Origin: a virus
Virus record (IMG/VR): IMGVR_UViG_3300028377_000004
Coordinates: 1 to 64,000 of that record
DNA: 64,000 nucleotides
Direction: 5' to 3' (one strand)
Each line of letters opens with the position of its first letter. Positions within the stretch are counted from its first letter, which is position 1. The notes under the pieces are model-generated. The model ran no database searches and was not told where the DNA came from. It saw only the letters and a program-made list of their open reading frames with translations. The position numbers and the translations under genes were made by a program. Below are positions 1-64,000 of the stretch, in pieces.

Positions 1-4
1 AGCG

Positions 5-619
5 TTGGACAGTCAAGATATCCAAGTCCAAGTTATTGAGAACACCAGTAAAGACGTGTTAGATGACTTGAATACAGTCAAAGGTGTGGGATTTACTTCG
101 GGAGAGGATGATTTAAAGTCCCTCAAAGCCGCTATCATCGCAGGAGGTGTTGACTTATCTCCGGTTATAGACATCCTAACCGAAATAAAAGGGGATGAAT
201 TCACTGCGGAGGAAGACGACTTAGCCTCTATTCGAGAAGCCGTTGCTGCGGTATCGGGAGACATCGACTTTACCACAGTAGAAGAAGCCCTTGATGCAAT
301 CAAAGGAGATGGTTTTGTAGAAGGTACAGACTCGCTTGAGCAGATCAGAGTAAAACTGATCACAGCCCAAGAATCTTTAGATGATGCAGCTACTTTATTA
401 GCTAGAATCGCGGGCTTGAGTCAAGAAAACTTTCAAATCGTTGACCAGTCTTATAATGAGGATAGCAAGTTGATTTCTGCTACTATTAATACCTATGCGG
501 AACCCTGGGCTGGATCCGTTCCTGGAGTTGGCGATGACCCAATGGCCACCTATGAACTGTCCGCTACTTATAATGTTGATGGTCTTCTCACCAATTATCT
601 GGTCAAGAAGCTAGATTAA
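5..619 (+). CDS. Acidic virion structural protein, 5'-truncated by the window edge
   Basis: The frame is open to the left edge (TTG at 5 is probably internal). D/E-rich. The C-terminal ~65 aa (GLSQENFQIVDQSY...ATYELSATYN) is paralogous to the C-terminus of the next ORF. Confidence 0.7.
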   Translation: MDSQDIQVQVIENTSKDVLDDLNTVKGVGFTSGEDDLKSLKAAIIAGGVDLSPVIDILTEIKGDEFTAEEDDLASIREAVAAVSGDIDFTTVEEALDAIKGDGFVEGTDSLEQIRVKLITAQESLDDAATLLARIAGLSQENFQIVDQSYNEDSKLISATINTYAEPWAGSVPGVGDDPMATYELSATYNVDGLLTNYLVKKLD

Positions 620-694
620 TAAACTAGGGACGATAATGTTTTTCTAAAACGTTATGAATACTAATAACATTCCTAACCCGAGATAGGATCCTAA

Positions 695-1633
695 ATGTCC
701 CTTCTTTTTGCACAGAATAAAACATCTGTAGCTACCCTCATCTTAGCAAGTGGAGGAAATGCTGTCACGGGACTAGTGGCATCTGAGATCATATGCTATG
801 TAGCTAAGAATGGGGTAGCACCTCCTACGGAATACGACGTTACGGGGAGAATCACTGAACTAAGTTCGTCTACCATGCAAGGGCTTTATTCTTTGGAATT
901 AGACGGTTCCACGGTCCTAGATACAGAAGGGGAAGTGATCATTAGTGTTTTTGAAGATCCCGGAATTGACCCTGCTAAATCTTTCGATTCCTATCTATTA
1001 AGGGGAAGGGTCTTTACCAAAGATTTTTCAGATTTAGACACTCTGTCCACTGCTACAAATACTACTGTTTCCGACATAGAAACTACGGTTAATAATTCCA
1101 TAGTTCCTTCTCTTTCCGAGCTAGATACCAAAGCAGATCAGATTATTTTAGATGTGGATACAAGGGCAGACACCATTGATTCTTCTATTGCTACCTTAGA
1201 ATCCACAGTCAATACCAATACTGCTACGGTTTCCGAGCTAGAAGATTCTTTTGACGGATATCTCTCTGACTTCGACCAGAGGGTACCCGTAGGCGAAGTA
1301 GTAGCTACTAGAAGCCTTTTTGTTAATGGTACGGGCAATGTGACTCCTCCCGTAGACAAAGGAATTTGGGACGCACTGGGGGATGGTGAGACTTCTATTT
1401 CAGGTCTAGGACTAGACGTTAAGAAAATGCTGGGACTGTCTCAAGAAAATTATAAGATCACAGATCATGTTTATGACGCTAATAATAATTTGATTTCCGC
1501 AGAGGTAAAAATTTATCCTACTGCCGACGATCTTAGTAATGAAGTAAACGAAATTGCTACCTATGAAATGACTGCATCTTATGACGGTCAAAACCGTCTC
1601 TCATCTTATGAAGTTATTCTCAACGAGGACTAA
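695..1633 (+). CDS. Virion/tail structural protein with coiled-coil middle and shared C-terminal domain
   Basis: 312 aa, acidic, lies in the tail gene block; C-terminus GLSQENYKITDHVY...ATYEMTASYD matches the previous ORF. Confidence 0.7.
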   Translation: MSLLFAQNKTSVATLILASGGNAVTGLVASEIICYVAKNGVAPPTEYDVTGRITELSSSTMQGLYSLELDGSTVLDTEGEVIISVFEDPGIDPAKSFDSYLLRGRVFTKDFSDLDTLSTATNTTVSDIETTVNNSIVPSLSELDTKADQIILDVDTRADTIDSSIATLESTVNTNTATVSELEDSFDGYLSDFDQRVPVGEVVATRSLFVNGTGNVTPPVDKGIWDALGDGETSISGLGLDVKKMLGLSQENYKITDHVYDANNNLISAEVKIYPTADDLSNEVNEIATYEMTASYDGQNRLSSYEVILNED

Positions 1634-1636
1634 AAT

Positions 1637-4600
1637 ATGTCCTCATCATCAGATGATCAGGCAACTTTTATAATTACGGGGGGTACCGAGGAACCCGACG
1701 GAACAAAGGGATGGGCTTCTTCTACGGGTATTGGTATAGATCCGGACGCACCGGAACAGGGCGTTTGTAGTATTACTACTACGAGTGGTGCTGCCAACTC
1801 TCTTCTTACTGGAGGGATATGGCAAAACTCCGATGCAGGTTCCCTTCTTTCTGCGGGGATCATTAACACTTCTCAGTTTGTTCAGGCTGACCCTAACTGT
1901 TTTTTAGGGGTTATCCATACCAAACATGGACCTCTTACCAAAGGTTGGGGAGATGCTAGATTAGCTGAACCCGACGATGTTGAAATAATCATTAACGGTG
2001 CCTTTCGTGAAGTCTTTCATATAGAACCGACACAAGGCATCATTGTCTTGGTAAATCCTATAGCAGTAGGAGCTTCTGTACAGGTAAGTTATTTTTATAC
2101 TCCCAATCCTACCGTAAATATAGCATCTTTCAATAATGAAGGATACTTGTTCAATCAAGCTGGAGTAGCTTCTTATTATCAGAAATTTCCTTTCACTTCT
2201 GTTTTTGGGCCTGACTACCAGAATCCTCAACCTCAAGAAATAGGACATATACATACCGCTTTCCAAAGGGGATATACTGCGGTTTTTAATGATCCTACAG
2301 TTCTTCGATTTAATGAGCCTCCTCACACCCCCGGGCATCCTCATTTAGGGAGGAACTTAGAATCATTTTCGGTTTCTTTTGAGGGGGATCATTTCCCCAA
2401 AGAACCCTGGGAAGTAGTGGGTACGCAACCCGTAATTCCCGAGTTTGAAGAAGGGCTTTTCATTATAGACGATATCTCATCGTCACAAAACGTGATCGAT
2501 TCCGATCCGCTTTTCTATCAGCAGGAAACGGATATTAGTTTTGATCATATTGCGACCATCAATTTCCGCCTTCAGGTTTTTGACTATCAAAAGGCCGAAG
2601 ATTTTACCGGCATAGCTGCGGGTTATGCAAGCGACCAAAACCTATATTTACTGGGTTTCTTGGAGGTAGGTGGTTTTCAGTTCGCAGGTTTCCTAGAAAA
2701 CGAAAACGAAGAAGACAGATGGGAGTCTTATCAAGGACTGACCACAGAAGTGGTACCTGTCGATGATAATGGAAACCTAATCAATACTCGATTGCGATAT
2801 GCAAGCGAACCTCCCTTCGAGGAAGGATCTCAAGTATTTGTAGAAGGATCTATTTACGAAGTAGATTCAGTTTCAGAATCTACTTCTAATCCTGGCTTTT
2901 ATGATGTGATCTTAACGACGATCATGCCTTCTAGTGTGACAGGGACGATAGAAACTTTCCCTGAAATAGAATTTAATAGTCTAAATTCCTATCGAATTTT
3001 CAAAAATGAAGAGGGAAATATACAGGCATTTGTAGGAGGATCCCCGTTTCCTTTTGCAGAAGCAGAAGAAACAGATCTGGCATTGGGAACCGAAACTTTT
3101 GAGATCTTAGATTTTAATCAGGTATTTTTTGGTTCCGTAAGTAGACAAGGGGAGAGCAGGTCGGGATGGGATTTCATTCGATACTCGATTAATCCCAATT
3201 CCCCTACGGAAAGTGCCAAGAAAATTACAGTACGTTCTGACTTTGAAGAGCTACCTGAGAAGCATCCAGACACGCCATGGTCGCTTTTAGATGATCAGGG
3301 GTACTCAGAGATACTAAGTGGCGATAAACTTCTACTGGAGCAGGCTGGGAGGGTGGCAGAAGGATCTTTTTCTTATGCCCGTATTGAACCTCTTCTAACT
3401 TCTCAGTTTAGTTCGGATTTTCAGACTTCATTAAGAGTTGATTCTTTCTCTGTAGGATCTGCGGCATCCGTTACAATGGCAGACGAACGGAAAGAAGTGA
3501 CCATTTCCCTTTTCGCAGAAGATCTGACAAATGACCCAGCGGATTTTGCTTCCTATCTAGTATCGGGAGGACAGTCTCAGCTTATTGATCCTGTTACCAT
3601 TCTCAGTGGGGGTGCCATTCCTCCAAGTGCAGCCTTCTCACAAGATACTCCTATTCCTAGATTTAGGGCTGCGTACTCGGGGACGGCATCTTTTGAAGAC
3701 GAAGGGTGGACAAGTTCTTTTGATGATGTAGAGTCTACCTTCATTGATCGCTGGCATCGGATCCAGAAAGAAGAAGGTCTGCTGGGGTCTGCAAATATTA
3801 GGATTCCTTTTCCGGATCCCAATGAACCTTTTGAAAAACATCTGTTTTCCACTAGATTGCGAATGAGGGATGGAACACTTACTCCAGAAAACATTCGGTC
3901 TCTGAGAATCGGAATTGATGATGATCTTAGTTATGTGTCCCTTGCTTTCTGGGATGACGGAAATACTAAGAAAGTAGTATTCACTGACGATAATGGCATC
4001 GTAGAAGAAGACAATTTTGGAGATCCCGTTGGCGTCTCATTTGATTGGGGCGACCAAGAATTTCATACCTATAGGGTATTGAGAACTCAAGCAGGGTATC
4101 TTCTTTTCATTGATGGGATACATGCAGGAACTTTTACAAACCTTCCTAGTTCCGTTGGAAATAATGATGATGACCACTATGTGTTATTCATTGACCTTCT
4201 GGAACCTGAGATTGAACTCGATCTTAATTATTTCTTCGCTCATTCTACTGATTATGGTCCGGAAAAAGTAGGACTCTATATGGGAGGCGATATAAAAGAC
4301 CCTTCTTCCTATGAATTTGTACCTACTAATTGGATAGGGGAGGACCTGGACATACGGATTCACAGGGATCCTGCAGGCAAAACTCAGATTTTCTTGAATG
4401 ATGAGACTGATCCTTCTTTTGTAAAACAGTACAGCGAACTTCCTGATCGAAACAAACCTCCTATCCTCAATACGGATCTGGGCTATATCAGATTCGGGCA
4501 TTTGGATCCTAGGTCTTTTTCACATAGTGAATGGGAATATATCAGGTATCGAGTTAATAATGTTCGGCATGATCTAAAAACTCTACAACATTCCGTGTTC

Positions 4601-5500
4601 AATGCAGCACACAAGGTATCGAGTCCCGAAGGTCTGTTTGATGACGAACCTGATCTGATTAAAATATTTTCAGATACCGAGGACCAGATTTTTCTGTCCT
4701 CTAAAATGATAGGTGCTGTCCGTGTACTGGATGTTCTGTCTGAGGATGAGTCTCAGTCCTATGATTTTGATTTCAATAAGAAAACGCAGGAAGTCACGAT
4801 TCTTGACGGGCCTTTGCCAGAACATAGAACACCCCTAAAATTAAGATATCTAACTGATAAGCCGCATGGACATAAATACCTAAAAGAACAAGATCCTGTA
4901 ACCAAGCTGAACGAAGAGACACCTCCGTTTCCTCTGTCTCTCCAGAAAATTCTGACAGTCTCAGAAACTCCCGTAGATCCTGACTCTGATATCTTTAACG
5001 GCGCTTCATCATTTTCTGTTAGTAATGATGGAAAAACCAAATATACTTTCACTGTCAATGACGACGCTCTTTACGAAAGTCTGGACCTACGATCGTCAGT
5101 AATAAGAGGGGAAACTGGTAATATTTCACCCGCCTGTGATGATCTTGGTTGGACTGAGATCATCCTAGAGGAATGGGACGAAACTTACGAAACGTATCAA
5201 ATTCCAGATCAAGGACAGGCTGAATGTATTTATAGCCCCCTTATCTTAGATGATCCCGATTCAACCCTAGATGACGCTACTTGTGTTCGGGGATCTCTCC
5301 CTTTTTTAAACATAGATTTAAAGTGGACTCAAGAAGAAGAATATCCAGGTCCTATAGGAGATGAATTAGAAGAAGGGAAATTTAATGAGGTCGCTGGCCT
5401 TTTATTGGATGTGGCAGATAGTACCCTAGATAATGAAGAGGATCTTCTAGATACTTATGATGTAGGCGCAGACGTTCCTATAACATTTGAGATCTCATAA
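1637..5500 (+). CDS. Large virion protein with repeated LamG/ConA-like beta-sandwich domains
   Basis: 1287 aa. Repeated motifs SYRIFKNEEGNIQAFVGG / FHTYRVLRTQAGYLLFIDG / IRIHRDPAGKTQIFLND and FG...S.W(D/E)(F/Y)IRY resemble lectin-like folds; tail context. Confidence 0.6.
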   Translation: MSSSSDDQATFIITGGTEEPDGTKGWASSTGIGIDPDAPEQGVCSITTTSGAANSLLTGGIWQNSDAGSLLSAGIINTSQFVQADPNCFLGVIHTKHGPLTKGWGDARLAEPDDVEIIINGAFREVFHIEPTQGIIVLVNPIAVGASVQVSYFYTPNPTVNIASFNNEGYLFNQAGVASYYQKFPFTSVFGPDYQNPQPQEIGHIHTAFQRGYTAVFNDPTVLRFNEPPHTPGHPHLGRNLESFSVSFEGDHFPKEPWEVVGTQPVIPEFEEGLFIIDDISSSQNVIDSDPLFYQQETDISFDHIATINFRLQVFDYQKAEDFTGIAAGYASDQNLYLLGFLEVGGFQFAGFLENENEEDRWESYQGLTTEVVPVDDNGNLINTRLRYASEPPFEEGSQVFVEGSIYEVDSVSESTSNPGFYDVILTTIMPSSVTGTIETFPEIEFNSLNSYRIFKNEEGNIQAFVGGSPFPFAEAEETDLALGTETFEILDFNQVFFGSVSRQGESRSGWDFIRYSINPNSPTESAKKITVRSDFEELPEKHPDTPWSLLDDQGYSEILSGDKLLLEQAGRVAEGSFSYARIEPLLTSQFSSDFQTSLRVDSFSVGSAASVTMADERKEVTISLFAEDLTNDPADFASYLVSGGQSQLIDPVTILSGGAIPPSAAFSQDTPIPRFRAAYSGTASFEDEGWTSSFDDVESTFIDRWHRIQKEEGLLGSANIRIPFPDPNEPFEKHLFSTRLRMRDGTLTPENIRSLRIGIDDDLSYVSLAFWDDGNTKKVVFTDDNGIVEEDNFGDPVGVSFDWGDQEFHTYRVLRTQAGYLLFIDGIHAGTFTNLPSSVGNNDDDHYVLFIDLLEPEIELDLNYFFAHSTDYGPEKVGLYMGGDIKDPSSYEFVPTNWIGEDLDIRIHRDPAGKTQIFLNDETDPSFVKQYSELPDRNKPPILNTDLGYIRFGHLDPRSFSHSEWEYIRYRVNNVRHDLKTLQHSVFNAAHKVSSPEGLFDDEPDLIKIFSDTEDQIFLSSKMIGAVRVLDVLSEDESQSYDFDFNKKTQEVTILDGPLPEHRTPLKLRYLTDKPHGHKYLKEQDPVTKLNEETPPFPLSLQKILTVSETPVDPDSDIFNGASSFSVSNDGKTKYTFTVNDDALYESLDLRSSVIRGETGNISPACDDLGWTEIILEEWDETYETYQIPDQGQAECIYSPLILDDPDSTLDDATCVRGSLPFLNIDLKWTQEEEYPGPIGDELEEGKFNEVAGLLLDVADSTLDNEEDLLDTYDVGADVPITFEIS

Positions 5501-5570
5501 TTCAAATTTGTGAGAACCTTTTTGTATCCTATAACAGTACATTTAACAATCTATAGAGTGGTAAACTGAA

Positions 5571-6227
5571 ATGTTTTTAAAACGCTTCTACGCTAAAATT
5601 AAGCGTCTTGTAACCAACCTTCAAAGGGTTGATGTAGGGATGCAATATAAAGATAAGGCTCCTACTCCCATGGAAGGGGAAGTTTTTTTTGAGATCAGAG
5701 ATGGGAAAACCAACGAACTGCTCGAAAAGAGACACATAAAGAACGTAATCACCAAGGATATGTCAATTCTATTGGCATGGCTTGCTTGGGATAACGCAGG
5801 TCCCACACATGGCATCTTTGGACTAGCAGTAGGAACAGGGGATCCTGCATGGAACCTAGGCGCTTCGGACGCACCTCCACCTGCGGATGCGGAACAAAGA
5901 TCATTATTTGAAGAGATCGAACGAAAAGGATTTCTAGCGAAAAGCTTTGTAGATGGAGCGGGCGATCATGTTGCATATCCAACCAACATTGTGGACTTCA
6001 CCACTAAATTTGATGTTGGGGAAGCAAGTGACGGCGCGCTAGTGGAGATGGGTTTGATTGGTGGTGATGTGGATCTAAATAATCCTAACCCCCTATCAAA
6101 TGCGTCTCCCTATGATCCCGATATCAATGTAGAGACAAATGATTTGCTCTGCAACTATATTACATTTAAGCCTATAAACAAACCCGCCTCGTCCACGATG
6201 ACAATCTCGTGGAGGATCACGTTTTGA
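5571..6227 (+). CDS. Tail-collar/tail fibre attachment protein (DUF3751/gpH N-terminus-like)
   Basis: KNVIT...LAVGTG...FTTKFDVGEA..ALVEMGL...YITFKPINKP....TISWRITF pattern is typical of tail-collar fibre proteins. Confidence 0.6.
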   Translation: MFLKRFYAKIKRLVTNLQRVDVGMQYKDKAPTPMEGEVFFEIRDGKTNELLEKRHIKNVITKDMSILLAWLAWDNAGPTHGIFGLAVGTGDPAWNLGASDAPPPADAEQRSLFEEIERKGFLAKSFVDGAGDHVAYPTNIVDFTTKFDVGEASDGALVEMGLIGGDVDLNNPNPLSNASPYDPDINVETNDLLCNYITFKPINKPASSTMTISWRITF

Positions 6228-6246
6228 AAGACCCAGAGAATAACCA

Positions 6247-8763
6247 ATGAGTGATAAAAATTTAGGTCCTGATAATACCTATCTGGATCCTACAGAAAAA
6301 TCTTTTGAGACGGTCGTTTTTAAGAGAGGGAAACCTGTATCTCATGCAGAACTGAATCTTATTCAAGACATTCAGGGAAATTATAACTCTGAAACTCTGA
6401 GAAGACTAATGCCTTCCGGTTTCTTGACGGGAGATTTTTCCTCGAATAATTATGAGGACTTTGAATTTGGTATGGAAGCCAACACTTTTGAGTTGGTAGG
6501 AAAACCCAAAGTTCATGTGAATGGTTGGATCATACCTCTAGAATACACGGATACGGTTGATGCTGGAAAGAATAAAATAGAACTGCCCGGACCGATTGGT
6601 GGCCCGGATGGAAATATTTCAGTTGATTTTGTTTTCGTTGAAGTCTGGAGATCCCTCGTTGAAGCGAATCCTAGCACGGATAACAAACCTGCCCTTGATA
6701 AGATCTGGCCTCATGGTAATGTGTTAGCACCTACTGCTACCTGGCTGGACGATGATCTTCTGGATCCTCCCGTTATTGCAAACATGGATCCTGGTGAGAC
6801 TACCACACGTCGAGTCCAAATTCAATATGCCCTAAGAACTGTCAGATTGGACGGAGAGACTAGGGATGGATATTCTGACGTGAATGTAGAAGCACAGGGT
6901 CCTAATGCAACTGCAACTACTCTCACCTTTAGTGCGCATGGAGAAGACCCCGGTCTTTGGATAGCCGGAGATGGAGATCCCGATAATGATCTAAACACCG
7001 TTGATGGGTATGTCTATAGCATTCCAGTAGCTATGGTATGGAGAAGAAATTCCTCAGATTGGGATGCAGATTCAAATGGAGTAGGGGGAGGTCTTATAAG
7101 TTCGGGCACGCCGACCAGACCGGATGGTATCTATGCAGACCAGATTATAATGGACGATGTTTATGACCTAAGGCACGCAGTCCTTCCTAAGACACCAGAA
7201 TGGCAGAGGATTATGGAAAAGAGCACGTCTCTTCTTCTTGATAACGAGCTTCGATCCTGGGTTATGGGTAGAGATCAAGCGGTAGAATGGGAAGTGGCCA
7301 ATGCACCGACTTTTGGTAATCGCTTTTTGAAATGCGATGTAATATTACCCTGGGGAAATACCTCTAATAAGGGAAATGAAATCCGTCACTTTGATGGAAT
7401 CTGTACGGTTTTCAGTGACAGGTCACACGTCCAAAGGCATGTTATTGAATTCGACGCTCTTTCTAACGCAGCGGGAGCCAACTGGGATGAAGGGGATACC
7501 CTTGTATTTACTCTACCAAGTGTTGAGTATTTTAACAACGGACCAAGTACAGGGAGAGAAGCGTTTATTACAGACGTAATTTCTGTTGTCATTAATGATG
7601 TGGATGGAGGTTCTGCCCTTTTTGATGTTCCTTTTTCAGACGCACTAGGTCTGGGCACGGACGAAGTTACTATAAGGATAGATGACCTTTCTTTTACCAG
7701 CGATGCTGATATTTGGGTAGAATACGAAGTGACCTATCTAGCAGGTGGAGGTCTTACCTCAATTGTTAAAGATAATCTGGATGATGCTAATTTCAATTTC
7801 ATTATTGAATCCGGTACTGAGCCTGCGGACTATGCAGATCTGGAAGTTCTATATGAAGAAGGACCTCACAGAGAAGTTGAAGTTCAATGGCGTCCTCTCA
7901 CTGATAGAGTTCTAGACACTTTTGTAGTAGGCACAGATCAGGTTATATTGCCTGAGCTTCCGTATATTACAGACCCTCTTAACCCGGACACTTCGTTTAC
8001 GGTAACTGTGGACGGAAATGCCGATACAGTTGCTTCTGTTGATAGAAGGGCTTTGACTCTCAGTTCTGCTCATACTGAGGGAGATGTGGTGGGGATAACT
8101 TTCACTCCTCTAAAACCTTTGCCTTCCACTTCCAAAGTGTTCCTGTATTATTTAGCACCTTCGATTCAAGCTCTACCCCAAGATTTACTTCCTGCTACCC
8201 TAGACATAGAGCCTCTATTTATACCTTCTTATTTATACACAGGAACAGCGTCCTCGGGATCGGTAGTAACACCTTTTCCCTATGAGGCACCACTTAATCA
8301 GATTCCCGTATCAGGTGGGGCCCCCGCTTCAGCTTACCAGGGAGAGCAATCTTTAAGTGCGCCTGGTCCGGTTAGCGTTGATTCTTTTGATGCGCTTACA
8401 GGGCTTCTGAAACTCCCTGTAATGGTACCTATGGTAGATGTTGATACTATTTCACTGGAAGTTCCAGCTAAAAATACTTTAGAGGAGATAGGACATTATA
8501 GAGCCACAGACGATACCGAGTATTTTCCATCGGTTTTTTCTCAAAGCCTTTCTTCCGAAGTAACTCACAAGGCATTTATGCCGGTAGTCGCACGTTTGAA
8601 AGAAGATACTTCTTTTGGAAGAAAAGGAACAGCGGTTCTAGTAATAATGACTCAATATTTTGATCGAGCATCTGAGAATAAAATCACGTTCGGGGATAAT
8701 ATCTTCGTATGTGCGGGCATTTATCGCCTTAAAGGAAATTGGCTCACTCATCATAGCAACTAA
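6247..8763 (+). CDS. Baseplate/tail-associated virion protein (DUF4815-like N-terminus)
   Basis: N-terminal VVFKRGKPVSHAELNLIQDIQ resembles the DUF4815 F.PG.PVQARELN motif; paralog of 12892..17346. Confidence 0.6.
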   Translation: MSDKNLGPDNTYLDPTEKSFETVVFKRGKPVSHAELNLIQDIQGNYNSETLRRLMPSGFLTGDFSSNNYEDFEFGMEANTFELVGKPKVHVNGWIIPLEYTDTVDAGKNKIELPGPIGGPDGNISVDFVFVEVWRSLVEANPSTDNKPALDKIWPHGNVLAPTATWLDDDLLDPPVIANMDPGETTTRRVQIQYALRTVRLDGETRDGYSDVNVEAQGPNATATTLTFSAHGEDPGLWIAGDGDPDNDLNTVDGYVYSIPVAMVWRRNSSDWDADSNGVGGGLISSGTPTRPDGIYADQIIMDDVYDLRHAVLPKTPEWQRIMEKSTSLLLDNELRSWVMGRDQAVEWEVANAPTFGNRFLKCDVILPWGNTSNKGNEIRHFDGICTVFSDRSHVQRHVIEFDALSNAAGANWDEGDTLVFTLPSVEYFNNGPSTGREAFITDVISVVINDVDGGSALFDVPFSDALGLGTDEVTIRIDDLSFTSDADIWVEYEVTYLAGGGLTSIVKDNLDDANFNFIIESGTEPADYADLEVLYEEGPHREVEVQWRPLTDRVLDTFVVGTDQVILPELPYITDPLNPDTSFTVTVDGNADTVASVDRRALTLSSAHTEGDVVGITFTPLKPLPSTSKVFLYYLAPSIQALPQDLLPATLDIEPLFIPSYLYTGTASSGSVVTPFPYEAPLNQIPVSGGAPASAYQGEQSLSAPGPVSVDSFDALTGLLKLPVMVPMVDVDTISLEVPAKNTLEEIGHYRATDDTEYFPSVFSQSLSSEVTHKAFMPVVARLKEDTSFGRKGTAVLVIMTQYFDRASENKITFGDNIFVCAGIYRLKGNWLTHHSN

Positions 8764-8776
8764 GAGAAAATAAATT

Positions 8777-11700
8777 ATGCCATCTAAAAAAGACCCAAAT
8801 ATCCTAGCTTCCGGAACGGGAAGAGCAGGTAAAAAATCTGTAGGTGCAGATGCTCTGACTTTCACTCCTGAGTCTGGAATATCTCCTGATGAATTTTTAA
8901 ATTCGCTAGTAGTGAGTACTATCGATTCGGATACCGTTAATGTTACAACGGTCAATGCAGATACTATTGATACGGATCACATAGAGGCACAAACGGGAAC
9001 GTTTACTACCTACGTAGCTACAAACGTGATTCAACCTGAGACGGGAACTTCTGTATCCGTTGATGGGGATTTTAGTGCTACTAATATCTCCACTGAAGGA
9101 GAACTAGGGGTCCTCAATATTGTCCGAGCCGATGGGGACTCTGCCAGCGATATTACAATTGTAGCTAATATTTCCCTAGAGGATACTCAATTTGGGATAT
9201 ACCGAGATATTGATGCAGGGAATATTACCGCTATCGACGGCACAATATCTACAGACACTCTTGGAGCTACTAGCCAAACAGAAATTACGTTAGACAATGA
9301 TTTAGTAGGGGCTACTGGTTCAGATTTCGAGGGATATTCTTTTTCCAAAACTGCACAACGATTTCGCAATCTAACAGAGGCTTTTAATATCCTATCTGAA
9401 GGGGAAGCGGGAATTGTCGAAACCTATGATGCTACTAAGGAATTAGGAGACTCTAATTTTGAACTGTTTGAAACTGGAGAAGACTGGGGTCAAGCAGGGT
9501 ATGATGGGCACCTTATCTACACCGTCAATTCCGAAGGAGAAGCACAAGCGCGTAGTAGGGAAGATGGTACTGTAGTCCAGACTTTTACTTTACAAAATTC
9601 TTTTGTAGACGGCGCTTCATTGAGAGCATCTTCTAATGGGGATAAAGTAATTTTTGCTTATTCACATAATGCTGCGTCTGACTATGGTATTGAAGTCTAT
9701 GATATCGAAACAGGAAATTTTCTATTTCCTTTAACTACGGAATCCGAAGTTTTTGATATCGCAATGAACCACGAAGCTGCTTTTATCATAAAAAGTTCTG
9801 GTGGAGCTAATAGACACCTTGTAAAATATTCATTAGCCACGGGGAATTTAGACTGGGCTTCTGACGCTAGCTCAAGCCAAGGCTTTGAAAGCGTTGCAGT
9901 AAAAAGTACTACGGTCATAGCCACTTCTCCTACCGAAATGAAGATTTTTTCCTACGAAGATGGTGGTTCTTTTACTGGAACCCTAAGTAGAGAGTATTTC
10001 CTAGACTACGAGGGAATTTTAGATTCCTTTTTTGACGATTCTTATTTCTATCTATCTCTAGAAAATTCTGAAAATCGTTACGAAACTATCGTATACGAAA
10101 TTCCTGAAGTAGAGCAAAATACTCCTGGTATTTATGGGGACAGTAGTCTTCAAGGAATGCGAAAGTTGTGGGAGAAGATATCAGATGTTCCAACGCAAAT
10201 AACATCCGATCATAGAAATTTCTATATATTGGAAGGAGTCGAAGTAACTTCTTTCAACAAAAAATCATTTAAGAAAAAAGAATCTTTTGAGATTGATAAC
10301 ACTGCGAACTTAACAATAAATCAATTTCAAGCAGACGGACAAAGTTTGATTGTTGGTGGACAATATACAGTTCCATCCGCAGGCTCATTCTTCCTGAATT
10401 TGTATCTAGATCTTGATCCCTCTCTTTTCTTAAAGGTAGATCCTGTATCTACCCGAGAAAGGATCTATTATCATCGCTTGATCCCTTTTTCAGAGGAAAA
10501 GTATAGGGAACCCACTGTAAGGAAATTTAGGAATCTAACAAAAGCTTATGATGACATGGTTATAGGGGAGACTGGACTGGTTGAAACCCATCAAAATGAA
10601 AGAGAATTTGGGTATCTGAAATGGAGGAGAAATGCAGCGGGATCCAGTAGTAATCCTACGAATGCTACCGCAAGTGATGGTCGTTACCTATATATACTAA
10701 GTTCCGCAGGTGTTGCAAAAGCCATTGATAGGGAAACTGGAGAAGATGTCCATACTTATACCTTTACTAATACGTTCGATGATACAGCCTCTTTTCATAT
10801 TGCTACCAATGGAAAATATGTAGCTTTCTCTTTTAATGATATTATTGAAATTTTTGAAGTGGATTCTCCAGACGCCCCTGTAATAGATTTCCAAGATCCC
10901 CTCGGGTTGGAAATGAATTCCCTATGGATGAACCATGATGCGGTTTTCAGGCAACAAGATGGATCAGTGACTAACGGAGTTCGTAAGATCCCTCTAGATG
11001 GAAGTTCAGCTTCCGCTGAACCAGCACCCGGGTCCCTTTCAGTAACAGGATACGGTAAATATCTCATAGAAAGTTTTGAAGATGGTTCAGAATTGGGAAT
11101 GAGACTGAGAGATGCTGAAACTTTAGATCTTATTGGTTCCGAAATCACGGTTACTGAAAGGGATAGTGGAATTACAGACCTAAAGACAGATGGCTCCTAT
11201 ATCTATGTGGCACAGGATTCTTCAGGCATTGGCGGTATAGCGGTATATCCTCTCACTAGAGATGGTCTTGAAAATTCATTTAGAGCTTGGTCTTCTATAA
11301 CGGGAGAAGACAATACAAGAATCGCAGTTGATCATAGGTTTATTTACATAGCAGACGATTCTTTAACCCTTAGAGTTTATGACAAAGAAACTCTAGAACT
11401 AGTAAATACTATTGATATTTCCGTAGAACAGCCTGATGCTACGGGAATTGTAGGTCTGATTGCAGATGGTGATTCGGTTTTCGTGTCCGTTAGTACCGCT
11501 GGAAATAGTTTTGAGACGACCGCACGATATCACATGGATCAGGATCCTACTTTGTTTATGAAGGTGGATCCTTCACATCCTAGAGGAAAACTATTCTATC
11601 ATCATTTGATCCCTACAGAAAATAAAGTCCCAACCCGTTTTCTTAACTACGAGGCTGATTCTTTTACGGGAACAACTGCTACTCTAAATGATCTAACGGT

Positions 11701-12163
11701 AGGGAGCATAACTTCCAATGTCGTAACTGCTTCTAATACCCCCTTGGCCATGGTATCCTTTACCATAGATCTTAGTCTTGGGACTGAGCATGTAACTGAG
11801 GTGCTTAATAATAATGGTTTTGATATTAGCACTACTTCTACTGCAACCCAATTCGGAGATAACACCTGGGCTTTGGACATTCCTTTGAATACTAATCTAA
11901 TACCTCAGGGAATTCAAGATGAATTAAATAATAATACCGGTGCTGTTGATAATATTCATCTCCAACTTAATAAAAGGCAGGTAAGTGCTGACCTGGTGAG
12001 TTGTCAAGTTTTCACAAATCTAGGTAATAGTTTATTTGAAAGTATAAGAGTTACCTTTGCGGGTCTAAAAACAGACGGCACTACCGTAACACTTGGAGAA
12101 CCCAATAATTTGGTGCATCAAGTAGACCTCGCCTTTTATTACCAATATATACACGTATTTTGA
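8777..12163 (+). CDS. Tail fibre/receptor-binding protein with two tandem beta-propeller-like domains
   Basis: T/D-rich fibre-like N-terminus followed by an internal ~375-aa duplication (RFRNLTEAF...LKVDP..YYHRLIP versus KFRNLTKAY...MKVDP..FYHHLIP). Confidence 0.6.
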   Translation: MPSKKDPNILASGTGRAGKKSVGADALTFTPESGISPDEFLNSLVVSTIDSDTVNVTTVNADTIDTDHIEAQTGTFTTYVATNVIQPETGTSVSVDGDFSATNISTEGELGVLNIVRADGDSASDITIVANISLEDTQFGIYRDIDAGNITAIDGTISTDTLGATSQTEITLDNDLVGATGSDFEGYSFSKTAQRFRNLTEAFNILSEGEAGIVETYDATKELGDSNFELFETGEDWGQAGYDGHLIYTVNSEGEAQARSREDGTVVQTFTLQNSFVDGASLRASSNGDKVIFAYSHNAASDYGIEVYDIETGNFLFPLTTESEVFDIAMNHEAAFIIKSSGGANRHLVKYSLATGNLDWASDASSSQGFESVAVKSTTVIATSPTEMKIFSYEDGGSFTGTLSREYFLDYEGILDSFFDDSYFYLSLENSENRYETIVYEIPEVEQNTPGIYGDSSLQGMRKLWEKISDVPTQITSDHRNFYILEGVEVTSFNKKSFKKKESFEIDNTANLTINQFQADGQSLIVGGQYTVPSAGSFFLNLYLDLDPSLFLKVDPVSTRERIYYHRLIPFSEEKYREPTVRKFRNLTKAYDDMVIGETGLVETHQNEREFGYLKWRRNAAGSSSNPTNATASDGRYLYILSSAGVAKAIDRETGEDVHTYTFTNTFDDTASFHIATNGKYVAFSFNDIIEIFEVDSPDAPVIDFQDPLGLEMNSLWMNHDAVFRQQDGSVTNGVRKIPLDGSSASAEPAPGSLSVTGYGKYLIESFEDGSELGMRLRDAETLDLIGSEITVTERDSGITDLKTDGSYIYVAQDSSGIGGIAVYPLTRDGLENSFRAWSSITGEDNTRIAVDHRFIYIADDSLTLRVYDKETLELVNTIDISVEQPDATGIVGLIADGDSVFVSVSTAGNSFETTARYHMDQDPTLFMKVDPSHPRGKLFYHHLIPTENKVPTRFLNYEADSFTGTTATLNDLTVGSITSNVVTASNTPLAMVSFTIDLSLGTEHVTEVLNNNGFDISTTSTATQFGDNTWALDIPLNTNLIPQGIQDELNNNTGAVDNIHLQLNKRQVSADLVSCQVFTNLGNSLFESIRVTFAGLKTDGTTVTLGEPNNLVHQVDLAFYYQYIHVF

Positions 12164-12170
12164 GCTAATT

Positions 12171-12842
12171 ATGTATTACTTATCTGAAATGAAATCTCCA
12201 GGCGCAGTCAAAGCCTCTTATAAATCCCTAGAAGGAATTCCTATCAACGGCTTTGTTGTGACCTTCGTCCCTCCCTCTGTTTCTATTGATCCACAGAATT
12301 TCAGAAGATCTGAGGACGATGATCTAAATGATATCAATCATCCTGGTGTTCTAACCAGAGATGCTGTCCTTTATCAAAAATATGAGGGCTTGAAAACACA
12401 GAATCCTTTTTTCGATAATGTATATTATACAAAATTAGAGGATCAGTCTGAATTCATATCTGGAGGAGGCTTTTTAGTTCCGTCAGGATTTGGTTTAGGG
12501 AAATACCAATATTGGATGACGGGTGGAAACTCTCTATATACTGAATCAGTGAGCTTGTTAGAAGGGGATCCCCTAGTTCCCACAGACCATGATACTTTTC
12601 TTTTGCACTGGGATTTATACGCTATAGAAAAAGTAGTGGAAGGAAACACAGTAGAACTTCGTTATTCAGAGGTACTTCCTACTGATATTTCTTTTGGAAT
12701 TTATAATGAAGAAAATACCTTTGAAGAAACCCCTTTTATGAAAGTAAAATCATTAGATACTCCAGATGATAATCTCTCTCTTATTTTTTCTAATGGGACT
12801 TCTAATAAGATTTACCTGGGCGGTTTCGGCATTTTTTACTGA
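12171..12842 (+). CDS. Hypothetical virion protein
   Basis: 223-aa ORF tightly packed in the tail operon. Confidence 0.6.
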   Translation: MYYLSEMKSPGAVKASYKSLEGIPINGFVVTFVPPSVSIDPQNFRRSEDDDLNDINHPGVLTRDAVLYQKYEGLKTQNPFFDNVYYTKLEDQSEFISGGGFLVPSGFGLGKYQYWMTGGNSLYTESVSLLEGDPLVPTDHDTFLLHWDLYAIEKVVEGNTVELRYSEVLPTDISFGIYNEENTFEETPFMKVKSLDTPDDNLSLIFSNGTSNKIYLGGFGIFY

Positions 12843-12891
12843 TCCCTCTAGTTTCTTTCGACTTTGATATAACAACGGGAAACCAACTATT

Positions 12892-15800
12892 ATGAGTAAT
12901 ATTTACGGACCAGGTGTAGGGCGAAACCTCTCATCCAAAGACAAACAGTACAAGAATGTAGTTTTTCAGCCGGGGAAGCCTCCTGTTTCTGAGGAGTTCA
13001 ACCTTCTTACCGAGGCAATGGATGAAGCTCGAAAAGAGATCATTAGGACCAGTACGCCTTCTGGATGGATTTCCAACCTTTTTGATTCCAAAAAAGACTA
13101 TAGCTTAGACCCTCAAGGCTCCAATATGTTTTGGCTTGGAAAAGAAACAGAGGTCTCTTATGCTCTAGTCAATGGATGGGTAGTTCCGGTGGCAGGAACT
13201 CTGTCAAACGATCTTAGAAATGCAATTACGTTACCGCCACCTTCTTCTAACCCACAGACACATTTTGTTTTCCTTGAAGTGTGGAAAGCGCAGCTTAGTC
13301 CTGATGGTACAGTAAATAAACCTGCGGAAGATCAAATCTACAGGTATGGGAACGTCGAATATGGAGGCATGAACCTTACCAATCAAATTCCTGATACTCG
13401 TTATAAAGAAGAGACTTCGGAACGAGTTCAGTTGCAATATCGGATCAGAGTTCAGGAAAGTCCTACGCCGGACACACATCCCTTTGGTTTTGGTCCGGGC
13501 ATAAGATCACAGGGTCCTTTGATTGCTCCCATTTCTACTAGTGATCCCGATTTTCAATACCAGAATATGGGAGATGAATTAGGAGATTCTGGTCTGTGGA
13601 GAGCGGGGGTTCCTAATGAAGTATCTGAAAACGGAATGAGTGTTGATGCTTTCAGTCCTATGAATACTGTAGATGGTTATGTCTATGCCTTGCCTATCTG
13701 CATGGTATTTCAAAGAGGGTCTTCTCTCTGGTCTATTACGAACCAGGGAGGAGCTTTCAACAGAAATCCCGATGCTGTAGATAGAGAGGATGCGCAGGTC
13801 CTACCTACTATCACACTAACAGCCGATATCGAGAAAGATCAAGAAATTTTTGATGTGAATACTTCTCAGGGCGCTACCACATTCCCTGCGGAAGAAGGTC
13901 GTATCAAAATTGGAAATGAGATCATTAAATATCAGAGTTGGATTGGATCAACCCTTGACGCCACAAGTGGACGTGGGTTGGCAGGAACACATGCTACCAA
14001 GCATCTGGCAGGCGCAAAGGTTCATCACGTCTCAGGGAACCCGCTAGGGCTATTCAGTGATGAAATAGTAGAAGATGATGTACATGATCTTAGACATGTA
14101 GTTTCTCCTTCCAGTTTTCCCTATGATGCGATGCTCAAGCATAACTTCATGCGTCTTGCAAAAGGCGAATTGAAAACGCAATGGAAAGCCGGGGAAGGTA
14201 GCACCAAAGGACTTCGACAATTTCAAGTGGATCATTTCTCTGATAGTACGCCGACTCCAACGTCGGCTCTCCAAGGGGATGCTCCAGACGGGTTCAGAAA
14301 AGTATTCTCAGATGCTTCTGTCCTCCAGCCTCAAAACCTGTTGGTTGTAAAGAAGAGGGCAACTACTGTCTCCTCTGCGGATTATACGTTTAATGTATCT
14401 ACTTCGGATGTTTATAGGAATCCAGTAAACCCAAAGAACTGGGAAACTGGGGATAGCATCCGTATCCCTCTTGACTCTCTCCGAAATACTTTCAAGACAG
14501 TAAATAGAGAGAAAGTACGTTTTGTTCATCCTCTGGAGTATAAAGATTCCAGTCACAGTCCTGTTAGAACTTGGTTTGGAGACCAAACTATTTCGGATCT
14601 AGAAGAAGGTCCTGAAGGCGAGATGATTGTCCTAGGTTCGCGACCCGAAGGAATAACATCTGGATTAATTGATGGTACTACTTCTACTATTACTTATGAT
14701 GCCACAAATCCTTATATCACGATCGAAGATGTATCTTCAAATCCAGTAGACTTTAGTTCCGTAGTTGCATCTTTGGTAGAACAAGAAGCCTATATCATTC
14801 TGGAACCTACGGGAACAACCGCATCAGTGCCTCCATATAAAGGAGCTTTCAAGATCGTAGGGGATGATGGAGGTCAAGGACTAGAATTAGAATTACCAAA
14901 TGGAGAAGTTCCTAACTTTGGAGATGACTCCTATACTGGAAACTGGCATATTCGTTTGAGAAAATGTACAGAGGAAGACGAAGAACTTTATATGGTTCTT
15001 GCGATGCCTTCTGGAGAACTTGCACCTGCTGAATTTGTAGAGGAAAAGAACCTATTTATGGCATTTGATGTATTATATCATCCTAATCAGGGAATGGGTC
15101 GGGTCCCCGAAATTCCTCTTTTTGCGAGACTGGAAAGAGATTCGGGAGAGCCTTATGTCAGACCTTCTGGTTTTGAAAACAGGGCAGCATCTTCACTGGA
15201 TAGGGGTGGAGGTCCACGAGACTATCCTGTAGTACCAATGGAGTCTTATCCATCTGCTAGGTCTGAAACAAGGATCCGAAATAATCAGGATGTTCAGACA
15301 TCAGCGGAAGACACATGGTCCGAAGCCTATATAGATAGGGGATCAAAAACTGTTATCTTTCAACCAATGCAAAGGGCCGATATTGAAATTAACATAGGAT
15401 TTAACCCTTCTGAACCCGACTACTCCGGAGGACCGGGATCCGACCTTGACCTTGATTTCATATTAGGAAATGATAACCCTTGTTATTTCCTCCCCAAAGA
15501 GGTGCTACCTCCTGCGGGAAGAATAGATATCCCTTTCCAGCCTTATACGTTAACTTCTGAGGATGTTCCTTTTGGATTAAATGCTATTCTGACTGCGGTG
15601 GATGCAGAAGGTACTCTTTACAATGAGAACATCATCCATAACCGAGTGCTAGGGATCTATGACTCGCAAGAGTTGGGCGCTGCGGACTATGATACCTATA
15701 TCGACGCAGTTGATTTAGATATCGGGGAAAGTGCCCTAGGATGTAGGCTTTATGATGAAGGCGGTGTCAGAGGGATTGAATTGCCTCCTCATTTTGGAAT

Positions 15801-17346
15801 CGCACGTTTGATGGGAGCCTACTTGGTAAACGACTATGACGGATCCCAATTTACTGCCGCATCTAATTACACACAACTAAGAGGCGCTTTCACAGGAACT
15901 AATGTTCTGCGAAAAGACCATGTAGGAAGGTCCCTGATCATAACAGAGGATAACACTTTTGTAGTTCCCGAGCAAGTTCTAGACACAGAATTAATTGGAA
16001 CTGATTTAGCCTCTGCGAGAATTGTATTGGAATTTGCAACCTTCATGTTTAATGACTGGAAAGCAGATCGGGTTCAGGTTCATGTCCATAATATAGGAGC
16101 TAGTGATACCAATATCAGCTTGCTTATGAATGGTCCTTGCAACGCCAACGATACTTTCATGGCGGTATCTAGTAGAGTCCCTTATCAGGGTAATATGTCT
16201 GGTACTATGGGACCCGGTTTCATGGACTACCGACCAAAAAGACAGGTAGACCAAGTTCTGGATATTACCAATGCTCGTGAACCACTAGACCAAAGAGACG
16301 CTGAGATGCGAAATCCAGTGGCTGTAGAGATCTTAGCTACTATGCCTTTTGTTACTACCTTAGGAACAGGAAGAATTTCTGGATCTTTTAAAGATGGATC
16401 TTATACCGATGTCGGCTATCTCTCTCAGAAAGGATTTCCTGATAATGTAGTAGGTCCAAGGGTCGCTGAGACAAGAACGTTGGTAGGAGAGAGTGACCCC
16501 CGACAAAGACCAGATGTACTTACCGGCCTTACGGAACGACTTCCTACAGGTCTTTTAGCAAGTGACCACCTATTTGCTGGAGAACCTTTCTTTGGAGACC
16601 AGAGGTCTTTTTGGGTAGAAGGTGGAACTGACTTAGAAGGATTTCATAACGAAAACAAAGGAGGACAGCTTCTCAATAAAAATTTTGGGGAAGGAAGCGT
16701 TATTCTTAGTGATGGTACAAATGGAGGAAGCGCTACCAGTATGGATTATCAAGCTGATGGAGATCTCTACCGTACTTATCGTGGAGGTGTCTTGACTGTA
16801 GCTTCTGGAAAACAGAAAGGTGGACCTTTTGTCACAAGTGGTCCTAGACTCTATAAAGAGTTTCCTCAACTAAGAAGCTTTGAGGCTGAATACAGCAGTC
16901 AAGTAGCCCAGTTGACTCAGGGCGATATTACCAGTCAAGAATTTACGGATAATGTTCAAGAGTTGCAAGCTAAATACCAGAAAAGACTTCAGGTTCACGG
17001 TGCAGCTCTCTTTGGAATTGCAATGTTGGTTAGAACTCGTAAAGAGGAAACTGACACTACCGTATTCAGTTATGGAGATGAGCTTCAAATGCTGGTGGCC
17101 ACCGGAGCTTCTTTCGGAGTTGATGCTACCCTTAACCAACTGGAAGGTGAAGACCCTTCTCGCGAAGTTCTGGACTTGCTTATTCAAATGCATCCCACTG
17201 GATTTGGAGAAGGATATTGTGCTGCGGATAAATTTCGACTGGAAGGTAGACCCCTCCAGAAAGAGAGTAAAGCAGATAATACCGTTGGTATGGATCATCT
17301 GTATCGAGGGGCTGACCCCGCAGAAGATCCGGATCATAACTGTTAA
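12892..17346 (+). CDS. Large baseplate/tail virion protein (DUF4815-like N-terminus)
   Basis: 1484 aa; VVFQPGKPPVSEEFNLL and a colinear series of motifs shared with 6247..8763. Confidence 0.6.
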   Translation: MSNIYGPGVGRNLSSKDKQYKNVVFQPGKPPVSEEFNLLTEAMDEARKEIIRTSTPSGWISNLFDSKKDYSLDPQGSNMFWLGKETEVSYALVNGWVVPVAGTLSNDLRNAITLPPPSSNPQTHFVFLEVWKAQLSPDGTVNKPAEDQIYRYGNVEYGGMNLTNQIPDTRYKEETSERVQLQYRIRVQESPTPDTHPFGFGPGIRSQGPLIAPISTSDPDFQYQNMGDELGDSGLWRAGVPNEVSENGMSVDAFSPMNTVDGYVYALPICMVFQRGSSLWSITNQGGAFNRNPDAVDREDAQVLPTITLTADIEKDQEIFDVNTSQGATTFPAEEGRIKIGNEIIKYQSWIGSTLDATSGRGLAGTHATKHLAGAKVHHVSGNPLGLFSDEIVEDDVHDLRHVVSPSSFPYDAMLKHNFMRLAKGELKTQWKAGEGSTKGLRQFQVDHFSDSTPTPTSALQGDAPDGFRKVFSDASVLQPQNLLVVKKRATTVSSADYTFNVSTSDVYRNPVNPKNWETGDSIRIPLDSLRNTFKTVNREKVRFVHPLEYKDSSHSPVRTWFGDQTISDLEEGPEGEMIVLGSRPEGITSGLIDGTTSTITYDATNPYITIEDVSSNPVDFSSVVASLVEQEAYIILEPTGTTASVPPYKGAFKIVGDDGGQGLELELPNGEVPNFGDDSYTGNWHIRLRKCTEEDEELYMVLAMPSGELAPAEFVEEKNLFMAFDVLYHPNQGMGRVPEIPLFARLERDSGEPYVRPSGFENRAASSLDRGGGPRDYPVVPMESYPSARSETRIRNNQDVQTSAEDTWSEAYIDRGSKTVIFQPMQRADIEINIGFNPSEPDYSGGPGSDLDLDFILGNDNPCYFLPKEVLPPAGRIDIPFQPYTLTSEDVPFGLNAILTAVDAEGTLYNENIIHNRVLGIYDSQELGAADYDTYIDAVDLDIGESALGCRLYDEGGVRGIELPPHFGIARLMGAYLVNDYDGSQFTAASNYTQLRGAFTGTNVLRKDHVGRSLIITEDNTFVVPEQVLDTELIGTDLASARIVLEFATFMFNDWKADRVQVHVHNIGASDTNISLLMNGPCNANDTFMAVSSRVPYQGNMSGTMGPGFMDYRPKRQVDQVLDITNAREPLDQRDAEMRNPVAVEILATMPFVTTLGTGRISGSFKDGSYTDVGYLSQKGFPDNVVGPRVAETRTLVGESDPRQRPDVLTGLTERLPTGLLASDHLFAGEPFFGDQRSFWVEGGTDLEGFHNENKGGQLLNKNFGEGSVILSDGTNGGSATSMDYQADGDLYRTYRGGVLTVASGKQKGGPFVTSGPRLYKEFPQLRSFEAEYSSQVAQLTQGDITSQEFTDNVQELQAKYQKRLQVHGAALFGIAMLVRTRKEETDTTVFSYGDELQMLVATGASFGVDATLNQLEGEDPSREVLDLLIQMHPTGFGEGYCAADKFRLEGRPLQKESKADNTVGMDHLYRGADPAEDPDHNC

Positions 17347-17382
17347 TTAAGAATACCATTACATTGCTGGAGATAAATCACT

Positions 17383-18105
17383 ATGGCACACAATAAAGCC
17401 CTGTCTCTTTTTTCAGAAGACAGTGTACTACAGACTCTTCTAAGAGGGGGATCGACCTATACTACTCCATACGTTTTGGACGTTTCCGATGTTCAGGATG
17501 AGACTTCCTATTCGTTTTGGGTCAACTCCACTGAGATCGAATTTACCTCATTAGTAGGAGCTACCAAAGAAAGTATTCTCCTAGGACTAAAAGCTGTAGT
17601 GGACGGAACCGCATTGGATGTAACAGCCACCCTCTTTGAAGACGAGGAAGAGATTGCTGCCAGTGATGCCTCCAAACGTCTCAAAATCGTTCAGGATAGT
17701 CTGGTAGCACCCTTTGTCCTGTCTTCTGTCTCGGCTAATCTGGGGGCTACTCAGCCCGTGTACATAGCTCTTTATAACCAAGAACCCGATGAGTCTCTAC
17801 TGGAACTCACGGCCAAAGATGGATATCACAGAGTCAAAGGAACCTGGGATGCTCCAACCGATGTTACTGCCTTAGACGATGATGGCGTTACCACCATCGT
17901 AGTTGGTACTGAAATCAAGCTCGCAGCCGATGTTCAATTTGGTCCGGCGGGAGAAGAGTGGGGGTCAATAACCCACTACGGAGTCTATGATCAATTGGAA
18001 GGTGGAAACTTATTAGCAGAAGGCCCAATAAGTGTTCCTAAAAACGTACTGGAAAACGACTATTATCTTTTCAGGGATGGCGATTTGATCATCAGGCTAA
18101 AATAA
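17383..18105 (+). CDS. Minor tail protein of the widespread 'WGTITH.G..D...GGNLL' family, with a ~95-aa insertion
   Basis: VYIALYNQEP...WGSITHYGVYDQLEGGNLLAEGPI..PKNV..ND...F..GDLIIRL matches the common phage tail protein family. Confidence 0.65.
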   Translation: MAHNKALSLFSEDSVLQTLLRGGSTYTTPYVLDVSDVQDETSYSFWVNSTEIEFTSLVGATKESILLGLKAVVDGTALDVTATLFEDEEEIAASDASKRLKIVQDSLVAPFVLSSVSANLGATQPVYIALYNQEPDESLLELTAKDGYHRVKGTWDAPTDVTALDDDGVTTIVVGTEIKLAADVQFGPAGEEWGSITHYGVYDQLEGGNLLAEGPISVPKNVLENDYYLFRDGDLIIRLK

Positions 18106-18128
18106 AAAAAGAACATAGTTGACTGAAC

Positions 18129-18170
18129 AAAAAAGAGAGATGCCTAGTAATAAGGACATCTCTCTTTTTT
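18129..18170. terminator. Bidirectional intrinsic terminator
   Basis: 14-bp inverted repeat AAAAAAGAGAGATG...CATCTCTCTTTTTT between convergent genes. Confidence 0.85.
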
Positions 18171-18183
18171 GCTTAATTGGAAG

Positions 18184-20040
18184 TTACTGACATTGAGGAT
18201 TCGGAGCCCCCAGGGGGTCAGAATAATCTACTCCCCAAGTAAGGCAATATCCTTCTGCTATAGCACAGATTTCTTGTACATGAATCTCACAGATAGAAGG
18301 GCTATCCTCTACTTCTATATTCCCACCCACATAATTAAGAGTAGGGAATAAATGAAAGGGCATGTAGTCGTTATTGATATCAATTTCACTAATGATTAGG
18401 TGGCCCCCAATCGATTCAAGAGACTCCATTCCTAAAGCACTATCGGTTGTGGTATCTCCCCCACCATAAATCCAGAAGGTTCCTCCAATTTCTCTAAGGT
18501 TAGAGAAAGAGCCTAAGTCACCTTCATCTGTATAGTCTCCAGTAATATCCAAGTCGAAGTTGTCGCTAATAATTTCAATAGTAGATACAATTCCAGTCAG
18601 GTCGGGACCAGATGTAATATGTAGTCCGTCCACTTTGCAATAGTATTCCAGAGTTTCAGGACTGTCTGCCCATATCGGATCTCCAACCTCCAAAATGCCC
18701 GTCCGATAAGGACAACATTCGGTTCCTTCACAATGCCAGGTTTCGTCCTCATCTTCCGCATCCACTTCGATAGCGCAGGTGGTATCATCTACGCAGGTAG
18801 TACCTTCGCTACAGTTGATATCTTCTGGGTAAACCGGGGCTAACATTTCTACCCATTCTCCGTTTTCACATACCCTGTCTCCAGAGAGACAGGCGAAACC
18901 CTCTTCATCGTGAGTTCCTGGACCATCGTAAAAGGACTCATTGGTTCCGCTAATACATTCCACACAGCTTTCATTATGGCAGGTATTTCCATTTCCACAG
19001 CTAAGACCCTCAGTAGAAGGCAGCGTACAGTTTCTTGGATCTAATACCGTATTACTTTCGCACTCACCGGAAGCTCCGCAAGTATAGGAAGTAATAGTTC
19101 TGCTTTGTGTTCCTTCTCTGGAGCATACATTACCTGCATCCACCGGCTCACATGAACTCCATCCTGAAAATTCGGTTTCAGGACATCCCGTATCTTCACA
19201 GGTGAGTTCAATTTCCTCACAGAATTCACCGTCACCTTCATATCCGGGACTACAGGCACAAGTATAGCTTCCGGGGGTATTTGTACAGGTTGCATTTTCA
19301 TCACAACTATTAAGGGTGGAGTTCAAACATTCGTCAATATCCTCACAAGTGGTGCCGTCGAATTCGTATCCCTCGTCGCAGTCACACTCGTAGCTTCCTT
19401 CAGTATTGACACAGACACCCTCTCCACAAATCGATGTGTCGTTTGCGCATTCGTTAATATCCACACACTCATGGTCAACTGGTTCTGTTCCAGTGCCGCA
19501 ACTGAGAGCGACACAGGAAGATTCATTACAGGTTTCGTTATTTCCACAATGGTTGGCGTCAGAACATTCTACGCACTGTTCATTAACACAAACTTCGGAG
19601 CAAGTGTTTTCACAGGTGGGAACGGGTTCTTCGCATAGAGAGTGATCGCTACAGTCGACAACTTCGTTGCAGATATCTACTACTGCCCCGCACACTGAAT
19701 TTTCATCTCCACAAATTTCATCTGTGGTACGATCTTCTTCACAGGGAATTTCAACGTCTTCCTCTACATCAGTATCTTCTACAACGTCTTCCTCTACGGG
19801 GTCGGTATCTTCCTCCACATCTTCTTCAACATCATTCTCGGGTTCTTCTACGTCTTCCTCAACGTCAGTATCAGATTCTTCTTCAACATCATGCCCCGCA
19901 TCAGCTTTTTCGTCAATGTTGAAAGTATCTTCTTCGCTGGGACCAGTGATTGTAGAAGGGTCAGGGACACAAGCTACCGTGAAAAGCACCGTTACAAAGG
20001 TAACAATGGTGATTAGAATGTTTCTGGTGATATTTCTCAT
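18184..20040 (-). CDS. Cys-rich surface lipoprotein: acidic linker, two Ca-binding EGF domains, TSP1-like repeat, receptor-L-like C-terminal domain
   Basis: Signal peptide ending TVAC (Cys24); DVEED repeats; DINEC...C.NTEGSYEC.CDEGY and DIDEC...CTNTPGSYTCACSPGY; WSSC...GTQSRTIT; L(R/E)(E/S)IGG repeats and LNYVGGNIEV. Confidence 0.8.
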   Translation of the reverse strand: MRNITRNILITIVTFVTVLFTVACVPDPSTITGPSEEDTFNIDEKADAGHDVEEESDTDVEEDVEEPENDVEEDVEEDTDPVEEDVVEDTDVEEDVEIPCEEDRTTDEICGDENSVCGAVVDICNEVVDCSDHSLCEEPVPTCENTCSEVCVNEQCVECSDANHCGNNETCNESSCVALSCGTGTEPVDHECVDINECANDTSICGEGVCVNTEGSYECDCDEGYEFDGTTCEDIDECLNSTLNSCDENATCTNTPGSYTCACSPGYEGDGEFCEEIELTCEDTGCPETEFSGWSSCEPVDAGNVCSREGTQSRTITSYTCGASGECESNTVLDPRNCTLPSTEGLSCGNGNTCHNESCVECISGTNESFYDGPGTHDEEGFACLSGDRVCENGEWVEMLAPVYPEDINCSEGTTCVDDTTCAIEVDAEDEDETWHCEGTECCPYRTGILEVGDPIWADSPETLEYYCKVDGLHITSGPDLTGIVSTIEIISDNFDLDITGDYTDEGDLGSFSNLREIGGTFWIYGGGDTTTDSALGMESLESIGGHLIISEIDINNDYMPFHLFPTLNYVGGNIEVEDSPSICEIHVQEICAIAEGYCLTWGVDYSDPLGAPNPQCQ

Positions 20041-20081
20041 TTCGTTCTCCTTTTATCTTCGTTAAACTCTTTGATTATTTC

Positions 20082-20122
20082 CTCTTACACCCTATATACC
20101 CTGGAGTTTGTGGAATTACAAA
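20082..20122 (-). promoter_or_regulatory. Putative early promoter, copy 1 (drives lipoprotein)
   Basis: Reverse strand reads TTTGTAA-TTCCACAAACT-CCAGGGTATATAGGGTGTAAGAG. Confidence 0.8.
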
Positions 20123-20161
20123 ATTTTCTCAGGAAAAAGGCATTTATTTCTGGAAATTAAA

Positions 20162-20202
20162 TTTGTAAAAAGGATCTAACCAGGGTATATAGGGTGTAAG
20201 AG
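20162..20202 (+). promoter_or_regulatory. Putative early promoter, copy 2 (divergent from copy 1)
   Basis: TTTGTAA-AAAGGATCTAA-CCAGGGTATATAGGGTGTAAGAG; 23 bp identical to copy 1 in inverted orientation. Confidence 0.8.
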
Positions 20203-20240
20203 AGCGCAAACACCCAGAACCTTAGAGAAAAGGAAATGAC

Positions 20241-20702
20241 ATGAGCTTTCAACACGCATACGATACTTTCCGAAACAACCTTCACCTAGTTGCCAAAGAA
20301 GATGCTAATGAGTGTCCCTGTGGAGGATATGGTTGGATTACCAGCCCCTTCGATACTCACCATAAATGTCCCCGTCATTTTGAAGGACAGCGACACCCTG
20401 AGAGCGATGAGTACGCTACCGCCCGGGCAGTAGAAGTTAAAGTGGTAGAGTCTGGAGAGTTGGTCAATCGCTATCAAGTGGAGATTACTCTTCACCACCA
20501 CTGCGCCCATGAAGATGAAGAACCCGTTTTCCTTCACGACCACGAATTCGATACTGAGGAAGAAGCACAAGAGTTTGGTAATTGGATGGCACTTCGCGCT
20601 GATATTAGCTCCCGAGTTCAAAATCAAGATCACTGGATTCACCTGAACCGCGCTCCATCCTCAGAAGATATTTCCGACCAAGAACTGAGAGGTGAACTTT
20701 GA
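20241..20702 (+). CDS. Hypothetical early protein with a putative Zn-binding motif
   Basis: CPCGGYGW....D.HHKCP.H motif; SD-like AAGGA upstream; directly after the promoter motif. Confidence 0.65.
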   Translation: MSFQHAYDTFRNNLHLVAKEDANECPCGGYGWITSPFDTHHKCPRHFEGQRHPESDEYATARAVEVKVVESGELVNRYQVEITLHHHCAHEDEEPVFLHDHEFDTEEEAQEFGNWMALRADISSRVQNQDHWIHLNRAPSSEDISDQELRGEL

Positions 20703-20932
20703 AAGAAGCATTACTTAAAGGCGTCAGTTATCTGGCGCTCTTTTTCTTACTCCCTGCCTTACTCGTTATGCTCCTTTTTATTCAGATGGTTCGCAAAAAG
20801 AATCCGGTCAAGGCAGATAATCTCAAAGACTGGTTTATGAAACCTTCGGTAATGATCCTGGTCAACGGAAGTATCAGTCTCCTTATCTGGGCAGGTCTGG
20901 TATCTCTCTTTTATTTCGGATACTTGTTCTAG
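20699..20932 (+). CDS. Small membrane protein with two TM helices
   Basis: Two hydrophobic stretches; TTG start overlapping the previous stop codon. Confidence 0.55.
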   Translation: MKEALLKGVSYLALFFLLPALLVMLLFIQMVRKKNPVKADNLKDWFMKPSVMILVNGSISLLIWAGLVSLFYFGYLF

Positions 20933-20967
20933 CCTCTCTTTTCTCTTATAAAAACCTATCGCTTATT

Positions 20968-21010
20968 AAAGCCCTCGGTATCCCTTATTGGATATCGGGG
21001 GTTTTCTTTT
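20968..21010 (+). terminator. Intrinsic terminator
   Basis: AAAGCCCTCGGTATCC-CTTATT-GGATATCGGGGGTTTT stem (with G-U pairs) followed by TTTTCTTTT. Confidence 0.7.
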
Positions 21011-21058
21011 TATTCCCTCTGTAGATAGTAAATATTCCTTGAGCGAGAGAGATCTAAA

Positions 21059-21379
21059 ATGGAAATCAAATCAAGGGTAGAGGAATTTATCGAAAGGTTG
21101 GAAAAAGTGAGATGGGGAGCTTTTATTATTGAGAGGGACGGAGAATGTAAAGAAGATACTTTCAAAGTCAGTATTGGTCGTGTCATGTGCTGGATTGTTT
21201 TCGGTTTCCTTTCCTATATGTGGCTATGGGGTTTAACAATTCCAGAGACAATGATCACCGCTTTTTATGTTTTAGTCTCGTATAATCTCACAAAGAAATT
21301 TTCAGAGCCTATTTCAAAAGCATTGGGCAATCGGGTAGAGAGAAAAGAAAATAAAAATGATAATGGAGATTCTAAATGA
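21059..21379 (+). CDS. Small membrane protein, holin-like
   Basis: 106 aa, two TM segments, charged C-terminal tail; first of three membrane genes. Confidence 0.45.
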   Translation: MEIKSRVEEFIERLEKVRWGAFIIERDGECKEDTFKVSIGRVMCWIVFGFLSYMWLWGLTIPETMITAFYVLVSYNLTKKFSEPISKALGNRVERKENKNDNGDSK

Positions 21380-21915
21380 AAGTTCCTGTAGAAAAAATTG
21401 AAGAAGAAACTTCTTTATGGTCACAGATCGGAGATGCCTTAGGGGTAGCTTTCAAATGGACCATGAGATATCCTTTGGCGCTTGTAGTGGCTTTTCTTGT
21501 TATAGTCCTTGCTTCCTTATTCATGTTCTTAGGAATGGGAGATAAGTTTAACTGGGGTGGGATAATTGGAAAGCTTTTCGGTAAAACAGATGAGTCTCGT
21601 ATCCAGAAAGCAAATAAAATCCCGGACTCCCGCGTTGACGAAGAAGGGAATGTTATTCTCATTGGAGAACCCGATGAGGAAGGATTCGTTCAAAAAGAAG
21701 TGAGTGTAATAGATCACAGTAAAAATCCTTTCAGAGACAAAACCAAGGTTGAGATCACAACTGACGAAGGGAAGAAAAAGATTTCACTACCTAAAGGAGT
21801 TGAAGACACGGACGTTGATAAAGTCCTTGAAATAAAACCCGAAGTCTATGAAGTGAAAACAAAGAAAAGACCTTCTGAACGTGTGACTGACAATGATTTG
21901 GATTTATTAAAATAA
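21376..21915 (+). CDS. Single-TM membrane protein (i-spanin-like candidate)
   Basis: N-proximal TM helix and a highly charged soluble domain; ATGA overlap with the previous gene. Confidence 0.4.
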   Translation: MKVPVEKIEEETSLWSQIGDALGVAFKWTMRYPLALVVAFLVIVLASLFMFLGMGDKFNWGGIIGKLFGKTDESRIQKANKIPDSRVDEEGNVILIGEPDEEGFVQKEVSVIDHSKNPFRDKTKVEITTDEGKKKISLPKGVEDTDVDKVLEIKPEVYEVKTKKRPSERVTDNDLDLLK

Positions 21916-21924
21916 GAGAAAATA

Positions 21925-22629
21925 ATGCTTATAAAAGATAAAAAATTTAGAGTAGGTTTCGTTTTCGGTATGGCTTTCGGATTTGTTTTCGGAGCTATGC
22001 TGATGATCGCATTGGTTGCTTTTAGTCCTGAAGTAAAAGCTTCTGAATTACCACCCACATCGGAACAGGTAGTAGATTGTCCAGAGGGACACAAATGTAT
22101 TCCTGACGAAATAGCAGAAAGATGGCTTCCTATCCTAGAAGAAAGACAGTGCATGGACACTGCTCTAGATGAACTGAATGAGGACCTTCAATTAGAGTTT
22201 AGTGAGTACCATGTGATCATTACCAGAGAAGGACAAGTCTTTGATCGGGAACAAATGGAGATCGTGCTTACCTGGTGCAATTATGAAATTGGATTTCTGG
22301 CAGCACCCAATCTTTCCATCTCCATAGCAGAAGAAGAGGATGATGTTCAGAAATGGGGATTTCGTCTTCGTCTCAGGTTAGGAGCAGCCATGTGGCCCAA
22401 GGCTTTTCTTGATCTAGATCAAGACGTGCTATCTCCCGTCTTTATGGTAGAGCCTTTCTTCATTAGCCATTTTCATGCTCTAGCTTATGCAGGTTTGGAT
22501 AATTTCGGGGTTGGATTAGGGTTGGACTTGACAAGAAACCTGAATGTATTTGGAGGGGTAGGCGCTACCTGGAGTTTTGATGAGCAGGACATTGGACCGG
22601 TCTTTGGCGTATCTCTTTCTTTCAACTGA
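21925..22629 (+). CDS. N-terminally anchored protein with a C-terminal outer-membrane beta-strand domain
   Basis: N-terminal hydrophobic segment; C-terminal alternating Gly/hydrophobic strands ending ...GPVFGVSLSFN. Confidence 0.45.
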   Translation: MLIKDKKFRVGFVFGMAFGFVFGAMLMIALVAFSPEVKASELPPTSEQVVDCPEGHKCIPDEIAERWLPILEERQCMDTALDELNEDLQLEFSEYHVIITREGQVFDREQMEIVLTWCNYEIGFLAAPNLSISIAEEEDDVQKWGFRLRLRLGAAMWPKAFLDLDQDVLSPVFMVEPFFISHFHALAYAGLDNFGVGLGLDLTRNLNVFGGVGATWSFDEQDIGPVFGVSLSFN

Positions 22630-22637
22630 TCATTATA

Positions 22638-23408
22638 ATGACTAATTTACCGTTCTCAAAAGACGATATTCCCAAAAAATGGACAAATGGAGTAACATGG
22701 GAAAAAGTATCGGAGTTTCAAAAAGATTTTGATCTCAAATTTAAAGAGACAGATCTGGAACTTTTTCTCAAAATCCTAGCTTTCGCAAAATGGGTATATG
22801 ACCATCCTCATTTTGACTTTATGCTTCGGGCACAGGGCCTAGCAATGGTACCTGCGGATAATAAGGAAGGAACCAAGCCTTCAGAAGTTCCAGTCCTAGG
22901 TTTTTCGGGATGCAAACCTGGATCCGAAATACCTGTAAATCTCCAGAAAATATTACCCCAAAACAACCCTCCCAATTCGCTCCGCAATTCAGAGATAATA
23001 ACCAGTTCTAATGGTGTTAAATATAATAGAGGGACTGAAATAGAACATAAAGTAAAAAGCGCCACCAAATATAGAGAGGGAGTGCCGTCCACTTATATGA
23101 GCAAGACTCCCTTGTCCCTGCATAAACCTAATTATCCTAGCGTTGCTATTTGGGAACTGGATTTTCACGTCAAAAGGTGGGGTTCCTCGTCTGCTACCAG
23201 TTTTAGTCATGTACTAAAGAGAGAGATAAGTAAAGTTCTTGACCTGAAAGATGATAAGATTTTTTTCGACACTAGCATCTCACGTAAACCTCGTCTCTTT
23301 GTATTCTCCGAAAAACCTACCTCATCCTTTACGTTTAAAGAAAGTATGTTTGGTGGCTTCGGCAAGTTAAAGATTGATAGGAATAGAATTTGGTTCGATA
23401 ATAATTGA
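22638..23408 (+). CDS. Hypothetical protein
   Basis: 256-aa ORF in operon context; no motif recognised. Confidence 0.55.
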   Translation: MTNLPFSKDDIPKKWTNGVTWEKVSEFQKDFDLKFKETDLELFLKILAFAKWVYDHPHFDFMLRAQGLAMVPADNKEGTKPSEVPVLGFSGCKPGSEIPVNLQKILPQNNPPNSLRNSEIITSSNGVKYNRGTEIEHKVKSATKYREGVPSTYMSKTPLSLHKPNYPSVAIWELDFHVKRWGSSSATSFSHVLKREISKVLDLKDDKIFFDTSISRKPRLFVFSEKPTSSFTFKESMFGGFGKLKIDRNRIWFDNN

Positions 23409-23493
23409 ACTCATTTGGACGAAAAAATGAGAACCAGGCGTTCCTTTATTGCTCTTTATTAACAAGACAAAAGACAAGTAGGAATCCTATATT

Positions 23494-24291
23494 ATGGCAA
23501 AATGGTCCGCAGCACAACAACGAAGAATGCTCCATGAAAATGCAATTCTCTGGAGAAAATATCAAGAAAGAGAAGGCTCAGGATATTTGGGTCTTGACTT
23601 TTCTCTCACCTCGACGGGTGTGGTTCTTTTAGACAATGAAGGGAATCTAGTAAGGCACGAAGCTCTAACCTCCGCAGCAAAAGATGGCACTACCGCAGAA
23701 AGGATTGCTACCATGACGGACTCCATTCAGGAGATCTTGTCAACTACCAAACCGAAAGTAATTGCAGTCGAGTCCATTAACGTTGGAACACATGTCAACT
23801 CCCTTCTTCAATTGGCTAGGGTATCCGGAGCAGTATACCAGATCATACTTGATAACGTAAAGCCTCCTCCTTATATGCTTTTTTGTAACGTATCTTCTCT
23901 CAAAACCGCCGCAACTGGAGATGTTAAGGCTACGAAATCACACATGCTCCTGGAAGTTTTTGCGAAGTGGGGAGAGCGCATGGACACTGACGACGAAGCT
24001 GATGCTTTTGTGGCAGCTAAATTGGGGTCTAAATTAGATGCCTTTTTCAACTGCTATGAAAAAGCTATTTCTCGATCTGAAAATATTGATGATGCCTTGA
24101 TGGAAATATGCAAGGGAAGAGATAAAAAGTTTTATTCTGTTCTGGAAGAAAATGGAATTACACAGACCGAAGCTGATGCTCTTCTAGGGATCTTTACGGG
24201 AAGCAGGAAAGGGGGATCAGGTCTAAATCAGATGAAAGAAAACGATACTGAATTCTATTATGAAGCCCGAAAAACCCTGAAAGAAGTATAA
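23494..24291 (+). CDS. ruvC: RuvC-like Holliday junction resolvase
   Basis: LGLDFSLTSTG, IAVES, LKTAATG..KATK, DDEADA catalytic motifs. Confidence 0.85.
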   Translation: MAKWSAAQQRRMLHENAILWRKYQEREGSGYLGLDFSLTSTGVVLLDNEGNLVRHEALTSAAKDGTTAERIATMTDSIQEILSTTKPKVIAVESINVGTHVNSLLQLARVSGAVYQIILDNVKPPPYMLFCNVSSLKTAATGDVKATKSHMLLEVFAKWGERMDTDDEADAFVAAKLGSKLDAFFNCYEKAISRSENIDDALMEICKGRDKKFYSVLEENGITQTEADALLGIFTGSRKGGSGLNQMKENDTEFYYEARKTLKEV

Positions 24292-24343
24292 ATTTTTAAT
24301 AACTGAATGAAAGTAATCTTTATAAGTACGGACACCCATTAGT

Positions 24344-26065
24344 ATGAACGATAAAATTTATCAGAAAATGTTGAAAATTAGGAATGCCACGGATTTGAGC
24401 ATTGCCCCGGCCAGTCGTCTTCGAGACGAAATTACACTGAAAGATGGATCTAAGGTTCCCCTCAAACTTAGAAATTATCAGATCCAGATGGTGTTTCATG
24501 CGCTTCTTATGAAGCGTTTTATTATTGGGGATGACACCGGTTTGGGAAAAACCCCGATGAGTATAGCTACACAATGCTATCTCTGGGAAAAAGAACCAGA
24601 TCTCATTCCCATTGTAGTTACAAAGACTTCTGCTATGAGACAATGGGGAACCGAAATATCTAAATTTTGTGAAGACAATGTTTCCTCTACTCTAGTAGAG
24701 GGTGGTCCAGAGGACCGAGCCAAGATCTATGAAGAGTTCTTTGAGAATTGGGATGAAGATAATCCTTCTTTTCTTATCGTCAATTATCACCGGCTTAGAA
24801 GAGATAAAAGAACTATTTTCTCATTAGTAGAAGATAAAAGGCTTTCTATCTTCTATGATGAGGCAACCGCTTTTAAAAGTCCTACGTCTCAAACTCATAA
24901 GGTATGTAAACAGTTAGCAGAAATATCTGAAAGAGTATATGGCCTTACAGCAACTCTCATTAAAAATAATCTGGAAGAAGGTTATGGAATTTTCAAGGTT
25001 ATCCATCCTGAGATCTTCCGAACCAAAAAAGGGTTTCATAGGGAATATTGCATCACTAGAAAGCAAAGACTTCCCGGAATGCGAAAACGATATGTAGAGG
25101 TCGTAGTAGGACATAGTCTCAGTCAACTCGATAGTTTTAAAAAAGAGATCGATCCCTATTATCTGGGCAGGGCTAAAAAGGATGTTGCCACTGAGCTTCC
25201 TCCACTAACCTCCAAAGAGATTTATATCCCGCTTCTAAGTGACCAATGGGATCTGTATCAGGAATCGCTCTCGGGACTTCTCACGATCAATTTGGGGCTG
25301 GAAGATGAAGAGGACAAAGAAACCACCAAGTTAACTCAGTTGATGTATTGCCAAGAGATTGTCAATAGTCCAGAACTCATTGGGAGAGAAGTGAGGAGTT
25401 CTAAGGAAGAATACTTTTTAGATCTATTAAAAGAAGAATTTGAAGGCGAAAAGGTAATTGTATTCACCAGATTCAGGTCAATGGTCGACCGTTTCCAACA
25501 GTTATTAGAAGAAAACGAAGGCTATACCCTGGGAATAAAACAAGATGAGAATGACAGTGGTAAGTGGAAACCCATAGAAGATGGTCAAGACTCAAAGGGT
25601 CTGGTTAGAGTCACGGGTGCCGAGGATTCTGAAATGAGAGAGGCGGGAAAAGAAGCCTTTACAGAGAGTGAAGATACGAACCTGATCTTTTTGACGATGG
25701 CGGGCGCAGAAGCGATCAATTTACAACAGGCAAGGGTCATGATCTTTTACGATCTTCCTTGGTCGGCGGGAGATTATCTTCAGCTAATTGGGAGAATGAT
25801 TCGGATTGGAAGTCCTCATGACCGAGTCTATGCCATTCATTTAATTGGGGAAGGTCCCCGCGAAGAAACGACCATAGACCATCATGTTCTCCAAACTCTC
25901 CAAAAAAAGATGGGATGGATTGAAAGAGTTCTAGGGGAGCGACTTGTTAAAGAAAATGCGGAGGATATCGATGAGGATGAACATGATTTAATACTAAATA
26001 CGGAAAGTGATACTAATGATATTTTCCGAAGGGTACAAGATAGTGCTCGTTCCCTGGTGGGATAA
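24344..26065 (+). CDS. SNF2-family (SF2) helicase/ATPase
   Basis: GDDTGLGKT (motif I), YDEAT (II), ATLIKNNLEE (III), VIVFTRF, EAINLQQA..MIFYDLPW....LQLIGRMIRIG (V-VI). Confidence 0.9.
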   Translation: MNDKIYQKMLKIRNATDLSIAPASRLRDEITLKDGSKVPLKLRNYQIQMVFHALLMKRFIIGDDTGLGKTPMSIATQCYLWEKEPDLIPIVVTKTSAMRQWGTEISKFCEDNVSSTLVEGGPEDRAKIYEEFFENWDEDNPSFLIVNYHRLRRDKRTIFSLVEDKRLSIFYDEATAFKSPTSQTHKVCKQLAEISERVYGLTATLIKNNLEEGYGIFKVIHPEIFRTKKGFHREYCITRKQRLPGMRKRYVEVVVGHSLSQLDSFKKEIDPYYLGRAKKDVATELPPLTSKEIYIPLLSDQWDLYQESLSGLLTINLGLEDEEDKETTKLTQLMYCQEIVNSPELIGREVRSSKEEYFLDLLKEEFEGEKVIVFTRFRSMVDRFQQLLEENEGYTLGIKQDENDSGKWKPIEDGQDSKGLVRVTGAEDSEMREAGKEAFTESEDTNLIFLTMAGAEAINLQQARVMIFYDLPWSAGDYLQLIGRMIRIGSPHDRVYAIHLIGEGPREETTIDHHVLQTLQKKMGWIERVLGERLVKENAEDIDEDEHDLILNTESDTNDIFRRVQDSARSLVG

Positions 26066-26086
26066 GAAATATGTTACATTTAAAAG

Positions 26087-26797
26087 ATGAGAATAGATAT
26101 GACAAAAAAGAAAACGAAAGAGTGTGAAATTTGCGGTGGGGCAGGTTGGGTCCCCGTTAGCGAAGACGATTCCGATTTTGCAGAGATCAAAGAAAAATGG
26201 GGGCAACATGCTGATGCCTATATCACAAAGAGAAGGTGTGATTGCCTCCTAGAGAAACAATTTCTGAGGTGGGTAGGTCCTCCTATCTACAATGCCAGAA
26301 AAATAAATGAGAGTCCCTTATTAGGTAGAGAAAATGAAAACCTTTTCATTACTGCCAGTAGGGGAGAATTACTTAGCCACCTTCGTTTTGTGCTTGCTCA
26401 CCAGGACCTAACTTTCTTCTGGACGATGACAAATGACTCTGATCTTCGGGATATCTTTGTAGGAAATGTGGAGGACTATCCATCCGTTTCTTCTTTTGTA
26501 AAGAGACCCGAACTTGTGATTATACAGTTGGCAGTTCTTTCCTATAAGAACGTGGCCATGTCGGGCGTCGTCCTAGAAGCTCTCAGAACCCGTCAGTTCA
26601 ACGGTAAACCTACCTGGGTGGTTAACCCCCCTACTACTCCTTTCAGGGACGGACATTTGGCCTGGAGTCCCGAGCTTGAGTATTTCATCGATGAATATTT
26701 CGATACGATCAAGATCAAAAGCAGAGCTTCTAAGGGAAGCGGAAATACTCAGAAAAAGAAAATAAGAAGTAACGTACAAGACATCGACATTTTTTAA
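26087..26797 (+). CDS. Degenerate DnaC/IstB-like helicase loader with N-terminal Zn finger
   Basis: CEICGGAGW...RCDC; NLFIT, ELVII and RQFNGKPTWV segments align with DnaC, but Walker A/B residues are lost; directly upstream of DnaB. Confidence 0.5.
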   Translation: MRIDMTKKKTKECEICGGAGWVPVSEDDSDFAEIKEKWGQHADAYITKRRCDCLLEKQFLRWVGPPIYNARKINESPLLGRENENLFITASRGELLSHLRFVLAHQDLTFFWTMTNDSDLRDIFVGNVEDYPSVSSFVKRPELVIIQLAVLSYKNVAMSGVVLEALRTRQFNGKPTWVVNPPTTPFRDGHLAWSPELEYFIDEYFDTIKIKSRASKGSGNTQKKKIRSNVQDIDIF

Positions 26798-26828
26798 GAA
26801 ACGAAAAAGTAAGAAGAGGAAGTAAAGT

Positions 26829-28286
26829 ATGAAAAAGATAATACGATCTGTCATCAACTGTGGTGGCAATATTGAACTTGACGATCTCCAGAGAAACCTA
26901 TTTCACTTAGCAGAAAGCAAACTGATATTTGTGGCGGATGAAGATCAGGATATCTGGAATTGGGTTATTGAATATACAAGAACCTATACAGAACCGCCGA
27001 CCATGAACTCGGTTCGGGACTATTTCGAGCGGGAAAATAAACTAGAAGTTTTGGACCGTCTGGAAGAAATAGAAGCGGTTTCCAAAGTATATACGCATTC
27101 TGATTTTGAGAACCTGGTAAGGACTGCTCTTAGAGAACAAAACGAGAGACAGACTAGTTTCCTGCTCAAAGATGCAGGACATATCCTGACATCAGGAATG
27201 CCGGTAGGAAAAGGTCGAGAGAAGAAAGACTATAAAGGATATAAAGATGCCATTCGCTACATTATGGAAAGGGCAGATAAACTACTAATGACGGACACAG
27301 GACAGGTTTTCCGTTCGGATATTACACAGGATTCCAAAGACGTGATGAAAAGTTTTGAGAACACTCTCGCCAATGCACATAATGCTTGGGGAAGAGGAAC
27401 GGGTCTGGACCCAATTGATACAGTCTGTAGAGGAGTCAAACCCGGCGAACTATGGATCCATGCAGCTTATACTGGTGAATTAAAAAGTACCTTTGCACTC
27501 AACTGGGCGTATAAGACTGCAATGATCTTCAAGTACAACGTCTATTACTATTCCCTAGAAATGCCTGTAGAGCAGATCCGTTTGATTCTCTATGTTATGC
27601 ATTCAAATCATCCTAAATTCCGTAGGCAAGGCTATGAACCCTTGGATTATCGCGTAATTCGAGACGGTGTTGGGTCAGAGAACCAGAGGATCACACAAAA
27701 AGAAATTGATTTCTTTAAGCTAGTAGTTCAAGACTTCGAGCAGGGGGCAGGTACTGAATATGGTTCTATTATTGTAGAATGTCCCGACGAAGCTGCTACC
27801 ACAATGTCAATGGTCAAGTCAAGGATTGAATTGGCGCACCAGACAACACCAATCCATCTAGTTTTTATTGACTATCTGGGTCTTCTGGCAGCGGACAGAC
27901 AGAGGGGAAATCACAGAGAAGAATTGAACTCCATTTTCAGGGATGCCAAACAGATGTGCTTGACTTTCAATAGGGGAGAACGAATCCCTATTGTAGCCTT
28001 ACACCAGATCAATAGAGAAGGTAAAAAAGAGGCTGAGAAAAATGATGGCCGTTATAATACACAGGCTCTAGCGGATACGTCGGCAGCAGAGAGGACCGCA
28101 GACGTTATCACTTATACCTACTTAGATGATGATCTTAGAAGGGAAGGACAGACCAAATTGGGTTGCATAAAAAACAGAGATAACCCTCATTTTGATATGT
28201 TTTTGGCAAATATCCATTTCCCATCTCGTTTTATTTCCAACAAGAAAAAGCCTACGGGCGCAGTCGGTTTCTCGAAATTGATATGA
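26829..28286 (+). CDS. dnaB: Replicative DnaB-like (SF4) helicase
   Basis: GVKPGELWIHAAYTGELKST, YSLEMP, VFIDYLGLL, ALHQINRE, AERTADV, KNRD motifs. Confidence 0.85.
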   Translation: MKKIIRSVINCGGNIELDDLQRNLFHLAESKLIFVADEDQDIWNWVIEYTRTYTEPPTMNSVRDYFERENKLEVLDRLEEIEAVSKVYTHSDFENLVRTALREQNERQTSFLLKDAGHILTSGMPVGKGREKKDYKGYKDAIRYIMERADKLLMTDTGQVFRSDITQDSKDVMKSFENTLANAHNAWGRGTGLDPIDTVCRGVKPGELWIHAAYTGELKSTFALNWAYKTAMIFKYNVYYYSLEMPVEQIRLILYVMHSNHPKFRRQGYEPLDYRVIRDGVGSENQRITQKEIDFFKLVVQDFEQGAGTEYGSIIVECPDEAATTMSMVKSRIELAHQTTPIHLVFIDYLGLLAADRQRGNHREELNSIFRDAKQMCLTFNRGERIPIVALHQINREGKKEAEKNDGRYNTQALADTSAAERTADVITYTYLDDDLRREGQTKLGCIKNRDNPHFDMFLANIHFPSRFISNKKKPTGAVGFSKLI

Positions 28287-28307
28287 TGATGAAAGGAAAA
28301 GATCCCC

Positions 28308-29036
28308 ATGACAATACATAATAACGACGGTCAAATTCAAGGACAAGGCACAGCCCGAAAAGGATACTATCGAGCAAGGGCTGATAATATCAAAGAACAG
28401 GTTTCCGTGTATGATATTCTCAACTATTATGATGTTCCTATCCGCACTGAGAACGCTGAGGTTCAATTTCCCTGTCCTCTGCATGGTGATGGTAGGGACA
28501 TGGGCTTCTCGGCCCGTGCGTATCCAGAAGAGAGCAGGGGAGAAGGCAGTTCTACCTACTGTTTTGGTTGCCACAAGTCCCGAGATGTTATCGAATGGGT
28601 TAAGGATAAAGAAACGATCTCATTTATTCAAGCCATGAAATTGATAGAAGAAGTGTTTGGAGTTCAAGAAATTCCTAATATCTATGATTTCTTTGACCCT
28701 ACTCAAATGGTGGATTCTGGAGATGGAAAAGCTCCAAAATCTCAACTCGATAATGAACTCTCTGAAATTTTAGATAAGCCTAAGAATTTGGATCAAGGAA
28801 GCATTGAATTCGTAGAGAAAAAAATCATGCGCCTTATTGCCAACTCAAAAGAAAAGGTATCAATGAAAGCGGCTACTCGTCTTTTTTATGCATATGATTC
28901 TGTTAAATTTGATCTGGAAAATGAAAATATAGAAGAAGAGAGAGCCCTCAAAATTTTGACTCAGGTCATGCACAAAGTAATGGAATTTGGTGCTGCTAAA
29001 ACGGAAAGTAATGGAGATTCAGAAGAGGATATATAG
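28308..29036 (+). CDS. Stand-alone primase CHC2 zinc-binding domain protein (no Toprim)
   Basis: CPLHGD...YCFGC...DVIEWV..KE.ISF.QA; no Toprim DxD/E motifs in the remainder. Confidence 0.75.
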   Translation: MTIHNNDGQIQGQGTARKGYYRARADNIKEQVSVYDILNYYDVPIRTENAEVQFPCPLHGDGRDMGFSARAYPEESRGEGSSTYCFGCHKSRDVIEWVKDKETISFIQAMKLIEEVFGVQEIPNIYDFFDPTQMVDSGDGKAPKSQLDNELSEILDKPKNLDQGSIEFVEKKIMRLIANSKEKVSMKAATRLFYAYDSVKFDLENENIEEERALKILTQVMHKVMEFGAAKTESNGDSEEDI

Positions 29037-29080
29037 AAGAAACCCAAGGCACTTCCTTTTTACAAAAATGATTTTAAAAA

Positions 29081-29836
29081 ATGCGCAAAAATAATTACAA
29101 AATACAAAAGGCTACAGACCCTACCACTATTGATACCATAGGTTTTCAGTCTCGTCTAGAAGGGTTAGAGGTAAGGGACTGCTTGCTTATCCTAGAACCT
29201 GATAATGGTTGCAAACTGGAGCTTCTCACACGTCCCCCAATGAATTCTACGACCCTAGAAAGCGTACTCAAAGGCGAAGGGGGAGTCTTTGGTATTGATA
29301 GTGCTCGTATCTCTGGGAACCCTCAGGATGCGAATGGCCGTATTTATGGGAAATATGATAAAGGTATTGCCATGAAACCACGTAGCTCAGGTAGGTTCCC
29401 TGCCAATCTGATACTGGAACATGGCCCCTCCTGTTACATGGAAGGGACAAAGAAAATAAAAAACACTTCGGGTTCTGTCTCAGGCAATGAACCTAGTGGA
29501 GTTACGAAAGACATTTACGGAAAATACCAGGGAAGAAAATCTTTTACAGCTTTCGGGGATGAAGATGGAAACGAAGAGGTGGCTTCTTGGATCTGTGAAC
29601 CTACTTGTCCTGTAGCTACGATGGATGAACAGAGTGGTGTCCTAGTAAGCAAATGGGGCAAACAGGGAAACTCTAATGGAGTAGGTAGTATGTTTTTCGG
29701 AGATCACAATCATAATGCGTCCGAATCCGATAATTTTATCGGAGATGAAGGTGGAGACTCCCGTTATTTCAAACAAGTTCAATCCGGAAAAGAATTAAAC
29801 GAATATCTTACCACATTAATACGAAAAGAGCAATGA
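29081..29836 (+). CDS. DNA N6/N4-methyltransferase-derived fragment lacking catalytic motifs
   Basis: GGVFGIDSARI, GRFPANLILEH, C..TCPVATMDEQSG, DEGGDSRYFKQV match the central region of phage beta-class MTases; no DPPY or F.G.G motif. Confidence 0.55.
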   Translation: MRKNNYKIQKATDPTTIDTIGFQSRLEGLEVRDCLLILEPDNGCKLELLTRPPMNSTTLESVLKGEGGVFGIDSARISGNPQDANGRIYGKYDKGIAMKPRSSGRFPANLILEHGPSCYMEGTKKIKNTSGSVSGNEPSGVTKDIYGKYQGRKSFTAFGDEDGNEEVASWICEPTCPVATMDEQSGVLVSKWGKQGNSNGVGSMFFGDHNHNASESDNFIGDEGGDSRYFKQVQSGKELNEYLTTLIRKEQ

Positions 29837-30297
29837 ATCGCCAATTTAAAATTCAAGACCCTGAATGGGGAGAAAAAACCATCTTCGTTATACATGAATA
29901 TAAAGAAGATGGTCTAATAAGATGGCAAAAAGAATGGGATCAATTTCGCACTGATCCCGAGCTAATGCAGATAGGTAATCTTTTCTCTCCCATATCCTTT
30001 GAGGCGTATCAAGACGCCCTGAGAGGGCACACTCAACCTATCATTAATGAGTTAGGCTTGCCACCACACGCTTGCTTGCTCAAGACCCCCGACCCAAACC
30101 TACAGTGTGGTTTAAGAGAAAACTGCTCTATGCATGATCCTGATAATTGCCTGGGAAATCTGGACGAAGTTCCAGCATGTTTCGAGGCTGATATTAAATC
30201 GGAAGAAGATACCGAAGTCCGTGCGTTAACTGCACGAGTATTTGAACTTTGGAGAATGGGCTTTTACATCGTAATTGCTCCCATCACCGAGTTCTAA
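29833..30297 (+). CDS. Hypothetical Cys-containing protein
   Basis: 154 aa, ATGA-coupled to the previous gene; C..QC....C....C...L...P.CF cluster. Confidence 0.6.
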   Translation: MNRQFKIQDPEWGEKTIFVIHEYKEDGLIRWQKEWDQFRTDPELMQIGNLFSPISFEAYQDALRGHTQPIINELGLPPHACLLKTPDPNLQCGLRENCSMHDPDNCLGNLDEVPACFEADIKSEEDTEVRALTARVFELWRMGFYIVIAPITEF

Positions 30298-30299
30298 AC

Positions 30300-30338
30300 G
30301 ATGATGATCATGACCATGACAAAGACCATGACAAAGAG
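30300..30338 (+). repeat. Short tandem repeat upstream of polA
   Basis: GATGAT GATCAT GACCAT GACAAA GACCAT GACAAA GAG; perfect 12-bp duplication at 30312-30335. Confidence 0.7.
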
Positions 30339-30380
30339 CTTAGAAACCCACATAACAACTAGCACAAAAGAAAGGTAATT

Positions 30381-33323
30381 ATGAATTTTGGACAATTACA
30401 AGACTGGAATCAAAAACCAAAGGTAGAACCCTACCCTTGGATGGAAAATAAAACATTCACATTGGTTCAAGATCTGGATCATCTTACTGAGGTCGTGGAC
30501 AAAGCTATCGAGGCTAATCTCTGCGCCTTGGACTTAGAGACGGAAGGTCTGGACAATAGAATAGATCAGAATGGCAGAACCAAGCACAACATCGTTGGCT
30601 ACTGTCTCTCATTTGACGGAGAAGAAGGATTTTACGTGCCAGTAGGGCATAAAATCGTAAATAAAAACGGGGACGGCATTCCCCATCCTGCTAATATTAG
30701 AAGACTTGACGCAGGAAAAGAGATCAAGAGACTATGTGAGAACTGTGTAACCATTTATCACAATGCATGTTTTGACCATGAGTTCCTTTTTGGGTCAGGA
30801 GAAAAAACCAGTGTGGAATTTGATAGCATTGATATGTTTGAGGATACTCTGATTCTGGATTATCTTCGAGATTCAACGGATAAGAGACATGGTTTGAAAC
30901 ACCTGTCTGAACGATTTCTGGGAATGGAAATGATCGATCTCAAACAGCTATTTTTAGATAGTATTAAAGATCGAGATTTTTCAACATTGGATCCGACAGA
31001 TAGGAATACTCTCCTCTATGCAGGGTCCGATGGTATCTGTACTTACTTGCTCTACAAGTATTACTGTGAGCATGGTTATGATCACAGCAATCCCGATATG
31101 CCTTTTCCTGTACCTAACCCACAGGCTACGCCCAAGGAAACTATTGTTGGAGAGCAGGAGGCAGTATATAGAATTGAAAAAGCATTAGTACCTGCACTTA
31201 GATGGATGGAAAGGAATCGCCCTAAAGTCGATCGTAAGTACACTCAGAGCCTTATAACCGAAGTCGAGAGTATGATCGAAGGTTCCATTAAGGAGATCGA
31301 AGACTCTCTTGTCGAAGGGATTAGACAGGCCAATTCACAGGACCGCCTCTATAGAGATATACACGAACTCCGAGCTAATTATGACGTAACGAGTCCACAA
31401 CAACTGGGTGAGGCACTTACGCAGCTCAAGGCAACCAATCCCTCGTTTTCCAACGTTGAATTAGAAGTTACAGAAAAAAGTGGACAGGTCAAAACAGATG
31501 CAGCCTCTATCGAAAAATTGACAGAAGCATATGGGGATCGGTTTCCTTTCCTGGCGAAGATTAAGAAATTCCGTATTCTTCAAAAGGCACTTGGAACCTA
31601 TATCAAACCCATTCATGAAAATTCCGATGACGAGGATCATACCATTCGTTTTCGTTTTCTACCTAACCGTGTAGATACGGGAAGATTTGCAGCCTCTAAA
31701 GGACAAGCTGATCAAGGATATTCGGGGATCAACGTTCAAAGCACTCCCGCTTGCTATAATAGCGCCAAACTTAAAGTCAAGAAGATTCATTCTAGACCTC
31801 AGGGAATGGGGGATAATGACGCTTCTCTGGTAGACAGCTATTTAAACGCGGTAGAGCAGACTGATTTTTTGAAATATGTAAAAGATGGTCATTTCATTAC
31901 CGAAAATAGAACGGGGCAAGAGTTCTGCATTCGCAAATCCTGTGACGGTTGCCCTTTTGAAGCTGAATGTAAAAGAGAAGAACCCGTCAAAAAGAAATTC
32001 TACTCGGTTGAGGCAGCTGTCAGACCTGCCCTAGTCGCAAGGGAAGGACATGTTCTGGTAGCTATCGACTATAGTGGTCTTGAACTTAGGGTTGCAGCTA
32101 ACCTATCAAAAGAACCCGCATGGATTAAGGAATTCAATGAGGGAGATGGAGATCTTCACGCCCTAACTGCCCGTCTTATTTATGGCGATGACATTATGGA
32201 CCTACCTGCTTCAGAGTTCAAATTGCTTAGACAGAACGCTAAGGGTGTGAATTTCAGTGTTATTTACGGTGGCGGTGGTAATGCCATTGCAAGAGCTTCT
32301 GGCGTAGACGTGAACGAAGGTTGGGAATATCTCAACAAAATGATGAGTGGTCTGCCTGTTTTCGCTTCGTGGACAAAGAAAATCATTAGCGATGCTCACA
32401 AAAATAGAGAGGTTACTACTGCCATTGGACGAAGAATACGATTGGCAGAAATCAATTCTTCGGAAAAATGGATCCGTGCAAAACAGGAAAGGAACTCGGT
32501 CAATGGCATTGTACAGGGAACCGCTACAGGGGACCTTATTAAATATGCAATGGGAGCTGTTTACCGAACTCTTAAAGAAAGAGGTCAGTTAGACGTGTGC
32601 AGAATGATGTTGACTATTCACGATGAGCTTGTCTTTGAAATTAGGCAGGACAAACTTGATGAGTTATTACCTGTAATTGATATTTGCATGACTGAATTTG
32701 CAGATAAAATGAAATGGCCGGTCAAGCTTGATACTGACGTAGAATTTGGTAGAGACTGGTCCGTAAGACACGACTGGGGAGCTATTCACTCCATCGATCC
32801 CGAAACCGGATTGGCTAAAGCTGAGACTCCTAGATATCTAGTACCTAGTATTAAAATGTTCACAGGAATGTGGTATAAAGATGATGAGGGGAATAAAGCT
32901 ATCTGGGATGGTCAAGCCTTTGTAAATGAAAAAAACTACGAAAAAGAGGAAGTAACCATGAATCTCCAAAGCGAAGATCCTACTAAGGGAGCTGAAGGGG
33001 TAGAAAGTAGAGATGACGACACCGAAGATGATGAGGATAGTTCTAAGAAAGAAAAGGAGACGAAAAGAGACCTTCTTAATCTTCCTGTCTACACTTATAA
33101 AATTCGGGTTCCTCTAAATGGAGAAGACAACGCACTTTCTTATACTCTCAGAGTAAGAAGGATTAAGGATATTTCCATGGCCCTTGCGAAAACTGGACGT
33201 GTTAAACCCACGCACCTTCTCTGTATTGAAGATACACAGGGCAAAAAATTGATATTGCCGGAAGATCGTATTACTATAGATCCTAAAATCTTTGAGATGT
33301 TCGCTCTCTACGAAGGGATCTAA
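30381..33323 (+). CDS. polA: Family A DNA polymerase with 3'-5' exonuclease and no 5' nuclease
   Basis: ExoI DLETEG, ExoII HNACFD, ExoIII YAGSD; motif A DYSGLELR, motif B RQNAKGVNFSVIYG, motif C IHDEL. Confidence 0.95.
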   Translation: MNFGQLQDWNQKPKVEPYPWMENKTFTLVQDLDHLTEVVDKAIEANLCALDLETEGLDNRIDQNGRTKHNIVGYCLSFDGEEGFYVPVGHKIVNKNGDGIPHPANIRRLDAGKEIKRLCENCVTIYHNACFDHEFLFGSGEKTSVEFDSIDMFEDTLILDYLRDSTDKRHGLKHLSERFLGMEMIDLKQLFLDSIKDRDFSTLDPTDRNTLLYAGSDGICTYLLYKYYCEHGYDHSNPDMPFPVPNPQATPKETIVGEQEAVYRIEKALVPALRWMERNRPKVDRKYTQSLITEVESMIEGSIKEIEDSLVEGIRQANSQDRLYRDIHELRANYDVTSPQQLGEALTQLKATNPSFSNVELEVTEKSGQVKTDAASIEKLTEAYGDRFPFLAKIKKFRILQKALGTYIKPIHENSDDEDHTIRFRFLPNRVDTGRFAASKGQADQGYSGINVQSTPACYNSAKLKVKKIHSRPQGMGDNDASLVDSYLNAVEQTDFLKYVKDGHFITENRTGQEFCIRKSCDGCPFEAECKREEPVKKKFYSVEAAVRPALVAREGHVLVAIDYSGLELRVAANLSKEPAWIKEFNEGDGDLHALTARLIYGDDIMDLPASEFKLLRQNAKGVNFSVIYGGGGNAIARASGVDVNEGWEYLNKMMSGLPVFASWTKKIISDAHKNREVTTAIGRRIRLAEINSSEKWIRAKQERNSVNGIVQGTATGDLIKYAMGAVYRTLKERGQLDVCRMMLTIHDELVFEIRQDKLDELLPVIDICMTEFADKMKWPVKLDTDVEFGRDWSVRHDWGAIHSIDPETGLAKAETPRYLVPSIKMFTGMWYKDDEGNKAIWDGQAFVNEKNYEKEEVTMNLQSEDPTKGAEGVESRDDDTEDDEDSSKKEKETKRDLLNLPVYTYKIRVPLNGEDNALSYTLRVRRIKDISMALAKTGRVKPTHLLCIEDTQGKKLILPEDRITIDPKIFEMFALYEGI

Positions 33324-33364
33324 CGATAATTTATCTTTAGAAATGGTCTTTATAAGATCATTCA

Positions 33365-33403
33365 AAGCCGGATGTTCTTAGGAATGTCCGGCTTATTTAT
33401 TTT
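33365..33403 (+). terminator. Probable intrinsic terminator after polA
   Basis: AAGCCGGATGTTC-TTAG-GAATGTCCGGCTT followed by ATTTATTTT. Confidence 0.6.
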
Positions 33404-33417
33404 GAGGAATTTCCTTT

Positions 33418-34164
33418 ATGTCAAAACAAAAAGGTCAAAGAGATTTTCTAACCACTTGCATGAACTCCATGAACGTGGACGGGACTGTCCAGGACTTTCA
33501 ACAGGCGTTTTGTTCGGTATGTGTCAACCCAGAGTGTACCCGTTCTAGATGGGCGGATTCACAGTGGATTAAGAGGATGTTAGAGCAGGAAAAAGTGCTT
33601 AACAACCCTACTATTATAGACCCCTCTGGAAACTCAGAGTTTCAGAAAATAGCAAGTCAGGATTTCATTAGCATCTCAGACGAAGATATCTCATTTTATG
33701 GGGGGTGGGTAGACGTAAAAGAAAATGGAAAAGTTGTTCACCATGCAGAACCTGAAACTGAAAATAAATCGTCAAATAAGGTTGAACAAAGTCTTTCCTC
33801 CCTTAAGAAAGATACGGAACCTACTCCCGAAGAAAGCGATAGTGACCCAGAAGAAACTGAAATTCATGAGGAGATAATTGAAGAAGAAATTCCCTCACAA
33901 TTTCAACAACCACAGGAACCCAAAGATCCTAAACCTCAGAAGAAAAAAACTCGGCGCAAAAAGAATCACAAAAATACGCCCAAACCTCAAGGTGGAGTGA
34001 CGTTAGACCCTTCCAATCAATCTCCTTTTCAGCAACGAAATAGTACCGCTAATAAACCCTCTCTAGTGACCAAAGAAGATCCGTGGGCAGCGCCGAAACC
34101 CGAAAGGAAAGGAAAACTTAAAGTTCGTATTAACGACGGTAAGGTTGTTGAGGGAGAAGATTAA
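33418..34164 (+). CDS. Hypothetical protein with Cys-rich N-terminus and low-complexity P/E/K tail
   Basis: CMN...FCSVCVNPECTRS motif; disordered C-terminal half. Confidence 0.6.
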   Translation: MSKQKGQRDFLTTCMNSMNVDGTVQDFQQAFCSVCVNPECTRSRWADSQWIKRMLEQEKVLNNPTIIDPSGNSEFQKIASQDFISISDEDISFYGGWVDVKENGKVVHHAEPETENKSSNKVEQSLSSLKKDTEPTPEESDSDPEETEIHEEIIEEEIPSQFQQPQEPKDPKPQKKKTRRKKNHKNTPKPQGGVTLDPSNQSPFQQRNSTANKPSLVTKEDPWAAPKPERKGKLKVRINDGKVVEGED

Positions 34165-34165
34165 T

Positions 34166-34198
34166 TTTGTAAAATGGATAAGACCAGGGTATATAGAG
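34166..34198 (+). promoter_or_regulatory. Putative early promoter, copy 3
   Basis: TTTGTAA-AATGGATAAGA-CCAGGGTATATAGAG. Confidence 0.75.
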
Positions 34199-34242
34199 GG
34201 AAGAATGAGCACTATAACGAATTCATACCAAGGAAAGAGATC

Positions 34243-34464
34243 ATGACTACCCTCGAATTTGCAAACAAGTTTCGTGATACCCAAGAAAGAAAAGAAGTCC
34301 CTAATACAGTATTTGACTGTATTAAAGATACTCATATCAGACAGTACCATGCGGGAAAAGGCATGAGAGAGGTCCTGAGAGGGCTCCAGAGACGGAACCT
34401 TAGTCAAATGAGGCTAGGGGCTACTGTCTTACACGAAGTCTATAGGGAGACGAATCAGAACTGA
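34243..34464 (+). CDS. Small hypothetical early protein (start revised from 34174)
   Basis: The upstream ATG lies inside the promoter motif; ATG 34243 has an AAGGAAAG SD-like site; followed by a terminator. Confidence 0.6.
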   Translation: MTTLEFANKFRDTQERKEVPNTVFDCIKDTHIRQYHAGKGMREVLRGLQRRNLSQMRLGATVLHEVYRETNQN

Positions 34465-34478
34465 TTAGAACGGAAAAC

Positions 34479-34524
34479 AAAAAACCCCTCACCGATCTTT
34501 AAATAGATTAGTGAGGGGTTTTTT
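34479..34524. terminator. Bidirectional intrinsic terminator
   Basis: AAAAAACCCCTCAC...GTGAGGGGTTTTTT between convergent genes. Confidence 0.85.
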
Positions 34525-34542
34525 AATGAAGACTATGAATTT

Positions 34543-35514
34543 TTAATCCTTGTTGGGATCATCATCAAATACATCATAGAACAACTGTGAAATTTTTCCA
34601 CGCTCGTTTTTAACAAGGTCAATATGCGCAGTGTAAGGAGAATTCAAAAAGTGAGGGCTAGTTACCAATTTGTGGATACCAGTTCTATTTCGTTGAATAT
34701 TTCGATCTCTCTGTCCCAAGTCACCGGAAAGAACCAATTTCGATCCTCCCGTATCATCAAGACGAGAACCTAAGGTAAGCATCTCAAAATGATTTAGATT
34801 TTGAGCTTCGTCATACCAACATACACAATCTCTAAGAGACGCACCTCTCATTAACTCTAGAGGCATGAACTCGATGATTTTCTTGTCCATCATCGTCTTG
34901 ATATAAGCAGACCCATCCTGGCCACCTGCCATATTTTCAAATAGAATGGTATAAGATTTAAGGAAAGGACCAAATTTATCCCCCTCATCTCCAGGGACTG
35001 TACCCCAGTAACGAGATTTAGTTACAATTTCCAAGGGTTTAGAAAGGATCAATTTTTTAATCCCACCTTGACCTGTAACCTGCTCCAGAGAGTAACTACC
35101 AATAACGGTAGTTTTCCCCGTTCCCGCAGGACCCGTAATGACTAAACAACGGATCTCAGGATCGTCCAGTAAATTTTGAAGTAAAATTTGTTCTTTATTT
35201 CTACCACTGACTCCAAACCATTTTAATTTTGTGTTCGCTCTAATTATTTTGCTGGGCTCCTTTGCGACGACTGCTAATACAGACTGTTGTCCTGATTTCA
35301 AAACAAGCGGCTGATTTGGATAAATATCCATTTCTTTAGGAGTATCAATAACTCCGCTGCTATGGAGAGTATCAATCATGGAAGAAGGCACTTCATAAAC
35401 TCGAAGGGCTTTTCCGAAAGGCTTATTTTGCGAAATGTCTTTGATCAGGCTACTCAAGGTTAACCTCGTTAGGGCTGAAGGAAACGAAAAACATGAAGGG
35501 CATCTTTGCCACAC
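34543..35514 (-). CDS. phoH: PhoH-family ATPase
   Basis: ITGPAGTGKT, MRGASL, YDEAQNL, KLVLSGDLGQRD; start codon uncertain. Confidence 0.9.
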   Translation of the reverse strand: MWQRCPSCFSFPSALTRLTLSSLIKDISQNKPFGKALRVYEVPSSMIDTLHSSGVIDTPKEMDIYPNQPLVLKSGQQSVLAVVAKEPSKIIRANTKLKWFGVSGRNKEQILLQNLLDDPEIRCLVITGPAGTGKTTVIGSYSLEQVTGQGGIKKLILSKPLEIVTKSRYWGTVPGDEGDKFGPFLKSYTILFENMAGGQDGSAYIKTMMDKKIIEFMPLELMRGASLRDCVCWYDEAQNLNHFEMLTLGSRLDDTGGSKLVLSGDLGQRDRNIQRNRTGIHKLVTSPHFLNSPYTAHIDLVKNERGKISQLFYDVFDDDPNKD

Positions 35515-35622
35515 TAAATATTTATAGAAGGTTTAAAACGTAATTATTTATCTATTATCCCTGAAATTGACTCATTGCCGTTGATCGTTCTTTTAATGTG
35601 AAACTTTTTGAGGAGATCCTAA

Positions 35623-36405
35623 ATGGGCGACCTGAAAACCATACCTTTCCAATCTTTTCAAATACTGAGAGATTGGAGAAAGTCTGAAGAGGCCAATACC
35701 TATACCGACGAATGGCTTGACAAGATTTTGGTTCCTGGATTTGAGTATTATTTCAAATCCAGTAAATCCCCAGTCATTAGCGTTTTTGATCATGTAGATC
35801 CCAGTGAAAAACCCCTTTATGTGGACATCCATGTTGAACTCCGAAGTAAAGATGGGAAAATTCACCAACCCTGGCTTCTGACTTTCATTTGTCCTAAAGG
35901 TGTTCTTGAAGAGAACCAGAAGTATTCTCATAGCTCCGGTAAAATCGAAACTATTGATCTCCCTACTTTGAACACTCCTTTCCCTTATCAGGATATTCTT
36001 TGGGAGTGTGATCATTTTACCCCTGACGAAATCGTAAAAATGATGACCGCCTGGTCGGATCAGGTATGGCCGGATTTTAATCCAACTTTCCGGTATGGTT
36101 TGGCTAGCGATGAAGAATTTCAATGGATTCGCAATCTCTTTTCTCAAATAGATAAGGAAAACCTTCCCAATGATGAGGTCACATTTATAGAACAAATTTC
36201 CAACTCTGAATTATTCATCATTGGATCAAAAGAAAATCTAGGGGAGGATCTTTTAGGATGGTTAGAAGAGAAAGGATATCCCACAATTCCTACGGGAGAT
36301 GGAGATGAGATAGCTATTATGATTCCCCCCGATCTAAGGGAAATTATACTTGAGAAATGGCCCGATCTTAATTTTCGACCTGCTTTTCAGTTAGATTATG
36401 ATTAA
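35623..36405 (+). CDS. Hypothetical protein
   Basis: 260 aa with a GAGGAG SD; no motif recognised. Confidence 0.65.
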   Translation: MGDLKTIPFQSFQILRDWRKSEEANTYTDEWLDKILVPGFEYYFKSSKSPVISVFDHVDPSEKPLYVDIHVELRSKDGKIHQPWLLTFICPKGVLEENQKYSHSSGKIETIDLPTLNTPFPYQDILWECDHFTPDEIVKMMTAWSDQVWPDFNPTFRYGLASDEEFQWIRNLFSQIDKENLPNDEVTFIEQISNSELFIIGSKENLGEDLLGWLEEKGYPTIPTGDGDEIAIMIPPDLREIILEKWPDLNFRPAFQLDYD

Positions 36406-36420
36406 TATGGAGATACGCCC

Positions 36421-36951
36421 ATGATAGATGAAAAAAGAATTAAAACCCTGAGCCTCAAAAGTATTGAGGATCTGTTGCATCTTTTAGAAAATGATCCAAG
36501 TTTAGAGTTATTTGCAGCATTACACCGGCTCTGTTTACGATATTCTTCCGATCCAGATCAAGATGATGCTTCCAGTTTTTTCTTTAGGCTCTCTGTATTT
36601 GATGAGTCTTTATTGGGACCTCAATATCAAACCCAATTAGAAATACTTCGATCCGTTTCTGCTCATGCACGGATTTACGATACCTATAATTATAGAGCTA
36701 CCCAGAAAAGACTTGCAGAAAAATTTGCCAAAGATTCGGGAATGTTACAACTCCTTCAATTCCTTTCCGCATCGGGTTCAACTCGCGCTAAAGAGCTTCA
36801 AGAAAAACTAGGAACTCTTCCAGGGTTTGAACGTATTATAAAGAGGTGCCTTGACAACAAGTTGATACATGTGTATGAATCAAGTGTCTTACCTGATCTG
36901 ATCTCTATCACTCATAAAGGTCGTAGGGTATTGACCCATTTGGGAAAGTAA
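36421..36951 (+). CDS. Putative winged-helix DNA-binding protein
   Basis: C-terminal LLQFLS...RAKELQEKL...IIKRCLDNKLIHV...ISITHKGRRVL is MarR/wHTH-like. Confidence 0.5.
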   Translation: MIDEKRIKTLSLKSIEDLLHLLENDPSLELFAALHRLCLRYSSDPDQDDASSFFFRLSVFDESLLGPQYQTQLEILRSVSAHARIYDTYNYRATQKRLAEKFAKDSGMLQLLQFLSASGSTRAKELQEKLGTLPGFERIIKRCLDNKLIHVYESSVLPDLISITHKGRRVLTHLGK

Positions 36952-37034
36952 TTTGAATATTTTATCATTACTGCCCATTTCTTAGAAGAGAGGATGGTCC
37001 TCTATCAAATTTTACTCAAAGGAAAGTTGTAAAT

Positions 37035-37280
37035 ATGTCGAAAGAAGAACCTATTGAAATGACCGGAATCGTCCAACAATCTCTACCCAATGCTACCTTC
37101 CTGGTGGAGCTAGATAATGGGTTGGAGGTAATGTGTCATATTTCCGGCAAAATTAGAAAAAATAATATCCGTATTTTGATCCAAGACACGGTCACTGTCG
37201 AGATGAGTCCCTATGACTTGTCGAAAGGTAGAATCACGTATCGTGGCAAGAAAGACCAGAATAATGGCGATAACGAATGA
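37035..37280 (+). CDS. infA: Translation initiation factor IF-1
   Basis: [29 protein letters not shown]...[32 protein letters not shown]. Confidence 0.97.
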
Positions 37281-37618
37281 AAGCCAAAATAGTGAAAACA
37301 GAACTGGATCTACTTCTACCGCAATTTGATTGGGAGATCATAGTAGACGACGCAGATTTCGTTTCGGTGAGGGGAAATGCCCCAGGTCTTCAAGTCAGGC
37401 CCGAAATTATGTGGTCGCCCAGAACTACACGCCCTGAGGATGGAGTTTATTTAGTAGGGTATGAACCTGAAGACAAAGACCCTTATCATTCAAAACATTT
37501 GGGACATGCTGCTAATCTGGACGATGCAATTGAATTGCTCAAAACGTCTTTGAGGGATCGGTTATACTATCTAAAAGATGAAATCCAAATTTGCCATGAT
37601 ATTCTTTCTCGATTGTAA
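37277..37618 (+). CDS. Hypothetical protein
   Basis: 113 aa, ATGA-coupled to infA. Confidence 0.6.
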
Positions 37619-37640
37619 TTCTGTAATGCAGTAGGTAGTA

Positions 37641-38153
37641 ATGTTTAATAAAGAAGCAATTTCAGCAACCTCCACAATGGCTGCTATAAAACCCCCCTCT
37701 GACATTATCGCGCCTTTGAAGACGCATTTTTCAGAGGATGTATGGAAAGCGGGTCCTCATGTCACTTTGGCTTATCTAGGAAAGACCAATAAAGGACAGT
37801 TCATAGATATTGCTATGTGCCTCAATAAGATAATGAAAGACCTAAGACCAATTGAATTGGGAATTGAAGGGGCAGGATGTTTTAGAGGAGAAGACTGCAA
37901 AGTTAGGTTGGCTCTGGTAAATGGAGTTGGACTAGATATTTGGGCCTTAGCAGTTAGGTCTGCTCTCAAAAAAGAAGGCTTGCTCCCGCCTATTGAACAT
38001 GGTTTCCTTCCTCACATGACGTTAGCCTATGAAGATGGTATAATGCCCGAAAATTGGGAGAAGCCTATTATTGCAGTTGACCAGAAATGGACCTGCTCTC
38101 AAATTATTTTGAGTCGGGGTCTGGAATCTAAAATGGTATATGATATCATATAA
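37641..38153 (+). CDS. 2H phosphoesterase (LigT/ThpR or Acb1-like)
   Basis: Two HxT motifs: PHVTLAY and PHMTLAY. Confidence 0.85.
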   Translation: MFNKEAISATSTMAAIKPPSDIIAPLKTHFSEDVWKAGPHVTLAYLGKTNKGQFIDIAMCLNKIMKDLRPIELGIEGAGCFRGEDCKVRLALVNGVGLDIWALAVRSALKKEGLLPPIEHGFLPHMTLAYEDGIMPENWEKPIIAVDQKWTCSQIILSRGLESKMVYDII

Positions 38154-38928
38154 CTTTCAAAGAAAGAATTTTCATCTTTGAAGGATCTTCTCTCAGGTCT
38201 ACCTCATTAAAACTCTCTACGTTCTCTTTAATACAGTGGACATAGAGAGTTTTTTCATTTGGACTCAATACAAACTGGGAAGAAGTTTTCATTTTATCGG
38301 TATGCCGTACCATATTATGAGGATTTTTCTTTTCGAAAACGGAGTCGTTGACCGCCTCTATAACGTTAGCAGCACTTTGTACTCCTTCTAATTTATCAAG
38401 TGCCAACGTCATTCTTATCTTAGAAGATAAAAGATCTTCTCCTTTCGTATATCCCGCGTCCTTATGATATATACCGTGATTGGTTCGTACATGAAGGACA
38501 TTTGGATCTAGCTCTTTTATGATGGGAGTGTGTTTAGAAGTGGTTTCTATCGCAAAAATTCCAGTAGGAGTAGCTACAAAAGTATGGCCTTTTACTCCGC
38601 CCTTAAAATTAAGAAGAGACTCGATCACTTCGTCTTTATTGTCAAACCTGAGAGCGCGAAGGATACGTGCCCCGTCCTTTGACTTTTTTCCTTTCTTCGA
38701 TTTCTTCTTTTCTTTTTCATCTCGTCCAACCATCAGCGCAGAATTTACGATACAAATTCCGGCCTCGTTCATGCCCTCAATCCATTCGGTGAGCGCATCC
38801 GCAACTACTAAACATTCCATACCTCCTAATTCCAATTTACAAGACTTCAGATGTACTTTATAATTTCGGTCCCTATTCTTTAATAAGAGTGGCCCTTTCT
38901 CTGTGGGAATGCAAGCAATAATACACAT
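38146..38928 (-). CDS. Ntn-hydrolase (C45/NRDE-like) with N-terminal Cys nucleophile (start revised from 39081)
   Basis: M-C-IIA...LLLKNRDR...EGMNEAGICIVNSAL...RTNH; AGGA SD upstream of ATG 38928; the longer ORF runs through the promoter region. Confidence 0.7.
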   Translation of the reverse strand: MCIIACIPTEKGPLLLKNRDRNYKVHLKSCKLELGGMECLVVADALTEWIEGMNEAGICIVNSALMVGRDEKEKKKSKKGKKSKDGARILRALRFDNKDEVIESLLNFKGGVKGHTFVATPTGIFAIETTSKHTPIIKELDPNVLHVRTNHGIYHKDAGYTKGEDLLSSKIRMTLALDKLEGVQSAANVIEAVNDSVFEKKNPHNMVRHTDKMKTSSQFVLSPNEKTLYVHCIKENVESFNEVDLREDPSKMKILSLKVI

Positions 38929-38983
38929 AGATAATATCCTAAGAAAGAGTGAGGTTACGCTATAATAAAAAACAAAAAGAAAA

Positions 38984-39023
38984 TTTGTAATTTCATGAAG
39001 ACCAGGGTATATAGAGTGTAAGA
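38984..39023 (+). promoter_or_regulatory. Putative early promoter, copy 4
   Basis: TTTGTAA-TTTCATGAAGA-CCAGGGTATATAGAGTGTAAGA. Confidence 0.8.
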
Positions 39024-39040
39024 TCACAAAGGAGAACCTA

Positions 39041-39274
39041 ATGATGGCCAATGATTTCGAGGAAAGAAAAGAGGAACGCAAAGAATATTTCTACCGCTAT
39101 ATCTATGGCTGGAAAGAACGGAAATGTTCCGCCTGCTCGGGTTCCGGATATTATGATAGCGGGGGAAGTCCTAAATGTGGGGCTTGCGAAGGGACAGGAA
39201 AAGAGGTATATCAAACCGAAGAAGGCAAGAAGAAGATGATCGAAATGGGATATGAACCTAAAAAAAAGGATTAG
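39041..39274 (+). CDS. Small DnaJ-type zinc-finger protein
   Basis: CSACSGSG...CGACEGTG; GGAG SD. Confidence 0.7.
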   Translation: MMANDFEERKEERKEYFYRYIYGWKERKCSACSGSGYYDSGGSPKCGACEGTGKEVYQTEEGKKKMIEMGYEPKKKD

Positions 39275-39279
39275 CCACC

Positions 39280-39729
39280 ATGTATGACCACAGAGACTAT
39301 GCCGATATCAATTTAGAACCCTATGTCGATAGTAAGGACGAAGAGCAAATGATTCTTGTTCTCAAACTAGAGGACTATGAAGACGAAGAAGGCAACTACT
39401 TTGAGGAAGCTACCCAAACTTTCCCTCTCAAGTATGAAGTCTGTCCAACCTGTGAAGGTAGGGGAAAGCACGTCAACCCAAATGTAGATCGGAATGGAAT
39501 CACCGCTTCCGAAATGCATGAGATGGGTCCTGAGTTCCAAGAGGACTATTTTTCGGGACTCTATGATGTTACCTGCTCTGGATGCTGTGGGAAAAGAGTA
39601 CTCACGGCAGTAGATGATAGACGACTGGATGAAAGTCAAAAGCATTTCCTCAAAGCAGTCAATTCTGAGATCGAAGCGGACCATGAGTTCCGAAGCGTCG
39701 AACGCGCAGAACGTCGAATGGGATACTAA
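39280..39729 (+). CDS. DnaJ-type zinc-finger protein
   Basis: CPTCEGRG...CSGCCGKRV. Confidence 0.7.
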   Translation: MYDHRDYADINLEPYVDSKDEEQMILVLKLEDYEDEEGNYFEEATQTFPLKYEVCPTCEGRGKHVNPNVDRNGITASEMHEMGPEFQEDYFSGLYDVTCSGCCGKRVLTAVDDRRLDESQKHFLKAVNSEIEADHEFRSVERAERRMGY

Positions 39730-39732
39730 TTT

Positions 39733-39770
39733 ACCATCCTCCCAAACTCTAGTTGTATTGGGAGGATGGT
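39733..39770. other. Perfect 13-bp intergenic hairpin without U-tract
   Basis: ACCATCCTCCCAA-12 nt-TTGGGAGGATGGT. Confidence 0.7.
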
Positions 39771-39792
39771 TGAGGGTTAAAAAGGAAAAGCT

Positions 39793-39981
39793 ATGAATTT
39801 GGTAATCGTGTGCATCCTATTATTCGTTCTACTATTTGGGTCTGATATTTCTCAGAGCAAATCGTTGAGAGAATTCTTTTGGATAACAATTCATAACGTT
39901 ATAGCTCATCCAATGGTATGTTTTCAGAAGGAATGTACATTCCGTTTTCATGCTTGGAGCGCTACCAAAATGGATTGCTGA
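39793..39981 (+). CDS. Small hydrophobic protein
   Basis: 62 aa, N-terminal hydrophobic helix, AAGGA SD. Confidence 0.5.
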   Translation: MNLVIVCILLFVLLFGSDISQSKSLREFFWITIHNVIAHPMVCFQKECTFRFHAWSATKMDC

Positions 39982-39987
39982 ATTAAT

Positions 39988-40028
39988 TTTGTAATTTCTA
40001 AAAGTCCAGGGTATATAGAGTGTAAGAG
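39988..40028 (+). promoter_or_regulatory. Putative early promoter, copy 5
   Basis: TTTGTAA-TTTCTAAAAGT-CCAGGGTATATAGAGTGTAAGAG. Confidence 0.8.
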
Positions 40029-40058
40029 AAACACTTAACCCCTGAAAAGGAAGATATC

Positions 40059-40658
40059 ATGAGCTATGAAAATGCAAAATCGACGAAACTGGTAGCAACC
40101 CACTGTGCAGCTTGTGGTCGTCCTCTAGTAGACGCCTCGTCGGTAGAAGCTGGCATAGGTCCAATTTGTAGAAAGAAGTATCAGTATGAAGACGCCCTTC
40201 CCATTACGGATGAAGTCGAGTCGAAAGTTAAAGCTACTCTTTCCTCGGTTCCTGATCAAGACCTTCAGGGTAAAATCGGAGAAGCAGTGAACAAGGATGA
40301 CTCTCGACGGGCAGCGAACCTTTTAGTCCATCACATAGCACACCACCAGAAAGGTCCTGAGAGTATGGGAGCTATTCGACTGATTCGTGCCTTCGGATAT
40401 AATGTCCTTGCAGACCGGATCGAAGATCGCTTGAAACCTCAGATTCGGGTGAAAATAGAAGAAGGTCGTATCATCGTAGATAGTCCCTATAATGAAACCT
40501 TCGTATCGGCAATCAGAGAAATTGAGGGTCGTAAGTTTGATTTTGAGACGAAGACTTGGAATGTTCCTGTAGCGCAAAAAAGAACCTTATGGGATGCCCT
40601 TCGTGCTGGATATGAGGGTGAAGTCGCCCAAGGCCCTAAAGGTCCTTTTGTCCTCTGA
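40059..40658 (+). CDS. DUF6011-like Zn-finger protein with C-terminal HARP-like domain
   Basis: CAACGRPLVD..SV..GIGPIC; IVDSPYNETFVSAIREIEGRKFDFETKTWNVP. Confidence 0.7.
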   Translation: MSYENAKSTKLVATHCAACGRPLVDASSVEAGIGPICRKKYQYEDALPITDEVESKVKATLSSVPDQDLQGKIGEAVNKDDSRRAANLLVHHIAHHQKGPESMGAIRLIRAFGYNVLADRIEDRLKPQIRVKIEEGRIIVDSPYNETFVSAIREIEGRKFDFETKTWNVPVAQKRTLWDALRAGYEGEVAQGPKGPFVL

Positions 40659-40746
40659 GGAGAAGAGAATACTTGGGATATACTATACCTTGACTTCAGG
40701 TACATTAATAAGGTAAAAGTAGTTCTCTAATTGTTTTGTTGTAGAA

Positions 40747-41886
40747 GTGAGGGAGATAATGGTGGCAGTATTAAAGATGTCTGAAATTGCGCAGTCAAAA
40801 GAACCACTAGTCATTATGATGATCGGCGCTTCGGGAAGTGGCAAGAGTACCCTTGCACATGAGTTGACTACTTTCCGAGATGATATGATTGTGGTATCCT
40901 CTGACGATACTCGTGAGCTTCTTACGGGAGATCCAGGCAATATGCCTATCTCTCGTTTGGCTTTTGAGCATATTCATACGATCTTGGAAACCCGATCAAG
41001 GCATGGAGTCAGCACGGTATTTGATGCAACTTCCCTGAAACGTGCCGACCGAATGGCTATTATGGCGAGTGCCCGGAAAAGTGATCGACATTTTAAGGTG
41101 GTGGGTGTTCTGGTAGAAACTCCCCTAGAGACGTGTAAAGCCCGCCAACACATGAGGGACCGTCAAGTACCCGAGTACGTGATTGAAAAACATCACAATA
41201 GCTATCAGGCTTCCAAGAAGAACGTTTTGGAGGAGAGGTTTGATGCTTTATTCATCTATGATACAGAGGAAAAAACCCTTACGGAATTAGAAACGTTTAC
41301 CCCTCCCGAGCCGTCCCTTGATATCGCCAATATTGTTACGGCGTTTAATAAGAAGACGATAGGCTCGAAAGTAACAGATCCGATTCCCTTTCTTGCCACT
41401 TTGAGTAAAGCCTTAAAAGCTACAGACTTTGGTAATCAGAGAGTGAAGGGGCAGGCATATATCCCCCTTAACGAAGCTGTTCCTTATGTATCGTGCGGGG
41501 TAGGAATTGGTACGGGGGATCCGTCAGACTATGTGATCAGAGAACACCGAGGAAATATGGGTTTGTATCTCAAAAGAGAACATGCTGCTCCAACCAAAAA
41601 CTTGGCAGTTGTTGTATATACCAGAGATGCCTATATGGCAGACCCTGATGTACAAGAGAATACGGAAGAATTCCAGAGAGCTACGGATTCGGATTCTACG
41701 CACTTCTTGGTAGCAGTCCTAGCAAGTGCTGGGGATCACAGCCCGCACACTCCAGGACGTTTTGTACGGAATCTGGCGGGAGGTAATCATGAAGCTATGT
41801 TCTGGACTGCCTCGGAGATTCGCAAGAAGGCCCAAGAAATTGTATCCTATTATGATGAAGAAAACTGGAAAGTGGTGGCAGACTGA
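40747..41886 (+). CDS. Polynucleotide 5'-kinase (Pnkp-type AAA_33) fused to an unknown domain
   Basis: IGASGSGKST, VSSDDTR, TVFDAT, P.ETC.AR...RDRQVPEYVI; true start may be ATG 40759 or 40777. Confidence 0.8.
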   Translation: MREIMVAVLKMSEIAQSKEPLVIMMIGASGSGKSTLAHELTTFRDDMIVVSSDDTRELLTGDPGNMPISRLAFEHIHTILETRSRHGVSTVFDATSLKRADRMAIMASARKSDRHFKVVGVLVETPLETCKARQHMRDRQVPEYVIEKHHNSYQASKKNVLEERFDALFIYDTEEKTLTELETFTPPEPSLDIANIVTAFNKKTIGSKVTDPIPFLATLSKALKATDFGNQRVKGQAYIPLNEAVPYVSCGVGIGTGDPSDYVIREHRGNMGLYLKREHAAPTKNLAVVVYTRDAYMADPDVQENTEEFQRATDSDSTHFLVAVLASAGDHSPHTPGRFVRNLAGGNHEAMFWTASEIRKKAQEIVSYYDEENWKVVAD

Positions 41887-42051
41887 GGAGACAATTAGAG
41901 GAAATGAATTCTTATTTGGACGACCATACTTGTTTTCGTATTTCAGGGGAAGAGGACTAAATCCTATCACGTTGCGGGAAGAATGATCCTATCTAATTTG
42001 TTTTTAGAACAGAAAATAGTAGAAGACAAGTAAAGAGATGAGATCATTATT

Positions 42052-42597
42052 ATGACCGGAATTATTTATATCATACAGGCTACAGGAACTGATCGCTATA
42101 AAGTAGGGTTTACTGCAAGAGACCCTGTAAAAAGATTAGCAGAGTTACAAATAGGAAGTCCTTTTCCACTGGAACTAAATCATTTCTTTTCAGGTTCGAT
42201 GCGAGAAGAAAAAGACTTGCACGAAGCCCTGAGCCCTTTTCATGTGGGCGGCGAATGGTTTGAAATCAAAATGGGTCCTCTTCTGGAAGCTATCTCCTAT
42301 ACTAAACAAAGCGTACTTGCTCCTTCTTCTAATTCAGACCTTGGGACTACTCAGGAAGATACCACATTAGAGAAGGGGGAGTATGGACCCATTAAGGTGG
42401 TGAAAGGTCCTCATAAGGGATGTGAGGGATTTTTTAGCGAAGATGTGGAGGAAGACCTGTGGAACGTGGAGGAAGGCTACCTCACCTTTCTAGAGGACTC
42501 TGAGAAAACGGGAGAAACCACTTTCCAAGTGACCAAAGTATATTTGGAAGGAGTCGGTTCTGTAATATTGCCGTATTCAGTTTTGGTTTCTATTTAA
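42052..42597 (+). CDS. T5orf172/MUG113 (GIY-YIG-like) domain protein
   Basis: IYII...YKVGFT.RDP.KRL.ELQ.GSP..L...E..LH.......GGEWF. Confidence 0.8.
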   Translation: MTGIIYIIQATGTDRYKVGFTARDPVKRLAELQIGSPFPLELNHFFSGSMREEKDLHEALSPFHVGGEWFEIKMGPLLEAISYTKQSVLAPSSNSDLGTTQEDTTLEKGEYGPIKVVKGPHKGCEGFFSEDVEEDLWNVEEGYLTFLEDSEKTGETTFQVTKVYLEGVGSVILPYSVLVSI

Positions 42598-42669
42598 AAA
42601 GACGGTTATTTTTTTATGGTATCTAGTCATAGACCATAAAAAGCCTTTCACTCTCCTTCTGAGGTCCTA

Positions 42670-43191
42670 ATGAATCTTAAAAAACAGTTAATCCAATTAG
42701 GTGAAGACCACAAAGATCTTAGACCTCATCTGAAAGTCCTCGTAGATTATCTACAAGACAAAGAAGGGGGGTCGTGGTATGATAAGGGGGAAACTAGCCC
42801 TAAAACTGAACCTTCTGAGGCTCCAAGCCCTACTCATAAAATACCTGAAGGTAAAGACCAGATATTTTCAGGTTCACCGGATTCTCTGAGAGCTTTTAAT
42901 ACCGTCATCCTTCCTCAGATCCAGGCAAAAGCTGATGCTTTTTCTTTTGAGGATATGACCAAAATGATGGAAGAGATAGATTCCCTTGGTACCTCAAAAA
43001 ATACGGAATTAGAAAATGCTCTTATTGTATGTAAACCTGTTTCAATGAACACGGGTAAATTTTATCAAGAGATTCAAAACGTGTTCAAGGATTGGATGCG
43101 TCCCAAGTTAAAAGGGGAAGGACAAGGACAAGAGGAGGGATCTACAGAAAAAGAAGATTCTAAAAAAGAATACAACTTTAATTTTCAGTAA
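42670..43191 (+). CDS. Hypothetical protein with shared N-terminal helix motif (possible internal virion protein)
   Basis: MNLKKQLIQLGEDHKDLRPHL resembles the N-terminus of 54568..55140; heads the second virion gene block. Confidence 0.6.
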   Translation: MNLKKQLIQLGEDHKDLRPHLKVLVDYLQDKEGGSWYDKGETSPKTEPSEAPSPTHKIPEGKDQIFSGSPDSLRAFNTVILPQIQAKADAFSFEDMTKMMEEIDSLGTSKNTELENALIVCKPVSMNTGKFYQEIQNVFKDWMRPKLKGEGQGQEEGSTEKEDSKKEYNFNFQ

Positions 43192-43197
43192 ATAAAA

Positions 43198-44019
43198 ATG
43201 GCTATTCTACCAAATTCATCGTTTGTGCGGGTTTTGCATCTGGGAAACAGTCAAGGGTCTATTTATCTTAATGATATTGATACCTATTTAAACCGATATC
43301 CAGAGCTAAAAATCCCTGTCTACGTTCCTTTCGAGAGGACAATAGACATTCCATTAGTTGATGAGGTCTTGATCTCTTATAATAGGGGATCGCTTCATAA
43401 ACACGCTCAAAACAATCTCATTGAAGTCTTCATTTTCTCTGAGAAATCCGTAGTCGAACTAATAAATGTCACTAATCATCAGTCAAAACTTGATAGTGAT
43501 ATCATTTTAGTCAATACCAGCCTTTCTGATGTTACCGTTACCCTACCAGACCTTAGTATACTTCCAGAAGGGCGAGAAATCTTCATTAAGAAGACCACTG
43601 ACGATGTTAATAACCTGATTATAGAAGCACAGGTACCCGATCAAATTGATAGAGACTCTTTGGAAGTAATTACCTCCGCACCTTTTGGTGCCTTCACTTT
43701 AAGAGCAGGCGCTGGAGGTTGGTGGATAGCCTCAGAGCATCCTTCGGGAACTGTATTAGATGATGATGGTGGTGGGGGTGGTGGAGATTTCGAGCCCGTA
43801 AAAATCTATGCGAACTTAGCTTCTAGAGACTCTACGGAACCTAGTTTTGTTTATGTAGGAAAAGTCGAAGCCGTAGGTACTTCTGAGGATAGTCCCTCTT
43901 GGCGGATTTATCGTCAAAACGTAGCAAATACAAATACGCCACAGGAATTTGCGGGTGGCACAGTCGAGTATATTCATAAATGGACAGAAAGAGAATCATT
44001 GACCTACGAGGAGATCTAA
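43198..44019 (+). CDS. Mosaic tail-associated protein
   Basis: VNTS..DVTVTLP...GREIFIKK..D..N tail-fibre module; Gly linker; C-terminal YVGK......SWRI...W.ERESLTY module. Confidence 0.6.
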   Translation: MAILPNSSFVRVLHLGNSQGSIYLNDIDTYLNRYPELKIPVYVPFERTIDIPLVDEVLISYNRGSLHKHAQNNLIEVFIFSEKSVVELINVTNHQSKLDSDIILVNTSLSDVTVTLPDLSILPEGREIFIKKTTDDVNNLIIEAQVPDQIDRDSLEVITSAPFGAFTLRAGAGGWWIASEHPSGTVLDDDGGGGGGDFEPVKIYANLASRDSTEPSFVYVGKVEAVGTSEDSPSWRIYRQNVANTNTPQEFAGGTVEYIHKWTERESLTYEEI

Positions 44020-44442
44020 ATGAGTGAGAAAATTATCAAAGTAGCGGGACTTTGGGAACGGGGTTGGTCAACACCCATCATGGAAGTAGACCTCTGGCAA
44101 TTCCCACTAAGAGACTTTGGAGTTCAAACATTGTATATGACTCCTATTTCTGGTATTGCATCGAACAAGGTTGAAGAAAGGTCTTCGCTTACTGAAATAT
44201 TGGAAGAGGCAGATCAGGAAGGACTTACCGTTGTTTTCGTGGACGAGAACGGAAGTTCCTCCCTAGAAGAATTTGAGCATCCTGACAAGGTACTTTACGT
44301 TTTTGGAAAAGCGGGAAGTGCTGCGACTATTCATGCTCGTTCCAAGGATCTCTCCATTAGCATTTCTACAGTAGCCAACAAAGGTCTTTTATGGCCGCAC
44401 CAAGCTGCTTCTATCGTCCTCTATGACCGACACCTGAAGTGA
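44020..44442 (+). CDS. SPOUT-fold (TrmH/TrmL-like) methyltransferase-like protein
   Basis: LEEFEHPDKVLYVFGK...SISI.T....LLWPHQAASIVLYDR resembles the SPOUT trefoil-knot signature. Confidence 0.5.
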   Translation: MSEKIIKVAGLWERGWSTPIMEVDLWQFPLRDFGVQTLYMTPISGIASNKVEERSSLTEILEEADQEGLTVVFVDENGSSSLEEFEHPDKVLYVFGKAGSAATIHARSKDLSISISTVANKGLLWPHQAASIVLYDRHLK

Positions 44443-44449
44443 GATTATT

Positions 44450-46051
44450 ATGGCTGTAACAATCACAGACAATCGCACCACTATTTCCGCTGCCAATGCC
44501 ACTACAGGTTGGACCAGCACGGCGGGTCATGATACTTTCACTGCGCAACCTTCTCCCGTTGAAGGTACTGCCTGCCTTGGTATGCAGGTATCTAATGCCC
44601 AAGAGGATGCGTATTTCACATTACCTGCTTCCGTAAATATGGGGGGCACCGGGACATTGGTCTATCAGTGGGTTTTTCCTCGTGGGGAAATGGCAACCAC
44701 TGCTAATGGGGGTATCCAACTCCAATTAGGAGACGGGACCAACCGTATAGGTTTTCACCTAGCGGGCGCTGACATCGCACCTTTTCGGCACGACCAAGGG
44801 CCAGTTGGTTGGCAGTGTATGGTTTTAGACACTGCAAATCTTCCTACGTCTTTCACGGTCTTATCAGGGTCAAGGGTGGGCCTTAACCTGTCTGCAATCA
44901 CACAGGTTGGAGTTGTCTTTACCACACTTGTTAAGTCTGTTGGTGGTGTGGAAAACTGTTTCTGGGATGTATCAAGACGAGGCACAGGGGGCTTGACTAT
45001 TACTGGAGGATCTGTTGGGGATCCAGGAAAGTTCTCAGAGATCGCAACCCTCGACCGGTCTACCGGAGCAGGACAAGGATACGGAATCATTAGACAGTTG
45101 GGTGCAGGTGTTTTTGGATTGCAAGGCCCTCTAACTTTTGGATCAGGTGCAACCGCTACTTATTTCTCAGACCAAAATGCTACCCTTGTTTTCGAAGATC
45201 GCAATTTCCTTGATGATAAATATACAGTTACAGTACAGGGGAGTGGAACTACTTTCCAATTGGGATTGCCTGCGGGAGCTACCGGGGGTTCTGATGGATG
45301 TACTTTTGTCACTCCCACAACCACTGCTTCTAGGTGGATAGCAACGGATACAGGAACTGCTAATCTCAACATTTATGGCTCTACCTTCACAGGATTTCGA
45401 GAGGGAATAGCTTTTTCTTCCGGAGCAAATGCAGTTGATCACGAGTTTTTCGGAAATACCGTCCGGCTATCTGGACAGGTAGACATGGGACGGGTGACTA
45501 CTCGAAAGAGCACTTTTACAGGATATTCGGGTGCGGACGGAGCCCTCCTCTGGAACGAAAATATTGATATTCAGGACTGCTCCTTTGAAGGTAATGCGGA
45601 TGCTACTAATAATCCAGCCGGTATTGAGCATCCCTCATCAGTAGGGACGCCCTATTCGTACCCAGACCTAACGTTCTCTTCTAATGATTTTGATATTTTC
45701 AACTCGTCAGGTTCTGCGATCACAGTACAGGCACAGGGAACGTCTAACCCTTCCACATCGAGGGGGTCGGCTGTTGCCATTGAAAATGTGGTTTCGCTCA
45801 CACTCACGGGATTGGAGACAGATTCTGAGGTCCGAATCTTTCGGGTTTCCGACAATTTGGAGCTAGGAGGTACCGAAAGCTCCACAGATACTTTTGTACT
45901 TTCCTACAACTATACGGGTGATACTGAAGTTTACATCGTAGTTCACCATCTCAATTTCAGATATCTTAGATTGGCAAATGTAACATTGACCTCTTCTAAC
46001 GCTGTTCTACCTATCCAACAACAGGTAGATCGGGTCTATAATAACCCATGA
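44450..46051 (+). CDS. Tail fibre/tailspike-like protein with beta-helix-like C-terminal half
   Basis: G/T/S-rich; repeated F.GN/TFTG strands; tail context. Confidence 0.55.
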   Translation: MAVTITDNRTTISAANATTGWTSTAGHDTFTAQPSPVEGTACLGMQVSNAQEDAYFTLPASVNMGGTGTLVYQWVFPRGEMATTANGGIQLQLGDGTNRIGFHLAGADIAPFRHDQGPVGWQCMVLDTANLPTSFTVLSGSRVGLNLSAITQVGVVFTTLVKSVGGVENCFWDVSRRGTGGLTITGGSVGDPGKFSEIATLDRSTGAGQGYGIIRQLGAGVFGLQGPLTFGSGATATYFSDQNATLVFEDRNFLDDKYTVTVQGSGTTFQLGLPAGATGGSDGCTFVTPTTTASRWIATDTGTANLNIYGSTFTGFREGIAFSSGANAVDHEFFGNTVRLSGQVDMGRVTTRKSTFTGYSGADGALLWNENIDIQDCSFEGNADATNNPAGIEHPSSVGTPYSYPDLTFSSNDFDIFNSSGSAITVQAQGTSNPSTSRGSAVAIENVVSLTLTGLETDSEVRIFRVSDNLELGGTESSTDTFVLSYNYTGDTEVYIVVHHLNFRYLRLANVTLTSSNAVLPIQQQVDRVYNNP

Positions 46052-46151
46052 TCCTCAATGATGGAATTCACTATTCTATTTATTAGCTAGAGAAGTAGAC
46101 TCTAGGTCCCTTTATCTTTTTTAATATACAAACCCTCTCGGAGAATTCAAA

Positions 46152-48554
46152 ATGGTCGTAATTGATCCAGACAACTTAGACCGATTTCAGGTCATTTTCG
46201 GAACAGAAGCGGAACGCATTTCTTTGCGTCCTGTTTCTCTTACTGTAACCACACAGTCCTCTACAGGCAGCACTACTGTATCTACCACTACGTTCACGGA
46301 CTTAAATGCTACCTTCGACACCGATGGGGTAGCAGTAGGAGACGTCATCTGTGCCCAGACGAGTTTAGACTCCGGCCACTATATCATCACGAGCGTAGAC
46401 TCTGAGACGGAGCTTACGGTGGACACAGACGAAACTTTCACTACCTTTGAGGGGTCTACTGACATTGTATATGATATTAGGGAGCCGGGAGCAGGTTCAA
46501 TCGAACCCGGTGTTACGTTGCAGGCACTCTACTCCTTTGGTAAAGAGGAATGGAGAACCGACGTTGAAAACTTCGGCGGCGATGACTTGATTCGTCATAC
46601 ATTTCCTTTTGAGGCGATTACGTCGGAGCAGTTTGAGATTGGTGGTGGTAATGCACACACGGATTGGACATGGCAGAACGACTTCACTAGAAAAGCAGTA
46701 CGAACGGGAGGTTGGGCCGATAACATTACTAATGGTACAACCGAAGAAGAATATGCTGGGATTATTACACTTGGTGCTCTGGACTCTGATACTCAGGTCT
46801 ATTTCCAGCAAGAAAATGTAGATGCGGTCCCTACGAACTTTGAGTTCTTAGGACCTGTTAATGAAGCTATTCCTGTTTTCGAGACGGGAAATGACCGCAG
46901 GGGATTCCTCAAGCTATTTGCCCGGAAAAAAGCGAGAACGTATGCTGGTTCTGAGATCAGTGACATTGGTGTTACGACGATCCAGACGATTGTTAACCGT
47001 TTCCCGCTGGCGCACGCACTTGATGCTGCTATCTCAGTAAGTGATGGTGCTATCCTAGGATCTTCACCTTATAGAAATCAGCAGACAGTGGTCCCCTCAG
47101 CTTCCGCAGTTTTGGCGAACGTAGATGGCTTGACAGGAACTGTGACGGCTTCGGGAGAAACTTTCTTAGCAGATGGGGTTGTTGAGGGGGATTCGGTTCA
47201 TGTACTGGCAGGAACGCATGAAGGTATCTTTACCATCATCTCTGTAGATTCGGAGACGGTCCTAACGGTAGACACACAAGAGGAAGGACCTTTCACTGCG
47301 GTATCACCTAGTGTAGATGTAACAAGTACCATCCGACACGCTGACATCTCCTCCGGTGTCGCCAGTGACTATACGGACGGTGTTACTTCCAATATTGATG
47401 ATGATACAGGAACATTTACTTCGACTACCGGAGGGTTTACTGCCTCGGGAGTGGCGGTAGGAGACCTTCTTATTATCAGTGAGACTGGAAACGTTAATGC
47501 AGGGGTTTACAAGGTCCTCAATGTGGTTTCAGACACCGAACTTACAGTTGACACAGGGGATCGACCTTTCGTTGGTGATACTGCTATGGATTTCAGGGTA
47601 GTGCTTCCCGGCATGTATCTGGAATTCAAAGAGGATTTCATTACTCTTGGTGCTACTGGAGACTTGACTTTCGATTCCGCTACCCGTACTATTGAAAGAG
47701 CTTCGGGGTCTTGGGTAACAGATGAGGTTAGCACAGGTACAATTCTCACGGTAACAGGATCTGCGTCTAATAATGACGTGTATACTGTCGAATCCGTTAC
47801 TGCCACCACAATAACGCTAGTTCCCAGTAACACACTAGTCGACGAAGGCCCTACCTCAGATCCTACGCTCACTGCTTTTGATGCATATAAGAGATCCATT
47901 GGTGGGACTACTTATGCGTATAGATGGAGATTAACAGGAAATAACGCGAGTGCTGCCAATTGTTATCAATTCATTCAGCACCAACTGAGACAGCCTTCCG
48001 ATATTGACTATTCGGACGTAGGACATAGGGGAGATGTTACAGATCTTCTGATGAATTATGCTGCTCCTACGGGAGTTGGACTGGATATGTTTATCCAAGA
48101 CCTCTCTTCTTCCGATATCAATAATATGACGTTTCAGGACGCTACTGAAACGAATCGTCAGTTCCCTTTCTTGGCTGCGGGCCAGCTCAACTTCAACGTC
48201 AACTTGGTCAATGATACCAACGCGAAATATTGGCTTTTCTTTTCCGATGATAGTGCTGGAGATAATGCTGGAAATAACTTTGGAACAGAAAATGCTATTA
48301 TTGTTGAAGATGCGGATGGCGTTCCGATCGCGGGACAGGTTGGGGGTGACGGAACCATCTCATTCACTTTCGACTATGATGGTAATACACAAAGAGGAGC
48401 GGGGTCAGCAGGTACTAATGCTCCAGTGACCCTGGTTGCCATTGGACTTACCACGGCTCAGTACGTTATTGCTAACGGTACGATTGCAAGATCCGTTGCT
48501 AACGTTATCTCTGCGGTCGCCGCCTTGGAGAGGAATTATAGCAATCCTGCATGA
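46152..48554 (+). CDS. Virion structural protein with four inserted ~50-aa beta repeats
   Basis: IDPDNL, GVTLQALYSF.KEEW, FPFEAIT.EQF, GIITLG core plus (T/G)F..DGV..GD.......G.Y.I.SVDSET.LTVDT repeats. Confidence 0.65.
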   Translation: MVVIDPDNLDRFQVIFGTEAERISLRPVSLTVTTQSSTGSTTVSTTTFTDLNATFDTDGVAVGDVICAQTSLDSGHYIITSVDSETELTVDTDETFTTFEGSTDIVYDIREPGAGSIEPGVTLQALYSFGKEEWRTDVENFGGDDLIRHTFPFEAITSEQFEIGGGNAHTDWTWQNDFTRKAVRTGGWADNITNGTTEEEYAGIITLGALDSDTQVYFQQENVDAVPTNFEFLGPVNEAIPVFETGNDRRGFLKLFARKKARTYAGSEISDIGVTTIQTIVNRFPLAHALDAAISVSDGAILGSSPYRNQQTVVPSASAVLANVDGLTGTVTASGETFLADGVVEGDSVHVLAGTHEGIFTIISVDSETVLTVDTQEEGPFTAVSPSVDVTSTIRHADISSGVASDYTDGVTSNIDDDTGTFTSTTGGFTASGVAVGDLLIISETGNVNAGVYKVLNVVSDTELTVDTGDRPFVGDTAMDFRVVLPGMYLEFKEDFITLGATGDLTFDSATRTIERASGSWVTDEVSTGTILTVTGSASNNDVYTVESVTATTITLVPSNTLVDEGPTSDPTLTAFDAYKRSIGGTTYAYRWRLTGNNASAANCYQFIQHQLRQPSDIDYSDVGHRGDVTDLLMNYAAPTGVGLDMFIQDLSSSDINNMTFQDATETNRQFPFLAAGQLNFNVNLVNDTNAKYWLFFSDDSAGDNAGNNFGTENAIIVEDADGVPIAGQVGGDGTISFTFDYDGNTQRGAGSAGTNAPVTLVAIGLTTAQYVIANGTIARSVANVISAVAALERNYSNPA

Positions 48555-48740
48555 TTTCAAGGTCTTATATATAAAGACGTCTTACTGTCTCAGGCACTTT
48601 TAAGCCTATGATCGAAGCTTGCTACTCCCACTTCAAGGTGGGAGTAGCAAGACAAGATAAGACGTATCCAGAACCGTCATCTCAATGATAGTTAATCATA
48701 AAACTTATACGCAGCCTCCAAGGTGCGTACCCCCTTAATA
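48555..48740. other. Highly structured 200-nt intergenic region (candidate ncRNA or cis-element)
   Basis: Perfect 14-bp stem at 48618-48651 with no U-tract, a possible long-range pairing with its flanks, and a further hairpin at about 48707-48729. Confidence 0.45.
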
Positions 48741-48755
48741 GAAGAGGAGTAAATA

Positions 48756-49283
48756 ATGTCAGAAGAAGAGAATAATGAAGAGTTTTTAGAGATCGAACTA
48801 GAATCCATTGAAGAAGAAGTAGAGGAAGAGGATTTTTATGTTTTGGAAGATGTAGTATCTGAGCCTCCTCCAGCGCCACCTGAAGAGGAAGAGCCCCCCA
48901 AGGAGGTAATACCCGTTGAGAATGGTACCCCCATTAAAAAACAAACGGGGAAAGTAGATCATCTCTTTACAGAAATTGAACCCTTGATTATGGCAGCGGG
49001 AGCTGGTAGAGTAACTCGTCGACAGATAAGATATCGCCTCTTCCGGATTAGGGAAGGGGGTCGTATCCGAGAGGCGTATGATCTAGGTCTAAAATCTTTT
49101 ATGGAAGCTCAATTCACGTCAGAGATGACGTGGGAGAATTTCACCTTTGAGTGGGATGTTGCTCCTAATAACCCCCTTAAAGTCATTCCTAAAGATATCA
49201 GTAATTACGAATGGTTAGACCTAGGAGGTAAGTTTGATGGTGCAGACAAGAAAGTCCCACCGGCTTTCTCTCAACAGAAGTAA
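48756..49283 (+). CDS. Hypothetical protein with a very acidic N-terminus
   Basis: GAGGAG SD; E-rich N-terminus; MTWENFTFEWDV motif. Confidence 0.65.
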   Translation: MSEEENNEEFLEIELESIEEEVEEEDFYVLEDVVSEPPPAPPEEEEPPKEVIPVENGTPIKKQTGKVDHLFTEIEPLIMAAGAGRVTRRQIRYRLFRIREGGRIREAYDLGLKSFMEAQFTSEMTWENFTFEWDVAPNNPLKVIPKDISNYEWLDLGGKFDGADKKVPPAFSQQK

Positions 49284-49327
49284 GGTAGGATACGCAGTAG
49301 TAAGTATATTTTTAAGGTTAAGGTCCT

Positions 49328-50935
49328 ATGGCAGAAATGAAGTTCATACGAGTACCTCCAGACTCTACAGGGAAGAGGGTCACGCACGGACTTACGATTC
49401 ACCTCCTATATAATGGGGGAACGCAGGATTTTGAGTTGGGAGATACTGTAATAGGCGAAAACTCTGGTGCCATCGGAGAAGTAGGACTTGTTCAGGAGGG
49501 AAGTACCACTGAACAAGGGGCACTTCATGTCATTATGGCTTTGGAAAGTCCTGACTCCTTTTCACAAAACGAAAATATAATAGTAAATGGAACTACTTAC
49601 GCTCAAGTAGCAAGTCAGATTCCAGTATACTCGCAGCATGTACAAATGGTTGGGGGCAATAACACCACGCACACAGTCGCCGTTGATGAGAAAGGCGCTA
49701 TGTTCACTAGGGCCGCGGAGGGTTCGCAGCAATTTGATGCTTTCGGCAAACTGGAGGTATCACAAAGAACGACCATTGGGGAATACACCTTCAATTATGA
49801 TCGCCAAGACGAGTATATAGAGTATGAAGAATTAGGATCTGGAGTGGTCACACACCAACCTGATTATTCAGGAATTTTGTTTACCTGCGGATCCAACACT
49901 GGTGACGTTGCTCGTGGTACCTCACACCTATACCATAAGTACCAACCCTCTATCGGACAGGTATTCCAAGCTACGGTATCTATGGGGGATGAGGGCAAGG
50001 ACAATTTAATAAGAAGATGGGGTTATTTTGATCAAAAAGATGGTATGTTTTTTGAATTAAATGGTTCTGACCTATCTGTGGTAATCAGGTCATCTGCTAC
50101 TGGAACAGTTGCGGAGACTAGGATTCTACAAAAAGATTGGAATGTAGATCGATTAAATGGGGAGGGGGGTACTTTCAACCTGAGTGGGGAAAACCTTGAT
50201 ATTACGAAAATCAATATATGGTGGATCGACTTTCAATGGTTGGGAGCGGGGAGAGTCCGTTTTGGTATTGTGATAGACGGAGTCCGAATCACAATACATT
50301 CCCAAACCGGAAACATATCTCACCTCCCCTACACGTCCACAGGGACTCTTCCAGTCCGTTTCTGTCAAGAAAACGTAGGTTCGGTAACTTCCTCTAGTCA
50401 GATGCGTGTGGTATGCTGTACGGTAGGTTGTGAGGGAGACTTCAAACCACAACATATAGGATTCTCCCCTCAATTTGACACCCCTCCTATAGCGGTAAAC
50501 TCCTTTACCGAAAAACCCTTATTTAGTGCTAGGTCCAAAGTGGAGTTCAAAGGGAAAGAAAATAGAGCAGTTATCTTGGCTCGAACGCTAACAGGTATTG
50601 TTACTGGGGCTCCTATCGCCATTCGTATCTATAAAAATGCAACACTTACTGGGGATCTATGGGTCTTAGATCCGGGACCCAGCAGTTCAGGGGAATTGGA
50701 CGGAAATGCCACCGCAGTAACGGGGGGGAGACTTCTTTGGAGTAAGATCCTCGCCCCCAACGAAAGTATAGAGCAAGATATCTCTTACCTGTTTAATTAT
50801 GAACAGGGGGAAACCATTAAAAGACATGCTAATATAGCAGAATACGATACCTACACACTAACTGCACGTCTGATTGATCCCGATGATCCTCCAGCAAAAG
50901 TTTCTATTACTTTGAACTGGCTTGAAATTCAATAA
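49328..50935 (+). CDS. Virion protein, tandem paralog 1 (DAFG/WN.D.L.G/WIDF.W.G.G.VRFG family)
   Basis: RVPPDSTGKR, DAFGKLEVSQ, RRWGYFD..DGMFFE, WWIDFQWLGAGRVRFG. Confidence 0.7.
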   Translation: MAEMKFIRVPPDSTGKRVTHGLTIHLLYNGGTQDFELGDTVIGENSGAIGEVGLVQEGSTTEQGALHVIMALESPDSFSQNENIIVNGTTYAQVASQIPVYSQHVQMVGGNNTTHTVAVDEKGAMFTRAAEGSQQFDAFGKLEVSQRTTIGEYTFNYDRQDEYIEYEELGSGVVTHQPDYSGILFTCGSNTGDVARGTSHLYHKYQPSIGQVFQATVSMGDEGKDNLIRRWGYFDQKDGMFFELNGSDLSVVIRSSATGTVAETRILQKDWNVDRLNGEGGTFNLSGENLDITKINIWWIDFQWLGAGRVRFGIVIDGVRITIHSQTGNISHLPYTSTGTLPVRFCQENVGSVTSSSQMRVVCCTVGCEGDFKPQHIGFSPQFDTPPIAVNSFTEKPLFSARSKVEFKGKENRAVILARTLTGIVTGAPIAIRIYKNATLTGDLWVLDPGPSSSGELDGNATAVTGGRLLWSKILAPNESIEQDISYLFNYEQGETIKRHANIAEYDTYTLTARLIDPDDPPAKVSITLNWLEIQ

Positions 50936-50949
50936 AATATCAGGTTATT

Positions 50950-52563
50950 ATGTCAAGCAAAAAATACGTTAGAGTACCCCCAGATTCTGCGGGGAAAAGA
51001 ATACAACACGATGTCACCCTATTGGTTGAGTACAGTTCGGGTACAACTGCCTTTAAAATAGGGGATAAAGTTGTAGGACAAAGTTCGCAAGTAAGAGGGG
51101 AAATCGGACGTGTGATAAACGGATCTACCACAGTAGAGGGATCCTTTTATTTAGTAATTGAGCTGGATAGTGATGAGAATCTTACTGTAGGAGAAACCCT
51201 TCTAGTAGATGGGGTTCCTTATGCTCAAGTCGCTAATAGCACCCCATTATATTCACAGAGAATACAGATAGTGGGGGGCACAAATACAACCAATGTCGTA
51301 AATATAGATGATAGAGGGGCTATCTACACCCGCAGTGCCGACGGATCTAACCTCTACGACGCTTTCGGGAAATTGGAAGTCTCACAGAATACCACTATAG
51401 GAGAGTATTCATTTCAGTATGACAAGTTACCCGAAGAGATCTATTATGAGACGGTCGGGAACGCCTCCATAGGGCATCAACCTAGGTTTTCGGGGATCTT
51501 GTTATCTTGTGATACTACAAGCGGGGATTCCGCAATTGGAACTACTCATTTATATCATAAATATCAAGCGTCGGTATCTCAGCATGTGGGAATGAGTGTG
51601 TCTATAGGAGATGCGGGGAAAGATAATGTAGTCAGAAGATGGGGATATTTTGACCAAGAAGATGGTATGTTTTTTGAAAGGGACGGACAGACCTTAAATG
51701 TGGTAATCAGGAGTTCTGCTACAGGTCAAATAGAAGAACTTAGGATTCCACAATCACAATGGAATGGGGATCGCCTAAACGGGGAGGGTGGTACTTTCAA
51801 CCTGAGTCGCTACGCACTAGATCCTACTACTCTATTTTTGTGGTGGATTGATTTCCATTGGTATGGAGCAGGCGTTGTTAGATTTGGTATCCAATTAAAT
51901 GGAAAGAGAATCGTGTGTCACCAAACCTCGTCGGAAGATCGGGGGGGACTTCCTTTTATTAGAAAAGCATCCTTACCTATTAGATTTGAACAATTTAACA
52001 CAGACACATCGATATCCATTAGTGAAATGCGAGTGGTGGAAGCTTCCGTAAATACAACGGGAAGATTCCTTCCAAAATATAAATCATTTGGTATTGAAGG
52101 CGAGATCCCCCCTCTTCCTATAAGTAGTAACTCATTTGTTCCGTTGTTTTCAGGTCGACTTAAACAAGAATTCAAAGGTTCAGATAACAGAACAGTGGCC
52201 TTACCTAGAGATATCTCAGCCTATGTCATGGGAAATGGTCCTATAGAAGTTCAAATCATAAAAAATGGAACATTAGCTGGGGATACTTGGACAATCGACG
52301 CAGGGGCAGAAAGCGCTGTAGAGATAGATGCTACTGCCTCTTCAATAACGGGCGGTAGGCTGGTCTGGAAAGACATTATAGGACCTAATACCAAAGAGAA
52401 AATGGATTTGACACCGGTTTTTAATTTTGAACAGGGAGATACGGTGAAAAGACACGCCAATATAGAGGACTACGACACTTTCACCCTACTGGCACGAATT
52501 GTTATCCCTGGTGGAGACCCTGTAAACGCATCTTTTGTGTTAACAGTGTCGGAGATACAATAA
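50950..52563 (+). CDS. Virion protein, tandem paralog 2
   Basis: Colinear full-length similarity to 49328..50935. Confidence 0.7.
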   Translation: MSSKKYVRVPPDSAGKRIQHDVTLLVEYSSGTTAFKIGDKVVGQSSQVRGEIGRVINGSTTVEGSFYLVIELDSDENLTVGETLLVDGVPYAQVANSTPLYSQRIQIVGGTNTTNVVNIDDRGAIYTRSADGSNLYDAFGKLEVSQNTTIGEYSFQYDKLPEEIYYETVGNASIGHQPRFSGILLSCDTTSGDSAIGTTHLYHKYQASVSQHVGMSVSIGDAGKDNVVRRWGYFDQEDGMFFERDGQTLNVVIRSSATGQIEELRIPQSQWNGDRLNGEGGTFNLSRYALDPTTLFLWWIDFHWYGAGVVRFGIQLNGKRIVCHQTSSEDRGGLPFIRKASLPIRFEQFNTDTSISISEMRVVEASVNTTGRFLPKYKSFGIEGEIPPLPISSNSFVPLFSGRLKQEFKGSDNRTVALPRDISAYVMGNGPIEVQIIKNGTLAGDTWTIDAGAESAVEIDATASSITGGRLVWKDIIGPNTKEKMDLTPVFNFEQGDTVKRHANIEDYDTFTLLARIVIPGGDPVNASFVLTVSEIQ

Positions 52564-53111
52564 TGATCGCTACCTTCTATGGTTTCTGGGACGAATGGGA
52601 GCTTTATCATAAAGTCACTTTTGATGGAGCTAATAAATTGATCCTTGTGAATAGGGGTGAAACTACTATTAACGTGGAGATAGATCTCTACTCAGACTGG
52701 AAAGAATGGTCTGCCATTAGAGACCATTCCAAATTTGAACAAGCAATGAGAAATGTGGGTGGTGACCCCCTTCCCGGCGATGACCAGTTGGGAGCTACTT
52801 TCTTCTTAACAAATGGATGGAGAATTAAAACATGGGAAGGAGACCACGAACTTTTTGTAACAGGAAACCTTTTCACTGAAGTCGGGGATCCTCCCTTTTT
52901 ACCAACACCCGGCCCTTATACCATATTGATTAATCAGAGAGTATCTAACCTTATTGATAAAGTTGGATTTCCGGGGAGCGTAGAAGAAATGGCGGATGCT
53001 GTATGGGATCGAATGGTATCGGAGCATACTGAAGAAGGAAGTTTTGGAGAGAAAATAGGTAGAAAACTTATTATGGTTCTCTTAGAAGACATGGGCGTAG
53101 AAGTAGACTGA
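52563..53111 (+). CDS. Conserved phage structural-type protein
   Basis: VTFDG.NKLI...DLYSDWKEW...GGDP.......FFL.NGWRI motif; virion block. Confidence 0.6.
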   Translation: MIATFYGFWDEWELYHKVTFDGANKLILVNRGETTINVEIDLYSDWKEWSAIRDHSKFEQAMRNVGGDPLPGDDQLGATFFLTNGWRIKTWEGDHELFVTGNLFTEVGDPPFLPTPGPYTILINQRVSNLIDKVGFPGSVEEMADAVWDRMVSEHTEEGSFGEKIGRKLIMVLLEDMGVEVD

Positions 53112-53228
53112 ACTCAATAAAAATCTGGAGGTTCTTTTAATAATGGAGCTAACCAGAGAAATACTAATGTCGTCGATCCTAGTTACGAAGGACCTCGGAA
53201 AATTTATAATTGTGAAGGTAAGTTAATA

Positions 53229-53367
53229 ATGACTAAAAAAACAAATTAAAGTCGTACTATCAGGATCCGGAACTCTTTATCCAATGCACGCAGGCGCTCT
53301 CCATTATCTATCAGATGCAGGTTATGATCTGGTTTCGGGATACCTAATTCAGGGAAGATTTTTATGA
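53229..53367 (+). pseudogene. Frameshifted, truncated patatin paralog
   Basis: ATG ACT + A7 run; after a one-base shift it reads QIKVVLSGSGTLYPMHAGALHYLSDAGY, matching the downstream patatin N-terminus; its stop overlaps the patatin ATG. Confidence 0.7.
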
Positions 53368-54149
53368 AAATAAAAGTAGTATTATCAGGGGCGGGGGTTC
53401 TATATCCACTCCATGCTGGTGCAATAAAGAGACTAGTAGACGAAGGTCATATCATTACTGATATTTGTGGTATTTCAGGCGGGGCTATTATAGCAGCAGC
53501 TATCGCATCTGGAATCCAAATAAAAGACCTTGAGGCTCTAATTTTAGACACAGTTCCTTCCGAAAACAAACTACTTGACTGGTCTTTGTTAGCGCCTTGG
53601 AAATGGGGTTTATATAAGGGAGATAAATTAGAAAAAGTATTTCAAGACCTATTTGTGAGTAAATTTAAGGACACTAAAATTTCTCTTTCTATTGGTGCTA
53701 CTAATCTTAATGCCAAATCTCACACGATTTTTTCTACGGAAAATACCCCAGAATTTTCCGTTGCAAAAGCAGTACGAGCATCTATTGCAATTCCCGGAGT
53801 TTTCCAACCTGTAAAAATAGGGGAGAGTTATTTGTGTGACGGTGGGGTATCAGCTAATTTCCCTTTGAATATTTATGGCACAGGGGAAAATGTTTTCGGA
53901 TTACGAATACGGTCGGGTGAGCAACTTAAAGAGAGAATTAAAATATCATCCCTTAAGGACTATGGAGCCGCAGTAATTAGTTCAATGATGGAGGCCATAA
54001 GTAAAGAGCACATAGAAGATGCAGTATTTGCTAGAACAATGATATTGACATCGGAAACCTCTTCTTTGAATTTATACTCATCATCAGAAATTATGGAATC
54101 TTTATTTCAAGAAGGATATCAACAGGCAGGAAAATGGCTAGAAAAATAA
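53364..54149 (+). CDS. Patatin-like phospholipase
   Basis: SGAG...HAGA oxyanion region, GISGG nucleophile elbow, DGG catalytic Asp. Confidence 0.9.
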   Translation: MKIKVVLSGAGVLYPLHAGAIKRLVDEGHIITDICGISGGAIIAAAIASGIQIKDLEALILDTVPSENKLLDWSLLAPWKWGLYKGDKLEKVFQDLFVSKFKDTKISLSIGATNLNAKSHTIFSTENTPEFSVAKAVRASIAIPGVFQPVKIGESYLCDGGVSANFPLNIYGTGENVFGLRIRSGEQLKERIKISSLKDYGAAVISSMMEAISKEHIEDAVFARTMILTSETSSLNLYSSSEIMESLFQEGYQQAGKWLEK

Positions 54150-54558
54150 AAAGCGGTATTTATCAGATTATAAACATCAAAAATGGAAAAAGATATTTTG
54201 GGGCCAGCAAGAGAGTTCATTCTAGAATCAAAAACCATAAAAATAAATTGAAAAAAGGAACACATTTTAATGTACATTTACAATCTGCATGGAATAATGA
54301 TGGATCCGAAAATTTTCAATTTTCAATAGTTGAATATTGTCCTGAAAATATTCGATTTATACGGGAAGAAATGTACCTAAAAACTTATTTAAACTGTAAC
54401 AGATGGTCAGAACTTTATAATTTTGAAAAATTTCCAACAAAAGGTCCAAGCTACAATATAAAGGGGGAAGATCATCATTGGTATGGGAAAAACACTCTCC
54501 CGAAACTCTTGAAAAAATGTCTATAGCTCAGTCCCTTCGTCCAATACCACTTCATTAG
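54134..54558 (+). CDS. GIY-YIG homing endonuclease with frameshifted NUMOD3 motif
   Basis: SGIYQIIN..NGKRY.GAS...R...H; frame-0 ORF ends at 54526; one extra A in the A5 run at about 54488 would restore YGKKHSPETLEKMS, ending at 54558. Confidence 0.75.
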
Positions 54559-54567
54559 GAGAACCCC

Positions 54568-55140
54568 GTGCAGTTAAAAGACCCGCTTATTAAACTAGGA
54601 AACACTCATCCTGAATTAAGAGATCATCTTCGACATATTTTAAGCTCTTTAGATGAGGGTAGAGATATCGCTGTAAAAGCCTATAACGAAATGTATTCTT
54701 TCTTTTACCCAGAATGGAGTCAGCTAGAAGGAAATAATAGGGGAATCATACAATGGAGACAGCAGGATCTGGAAAGGGTTGGAGCACCTGCTAGAGAATT
54801 GATGAGTTTTTACGAAGAATTACGATTCCTGATAAAAGAAGTGTCTAAGTCCGAGTCTGCCTATGACCAACATGATTTCGACTTAGCAGATATATCTAAA
54901 AATATGAAAGTTTTCCGTGATGCCAAAAGAAAAGTAGATAAATTTTACGATCAGAAAAAGAAACAAGCCCTGTCTCTCATTAGAGAAGCTGGCGGTACTT
55001 TGGAAATAAGAGACTTAATTATAAACAGATATCCAGGGCTACGCGATATAAAGAAAGCACTAGAAATGCTTACACATGAAGGAAAAGTTAAAAAAAGGGG
55101 GAGTACTACTAAACAGCAGACCCTTACTTATAGTTTGTAA
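54568..55140 (+). CDS. Hypothetical protein with shared N-terminal motif and C-terminal wHTH-like region
   Basis: GTG start with AGGAG SD; MQLKDPLIKLGNTHPELRDHL; ALSLIREAGG.L.IRDL...ALEML..EGKV. Confidence 0.65.
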   Translation: MQLKDPLIKLGNTHPELRDHLRHILSSLDEGRDIAVKAYNEMYSFFYPEWSQLEGNNRGIIQWRQQDLERVGAPARELMSFYEELRFLIKEVSKSESAYDQHDFDLADISKNMKVFRDAKRKVDKFYDQKKKQALSLIREAGGTLEIRDLIINRYPGLRDIKKALEMLTHEGKVKKRGSTTKQQTLTYSL

Positions 55141-55157
55141 CTCTAGGTAAAGAATTG

Positions 55158-55204
55158 AAATAAAAACCCTTTGATCCAAATAAGATCAAAGGGTTTTTAT
55201 TTTT
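55158..55204. terminator. Bidirectional intrinsic terminator
   Basis: 19-bp perfect inverted repeat AAATAAAAACCCTTTGATC / GATCAAAGGGTTTTTATTT between convergent genes. Confidence 0.9.
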
Positions 55205-55214
55205 AGAGAAGAAA

Positions 55215-55601
55215 CTAACTAGGAAAGATCTCATTCGTATCTAGGTCTATCCAATGAAATTCTCCACTCCCCCAAATCCCATCTATATGGTTAGGCACCT
55301 CTTCATCTATTTCTTCATCAAAATAAACATTCTCTACTTCGATCTGTAAGTAGTCGTCTAGCTTGTGGAGACGATCTGTGGAGTGGAAAAACCTATTCTG
55401 TCTGGCCCAATATAACCCGGGAGCTAGAGAATTAAAAAGAAAAACAACCCTCTCCTTGGTGAGATCTCCATCTTCCCAGTGATGCTTATTATTTTCCCAG
55501 GGATGTCTAGCACTTTCTGTATTACTCATAATTTCAAGAAATGCTAGGATCGTATAGTAGAAATCGTTATCATCGAATCTAATTCCCAGTCTTTTAATCA
55601 T
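55215..55601 (-). CDS. Hypothetical protein co-transcribed with the phosphatase-ligase
   Basis: 128 aa, AAGGA SD, 10 nt downstream of the ligase gene. Confidence 0.6.
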   Translation of the reverse strand: MIKRLGIRFDDNDFYYTILAFLEIMSNTESARHPWENNKHHWEDGDLTKERVVFLFNSLAPGLYWARQNRFFHSTDRLHKLDDYLQIEVENVYFDEEIDEEVPNHIDGIWGSGEFHWIDLDTNEIFPS

Positions 55602-55611
55602 TCCGGATCCT

Positions 55612-57738
55612 TTAATTCAGTTCAAGGTCCACTTCAAAACTCAGAGAGTCCAGAGAAATTTTCTCTTCTCCATCCTTCCATCTAGTTACAATAGCTTTGA
55701 AGCCAGTACAAGGTTCATGACTCCACATAACATCGTCAAGGGGTAGTTCACCATTTCGAGCGTAAGCCATTATGAAACCGAATAGAGTTTGGTCAAATTT
55801 TTCTCGGGACCACATGGCTAGGGTTTTGTAATACTCACCAGTTTGTAAATCTCCTTTATCGTATCGATCGTTAAAATCTTCGACAATAGCAGTTGCATTG
55901 TCTCGAATTTCCTTGACCCCTTTCATATACATCATGAACCTGTCAAAATGTTCCCGATAGAAGGATTCGACCTCTTCTTCAGTCAAAAGGTTCTTTTTCA
56001 ACTGCGCATTAAACGTGTCCCAATCCTGCATTTCAGGACGATTCCAGATCATTTCCACAACGCTTTTATAAGTACACTGAAATTTAAGGCGATGATATTT
56101 CAGGTACTCCATTGTTTTCACTTTAACTCTGTGAATGACCTTCCCATCCTGCTCAAAGCAAACGATAGCCCCCTCGGGAAGATCCTCACGACCATCAAGA
56201 GCATTACGGACTTCGGCAACTCCCTGATCCAACTTGTCAGTTTTCAGAAATATTTCGGAAGTATCCAAATCATGTTCATCCGCGAATTCCGAAACTCGCG
56301 AGGAAGACCAATAATCATATTCTTCAAGGTCAAAAACCGAAAGAAGAGTTAGAGACTGGAGATCCCCATAATCCGTAACAACTCGGGCTTCAGGATGAAT
56401 CAATTCAAACACCAGAGTTTTTCCTTTCACAAAAGAAGGGTCAATAATGTGAGGATATTTTTCCTTTGCAATCTCACGAGCCGCTTCCATATAAGGGAAA
56501 CTGGAATCATCAATGTATTCTTCATTCCCTTCCATAACCGAACGTGTTGTAAATACAACGTTGCCCTCATGTTCAAAGACCTGAATCATCGTACCATCCA
56601 TTTTCTCGACGAATACGATGTCTACCCCTCTTACATCCTCAAAACGCCGTGACACTTCGTCTGAGAACTCACGACACCCATGATTGTGCATCTTCACCAG
56701 TGGTAAAGATACCAAACGATAAGGGTCTTTAGTATAGACAATACCTTTGGAATATAGTTGATGTTCTGCTTCCGGTTCAAAAAGAGCTTTGGAAGCGTTG
56801 GCAATTATAAGAGGACCACACTGTCTCTTATTAAGAAGTTCATCAGTATCTACCAAGTACAAAACATCTTCTTCTTTTTCCTGTAATTTTTCCAGGAGAT
56901 AGGGAAGGGACATATCTGTAATAGGTTTTGGCTTTGTAGTTCTAAGTTTTGGAGTCTTGCCCGATCCTCCAATAGCCAAGTTTCGACCATCTTCTCTTTC
57001 TTGACGAGAAAGTACGGACACTAGTTCTCTCTCAGGATATCGGAGAGCAGTGAGCTTGTTACCACCAAAGCAACAGGTATCTACACACACCGCCTTAGGC
57101 GTCACATAAGGCTCTTCATGCGTAACGTGTCCCCATACCACAAAAGGAGTATCTTCTGTGGCTTTTTCGTTATAGGAAGGAACCCAATCCAACCTAACAG
57201 GAAAACCATTAGCATCACGACCTCCAGTGGTATGTCCGTAGAGGGCCGCTGATTTTATACGGCCTCTACCCGCGTCCTTGGGAGGTGGCGCAGCATGGCA
57301 TACTAGAAGTTTACCTGCATCAAAAGTGATCGAAAGAGGAAGATCCAGAAGCCATTTAGAATAGTCCTGTTTCTTCTCATCTTCTTCCCAATCTTTCAAC
57401 TCTTCTAGGGTAGACTCCAAACCGTGTGCTATCTTGATCGGATTTCCTTTCAAAGCACGGCCTAGTTTGTCATCGTGATTTCCACGAGACACAAAAGCAA
57501 GATCTTCTTCTACATGCTTTCTGACAAATTCAAGGGCTTCCCTGCTTTTAGGTCCCCGGTCTGTGATATCTCCCACAAAAGCAAGAAGACGCCCCTCTGG
57601 GTGCCTCCACAAGCCTTCGGAATCAGGTTCGTAACCTAAGACCCCAAGTAGTTCAAGAAGCTCATCAAAACAGCCGTGAACGTCTCCTACGACATCTACT
57701 TTGGTTACTTCTGGGTATTCATTTTGCAAGTGCGTCAT
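55612..57738 (-). CDS. RNA-repair fusion: Pnkp/PrpE-type metallophosphoesterase + T4 Rnl1-type RNA ligase
   Basis: GDVHG, GDITDRGP, GNHD, GH, DT...GNKLTALRYPE; ligase motifs EKMDGT, FELI.PE.RVV.DY, EGAIV, RVKVK. Confidence 0.85.
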   Translation of the reverse strand: MTHLQNEYPEVTKVDVVGDVHGCFDELLELLGVLGYEPDSEGLWRHPEGRLLAFVGDITDRGPKSREALEFVRKHVEEDLAFVSRGNHDDKLGRALKGNPIKIAHGLESTLEELKDWEEDEKKQDYSKWLLDLPLSITFDAGKLLVCHAAPPPKDAGRGRIKSAALYGHTTGGRDANGFPVRLDWVPSYNEKATEDTPFVVWGHVTHEEPYVTPKAVCVDTCCFGGNKLTALRYPERELVSVLSRQEREDGRNLAIGGSGKTPKLRTTKPKPITDMSLPYLLEKLQEKEEDVLYLVDTDELLNKRQCGPLIIANASKALFEPEAEHQLYSKGIVYTKDPYRLVSLPLVKMHNHGCREFSDEVSRRFEDVRGVDIVFVEKMDGTMIQVFEHEGNVVFTTRSVMEGNEEYIDDSSFPYMEAAREIAKEKYPHIIDPSFVKGKTLVFELIHPEARVVTDYGDLQSLTLLSVFDLEEYDYWSSSRVSEFADEHDLDTSEIFLKTDKLDQGVAEVRNALDGREDLPEGAIVCFEQDGKVIHRVKVKTMEYLKYHRLKFQCTYKSVVEMIWNRPEMQDWDTFNAQLKKNLLTEEEVESFYREHFDRFMMYMKGVKEIRDNATAIVEDFNDRYDKGDLQTGEYYKTLAMWSREKFDQTLFGFIMAYARNGELPLDDVMWSHEPCTGFKAIVTRWKDGEEKISLDSLSFEVDLELN

Positions 57739-57779
57739 ATCATACTTCCTTTGATATACAAATACATCTCATAGCCCCC

Positions 57780-57812
57780 CTCTATATACCCTGGTTATCA
57801 GAATATTACAAG
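57780..57812 (-). promoter_or_regulatory. Putative early promoter, copy 6
   Basis: Reverse strand reads CTTGTAA-TATTCTGATAA-CCAGGGTATATAGAG. Confidence 0.75.
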
Positions 57813-57813
57813 T

Positions 57814-57850
57814 AAAAACCTCCAGACCACTATAATAGCGATCCGGAGGT
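57814..57850 (-). terminator. Intrinsic terminator ending the baseplate/LPD1 operon
   Basis: Reverse strand ACCTCCGGATCGC-TATTATA-GTGGTCTGGAGGT (13 bp with G-U pairs) followed by TTTT. Confidence 0.75.
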
Positions 57851-57875
57851 CTAAATATTCTAAAAGAATCCTATT

Positions 57876-60026
57876 TTACTTAATAGAAGATAGGAACCTG
57901 GAGGCCAGTCTCATTGCTAAAATATCTCTACCTTTCAGTTTGGAAAAAAGACTGTCTAGAATTGGCAATACTTTAGTCTCAAAGGTTTCTTGAGCCATAA
58001 ACTGATCCATCTCGTCTACGTCATAAGTCATTTGAGTAAGCCAAGGATTGGTAATATTATCTTCTGCTAATTTGGTGTAGACATATTGCTCCAACATTCG
58101 AGCCCAGATTTCCCCCAAATTAACGTAGTAATTTAGTTTTCTGGTATCCCCCCTAGCTACGTCTCGATATAAACGTTTGGCTTCTTCCACTATTTCAGGG
58201 GACAGTTCAGATTTATATTTGGCGTCTACCATGGACCTAAACTCATCATCATCATCCCAACTTAGTCCCGTCACATTAGTAATAGCTTTCGCAAGGACAC
58301 CTTCATAGGCACCTCCTAATTTATCGTTCCATCTCTGGAAGTCCTCTGTCTCTACGATTACTTCATAAAATTCAATGACTTCGGGTAAGTCTCGTTTCAG
58401 TTTTGTAAGCCACTTTCCAGTTCTATCAGGATCCTTTACTGTTTTGACATAGTAATCTGCTCTTACACTAGTCTCTGACCCTGTAATACTACTAGACATG
58501 GGGCTAGTCATTAGTCCATTCTCTCGCTTCCACTCCATCCATTCAGGGTCGTTTTGCTCCAGCTGGTATTTAAGAGCATCATCTAGGAAATGAGATAGTT
58601 CATGTGCCATAAGACCTTCATAGTCTTTTCCGAATCTGACTTCGGGTTGAAAACGAGAAGAGTCATGATAAGCAAAATAAGAAGCTTTGGAAGAGAACCG
58701 TTGGATATTCCCAAAGGAAAGTTTCAGGGGAACTCCATGTTTCCCGCAGAATCCCTTTCCAAAAATAGTTTCAAGGTCTTCAAAAGCGCGGGATACTCTT
58801 CCTAAAACTTCTCTTTTTTCTTCCTCAGAAAAATCCGAAGAAAATTCGATTTCTCCTACTTTATGTTTCGTAGCAAATTCCGGAGCATCGATAGGTTCAT
58901 ATTCAAGTAATGCAGGTTCTTGTCCTTTGGCGAGTACAAGGTTTTTTTCTGCTATTTTAAATTGTCTGTGAAATTCCCCTTGCAGTGAGCTAAGAATTTT
59001 ACGCTCGGTTCCTTCGCTTAGTACCCTCTCCAGGGTCCCCACACTTTTTGCCTGTGAGATCTGGGTCGCTATTTTTCCTAATTCTCTTCGGGACCTGATA
59101 GTAGAAGAATCCGCATATTCGTTTTTTATTCGTTCTACTTCTATCAATAATTTTTGTACCAAGAACTCGGTAATACCGTCTCTTTCAGTATTTTCTTGAG
59201 AGTCTAAAACATCCTCTATGGGTTGGTCATCTTCTCTGGTAACTATCCATAATGGGACTCCGGCTTCCCTCTGGATATTTTCAAATTCATCCTTAATCTC
59301 ATTTAACCTCTGAATATTAGCATCCATCTCTTCCCCTGGTTTGGGGTCAGATTTTAGGAGTGCTTTTCTCTCTTTTTCCAATTGGTTAGCTTTCTCTTTT
59401 AGATACTCTTTTTCTTCGGAATCCAGATCAAACCAAACACCAGGTTCCGCATCAGACCTAAGGGTTGGTACTTCAAGACTTCCCACTCCTATTTTTAGGA
59501 TCAAACGGAAAAGAGATCTGATTTTCGTAGGATATTCCGTATATTTCGTAATGAGATTATTAAGAACCTCAGTGAGTTCCCTTCGATATACTTTATAATC
59601 CTCTTCTTCCTCAAGATCCGCAAGAAATTGGAGGGATCTCAACATCTGTCGGTATCTCATATCGTGAGGCAGTCCAGATTCTTTTGGGCTAAGACGACTG
59701 AGAGGCTTTAGAACTCTAGCAGCTCTTCTTAGCATCAAGGATACCTTGCTTTTTGGAAGGGAAGCTAATTTCCTTAACTCACTTGCTGCTTTTTTGGCAT
59801 GGGCACTATCCGAATTTGATTCTAGGGTGGAAGCAACAACAACGCAAGCTTGTGAGAACTCTGGATGGAATTTTTTCCGAATTTTAAGGTATTTTTTAAT
59901 TTCAGAATCATTAAAAAAAGGATGCAAGACGATATAGTTTTGGATCACTAATAGAGTGATTCCTGCGGACATAGTATCCAACGCCCTGTCTGGGGTGAAT
60001 TCCTCTGGCATTTTAGGCATCTCCAT
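57876..60026 (-). CDS. Polyvalent-type protein with HExxH/LPD1-like C-terminal region
   Basis: AFEDL..IFG...LKLSFG...GLMAHELSHFLD and YY...EIWARMLEQYVYTKL....NPWL...LDSLF match LPD1-associated motifs. Confidence 0.65.
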   Translation of the reverse strand: MEMPKMPEEFTPDRALDTMSAGITLLVIQNYIVLHPFFNDSEIKKYLKIRKKFHPEFSQACVVVASTLESNSDSAHAKKAASELRKLASLPKSKVSLMLRRAARVLKPLSRLSPKESGLPHDMRYRQMLRSLQFLADLEEEEDYKVYRRELTEVLNNLITKYTEYPTKIRSLFRLILKIGVGSLEVPTLRSDAEPGVWFDLDSEEKEYLKEKANQLEKERKALLKSDPKPGEEMDANIQRLNEIKDEFENIQREAGVPLWIVTREDDQPIEDVLDSQENTERDGITEFLVQKLLIEVERIKNEYADSSTIRSRRELGKIATQISQAKSVGTLERVLSEGTERKILSSLQGEFHRQFKIAEKNLVLAKGQEPALLEYEPIDAPEFATKHKVGEIEFSSDFSEEEKREVLGRVSRAFEDLETIFGKGFCGKHGVPLKLSFGNIQRFSSKASYFAYHDSSRFQPEVRFGKDYEGLMAHELSHFLDDALKYQLEQNDPEWMEWKRENGLMTSPMSSSITGSETSVRADYYVKTVKDPDRTGKWLTKLKRDLPEVIEFYEVIVETEDFQRWNDKLGGAYEGVLAKAITNVTGLSWDDDDEFRSMVDAKYKSELSPEIVEEAKRLYRDVARGDTRKLNYYVNLGEIWARMLEQYVYTKLAEDNITNPWLTQMTYDVDEMDQFMAQETFETKVLPILDSLFSKLKGRDILAMRLASRFLSSIK

Positions 60027-60028
60027 TC

Positions 60029-61351
60029 TTAAACTTTATTGATAGTAATTGTCACGAAATTTCGGGCTATTCTACCATCTCCAGAAGTAGCTCGCACTCC
60101 AATGGTCCAGTAAAACTTTCCAGCGTCATCAAATTGAGGGGAAGGAACTAATGGAGCTTCAAAAGGAACTATTTTTCCCGTAGCATCCCCAAAATTACCG
60201 TCTCCTGTCAAGTCCCATTCATAGGTAGAAGAACCCGAGAAATTAGTTACGGCTTCATAGTGGGTTTGGTCCCCTTCTCCCACAGATATAAGACCGTCAA
60301 TTGATACCGTTAGTTTTTCAGAAGAGACAAACTGATAAGAGGCATCTTCGGTCACAAAGATTTCTTCTTTCTTCCCTAACCTGTCAACTTCTACCTGATA
60401 GGAAATATCTTCCTGAGGTTCTTTGAATCTAGGTTTGACTCTAATACCTGAGCCTAAATTTTCAACTACCCTATAATGTCCGTAATTAGGTCCTTCTAGT
60501 ATGATTAAATTAGCACCTAGGGCCACAGAATCTAAGGGTTTATTGAAAGCATCATCTTCTAGAACATTAAGAGCACCTAGTTCGGTATACCCCGTTTCAG
60601 AAGAGAACCCTTTCATACCTCCGCAATTTTTACGAACGTCTTCATAGCGACGATCATGCATTGACCAGGCGCCGTCTTCAATGATATCATTTATTTTATC
60701 ATTATCAGGATCCACAATATCGGTAAAAACGTGTGATATTTCATAGAGGGTATGCGCAGGCTTGACGATATTAATCAATAGCAAAATATTGTTTTGAAGA
60801 ACAAAAGGATCCGTTGGAAACTGGTTATCTAATTCAAACTCAATAGTAAAAGCAAACTGATTAGAAATATCATAAACAGATCCCGGATTCTGAGATTCTT
60901 TGAAAATTTCTTTGATCTCAAATTCTTGGTCAGTAAATAATTCAACTGCTTGTCTTATTGCAGATGGTGTCGAACCCTGAAAGAAAATATCTATAATTGT
61001 CAATAGAAATTCTCTAAATTCTTCGTCGTCAAGATCGATATCCGGTTGTTCATCCAAAAACACAAAATATCCAACCACCTGATTCAAAAACTCTGATCTC
61101 ACCAGATCAAATGAGATATCAGAACTAAGTTCCTCAATAGCAAGGGTAAATCTAGCTAATTCTGTGGCAATAGCCTTCAAGTAGAAAGCGTATTCCGTAG
61201 AAGGAATAGTAGACCTATAGTTAGATGCCAGATATCCCATAAGGGTTTCTAGGATCGCAGTGGCCCTTGACTGTAATGTTTTAGAATACCCTTTTCCCTT
61301 TTTAGTTAGAGGAAAAGGAAATTGTCGTTCTCCGTCAAATCCATTTGACAT
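60029..61351 (-). CDS. Baseplate wedge/tail protein (gpI/DUF2313-like) with C-terminal PKD-like domain
   Basis: GSTPSAIRQAV...IVKPAHT; TYEWDLTGDGNFGDATG; adjacent to the baseplate J gene. Confidence 0.7.
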   Translation of the reverse strand: MSNGFDGERQFPFPLTKKGKGYSKTLQSRATAILETLMGYLASNYRSTIPSTEYAFYLKAIATELARFTLAIEELSSDISFDLVRSEFLNQVVGYFVFLDEQPDIDLDDEEFREFLLTIIDIFFQGSTPSAIRQAVELFTDQEFEIKEIFKESQNPGSVYDISNQFAFTIEFELDNQFPTDPFVLQNNILLLINIVKPAHTLYEISHVFTDIVDPDNDKINDIIEDGAWSMHDRRYEDVRKNCGGMKGFSSETGYTELGALNVLEDDAFNKPLDSVALGANLIILEGPNYGHYRVVENLGSGIRVKPRFKEPQEDISYQVEVDRLGKKEEIFVTEDASYQFVSSEKLTVSIDGLISVGEGDQTHYEAVTNFSGSSTYEWDLTGDGNFGDATGKIVPFEAPLVPSPQFDDAGKFYWTIGVRATSGDGRIARNFVTITINKV

Positions 61352-61359
61352 AAAAGACC

Positions 61360-63999
61360 TCAGCGATACGTGATGGTAAGATTTCCTAATTCAGCGAATG
61401 CGACATCCATCAAGTCTATTGTGGATCTAGAAGAGCGATCTCCTTGAACCTCATAAGAAGCTGTATAAGAGTAATCCTCGGGACTGTCATTAGAAGACAG
61501 AGAGACGAATATTCTATTTGCTGTTAGCTCCAGGCGTCTTCCTTCTTTTGCTGCCTGCGTAAGATACCCATCATTCTCTAATGTTTGATCATCAGAATAT
61601 CCCGGAATAATAAGTCCCTCTGAGCCTACCACTAGAGAGCGACCAGGACCCTCCATAAGGTCTGAATAGGTAGCGACAATAGCAAGGGGTTGCCGGTCCT
61701 GAAAAACTCCCCTGTGTTGCATTCGTGATCCCCCACCATTAATGGTCTGGTGACTGAGAGAATCCTGGAGAGCATAGAGAGATATATTAGAAAGTGTTTC
61801 TTCTAAAAAGACAAATGAGCTATCAACATCCTCCCTTACAATTAGGTTCCCGTCTGTATGACTCATTCTAGCGAAAGGTACAATTACATAGTCGACGCCA
61901 GTAGTATTCTCAATGACTCTGACCACATCCGATTGGTGGACAGATTTTCCTACCCCTCTAGAGTTCATAAGCTGTGAAATATTAGTCCTCAAAGCCACAT
62001 CCACCTGGGACTGCACCGCACCATGAGAAAGAACTACAGTCATTTCCAAATCAATTAAGTTTTGAATTGCCTGCTTTGCAAGTACGTCTGCGGTGATATG
62101 GCGTTGCCCGTCTACTTTCCTTTGTACATTTTCTAAGACTTCATTGATGGTATAGGAAATCTGGAAATTTTCATCATGCTCATAGTCTACACTGACTTCG
62201 GATCCATCCTCGATATCTCCATCAGGGTTTCTAACGATCTGCAAAGGAGTAGTTTCGGATCCTGCCTGAATGAAAAAATCAGGGTCCGCAGTTAGTGGGC
62301 CGTCATATTCGATAGTGCGATCTAACGAGAAAACTCTAACGCTAAAAGGTGTTACCCCAAGGTTCACTAAGGCTGCAGGTATTTCCCCTACCAGTACATG
62401 CCTCTCATCATTGATATCAATGATGTCTCCCGAAGGGATTCCCCCGCTTTCAGTAAGTACCAGATAATCTCTGGCCCTAGTGGAATAGCCTTCAATGAGG
62501 GGGTCTTGAGTCCTGAAGAATTCATAATGATCTCCTTCTGCAAGAACATCATCGGAACTCAAACTCTGGATCGTATTGACTGCTTGAACCGGCTGTCTGG
62601 AAAATACATATTCATCCGTTTCTCTAAATCGGAAATCACCAATAACCACGTTATTAGGCCCTACAGGAGGTTGAGGAATCTGTGTGCTTAATTGAATTCT
62701 GTTATGAGATAACAGGCTATAGTCCGTAAGATCAAAAGACTGTCCTGTAGTCACATTTCGGAATCCAAATCCTTGCGCCTGTTCTTCGGGGGTTTCTCCT
62801 AATAACTGAGTGATTGGATTCTCGGGGGTAACTCGATCGTCATCTACAACGAAAATATATTGATTAGGAACGGAATCCAAAAAGAATCTCACATCTCTTT
62901 CAATGCGAAAACGGAGAGCAAAAGTATCTTCGACTTCTCGCCTTTGTTCCCCTTGTACCCATACATCTACTTTTCCCCCAATATGTTTATCTCTGACCTC
63001 ATCATAATCCCGAACCATGTGCGTATGTCCAGCGTCAATAATTTTGGCCCTGAAAACTCCTACCTGCCCAAGTGCGGTCGCCAGATACCCTGATTTTGTT
63101 CCAGCATCTACAGAAGAAAACGCAAGCATGGATCTCTCCGCAAGGTCCTGATTGGATTCTTCATTGCGCCCAAATCTAGTCGCCTCTAAATTAGTAACTT
63201 GAAGTCCAGAAGCACCTCCAATAACACGGGTAATTTGACCCGCGGGAACATTTCCATTTTCGCCCGGAGTCGTTGCAATGATATTTGCTTGAATTTCCCA
63301 TCTTCTTCGTTGAATATTAAAGTAGGAATCTCGACTAGTAAAGGGAAGTGTAACTCTAGAGGTGACCCTGAAAGTTGCACTTCCATCCTGAGTTGGGACA
63401 AGGGTTCCTTCCTCAACTACCAGATCATTCTGAGGTTCTGTTGGAGTATAAAACGTTGCAGTTCCTACCGCAGGCTGCGCCCCCAAACGAACTTTATTGG
63501 TATTGGCAGATAATTTATCGAAAGAGTCATCAATGATTTGCTGAACATTCGCTACATTGGTGAACCCCATAGCAGAAGCGAGAGCCTGTTTGTACGAATC
63601 TAATTCGTCTACTACTAATAGAGTTGCAAAGGACTGGGATCTACGAACGAAATCTGCAATAAAATAAAGCCGCTCTGCTTCCGTAGCAAAAGGATCAATA
63701 AAAACGTCTTTTACCACGGACCCTGGCATAACTGATATTTCATTATCATAGTTAATTACACGGTCGATATAGTCTTCTGTAACATCAAACCTTGTGCGCC
63801 TGGGGACATCTCGAAGTTGCGTGTCTATTTCCAAAGGATATCCAACTAATTCAGAACTATAAGCAGATTCAATTTCCTGGTTGGTTGTTTGATTATAAAC
63901 TACCGTCGTCATTACATAATAAAGAGGCTCATCATCTGGAATGTCAGCAAAAACCTCATTATTAATGAAACCATCCTGCTCTGTTCCTGACCTGTTGTG
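61360..63999 (-). CDS. Baseplate J-like protein, 5'-truncated by the window edge
   Basis: GSVVKDVFIDP, AVGTATF, VEEGTLV, ATTPGENGNVPAGQI, GRNEESNQDLAER; the frame stays open upstream of ATG 63912 to the window end. Confidence 0.85.
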   Translation of the reverse strand, partial: HNRSGTEQDGFINNEVFADIPDDEPLYYVMTTVVYNQTTNQEIESAYSSELVGYPLEIDTQLRDVPRRTRFDVTEDYIDRVINYDNEISVMPGSVVKDVFIDPFATEAERLYFIADFVRRSQSFATLLVVDELDSYKQALASAMGFTNVANVQQIIDDSFDKLSANTNKVRLGAQPAVGTATFYTPTEPQNDLVVEEGTLVPTQDGSATFRVTSRVTLPFTSRDSYFNIQRRRWEIQANIIATTPGENGNVPAGQITRVIGGASGLQVTNLEATRFGRNEESNQDLAERSMLAFSSVDAGTKSGYLATALGQVGVFRAKIIDAGHTHMVRDYDEVRDKHIGGKVDVWVQGEQRREVEDTFALRFRIERDVRFFLDSVPNQYIFVVDDDRVTPENPITQLLGETPEEQAQGFGFRNVTTGQSFDLTDYSLLSHNRIQLSTQIPQPPVGPNNVVIGDFRFRETDEYVFSRQPVQAVNTIQSLSSDDVLAEGDHYEFFRTQDPLIEGYSTRARDYLVLTESGGIPSGDIIDINDERHVLVGEIPAALVNLGVTPFSVRVFSLDRTIEYDGPLTADPDFFIQAGSETTPLQIVRNPDGDIEDGSEVSVDYEHDENFQISYTINEVLENVQRKVDGQRHITADVLAKQAIQNLIDLEMTVVLSHGAVQSQVDVALRTNISQLMNSRGVGKSVHQSDVVRVIENTTGVDYVIVPFARMSHTDGNLIVREDVDSSFVFLEETLSNISLYALQDSLSHQTINGGGSRMQHRGVFQDRQPLAIVATYSDLMEGPGRSLVVGSEGLIIPGYSDDQTLENDGYLTQAAKEGRRLELTANRIFVSLSSNDSPEDYSYTASYEVQGDRSSRSTIDLMDVAFAELGNLTITYR

Positions 64000-64000
64000 G

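Follow-up and report, generated by a model that had tools for sequence, protein, structure and literature searches.

A probable RNA-repair toolkit dispersed over a phage genome fragment combines Pnkp-type healing modules with a T4 Rnl1-like ligase and contains two gene fusions

Bacteriophage T4 counters PrrC with separately encoded Pnkp (PseT) and Rnl1 (RnlA/gp63), whereas bacterial Pnkp, exemplified by Clostridium thermocellum (CthPnkp; family TIGR04075), operates with Hen1. tRNA halves healed by CthPnkp can be sealed in vitro by T4 Rnl1 without Hen1 (PMC1920235), and separate genes for a kinase, a calcineurin-like phosphatase and Rnl1 have already been predicted in phages (PMC7824862, PMC9503650). 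Here we analysed a 64,000-nt window, positions 1 to 64,000 of the IMG/VR record IMGVR_UViG_3300028377_000004, a linear fragment of 127.6 kb that is estimated to hold ~28% of the genome. It is likely, in our assessment, that this uncultivated giant phage encodes most of a toolkit for repairing broken RNA (probably tRNA), with dispersed genes that have a promoter-like motif in common. The scattered set, which most likely mends cut tRNA, consists of a kinase for RNA ends, a pair of enzymes that remove phosphates, a T4-type RNA ligase and, further along the contig, a 2'-phosphate remover.

As in T4, a 5'-kinase of the P-loop type, a phosphatase for 3' ends and a ligase of the Rnl1 family are distributed over separate genes. 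All essential residues of RnlA have counterparts in the ligase, whose best structural match is T4 Rnl1, although identity between the two sequences is only ~17–23%. The 3' phosphatase, however, is a binuclear metallophosphoesterase rather than the HAD (DxDxT) domain of T4 Pnkp; its fusion partner is the ligase and not, as in T4, the kinase, and the kinase here carries an additional uncharacterised domain. The kinase and phosphatase modules have their closest solved relatives in bacterial Pnkp (PDB 4gp7 and 4j6o), but the Pnkp-type ligase domain is missing and the modules lie on two polypeptides. A first-pass annotation of the window had presented this arrangement as a novel hybrid, two-gene architecture. 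Split sets of kinase, metallophosphatase and Rnl1 had already been predicted in phages (Iyer et al. 2021, 2022); what is new are the two gene fusions and the tie that they establish between an uncharacterised domain and RNA repair. Coordinates are collected in Table 1.

Table 1. Features of the predicted RNA-repair loci in the window.
Feature	Residues	Coordinates	Strand	Basis or context
2H-family RNA 2',3'-cyclic phosphodiesterase, LigT-like	170 aa	37641..38153	+	PF13563, PDB 5h7e
Motif copy 5 (TGTAAT-N10-CCAGGGTATATAG)		39990..40018	+	exact match; upstream of ORF199
ORF199, first gene of the copy-5 unit		40059..40658	+	between motif copy 5 and P0001
P0001 N-terminal domain, Pnkp-type polynucleotide 5'-OH kinase	1–180	40747..41286	+	PDB 4gp7, TIGR04075, AAA_33
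P0001 C-terminal domain (CTD), uncharacterised conserved domain, 2pd0-like fold	~181–379 (~200 residues)	41287..41886	+	AlphaFold2, structural match
Terminator-like hairpin closing the P0002 cassette		55158..55202	-	20-pair stem, then T-run
ORF128		55215..55601	-	downstream of P0002, before the terminator; apparently co-transcribed
P0002 C-terminal domain, T4-Rnl1-like ATP-dependent RNA ligase	~270–708	55612..56931	-	phrog_562, Foldseek, hhalign
P0002 N-terminal domain, Pnkp/PrpE-type binuclear metallophosphoesterase	1–250	56989..57738	-	PDB 4j6o, TIGR04075
Motif copy 6		57782..57810	-	exact match; directly upstream of P0002
17-pair terminator ending the upstream operon		57816-57852		precedes motif copy 6

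The open reading frame at 40747-41886 (+), P0001, agrees with its first description as a kinase fused to an unknown domain. Residues 21–176 match the CthPnkp kinase domain (PDB 4gp7, E 1.7e-19), and align with TIGR04075 positions 9–160 (94.7 bits); the domain also matches AAA_33 (E 2.4e-24), and its residues K33 (Walker A), D53, R56, D93 and R137/R139 have counterparts in the CthPnkp kinase. Matches to the Zeta-toxin and APS-kinase families are weak. In the public annotation the gene begins at ATG 40759 (375 aa), behind a GAGGGAG ribosome-binding site, yet homologues align from 40747, so that translation may begin at either position.

The CTD is present as described, but it is a conserved fourth module of the RNA-repair system rather than an incidental appendage. 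No Pfam, PHROG or NCBIfam model matches P0001 residues ~190–379, and Pfam models match none of 37 members of the CTD family. AlphaFold2 modelled the domain with a pLDDT of 93, and its sole strong structural match is PDB 2pd0/4fbd (VIA Z 10.8 over 176 residues); purine nucleoside binding has been predicted for the cleft of 2pd0 (PMC3892921). The family spans 526 metagenomic clusters at 50% identity, almost all of them stand-alone proteins, and in three phage lineages its genes cluster with those of the kinase, phosphatase and ligase. It is found also in near-complete jumbo phages without a P0002-like gene (G013, 91% complete; G014, 100%), and in other phages (L064, L066, L070) it adjoins ApaH-like phosphatases, for which diadenosine tetraphosphatases are the top PDB matches.

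P0002 (55612-57738, -) lies on the other strand at a measured 13.7 kb, in line with the ~14 kb given earlier, and is confirmed as a metallophosphoesterase–Rnl1-like ligase fusion. Residues 9–243 match the CthPnkp phosphatase domain (PDB 4j6o, E 1.3e-48) and align with TIGR04075 positions 178–415 at 216.6 bits, against 196.4 bits for the PrpE (Ap4A hydrolase) model NF010148, which aligns end to end. The motifs GDVHG (D19, H21), GDxxDRG (D57, R61) and GNHD (N87, H88) are present together with H148, H204 and D220. The P0001 kinase and the P0002 phosphatase thus map to consecutive parts of TIGR04075, both with scores far under its 750-bit cut-off. No TIGR04075 match extends beyond position 415 and PF16542 is absent from the family, which indicates that the ligase is not of the Hen1-dependent Pnkp type. 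Sequence profiles of the ligase domain found no solved ligase; residues ~328–665 match phrog_562 (T4 Rnl1 family, E 4e-27). In the AlphaFold2 model (pLDDT 90), the best Foldseek matches are T4 Rnl1 structures over the full length (2c5u/5tt6/9do4, E 1e-14). Within EKMDGT, K379 supplies the motif I lysine, and hhalign against T4 RnlA (E 1.1e-5) pairs K379, E445, E522/G523 and K539/K541 with K99, E159, E227/G228 and K240/K242; these ligase residues are invariant across 17 homologues. Catalytic residues of the modules are likewise invariant across homologues, and all catalytic motifs are intact. ORF128, which follows P0002, has no family match and is absent from the relative L003.

Both genes had been placed downstream of copies of an early motif. 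The motif, TGTAAW-N10-CCAGGGTATATAG (29 nt), is real and of rigid form: six copies occur in the window against 0.00 expected from 100 shuffles, and ten across the 127.6-kb record, although a sigma-70 scan did not call it. Copy 6 sits immediately before P0002 as stated, but copy 5 precedes ORF199, which makes P0001 the second gene of its unit; no terminator was found between copy 5 and P0001. The ORF199 homologue of L061 (43% identical) is also located upstream of a kinase gene and carries DUF6011. The motif stands ahead of the P0001 unit, of P0002 and of the Tpt1 cassette, which supports co-regulation of P0001 and P0002; their expression may be early.

The two confirmed genes do not make up the whole toolkit, to which, judging from homology, a 2H phosphodiesterase and a Tpt1/KptA homologue also belong. 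The 2H enzyme matches PF13563 above cut-off (38 bits, E 1.3e-10), has its best PDB match in the RNA 2',3'-cyclic phosphodiesterase 5h7e (E 1.6e-8) and keeps both HxT motifs (HVT, HMT); in G011 and G001, too, a homologue is encoded ~2 kb away from the kinase gene. The Tpt1/KptA homologue, at ~103 kb of the same contig (79.6 bits; 6ede, E 1e-21), has the same motif upstream. HGT is a conserved Tpt1 motif. The homologue has RVE in place of the HGT of CthTpt1, so its activity is uncertain.

Relatives of these genes occur in every permutation: four separate genes, two fusions or one triple fusion. The first-pass term "split" presumes a direction. A search for co-occurrence across phages found kinase, CTD, phosphatase and ligase as separate same-strand genes within ~7 kb in three related phage lineages (L060/L088, L061/L087, L089/L090). 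The L060, L061 and L089 clusters belong to phages related to the present one, with common synteny and ~40–58% identity, and part of the conservation may thus reflect common descent. Metagenomes yielded at least 10 proteins with the P0002-like phosphatase–ligase fusion, on contigs of up to 456 kb; G001 has it alongside a stand-alone kinase. P0015/P0019 and the Myxococcota MAG loci L009, L012 and L013 unite kinase, phosphatase and ligase in a single protein. Among 50,697 deposited phage records, neither the P0001 nor the P0002 fusion type was seen, the best matches reaching ≤41% coverage and <40% identity. With phosphatase and ligase in one protein, healing of the 3' end would be coupled to sealing.

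The earlier proposal of a heal-and-seal function is supported by the Pnkp-type healing modules, the Rnl1-type ligase, the fusions and the clustering, from which we infer substrates and order of steps. The P0001 kinase domain would phosphorylate the 5'-OH, while the P0002 metallophosphatase would open and then remove the cyclic phosphate; because it retains the His to which CthPnkp owes its full phosphatase activity, its product should be 2'-OH,3'-OH. Alternatively, the 2H enzyme could act on the cyclic phosphate and leave a 2'-phosphate. The Rnl1-like domain, self-adenylylated on K379, would then seal the ends, and the Tpt1/KptA homologue could strip any 2'-phosphate left at the junction. An anti-defence purpose, as in T4, is presumed. 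Hen1 (TIGR04074), previously reported absent from the window, has no match across the whole record either, but the record spans only ~28% of the genome, and a Hen1 or a canonical Pnkp may lie elsewhere. Independence from Hen1 is plausible, given that the ligase is not of the Hen1-dependent type, that the contigs of the fused Myxococcota homologues carry no Hen1 and that T4 Rnl1 seals CthPnkp-healed ends in vitro.

These enzymes might alternatively serve the phage's own RNA, splicing an intron-bearing tRNA by the fungal/plant-type route instead of, or beside, repairing host-inflicted damage, which we consider unlikely. The record does contain a tRNA gene with a 52-nt anticodon-loop insert at 122061-122186 (-), detected with the ARAGORN intron option and scoring 55.7 bits against RF00005. 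At 52 nt the insert falls well below the size of a self-splicing group I intron, and its removal would call for protein enzymes, a ligase among them. The 2H enzyme would leave a 2'-phosphate, the kinase would provide the 5'-phosphate, the Rnl1-family ligase would seal and Tpt1 would remove the junction 2'-phosphate; all four activities of the Trl1+Tpt1 pathway are thus encoded, and the best structural matches of the ligase include Trl1 ligase domains, which have the highest TM-scores (0.47–0.50). Yet the record holds no tRNA-splicing endonuclease (PF01974), excision of the RNase P/Z type would leave 3'-OH/5'-PO4 ends that require no healing, and the metallophosphatase keeps the His whose loss CthPnkp requires for a 2'-phosphate product. 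Members of the same ligase clade are present in genomes of Gemmataceae and Myxococcota, which are not known to have such an intron, and the related fragments G001, G010, G011 and G002 carry no tRNA at all, intron-bearing or otherwise.

It is highly improbable that the genes belong to no common pathway, with a PrpE/ApaH-type Ap4A/Np4-cap hydrolase, a kinase–CTD protein whose substrate is a nucleotide, a small molecule or DNA ends, and an Rnl1-like domain with a non-ligase role such as the tail-fibre attachment for which T4 RnlA (gp63) is annotated as catalyst: the end-to-end PrpE alignment, the ApaH-like neighbours of the CTD, the nucleoside binding predicted for 2pd0 and the weak Zeta-toxin and APS-kinase matches fit such a view, but kinase and phosphatase are each closest to Pnkp rather than to small-molecule enzymes, the phosphatase is covalently joined to a ligase with all adenylyltransferase motifs invariant, the triple fusion occurs in bacteria, the four modules cluster in three phage lineages, and both 2H and Tpt1 are in the record.

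Read as a tRNA-repair toolkit, the set compares with three further described systems. Fungal and plant Trl1 (ligase–kinase–2H CPD) plus Tpt1 has the same four activities, matched here along with the intron-bearing tRNA, but in this phage they are on separate proteins, an extra metallophosphatase is fused to the ligase and the Tpt1 homologue is without the HGT motif. Cassettes of rV5-/phAPEC8-type coliphages and jumbo phages follow the same predicted logic, combining an ATP-dependent RNA ligase and a polynucleotide kinase with phosphoesterases of the 2H, calcineurin-like, HAD and HD types and, in some cases, KptA (PMC7824862, PMC9503650); their genes are adjacent, whereas those described here are dispersed over >60 kb and include two novel fusions and a domain without a family model. 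The fused kinase–metallophosphatase–Rnl1-like proteins (P0015/P0019, L009/L012/L013 and phrog_8238-type proteins such as P0086) have homologous modules, with 34–39% identity to P0002 over phosphatase and ligase, but they are single polypeptides of ~915–955 aa that lack the CTD and have ordinary cellular genes as neighbours.

The best-supported reading of P0001, a kinase fused to an uncharacterised C-terminal domain (CTD), and P0002, a metallophosphatase–ligase fusion, both of which exist as the first-pass annotation described them, is heal-and-seal repair of RNA ends bearing a 2',3'-cyclic phosphate and a 5'-OH. Homology and linkage of the modules are observed directly; substrates, timing and purpose are inferred. 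Residues 21-176 of P0001 align with positions 9-160 of the bacterial Pnkp model TIGR04075 (94.7 bits), match the kinase structure of Clostridium thermocellum Pnkp (CthPnkp; 4gp7, E 1.7e-19) and AAA_33 (E 2.4e-24), and retain the Walker A residue K33 together with D53, R56, D93 and R137/R139; this segment is a predicted Pnkp-type polynucleotide kinase. In P0002, residues 9-243 match structure 4j6o (E 1.3e-48) and residues 13-246 correspond to TIGR04075 positions 181-415 (216.6 bits), with intact metal-binding motifs and conservation of D19/H21, D57/R61, N87/H88, H148, H204 and D220, the profile of a putative Pnkp-type binuclear metallophosphoesterase. The PrpE equivalog model NF010148 scores 196.4 bits on this protein, below its curated cut-off of 340 bits, and the ApaH models score 47-67 bits, each under its own cut-off.

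A ligase domain follows the phosphatase after a short linker; its earlier description as Rnl1-like was borne out, and it is not of the Pnkp type. The T4 RnlA family profile phrog_562 matches P0002 at E 4e-27 over positions 55-352 of 377. An AlphaFold2 model of the domain (pLDDT 90) retrieved T4 Rnl1 structures as its top three Foldseek matches (E 1e-14, about 440 aligned columns, full length), followed by Rnl3 enzymes and the ligase domains of fungal Trl1, and as modelled it shares the overall Rnl1 fold, including the helical C-terminal domain. Nucleotidyltransferase motifs I (KxDG: K379-x-D381-G382), III, IV and V are present, with residues invariant in 17 homologues, and hhalign against T4 RnlA (E 1.1e-5) places K379, E445, E522/G523 and K539/K541 on T4 K99, E159, E227/G228 and K240/K242. 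Within the Rnl1-specific N-terminal elements the same method pairs K331 with R54, K349 with K75 and H351 with F77; these positions are conserved, though two of the residues differ and the probability is only 82%. In Pfam, P0002 matches PF09414 alone (26-28 bits), and RNA_lig_T4_1 (PF09511) is found in four of eight ligase-domain relatives (best E 1.3e-10). Because the ligase-domain sequence profile found no match among PDB sequences even at E 10, the Rnl1 assignment rests on PHROG, hhalign and fold. As for Pnkp-type ligases, the part of TIGR04075 beyond position 415 has no match anywhere in the record, and PF16542, carried by canonical Pnkp proteins, is missing from the P0002 family. Sequence and model together point to a divergent member of the Rnl1 family and a predicted RNA ligase; no second PF09414 ligase occurs in the record. 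Members of the same Rnl1-like clade are common across genomes of Gemmataceae and further Planctomycetota (loci L015-L052; 36-44% identity, ligase domain only), where no Pnkp-type kinase or phosphatase was found within 10 kb of the ligase genes.

Both genes of the two-gene set first proposed stand, but two further members had been missed. A predicted 2H phosphodiesterase carries both HxT motifs (PF13563, 38 bits; best PDB match 5h7e, E 1.6e-8), and homologues also lie near the kinase gene in the related fragments G011 and G001. A Tpt1/KptA homologue (PF01885, 79.6 bits; PDB 6ede, E 1e-21) has RVE at the site of HGT in CthTpt1; further homologues were found in G010 and G011. The sole tRNA gene of the 127.6-kb record, detected only under the ARAGORN intron option, contains an anticodon-loop insert that holds a T-arm-like GGTTCGAATCC element. 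No tRNA genes were found in related fragments, an uninformative absence at their completeness of 17-25%, and a search of the record returned no tRNA-splicing endonuclease, RlaP or Macro domain.

Positions of the genes and motif copies discussed
Feature	Sequence	Position	Strand	Remark
P0001, kinase–CTD	window	40747-41886	+	public gene calls place start at ATG 40759
P0002, metallophosphatase–ligase	window	55612-57738	-	
Predicted 2H RNA 2',3'-cyclic phosphodiesterase	window	37641-38153		2.6 kb upstream of P0001
ORF between motif copy 5 and P0001	window	40059-40658		
phrog_1645 paralogues	window	49328-50935; 50950-52563	+	each E about 1e-70
GIY-YIG homing-endonuclease-like ORF	window	54134-54526		just past P0002 3' end
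Two ORFs without assigned function	window	54568-55140; 55215-55601		just past P0002 3' end
716-aa protein, HExxH motif, weak LPD1 match	window	57876-60026	-	directly upstream of P0002
Motif copy 1	window	20092-20120	-	
Motif copy 2	window	20164-20192	+	
Motif copy 3	window	34168-34196	+	
Motif copy 4	window	38986-39014	+	
Motif copy 5	window	39990-40018	+	
Motif copy 6	window	57782-57810	-	
Further motif copies	record	102367; 104281; 116705; 127157	-	one-mismatch copy at 104281-104309
Tpt1/KptA RNA 2'-phosphotransferase homologue	record (G000)	102887-103459	-	L126:1888-2460
tRNA gene with 52-nt anticodon-loop insert	record (G000)	122061-122186	-	L080; RF00005, 55.7 bits
Type IB topoisomerase genes	relatives	L061:11502-12509; L060:3719-4723; L089:9051-10079	-	
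Genes beside stand-alone CTD genes	relatives	L061:10581-11117; L089:8556-9050; L063:4271-4963, 8504-9037	+	
Ser/Thr protein kinase genes	Myxococcota-type loci	L009:2352-4220; L012:1169-2809	+	precede the fused gene

A rigid shared motif, TGTAAW-N10-CCAGGGTATATAG, occurs six times in the window against none expected and ten times in the record, and was not called by a sigma-70 consensus scan. At least three copies stand ahead of RNA-end-processing genes, which are probably co-regulated. Copy 5 is followed by one ORF and then P0001; the one-mismatch copy precedes the Tpt1-homologue cassette, in which the Tpt1 homologue is the third small ORF downstream. Copy 6 is flanked by a strong terminator and the start of P0002, with a second terminator beyond the small ORF that comes after P0002; from copy 6 and the two terminators, the P0002 region is predicted to form a self-contained cassette. 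The terminator beside copy 6 separates P0002 from the gene for the 716-aa protein, which is not kept at that place in the syntenic relative L003. The GIY-YIG-like ORF and its two companions are missing from L003 as well, which suggests that this segment (54134-55601) is a mobile insertion. Within the 14-kb stretch between P0001 and P0002 lie two tandem paralogues of the virion structural protein phrog_1645.

According to the proposed mechanism, the kinase of P0001 would generate the 5'-phosphate, the P0002 metallophosphatase, which retains the His whose mutation makes CthPnkp a 2'-phosphate producer, would leave 2'-OH,3'-OH ends, and the Rnl1-like domain would seal them. By an alternative route, the 2H enzyme may yield a 2'-phosphate. 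The Tpt1 homologue could clear 2'-phosphates at the junction. A direct precedent exists in the sealing by T4 Rnl1 of tRNA halves healed by CthPnkp without Hen1, and the CthPnkp reaction itself runs via a 2'-phosphate intermediate (PMC1920235).

The source is a linear IMG/VR virus record of 127,574 bp, whose first 64 kb make up the window; CheckV estimates it to be 28% complete, which suggests a jumbo phage of ~450 kb. No close relative was present among 50,697 deposited phage records; megablast of the P0002 DNA against deposited phages gave no match, and tblastn gave only partial, distant matches with coverage of at most 41%.

Linkage of the modules recurs in relatives in several arrangements. 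In three phage lineages (L060/L088, L061/L087 and L089/L090), kinase, CTD, phosphatase and ligase are four separate same-strand genes within ~7 kb, although the clustering in L060, L061 and L089 is not fully independent evidence, since these loci are syntenic with this phage. Midway through the cluster, on the opposite strand, all three lineages carry a gene for a type IB topoisomerase (Topoisom_I, E 1e-31); no homologue was found in the present record. The phosphatase–ligase fusion occurs in at least ten metagenomic proteins, on contigs of up to 456 kb (another being 318 kb), and the fragment G001 combines it with a stand-alone kinase 26 kb apart. Kinase, phosphatase and ligase are joined in single proteins of 915-955 aa in P0015/P0019 and in three Myxococcota-type MAG loci. 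Contigs of these fused cellular homologues lack Hen1 and carry ordinary genes as neighbours. Ahead of the fused gene in L009 and L012, two of these three loci, stands a gene for a Ser/Thr protein kinase, and in L009 the pair overlaps by 4 nt. The architecture had been termed 'split', and the modules do reside on separate proteins, but relatives with separate genes, two-way fusions and triple fusions make this one permutation of several, and the direction implied by the word falls away. The phosphatase–ligase and kinase–CTD fusions, with the bacterial triple fusion, serve as Rosetta stones suggesting that the modules cooperate without Hen1.

P0001 residues ~190-379 matched no family model, and searches with this 200-residue CTD in Pfam, ESM Atlas and BFVD viral structures returned nothing usable. 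Its structural model (pLDDT 93) has as sole convincing relatives 2pd0 and 4fbd, apicomplexan proteins that are themselves uncharacterised (Z 10.8 across 176 residues), and a purine-nucleoside-binding cleft has been predicted in 2pd0 (PMC3892921). Invariant residues of the domain fall in an RFVRNLAGGN motif and a C-terminal VAD motif. A RelE/ParE-like identity was set aside, its weak structural matches (Z 4-4.7) falling under the trusted level. Clustered at 50% identity, the family comprises 526 metagenomic representatives, almost all of them separate proteins 185-250 aa long; the kinase–CTD fusion is common to four proteins, and the other longer members have no Pfam domains and therefore offer no extra fusion clue. 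Its gene adjoins ApaH/PrpE-like metallophosphatase genes in L064, L066 and L070, and in G012 it follows an HD-domain protein and is itself 3.6 kb away from genes for Tpt1 and a methyltransferase. The near-complete jumbo phages G013 (91%) and G014 (100%) carry the CTD too, yet both lack a P0002-like gene. Genes beside stand-alone CTD genes in L061, L089 and L063 gave mostly sub-threshold matches and one clear HD-domain match, and are possibly further RNA-end enzymes. A SAM methyltransferase-like neighbour (L061) and a DSP/'Swiss-army-knife'-phosphatase-like one (L089) fell below cut-offs and were not counted as evidence.

The CTD is a sizeable family of unassigned function, now tied to RNA-end chemistry by fusion and gene neighbourhood, which makes it a well-defined subject for biochemical work. 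Most probably it assists in the chemistry of RNA or nucleotide ends. A further-reaching proposal, which we consider unlikely, is that the CTD adds a novel catalytic or substrate-handling part to phage RNA repair, for example a Hen1-like end-modifying 'immunising' step or the processing of a nucleotide by-product, and that 2H, kinase, Rnl1-family ligase and Tpt1 could then form a phage-encoded 2'-phosphate pathway of eukaryotic type, by which the intron-bearing tRNA of the phage would be spliced as well. Since a single contig brings together a complete heal-and-seal set, a Tpt1 homologue and a tRNA with a short non-self-splicing insert, protein-dependent tRNA splicing in phages becomes directly testable.

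To our knowledge, experiments on phage RNA repair are almost confined to T4, and many of the kinase, phosphatase and ligase sets of large phages are predictions. T4-type Pnkp joins a HAD (DxDxT) 3'-phosphatase to its kinase, whereas the partner domain in P0001 has neither DxDxT nor a HAD match. The kinase and metallophosphoesterase modules of bacterial Pnkp-Hen1 are both matched here; bacterial Pnkp, however, carries its three modules on one polypeptide scoring >750 bits, in contrast to two proteins of 95 and 217 bits without a PF16542 module. As these ligase-module and single-polypeptide features are absent, the system falls outside the Pnkp-Hen1 family. The reported absence of Hen1 from the window extends to the whole 127.6-kb record, about 28% of the genome, in which TIGR04074 has no match. 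As in the fungal and plant Trl1 + Tpt1 pathway, a 2H enzyme and a Tpt1 homologue are encoded here alongside a kinase and an Rnl1-family ligase, a likeness in gene presence. Among phages, sets combining Rnl1, Rnl2 or RtcB ligases and polynucleotide kinases with 2H, HAD, calcineurin-like or HD phosphoesterases and KptA have already been described (Iyer et al. 2021, PMC7824862; Iyer et al. 2022, PMC9503650). The novelty first claimed therefore does not extend to the combination, which these studies had predicted, but does hold for the two fusions.
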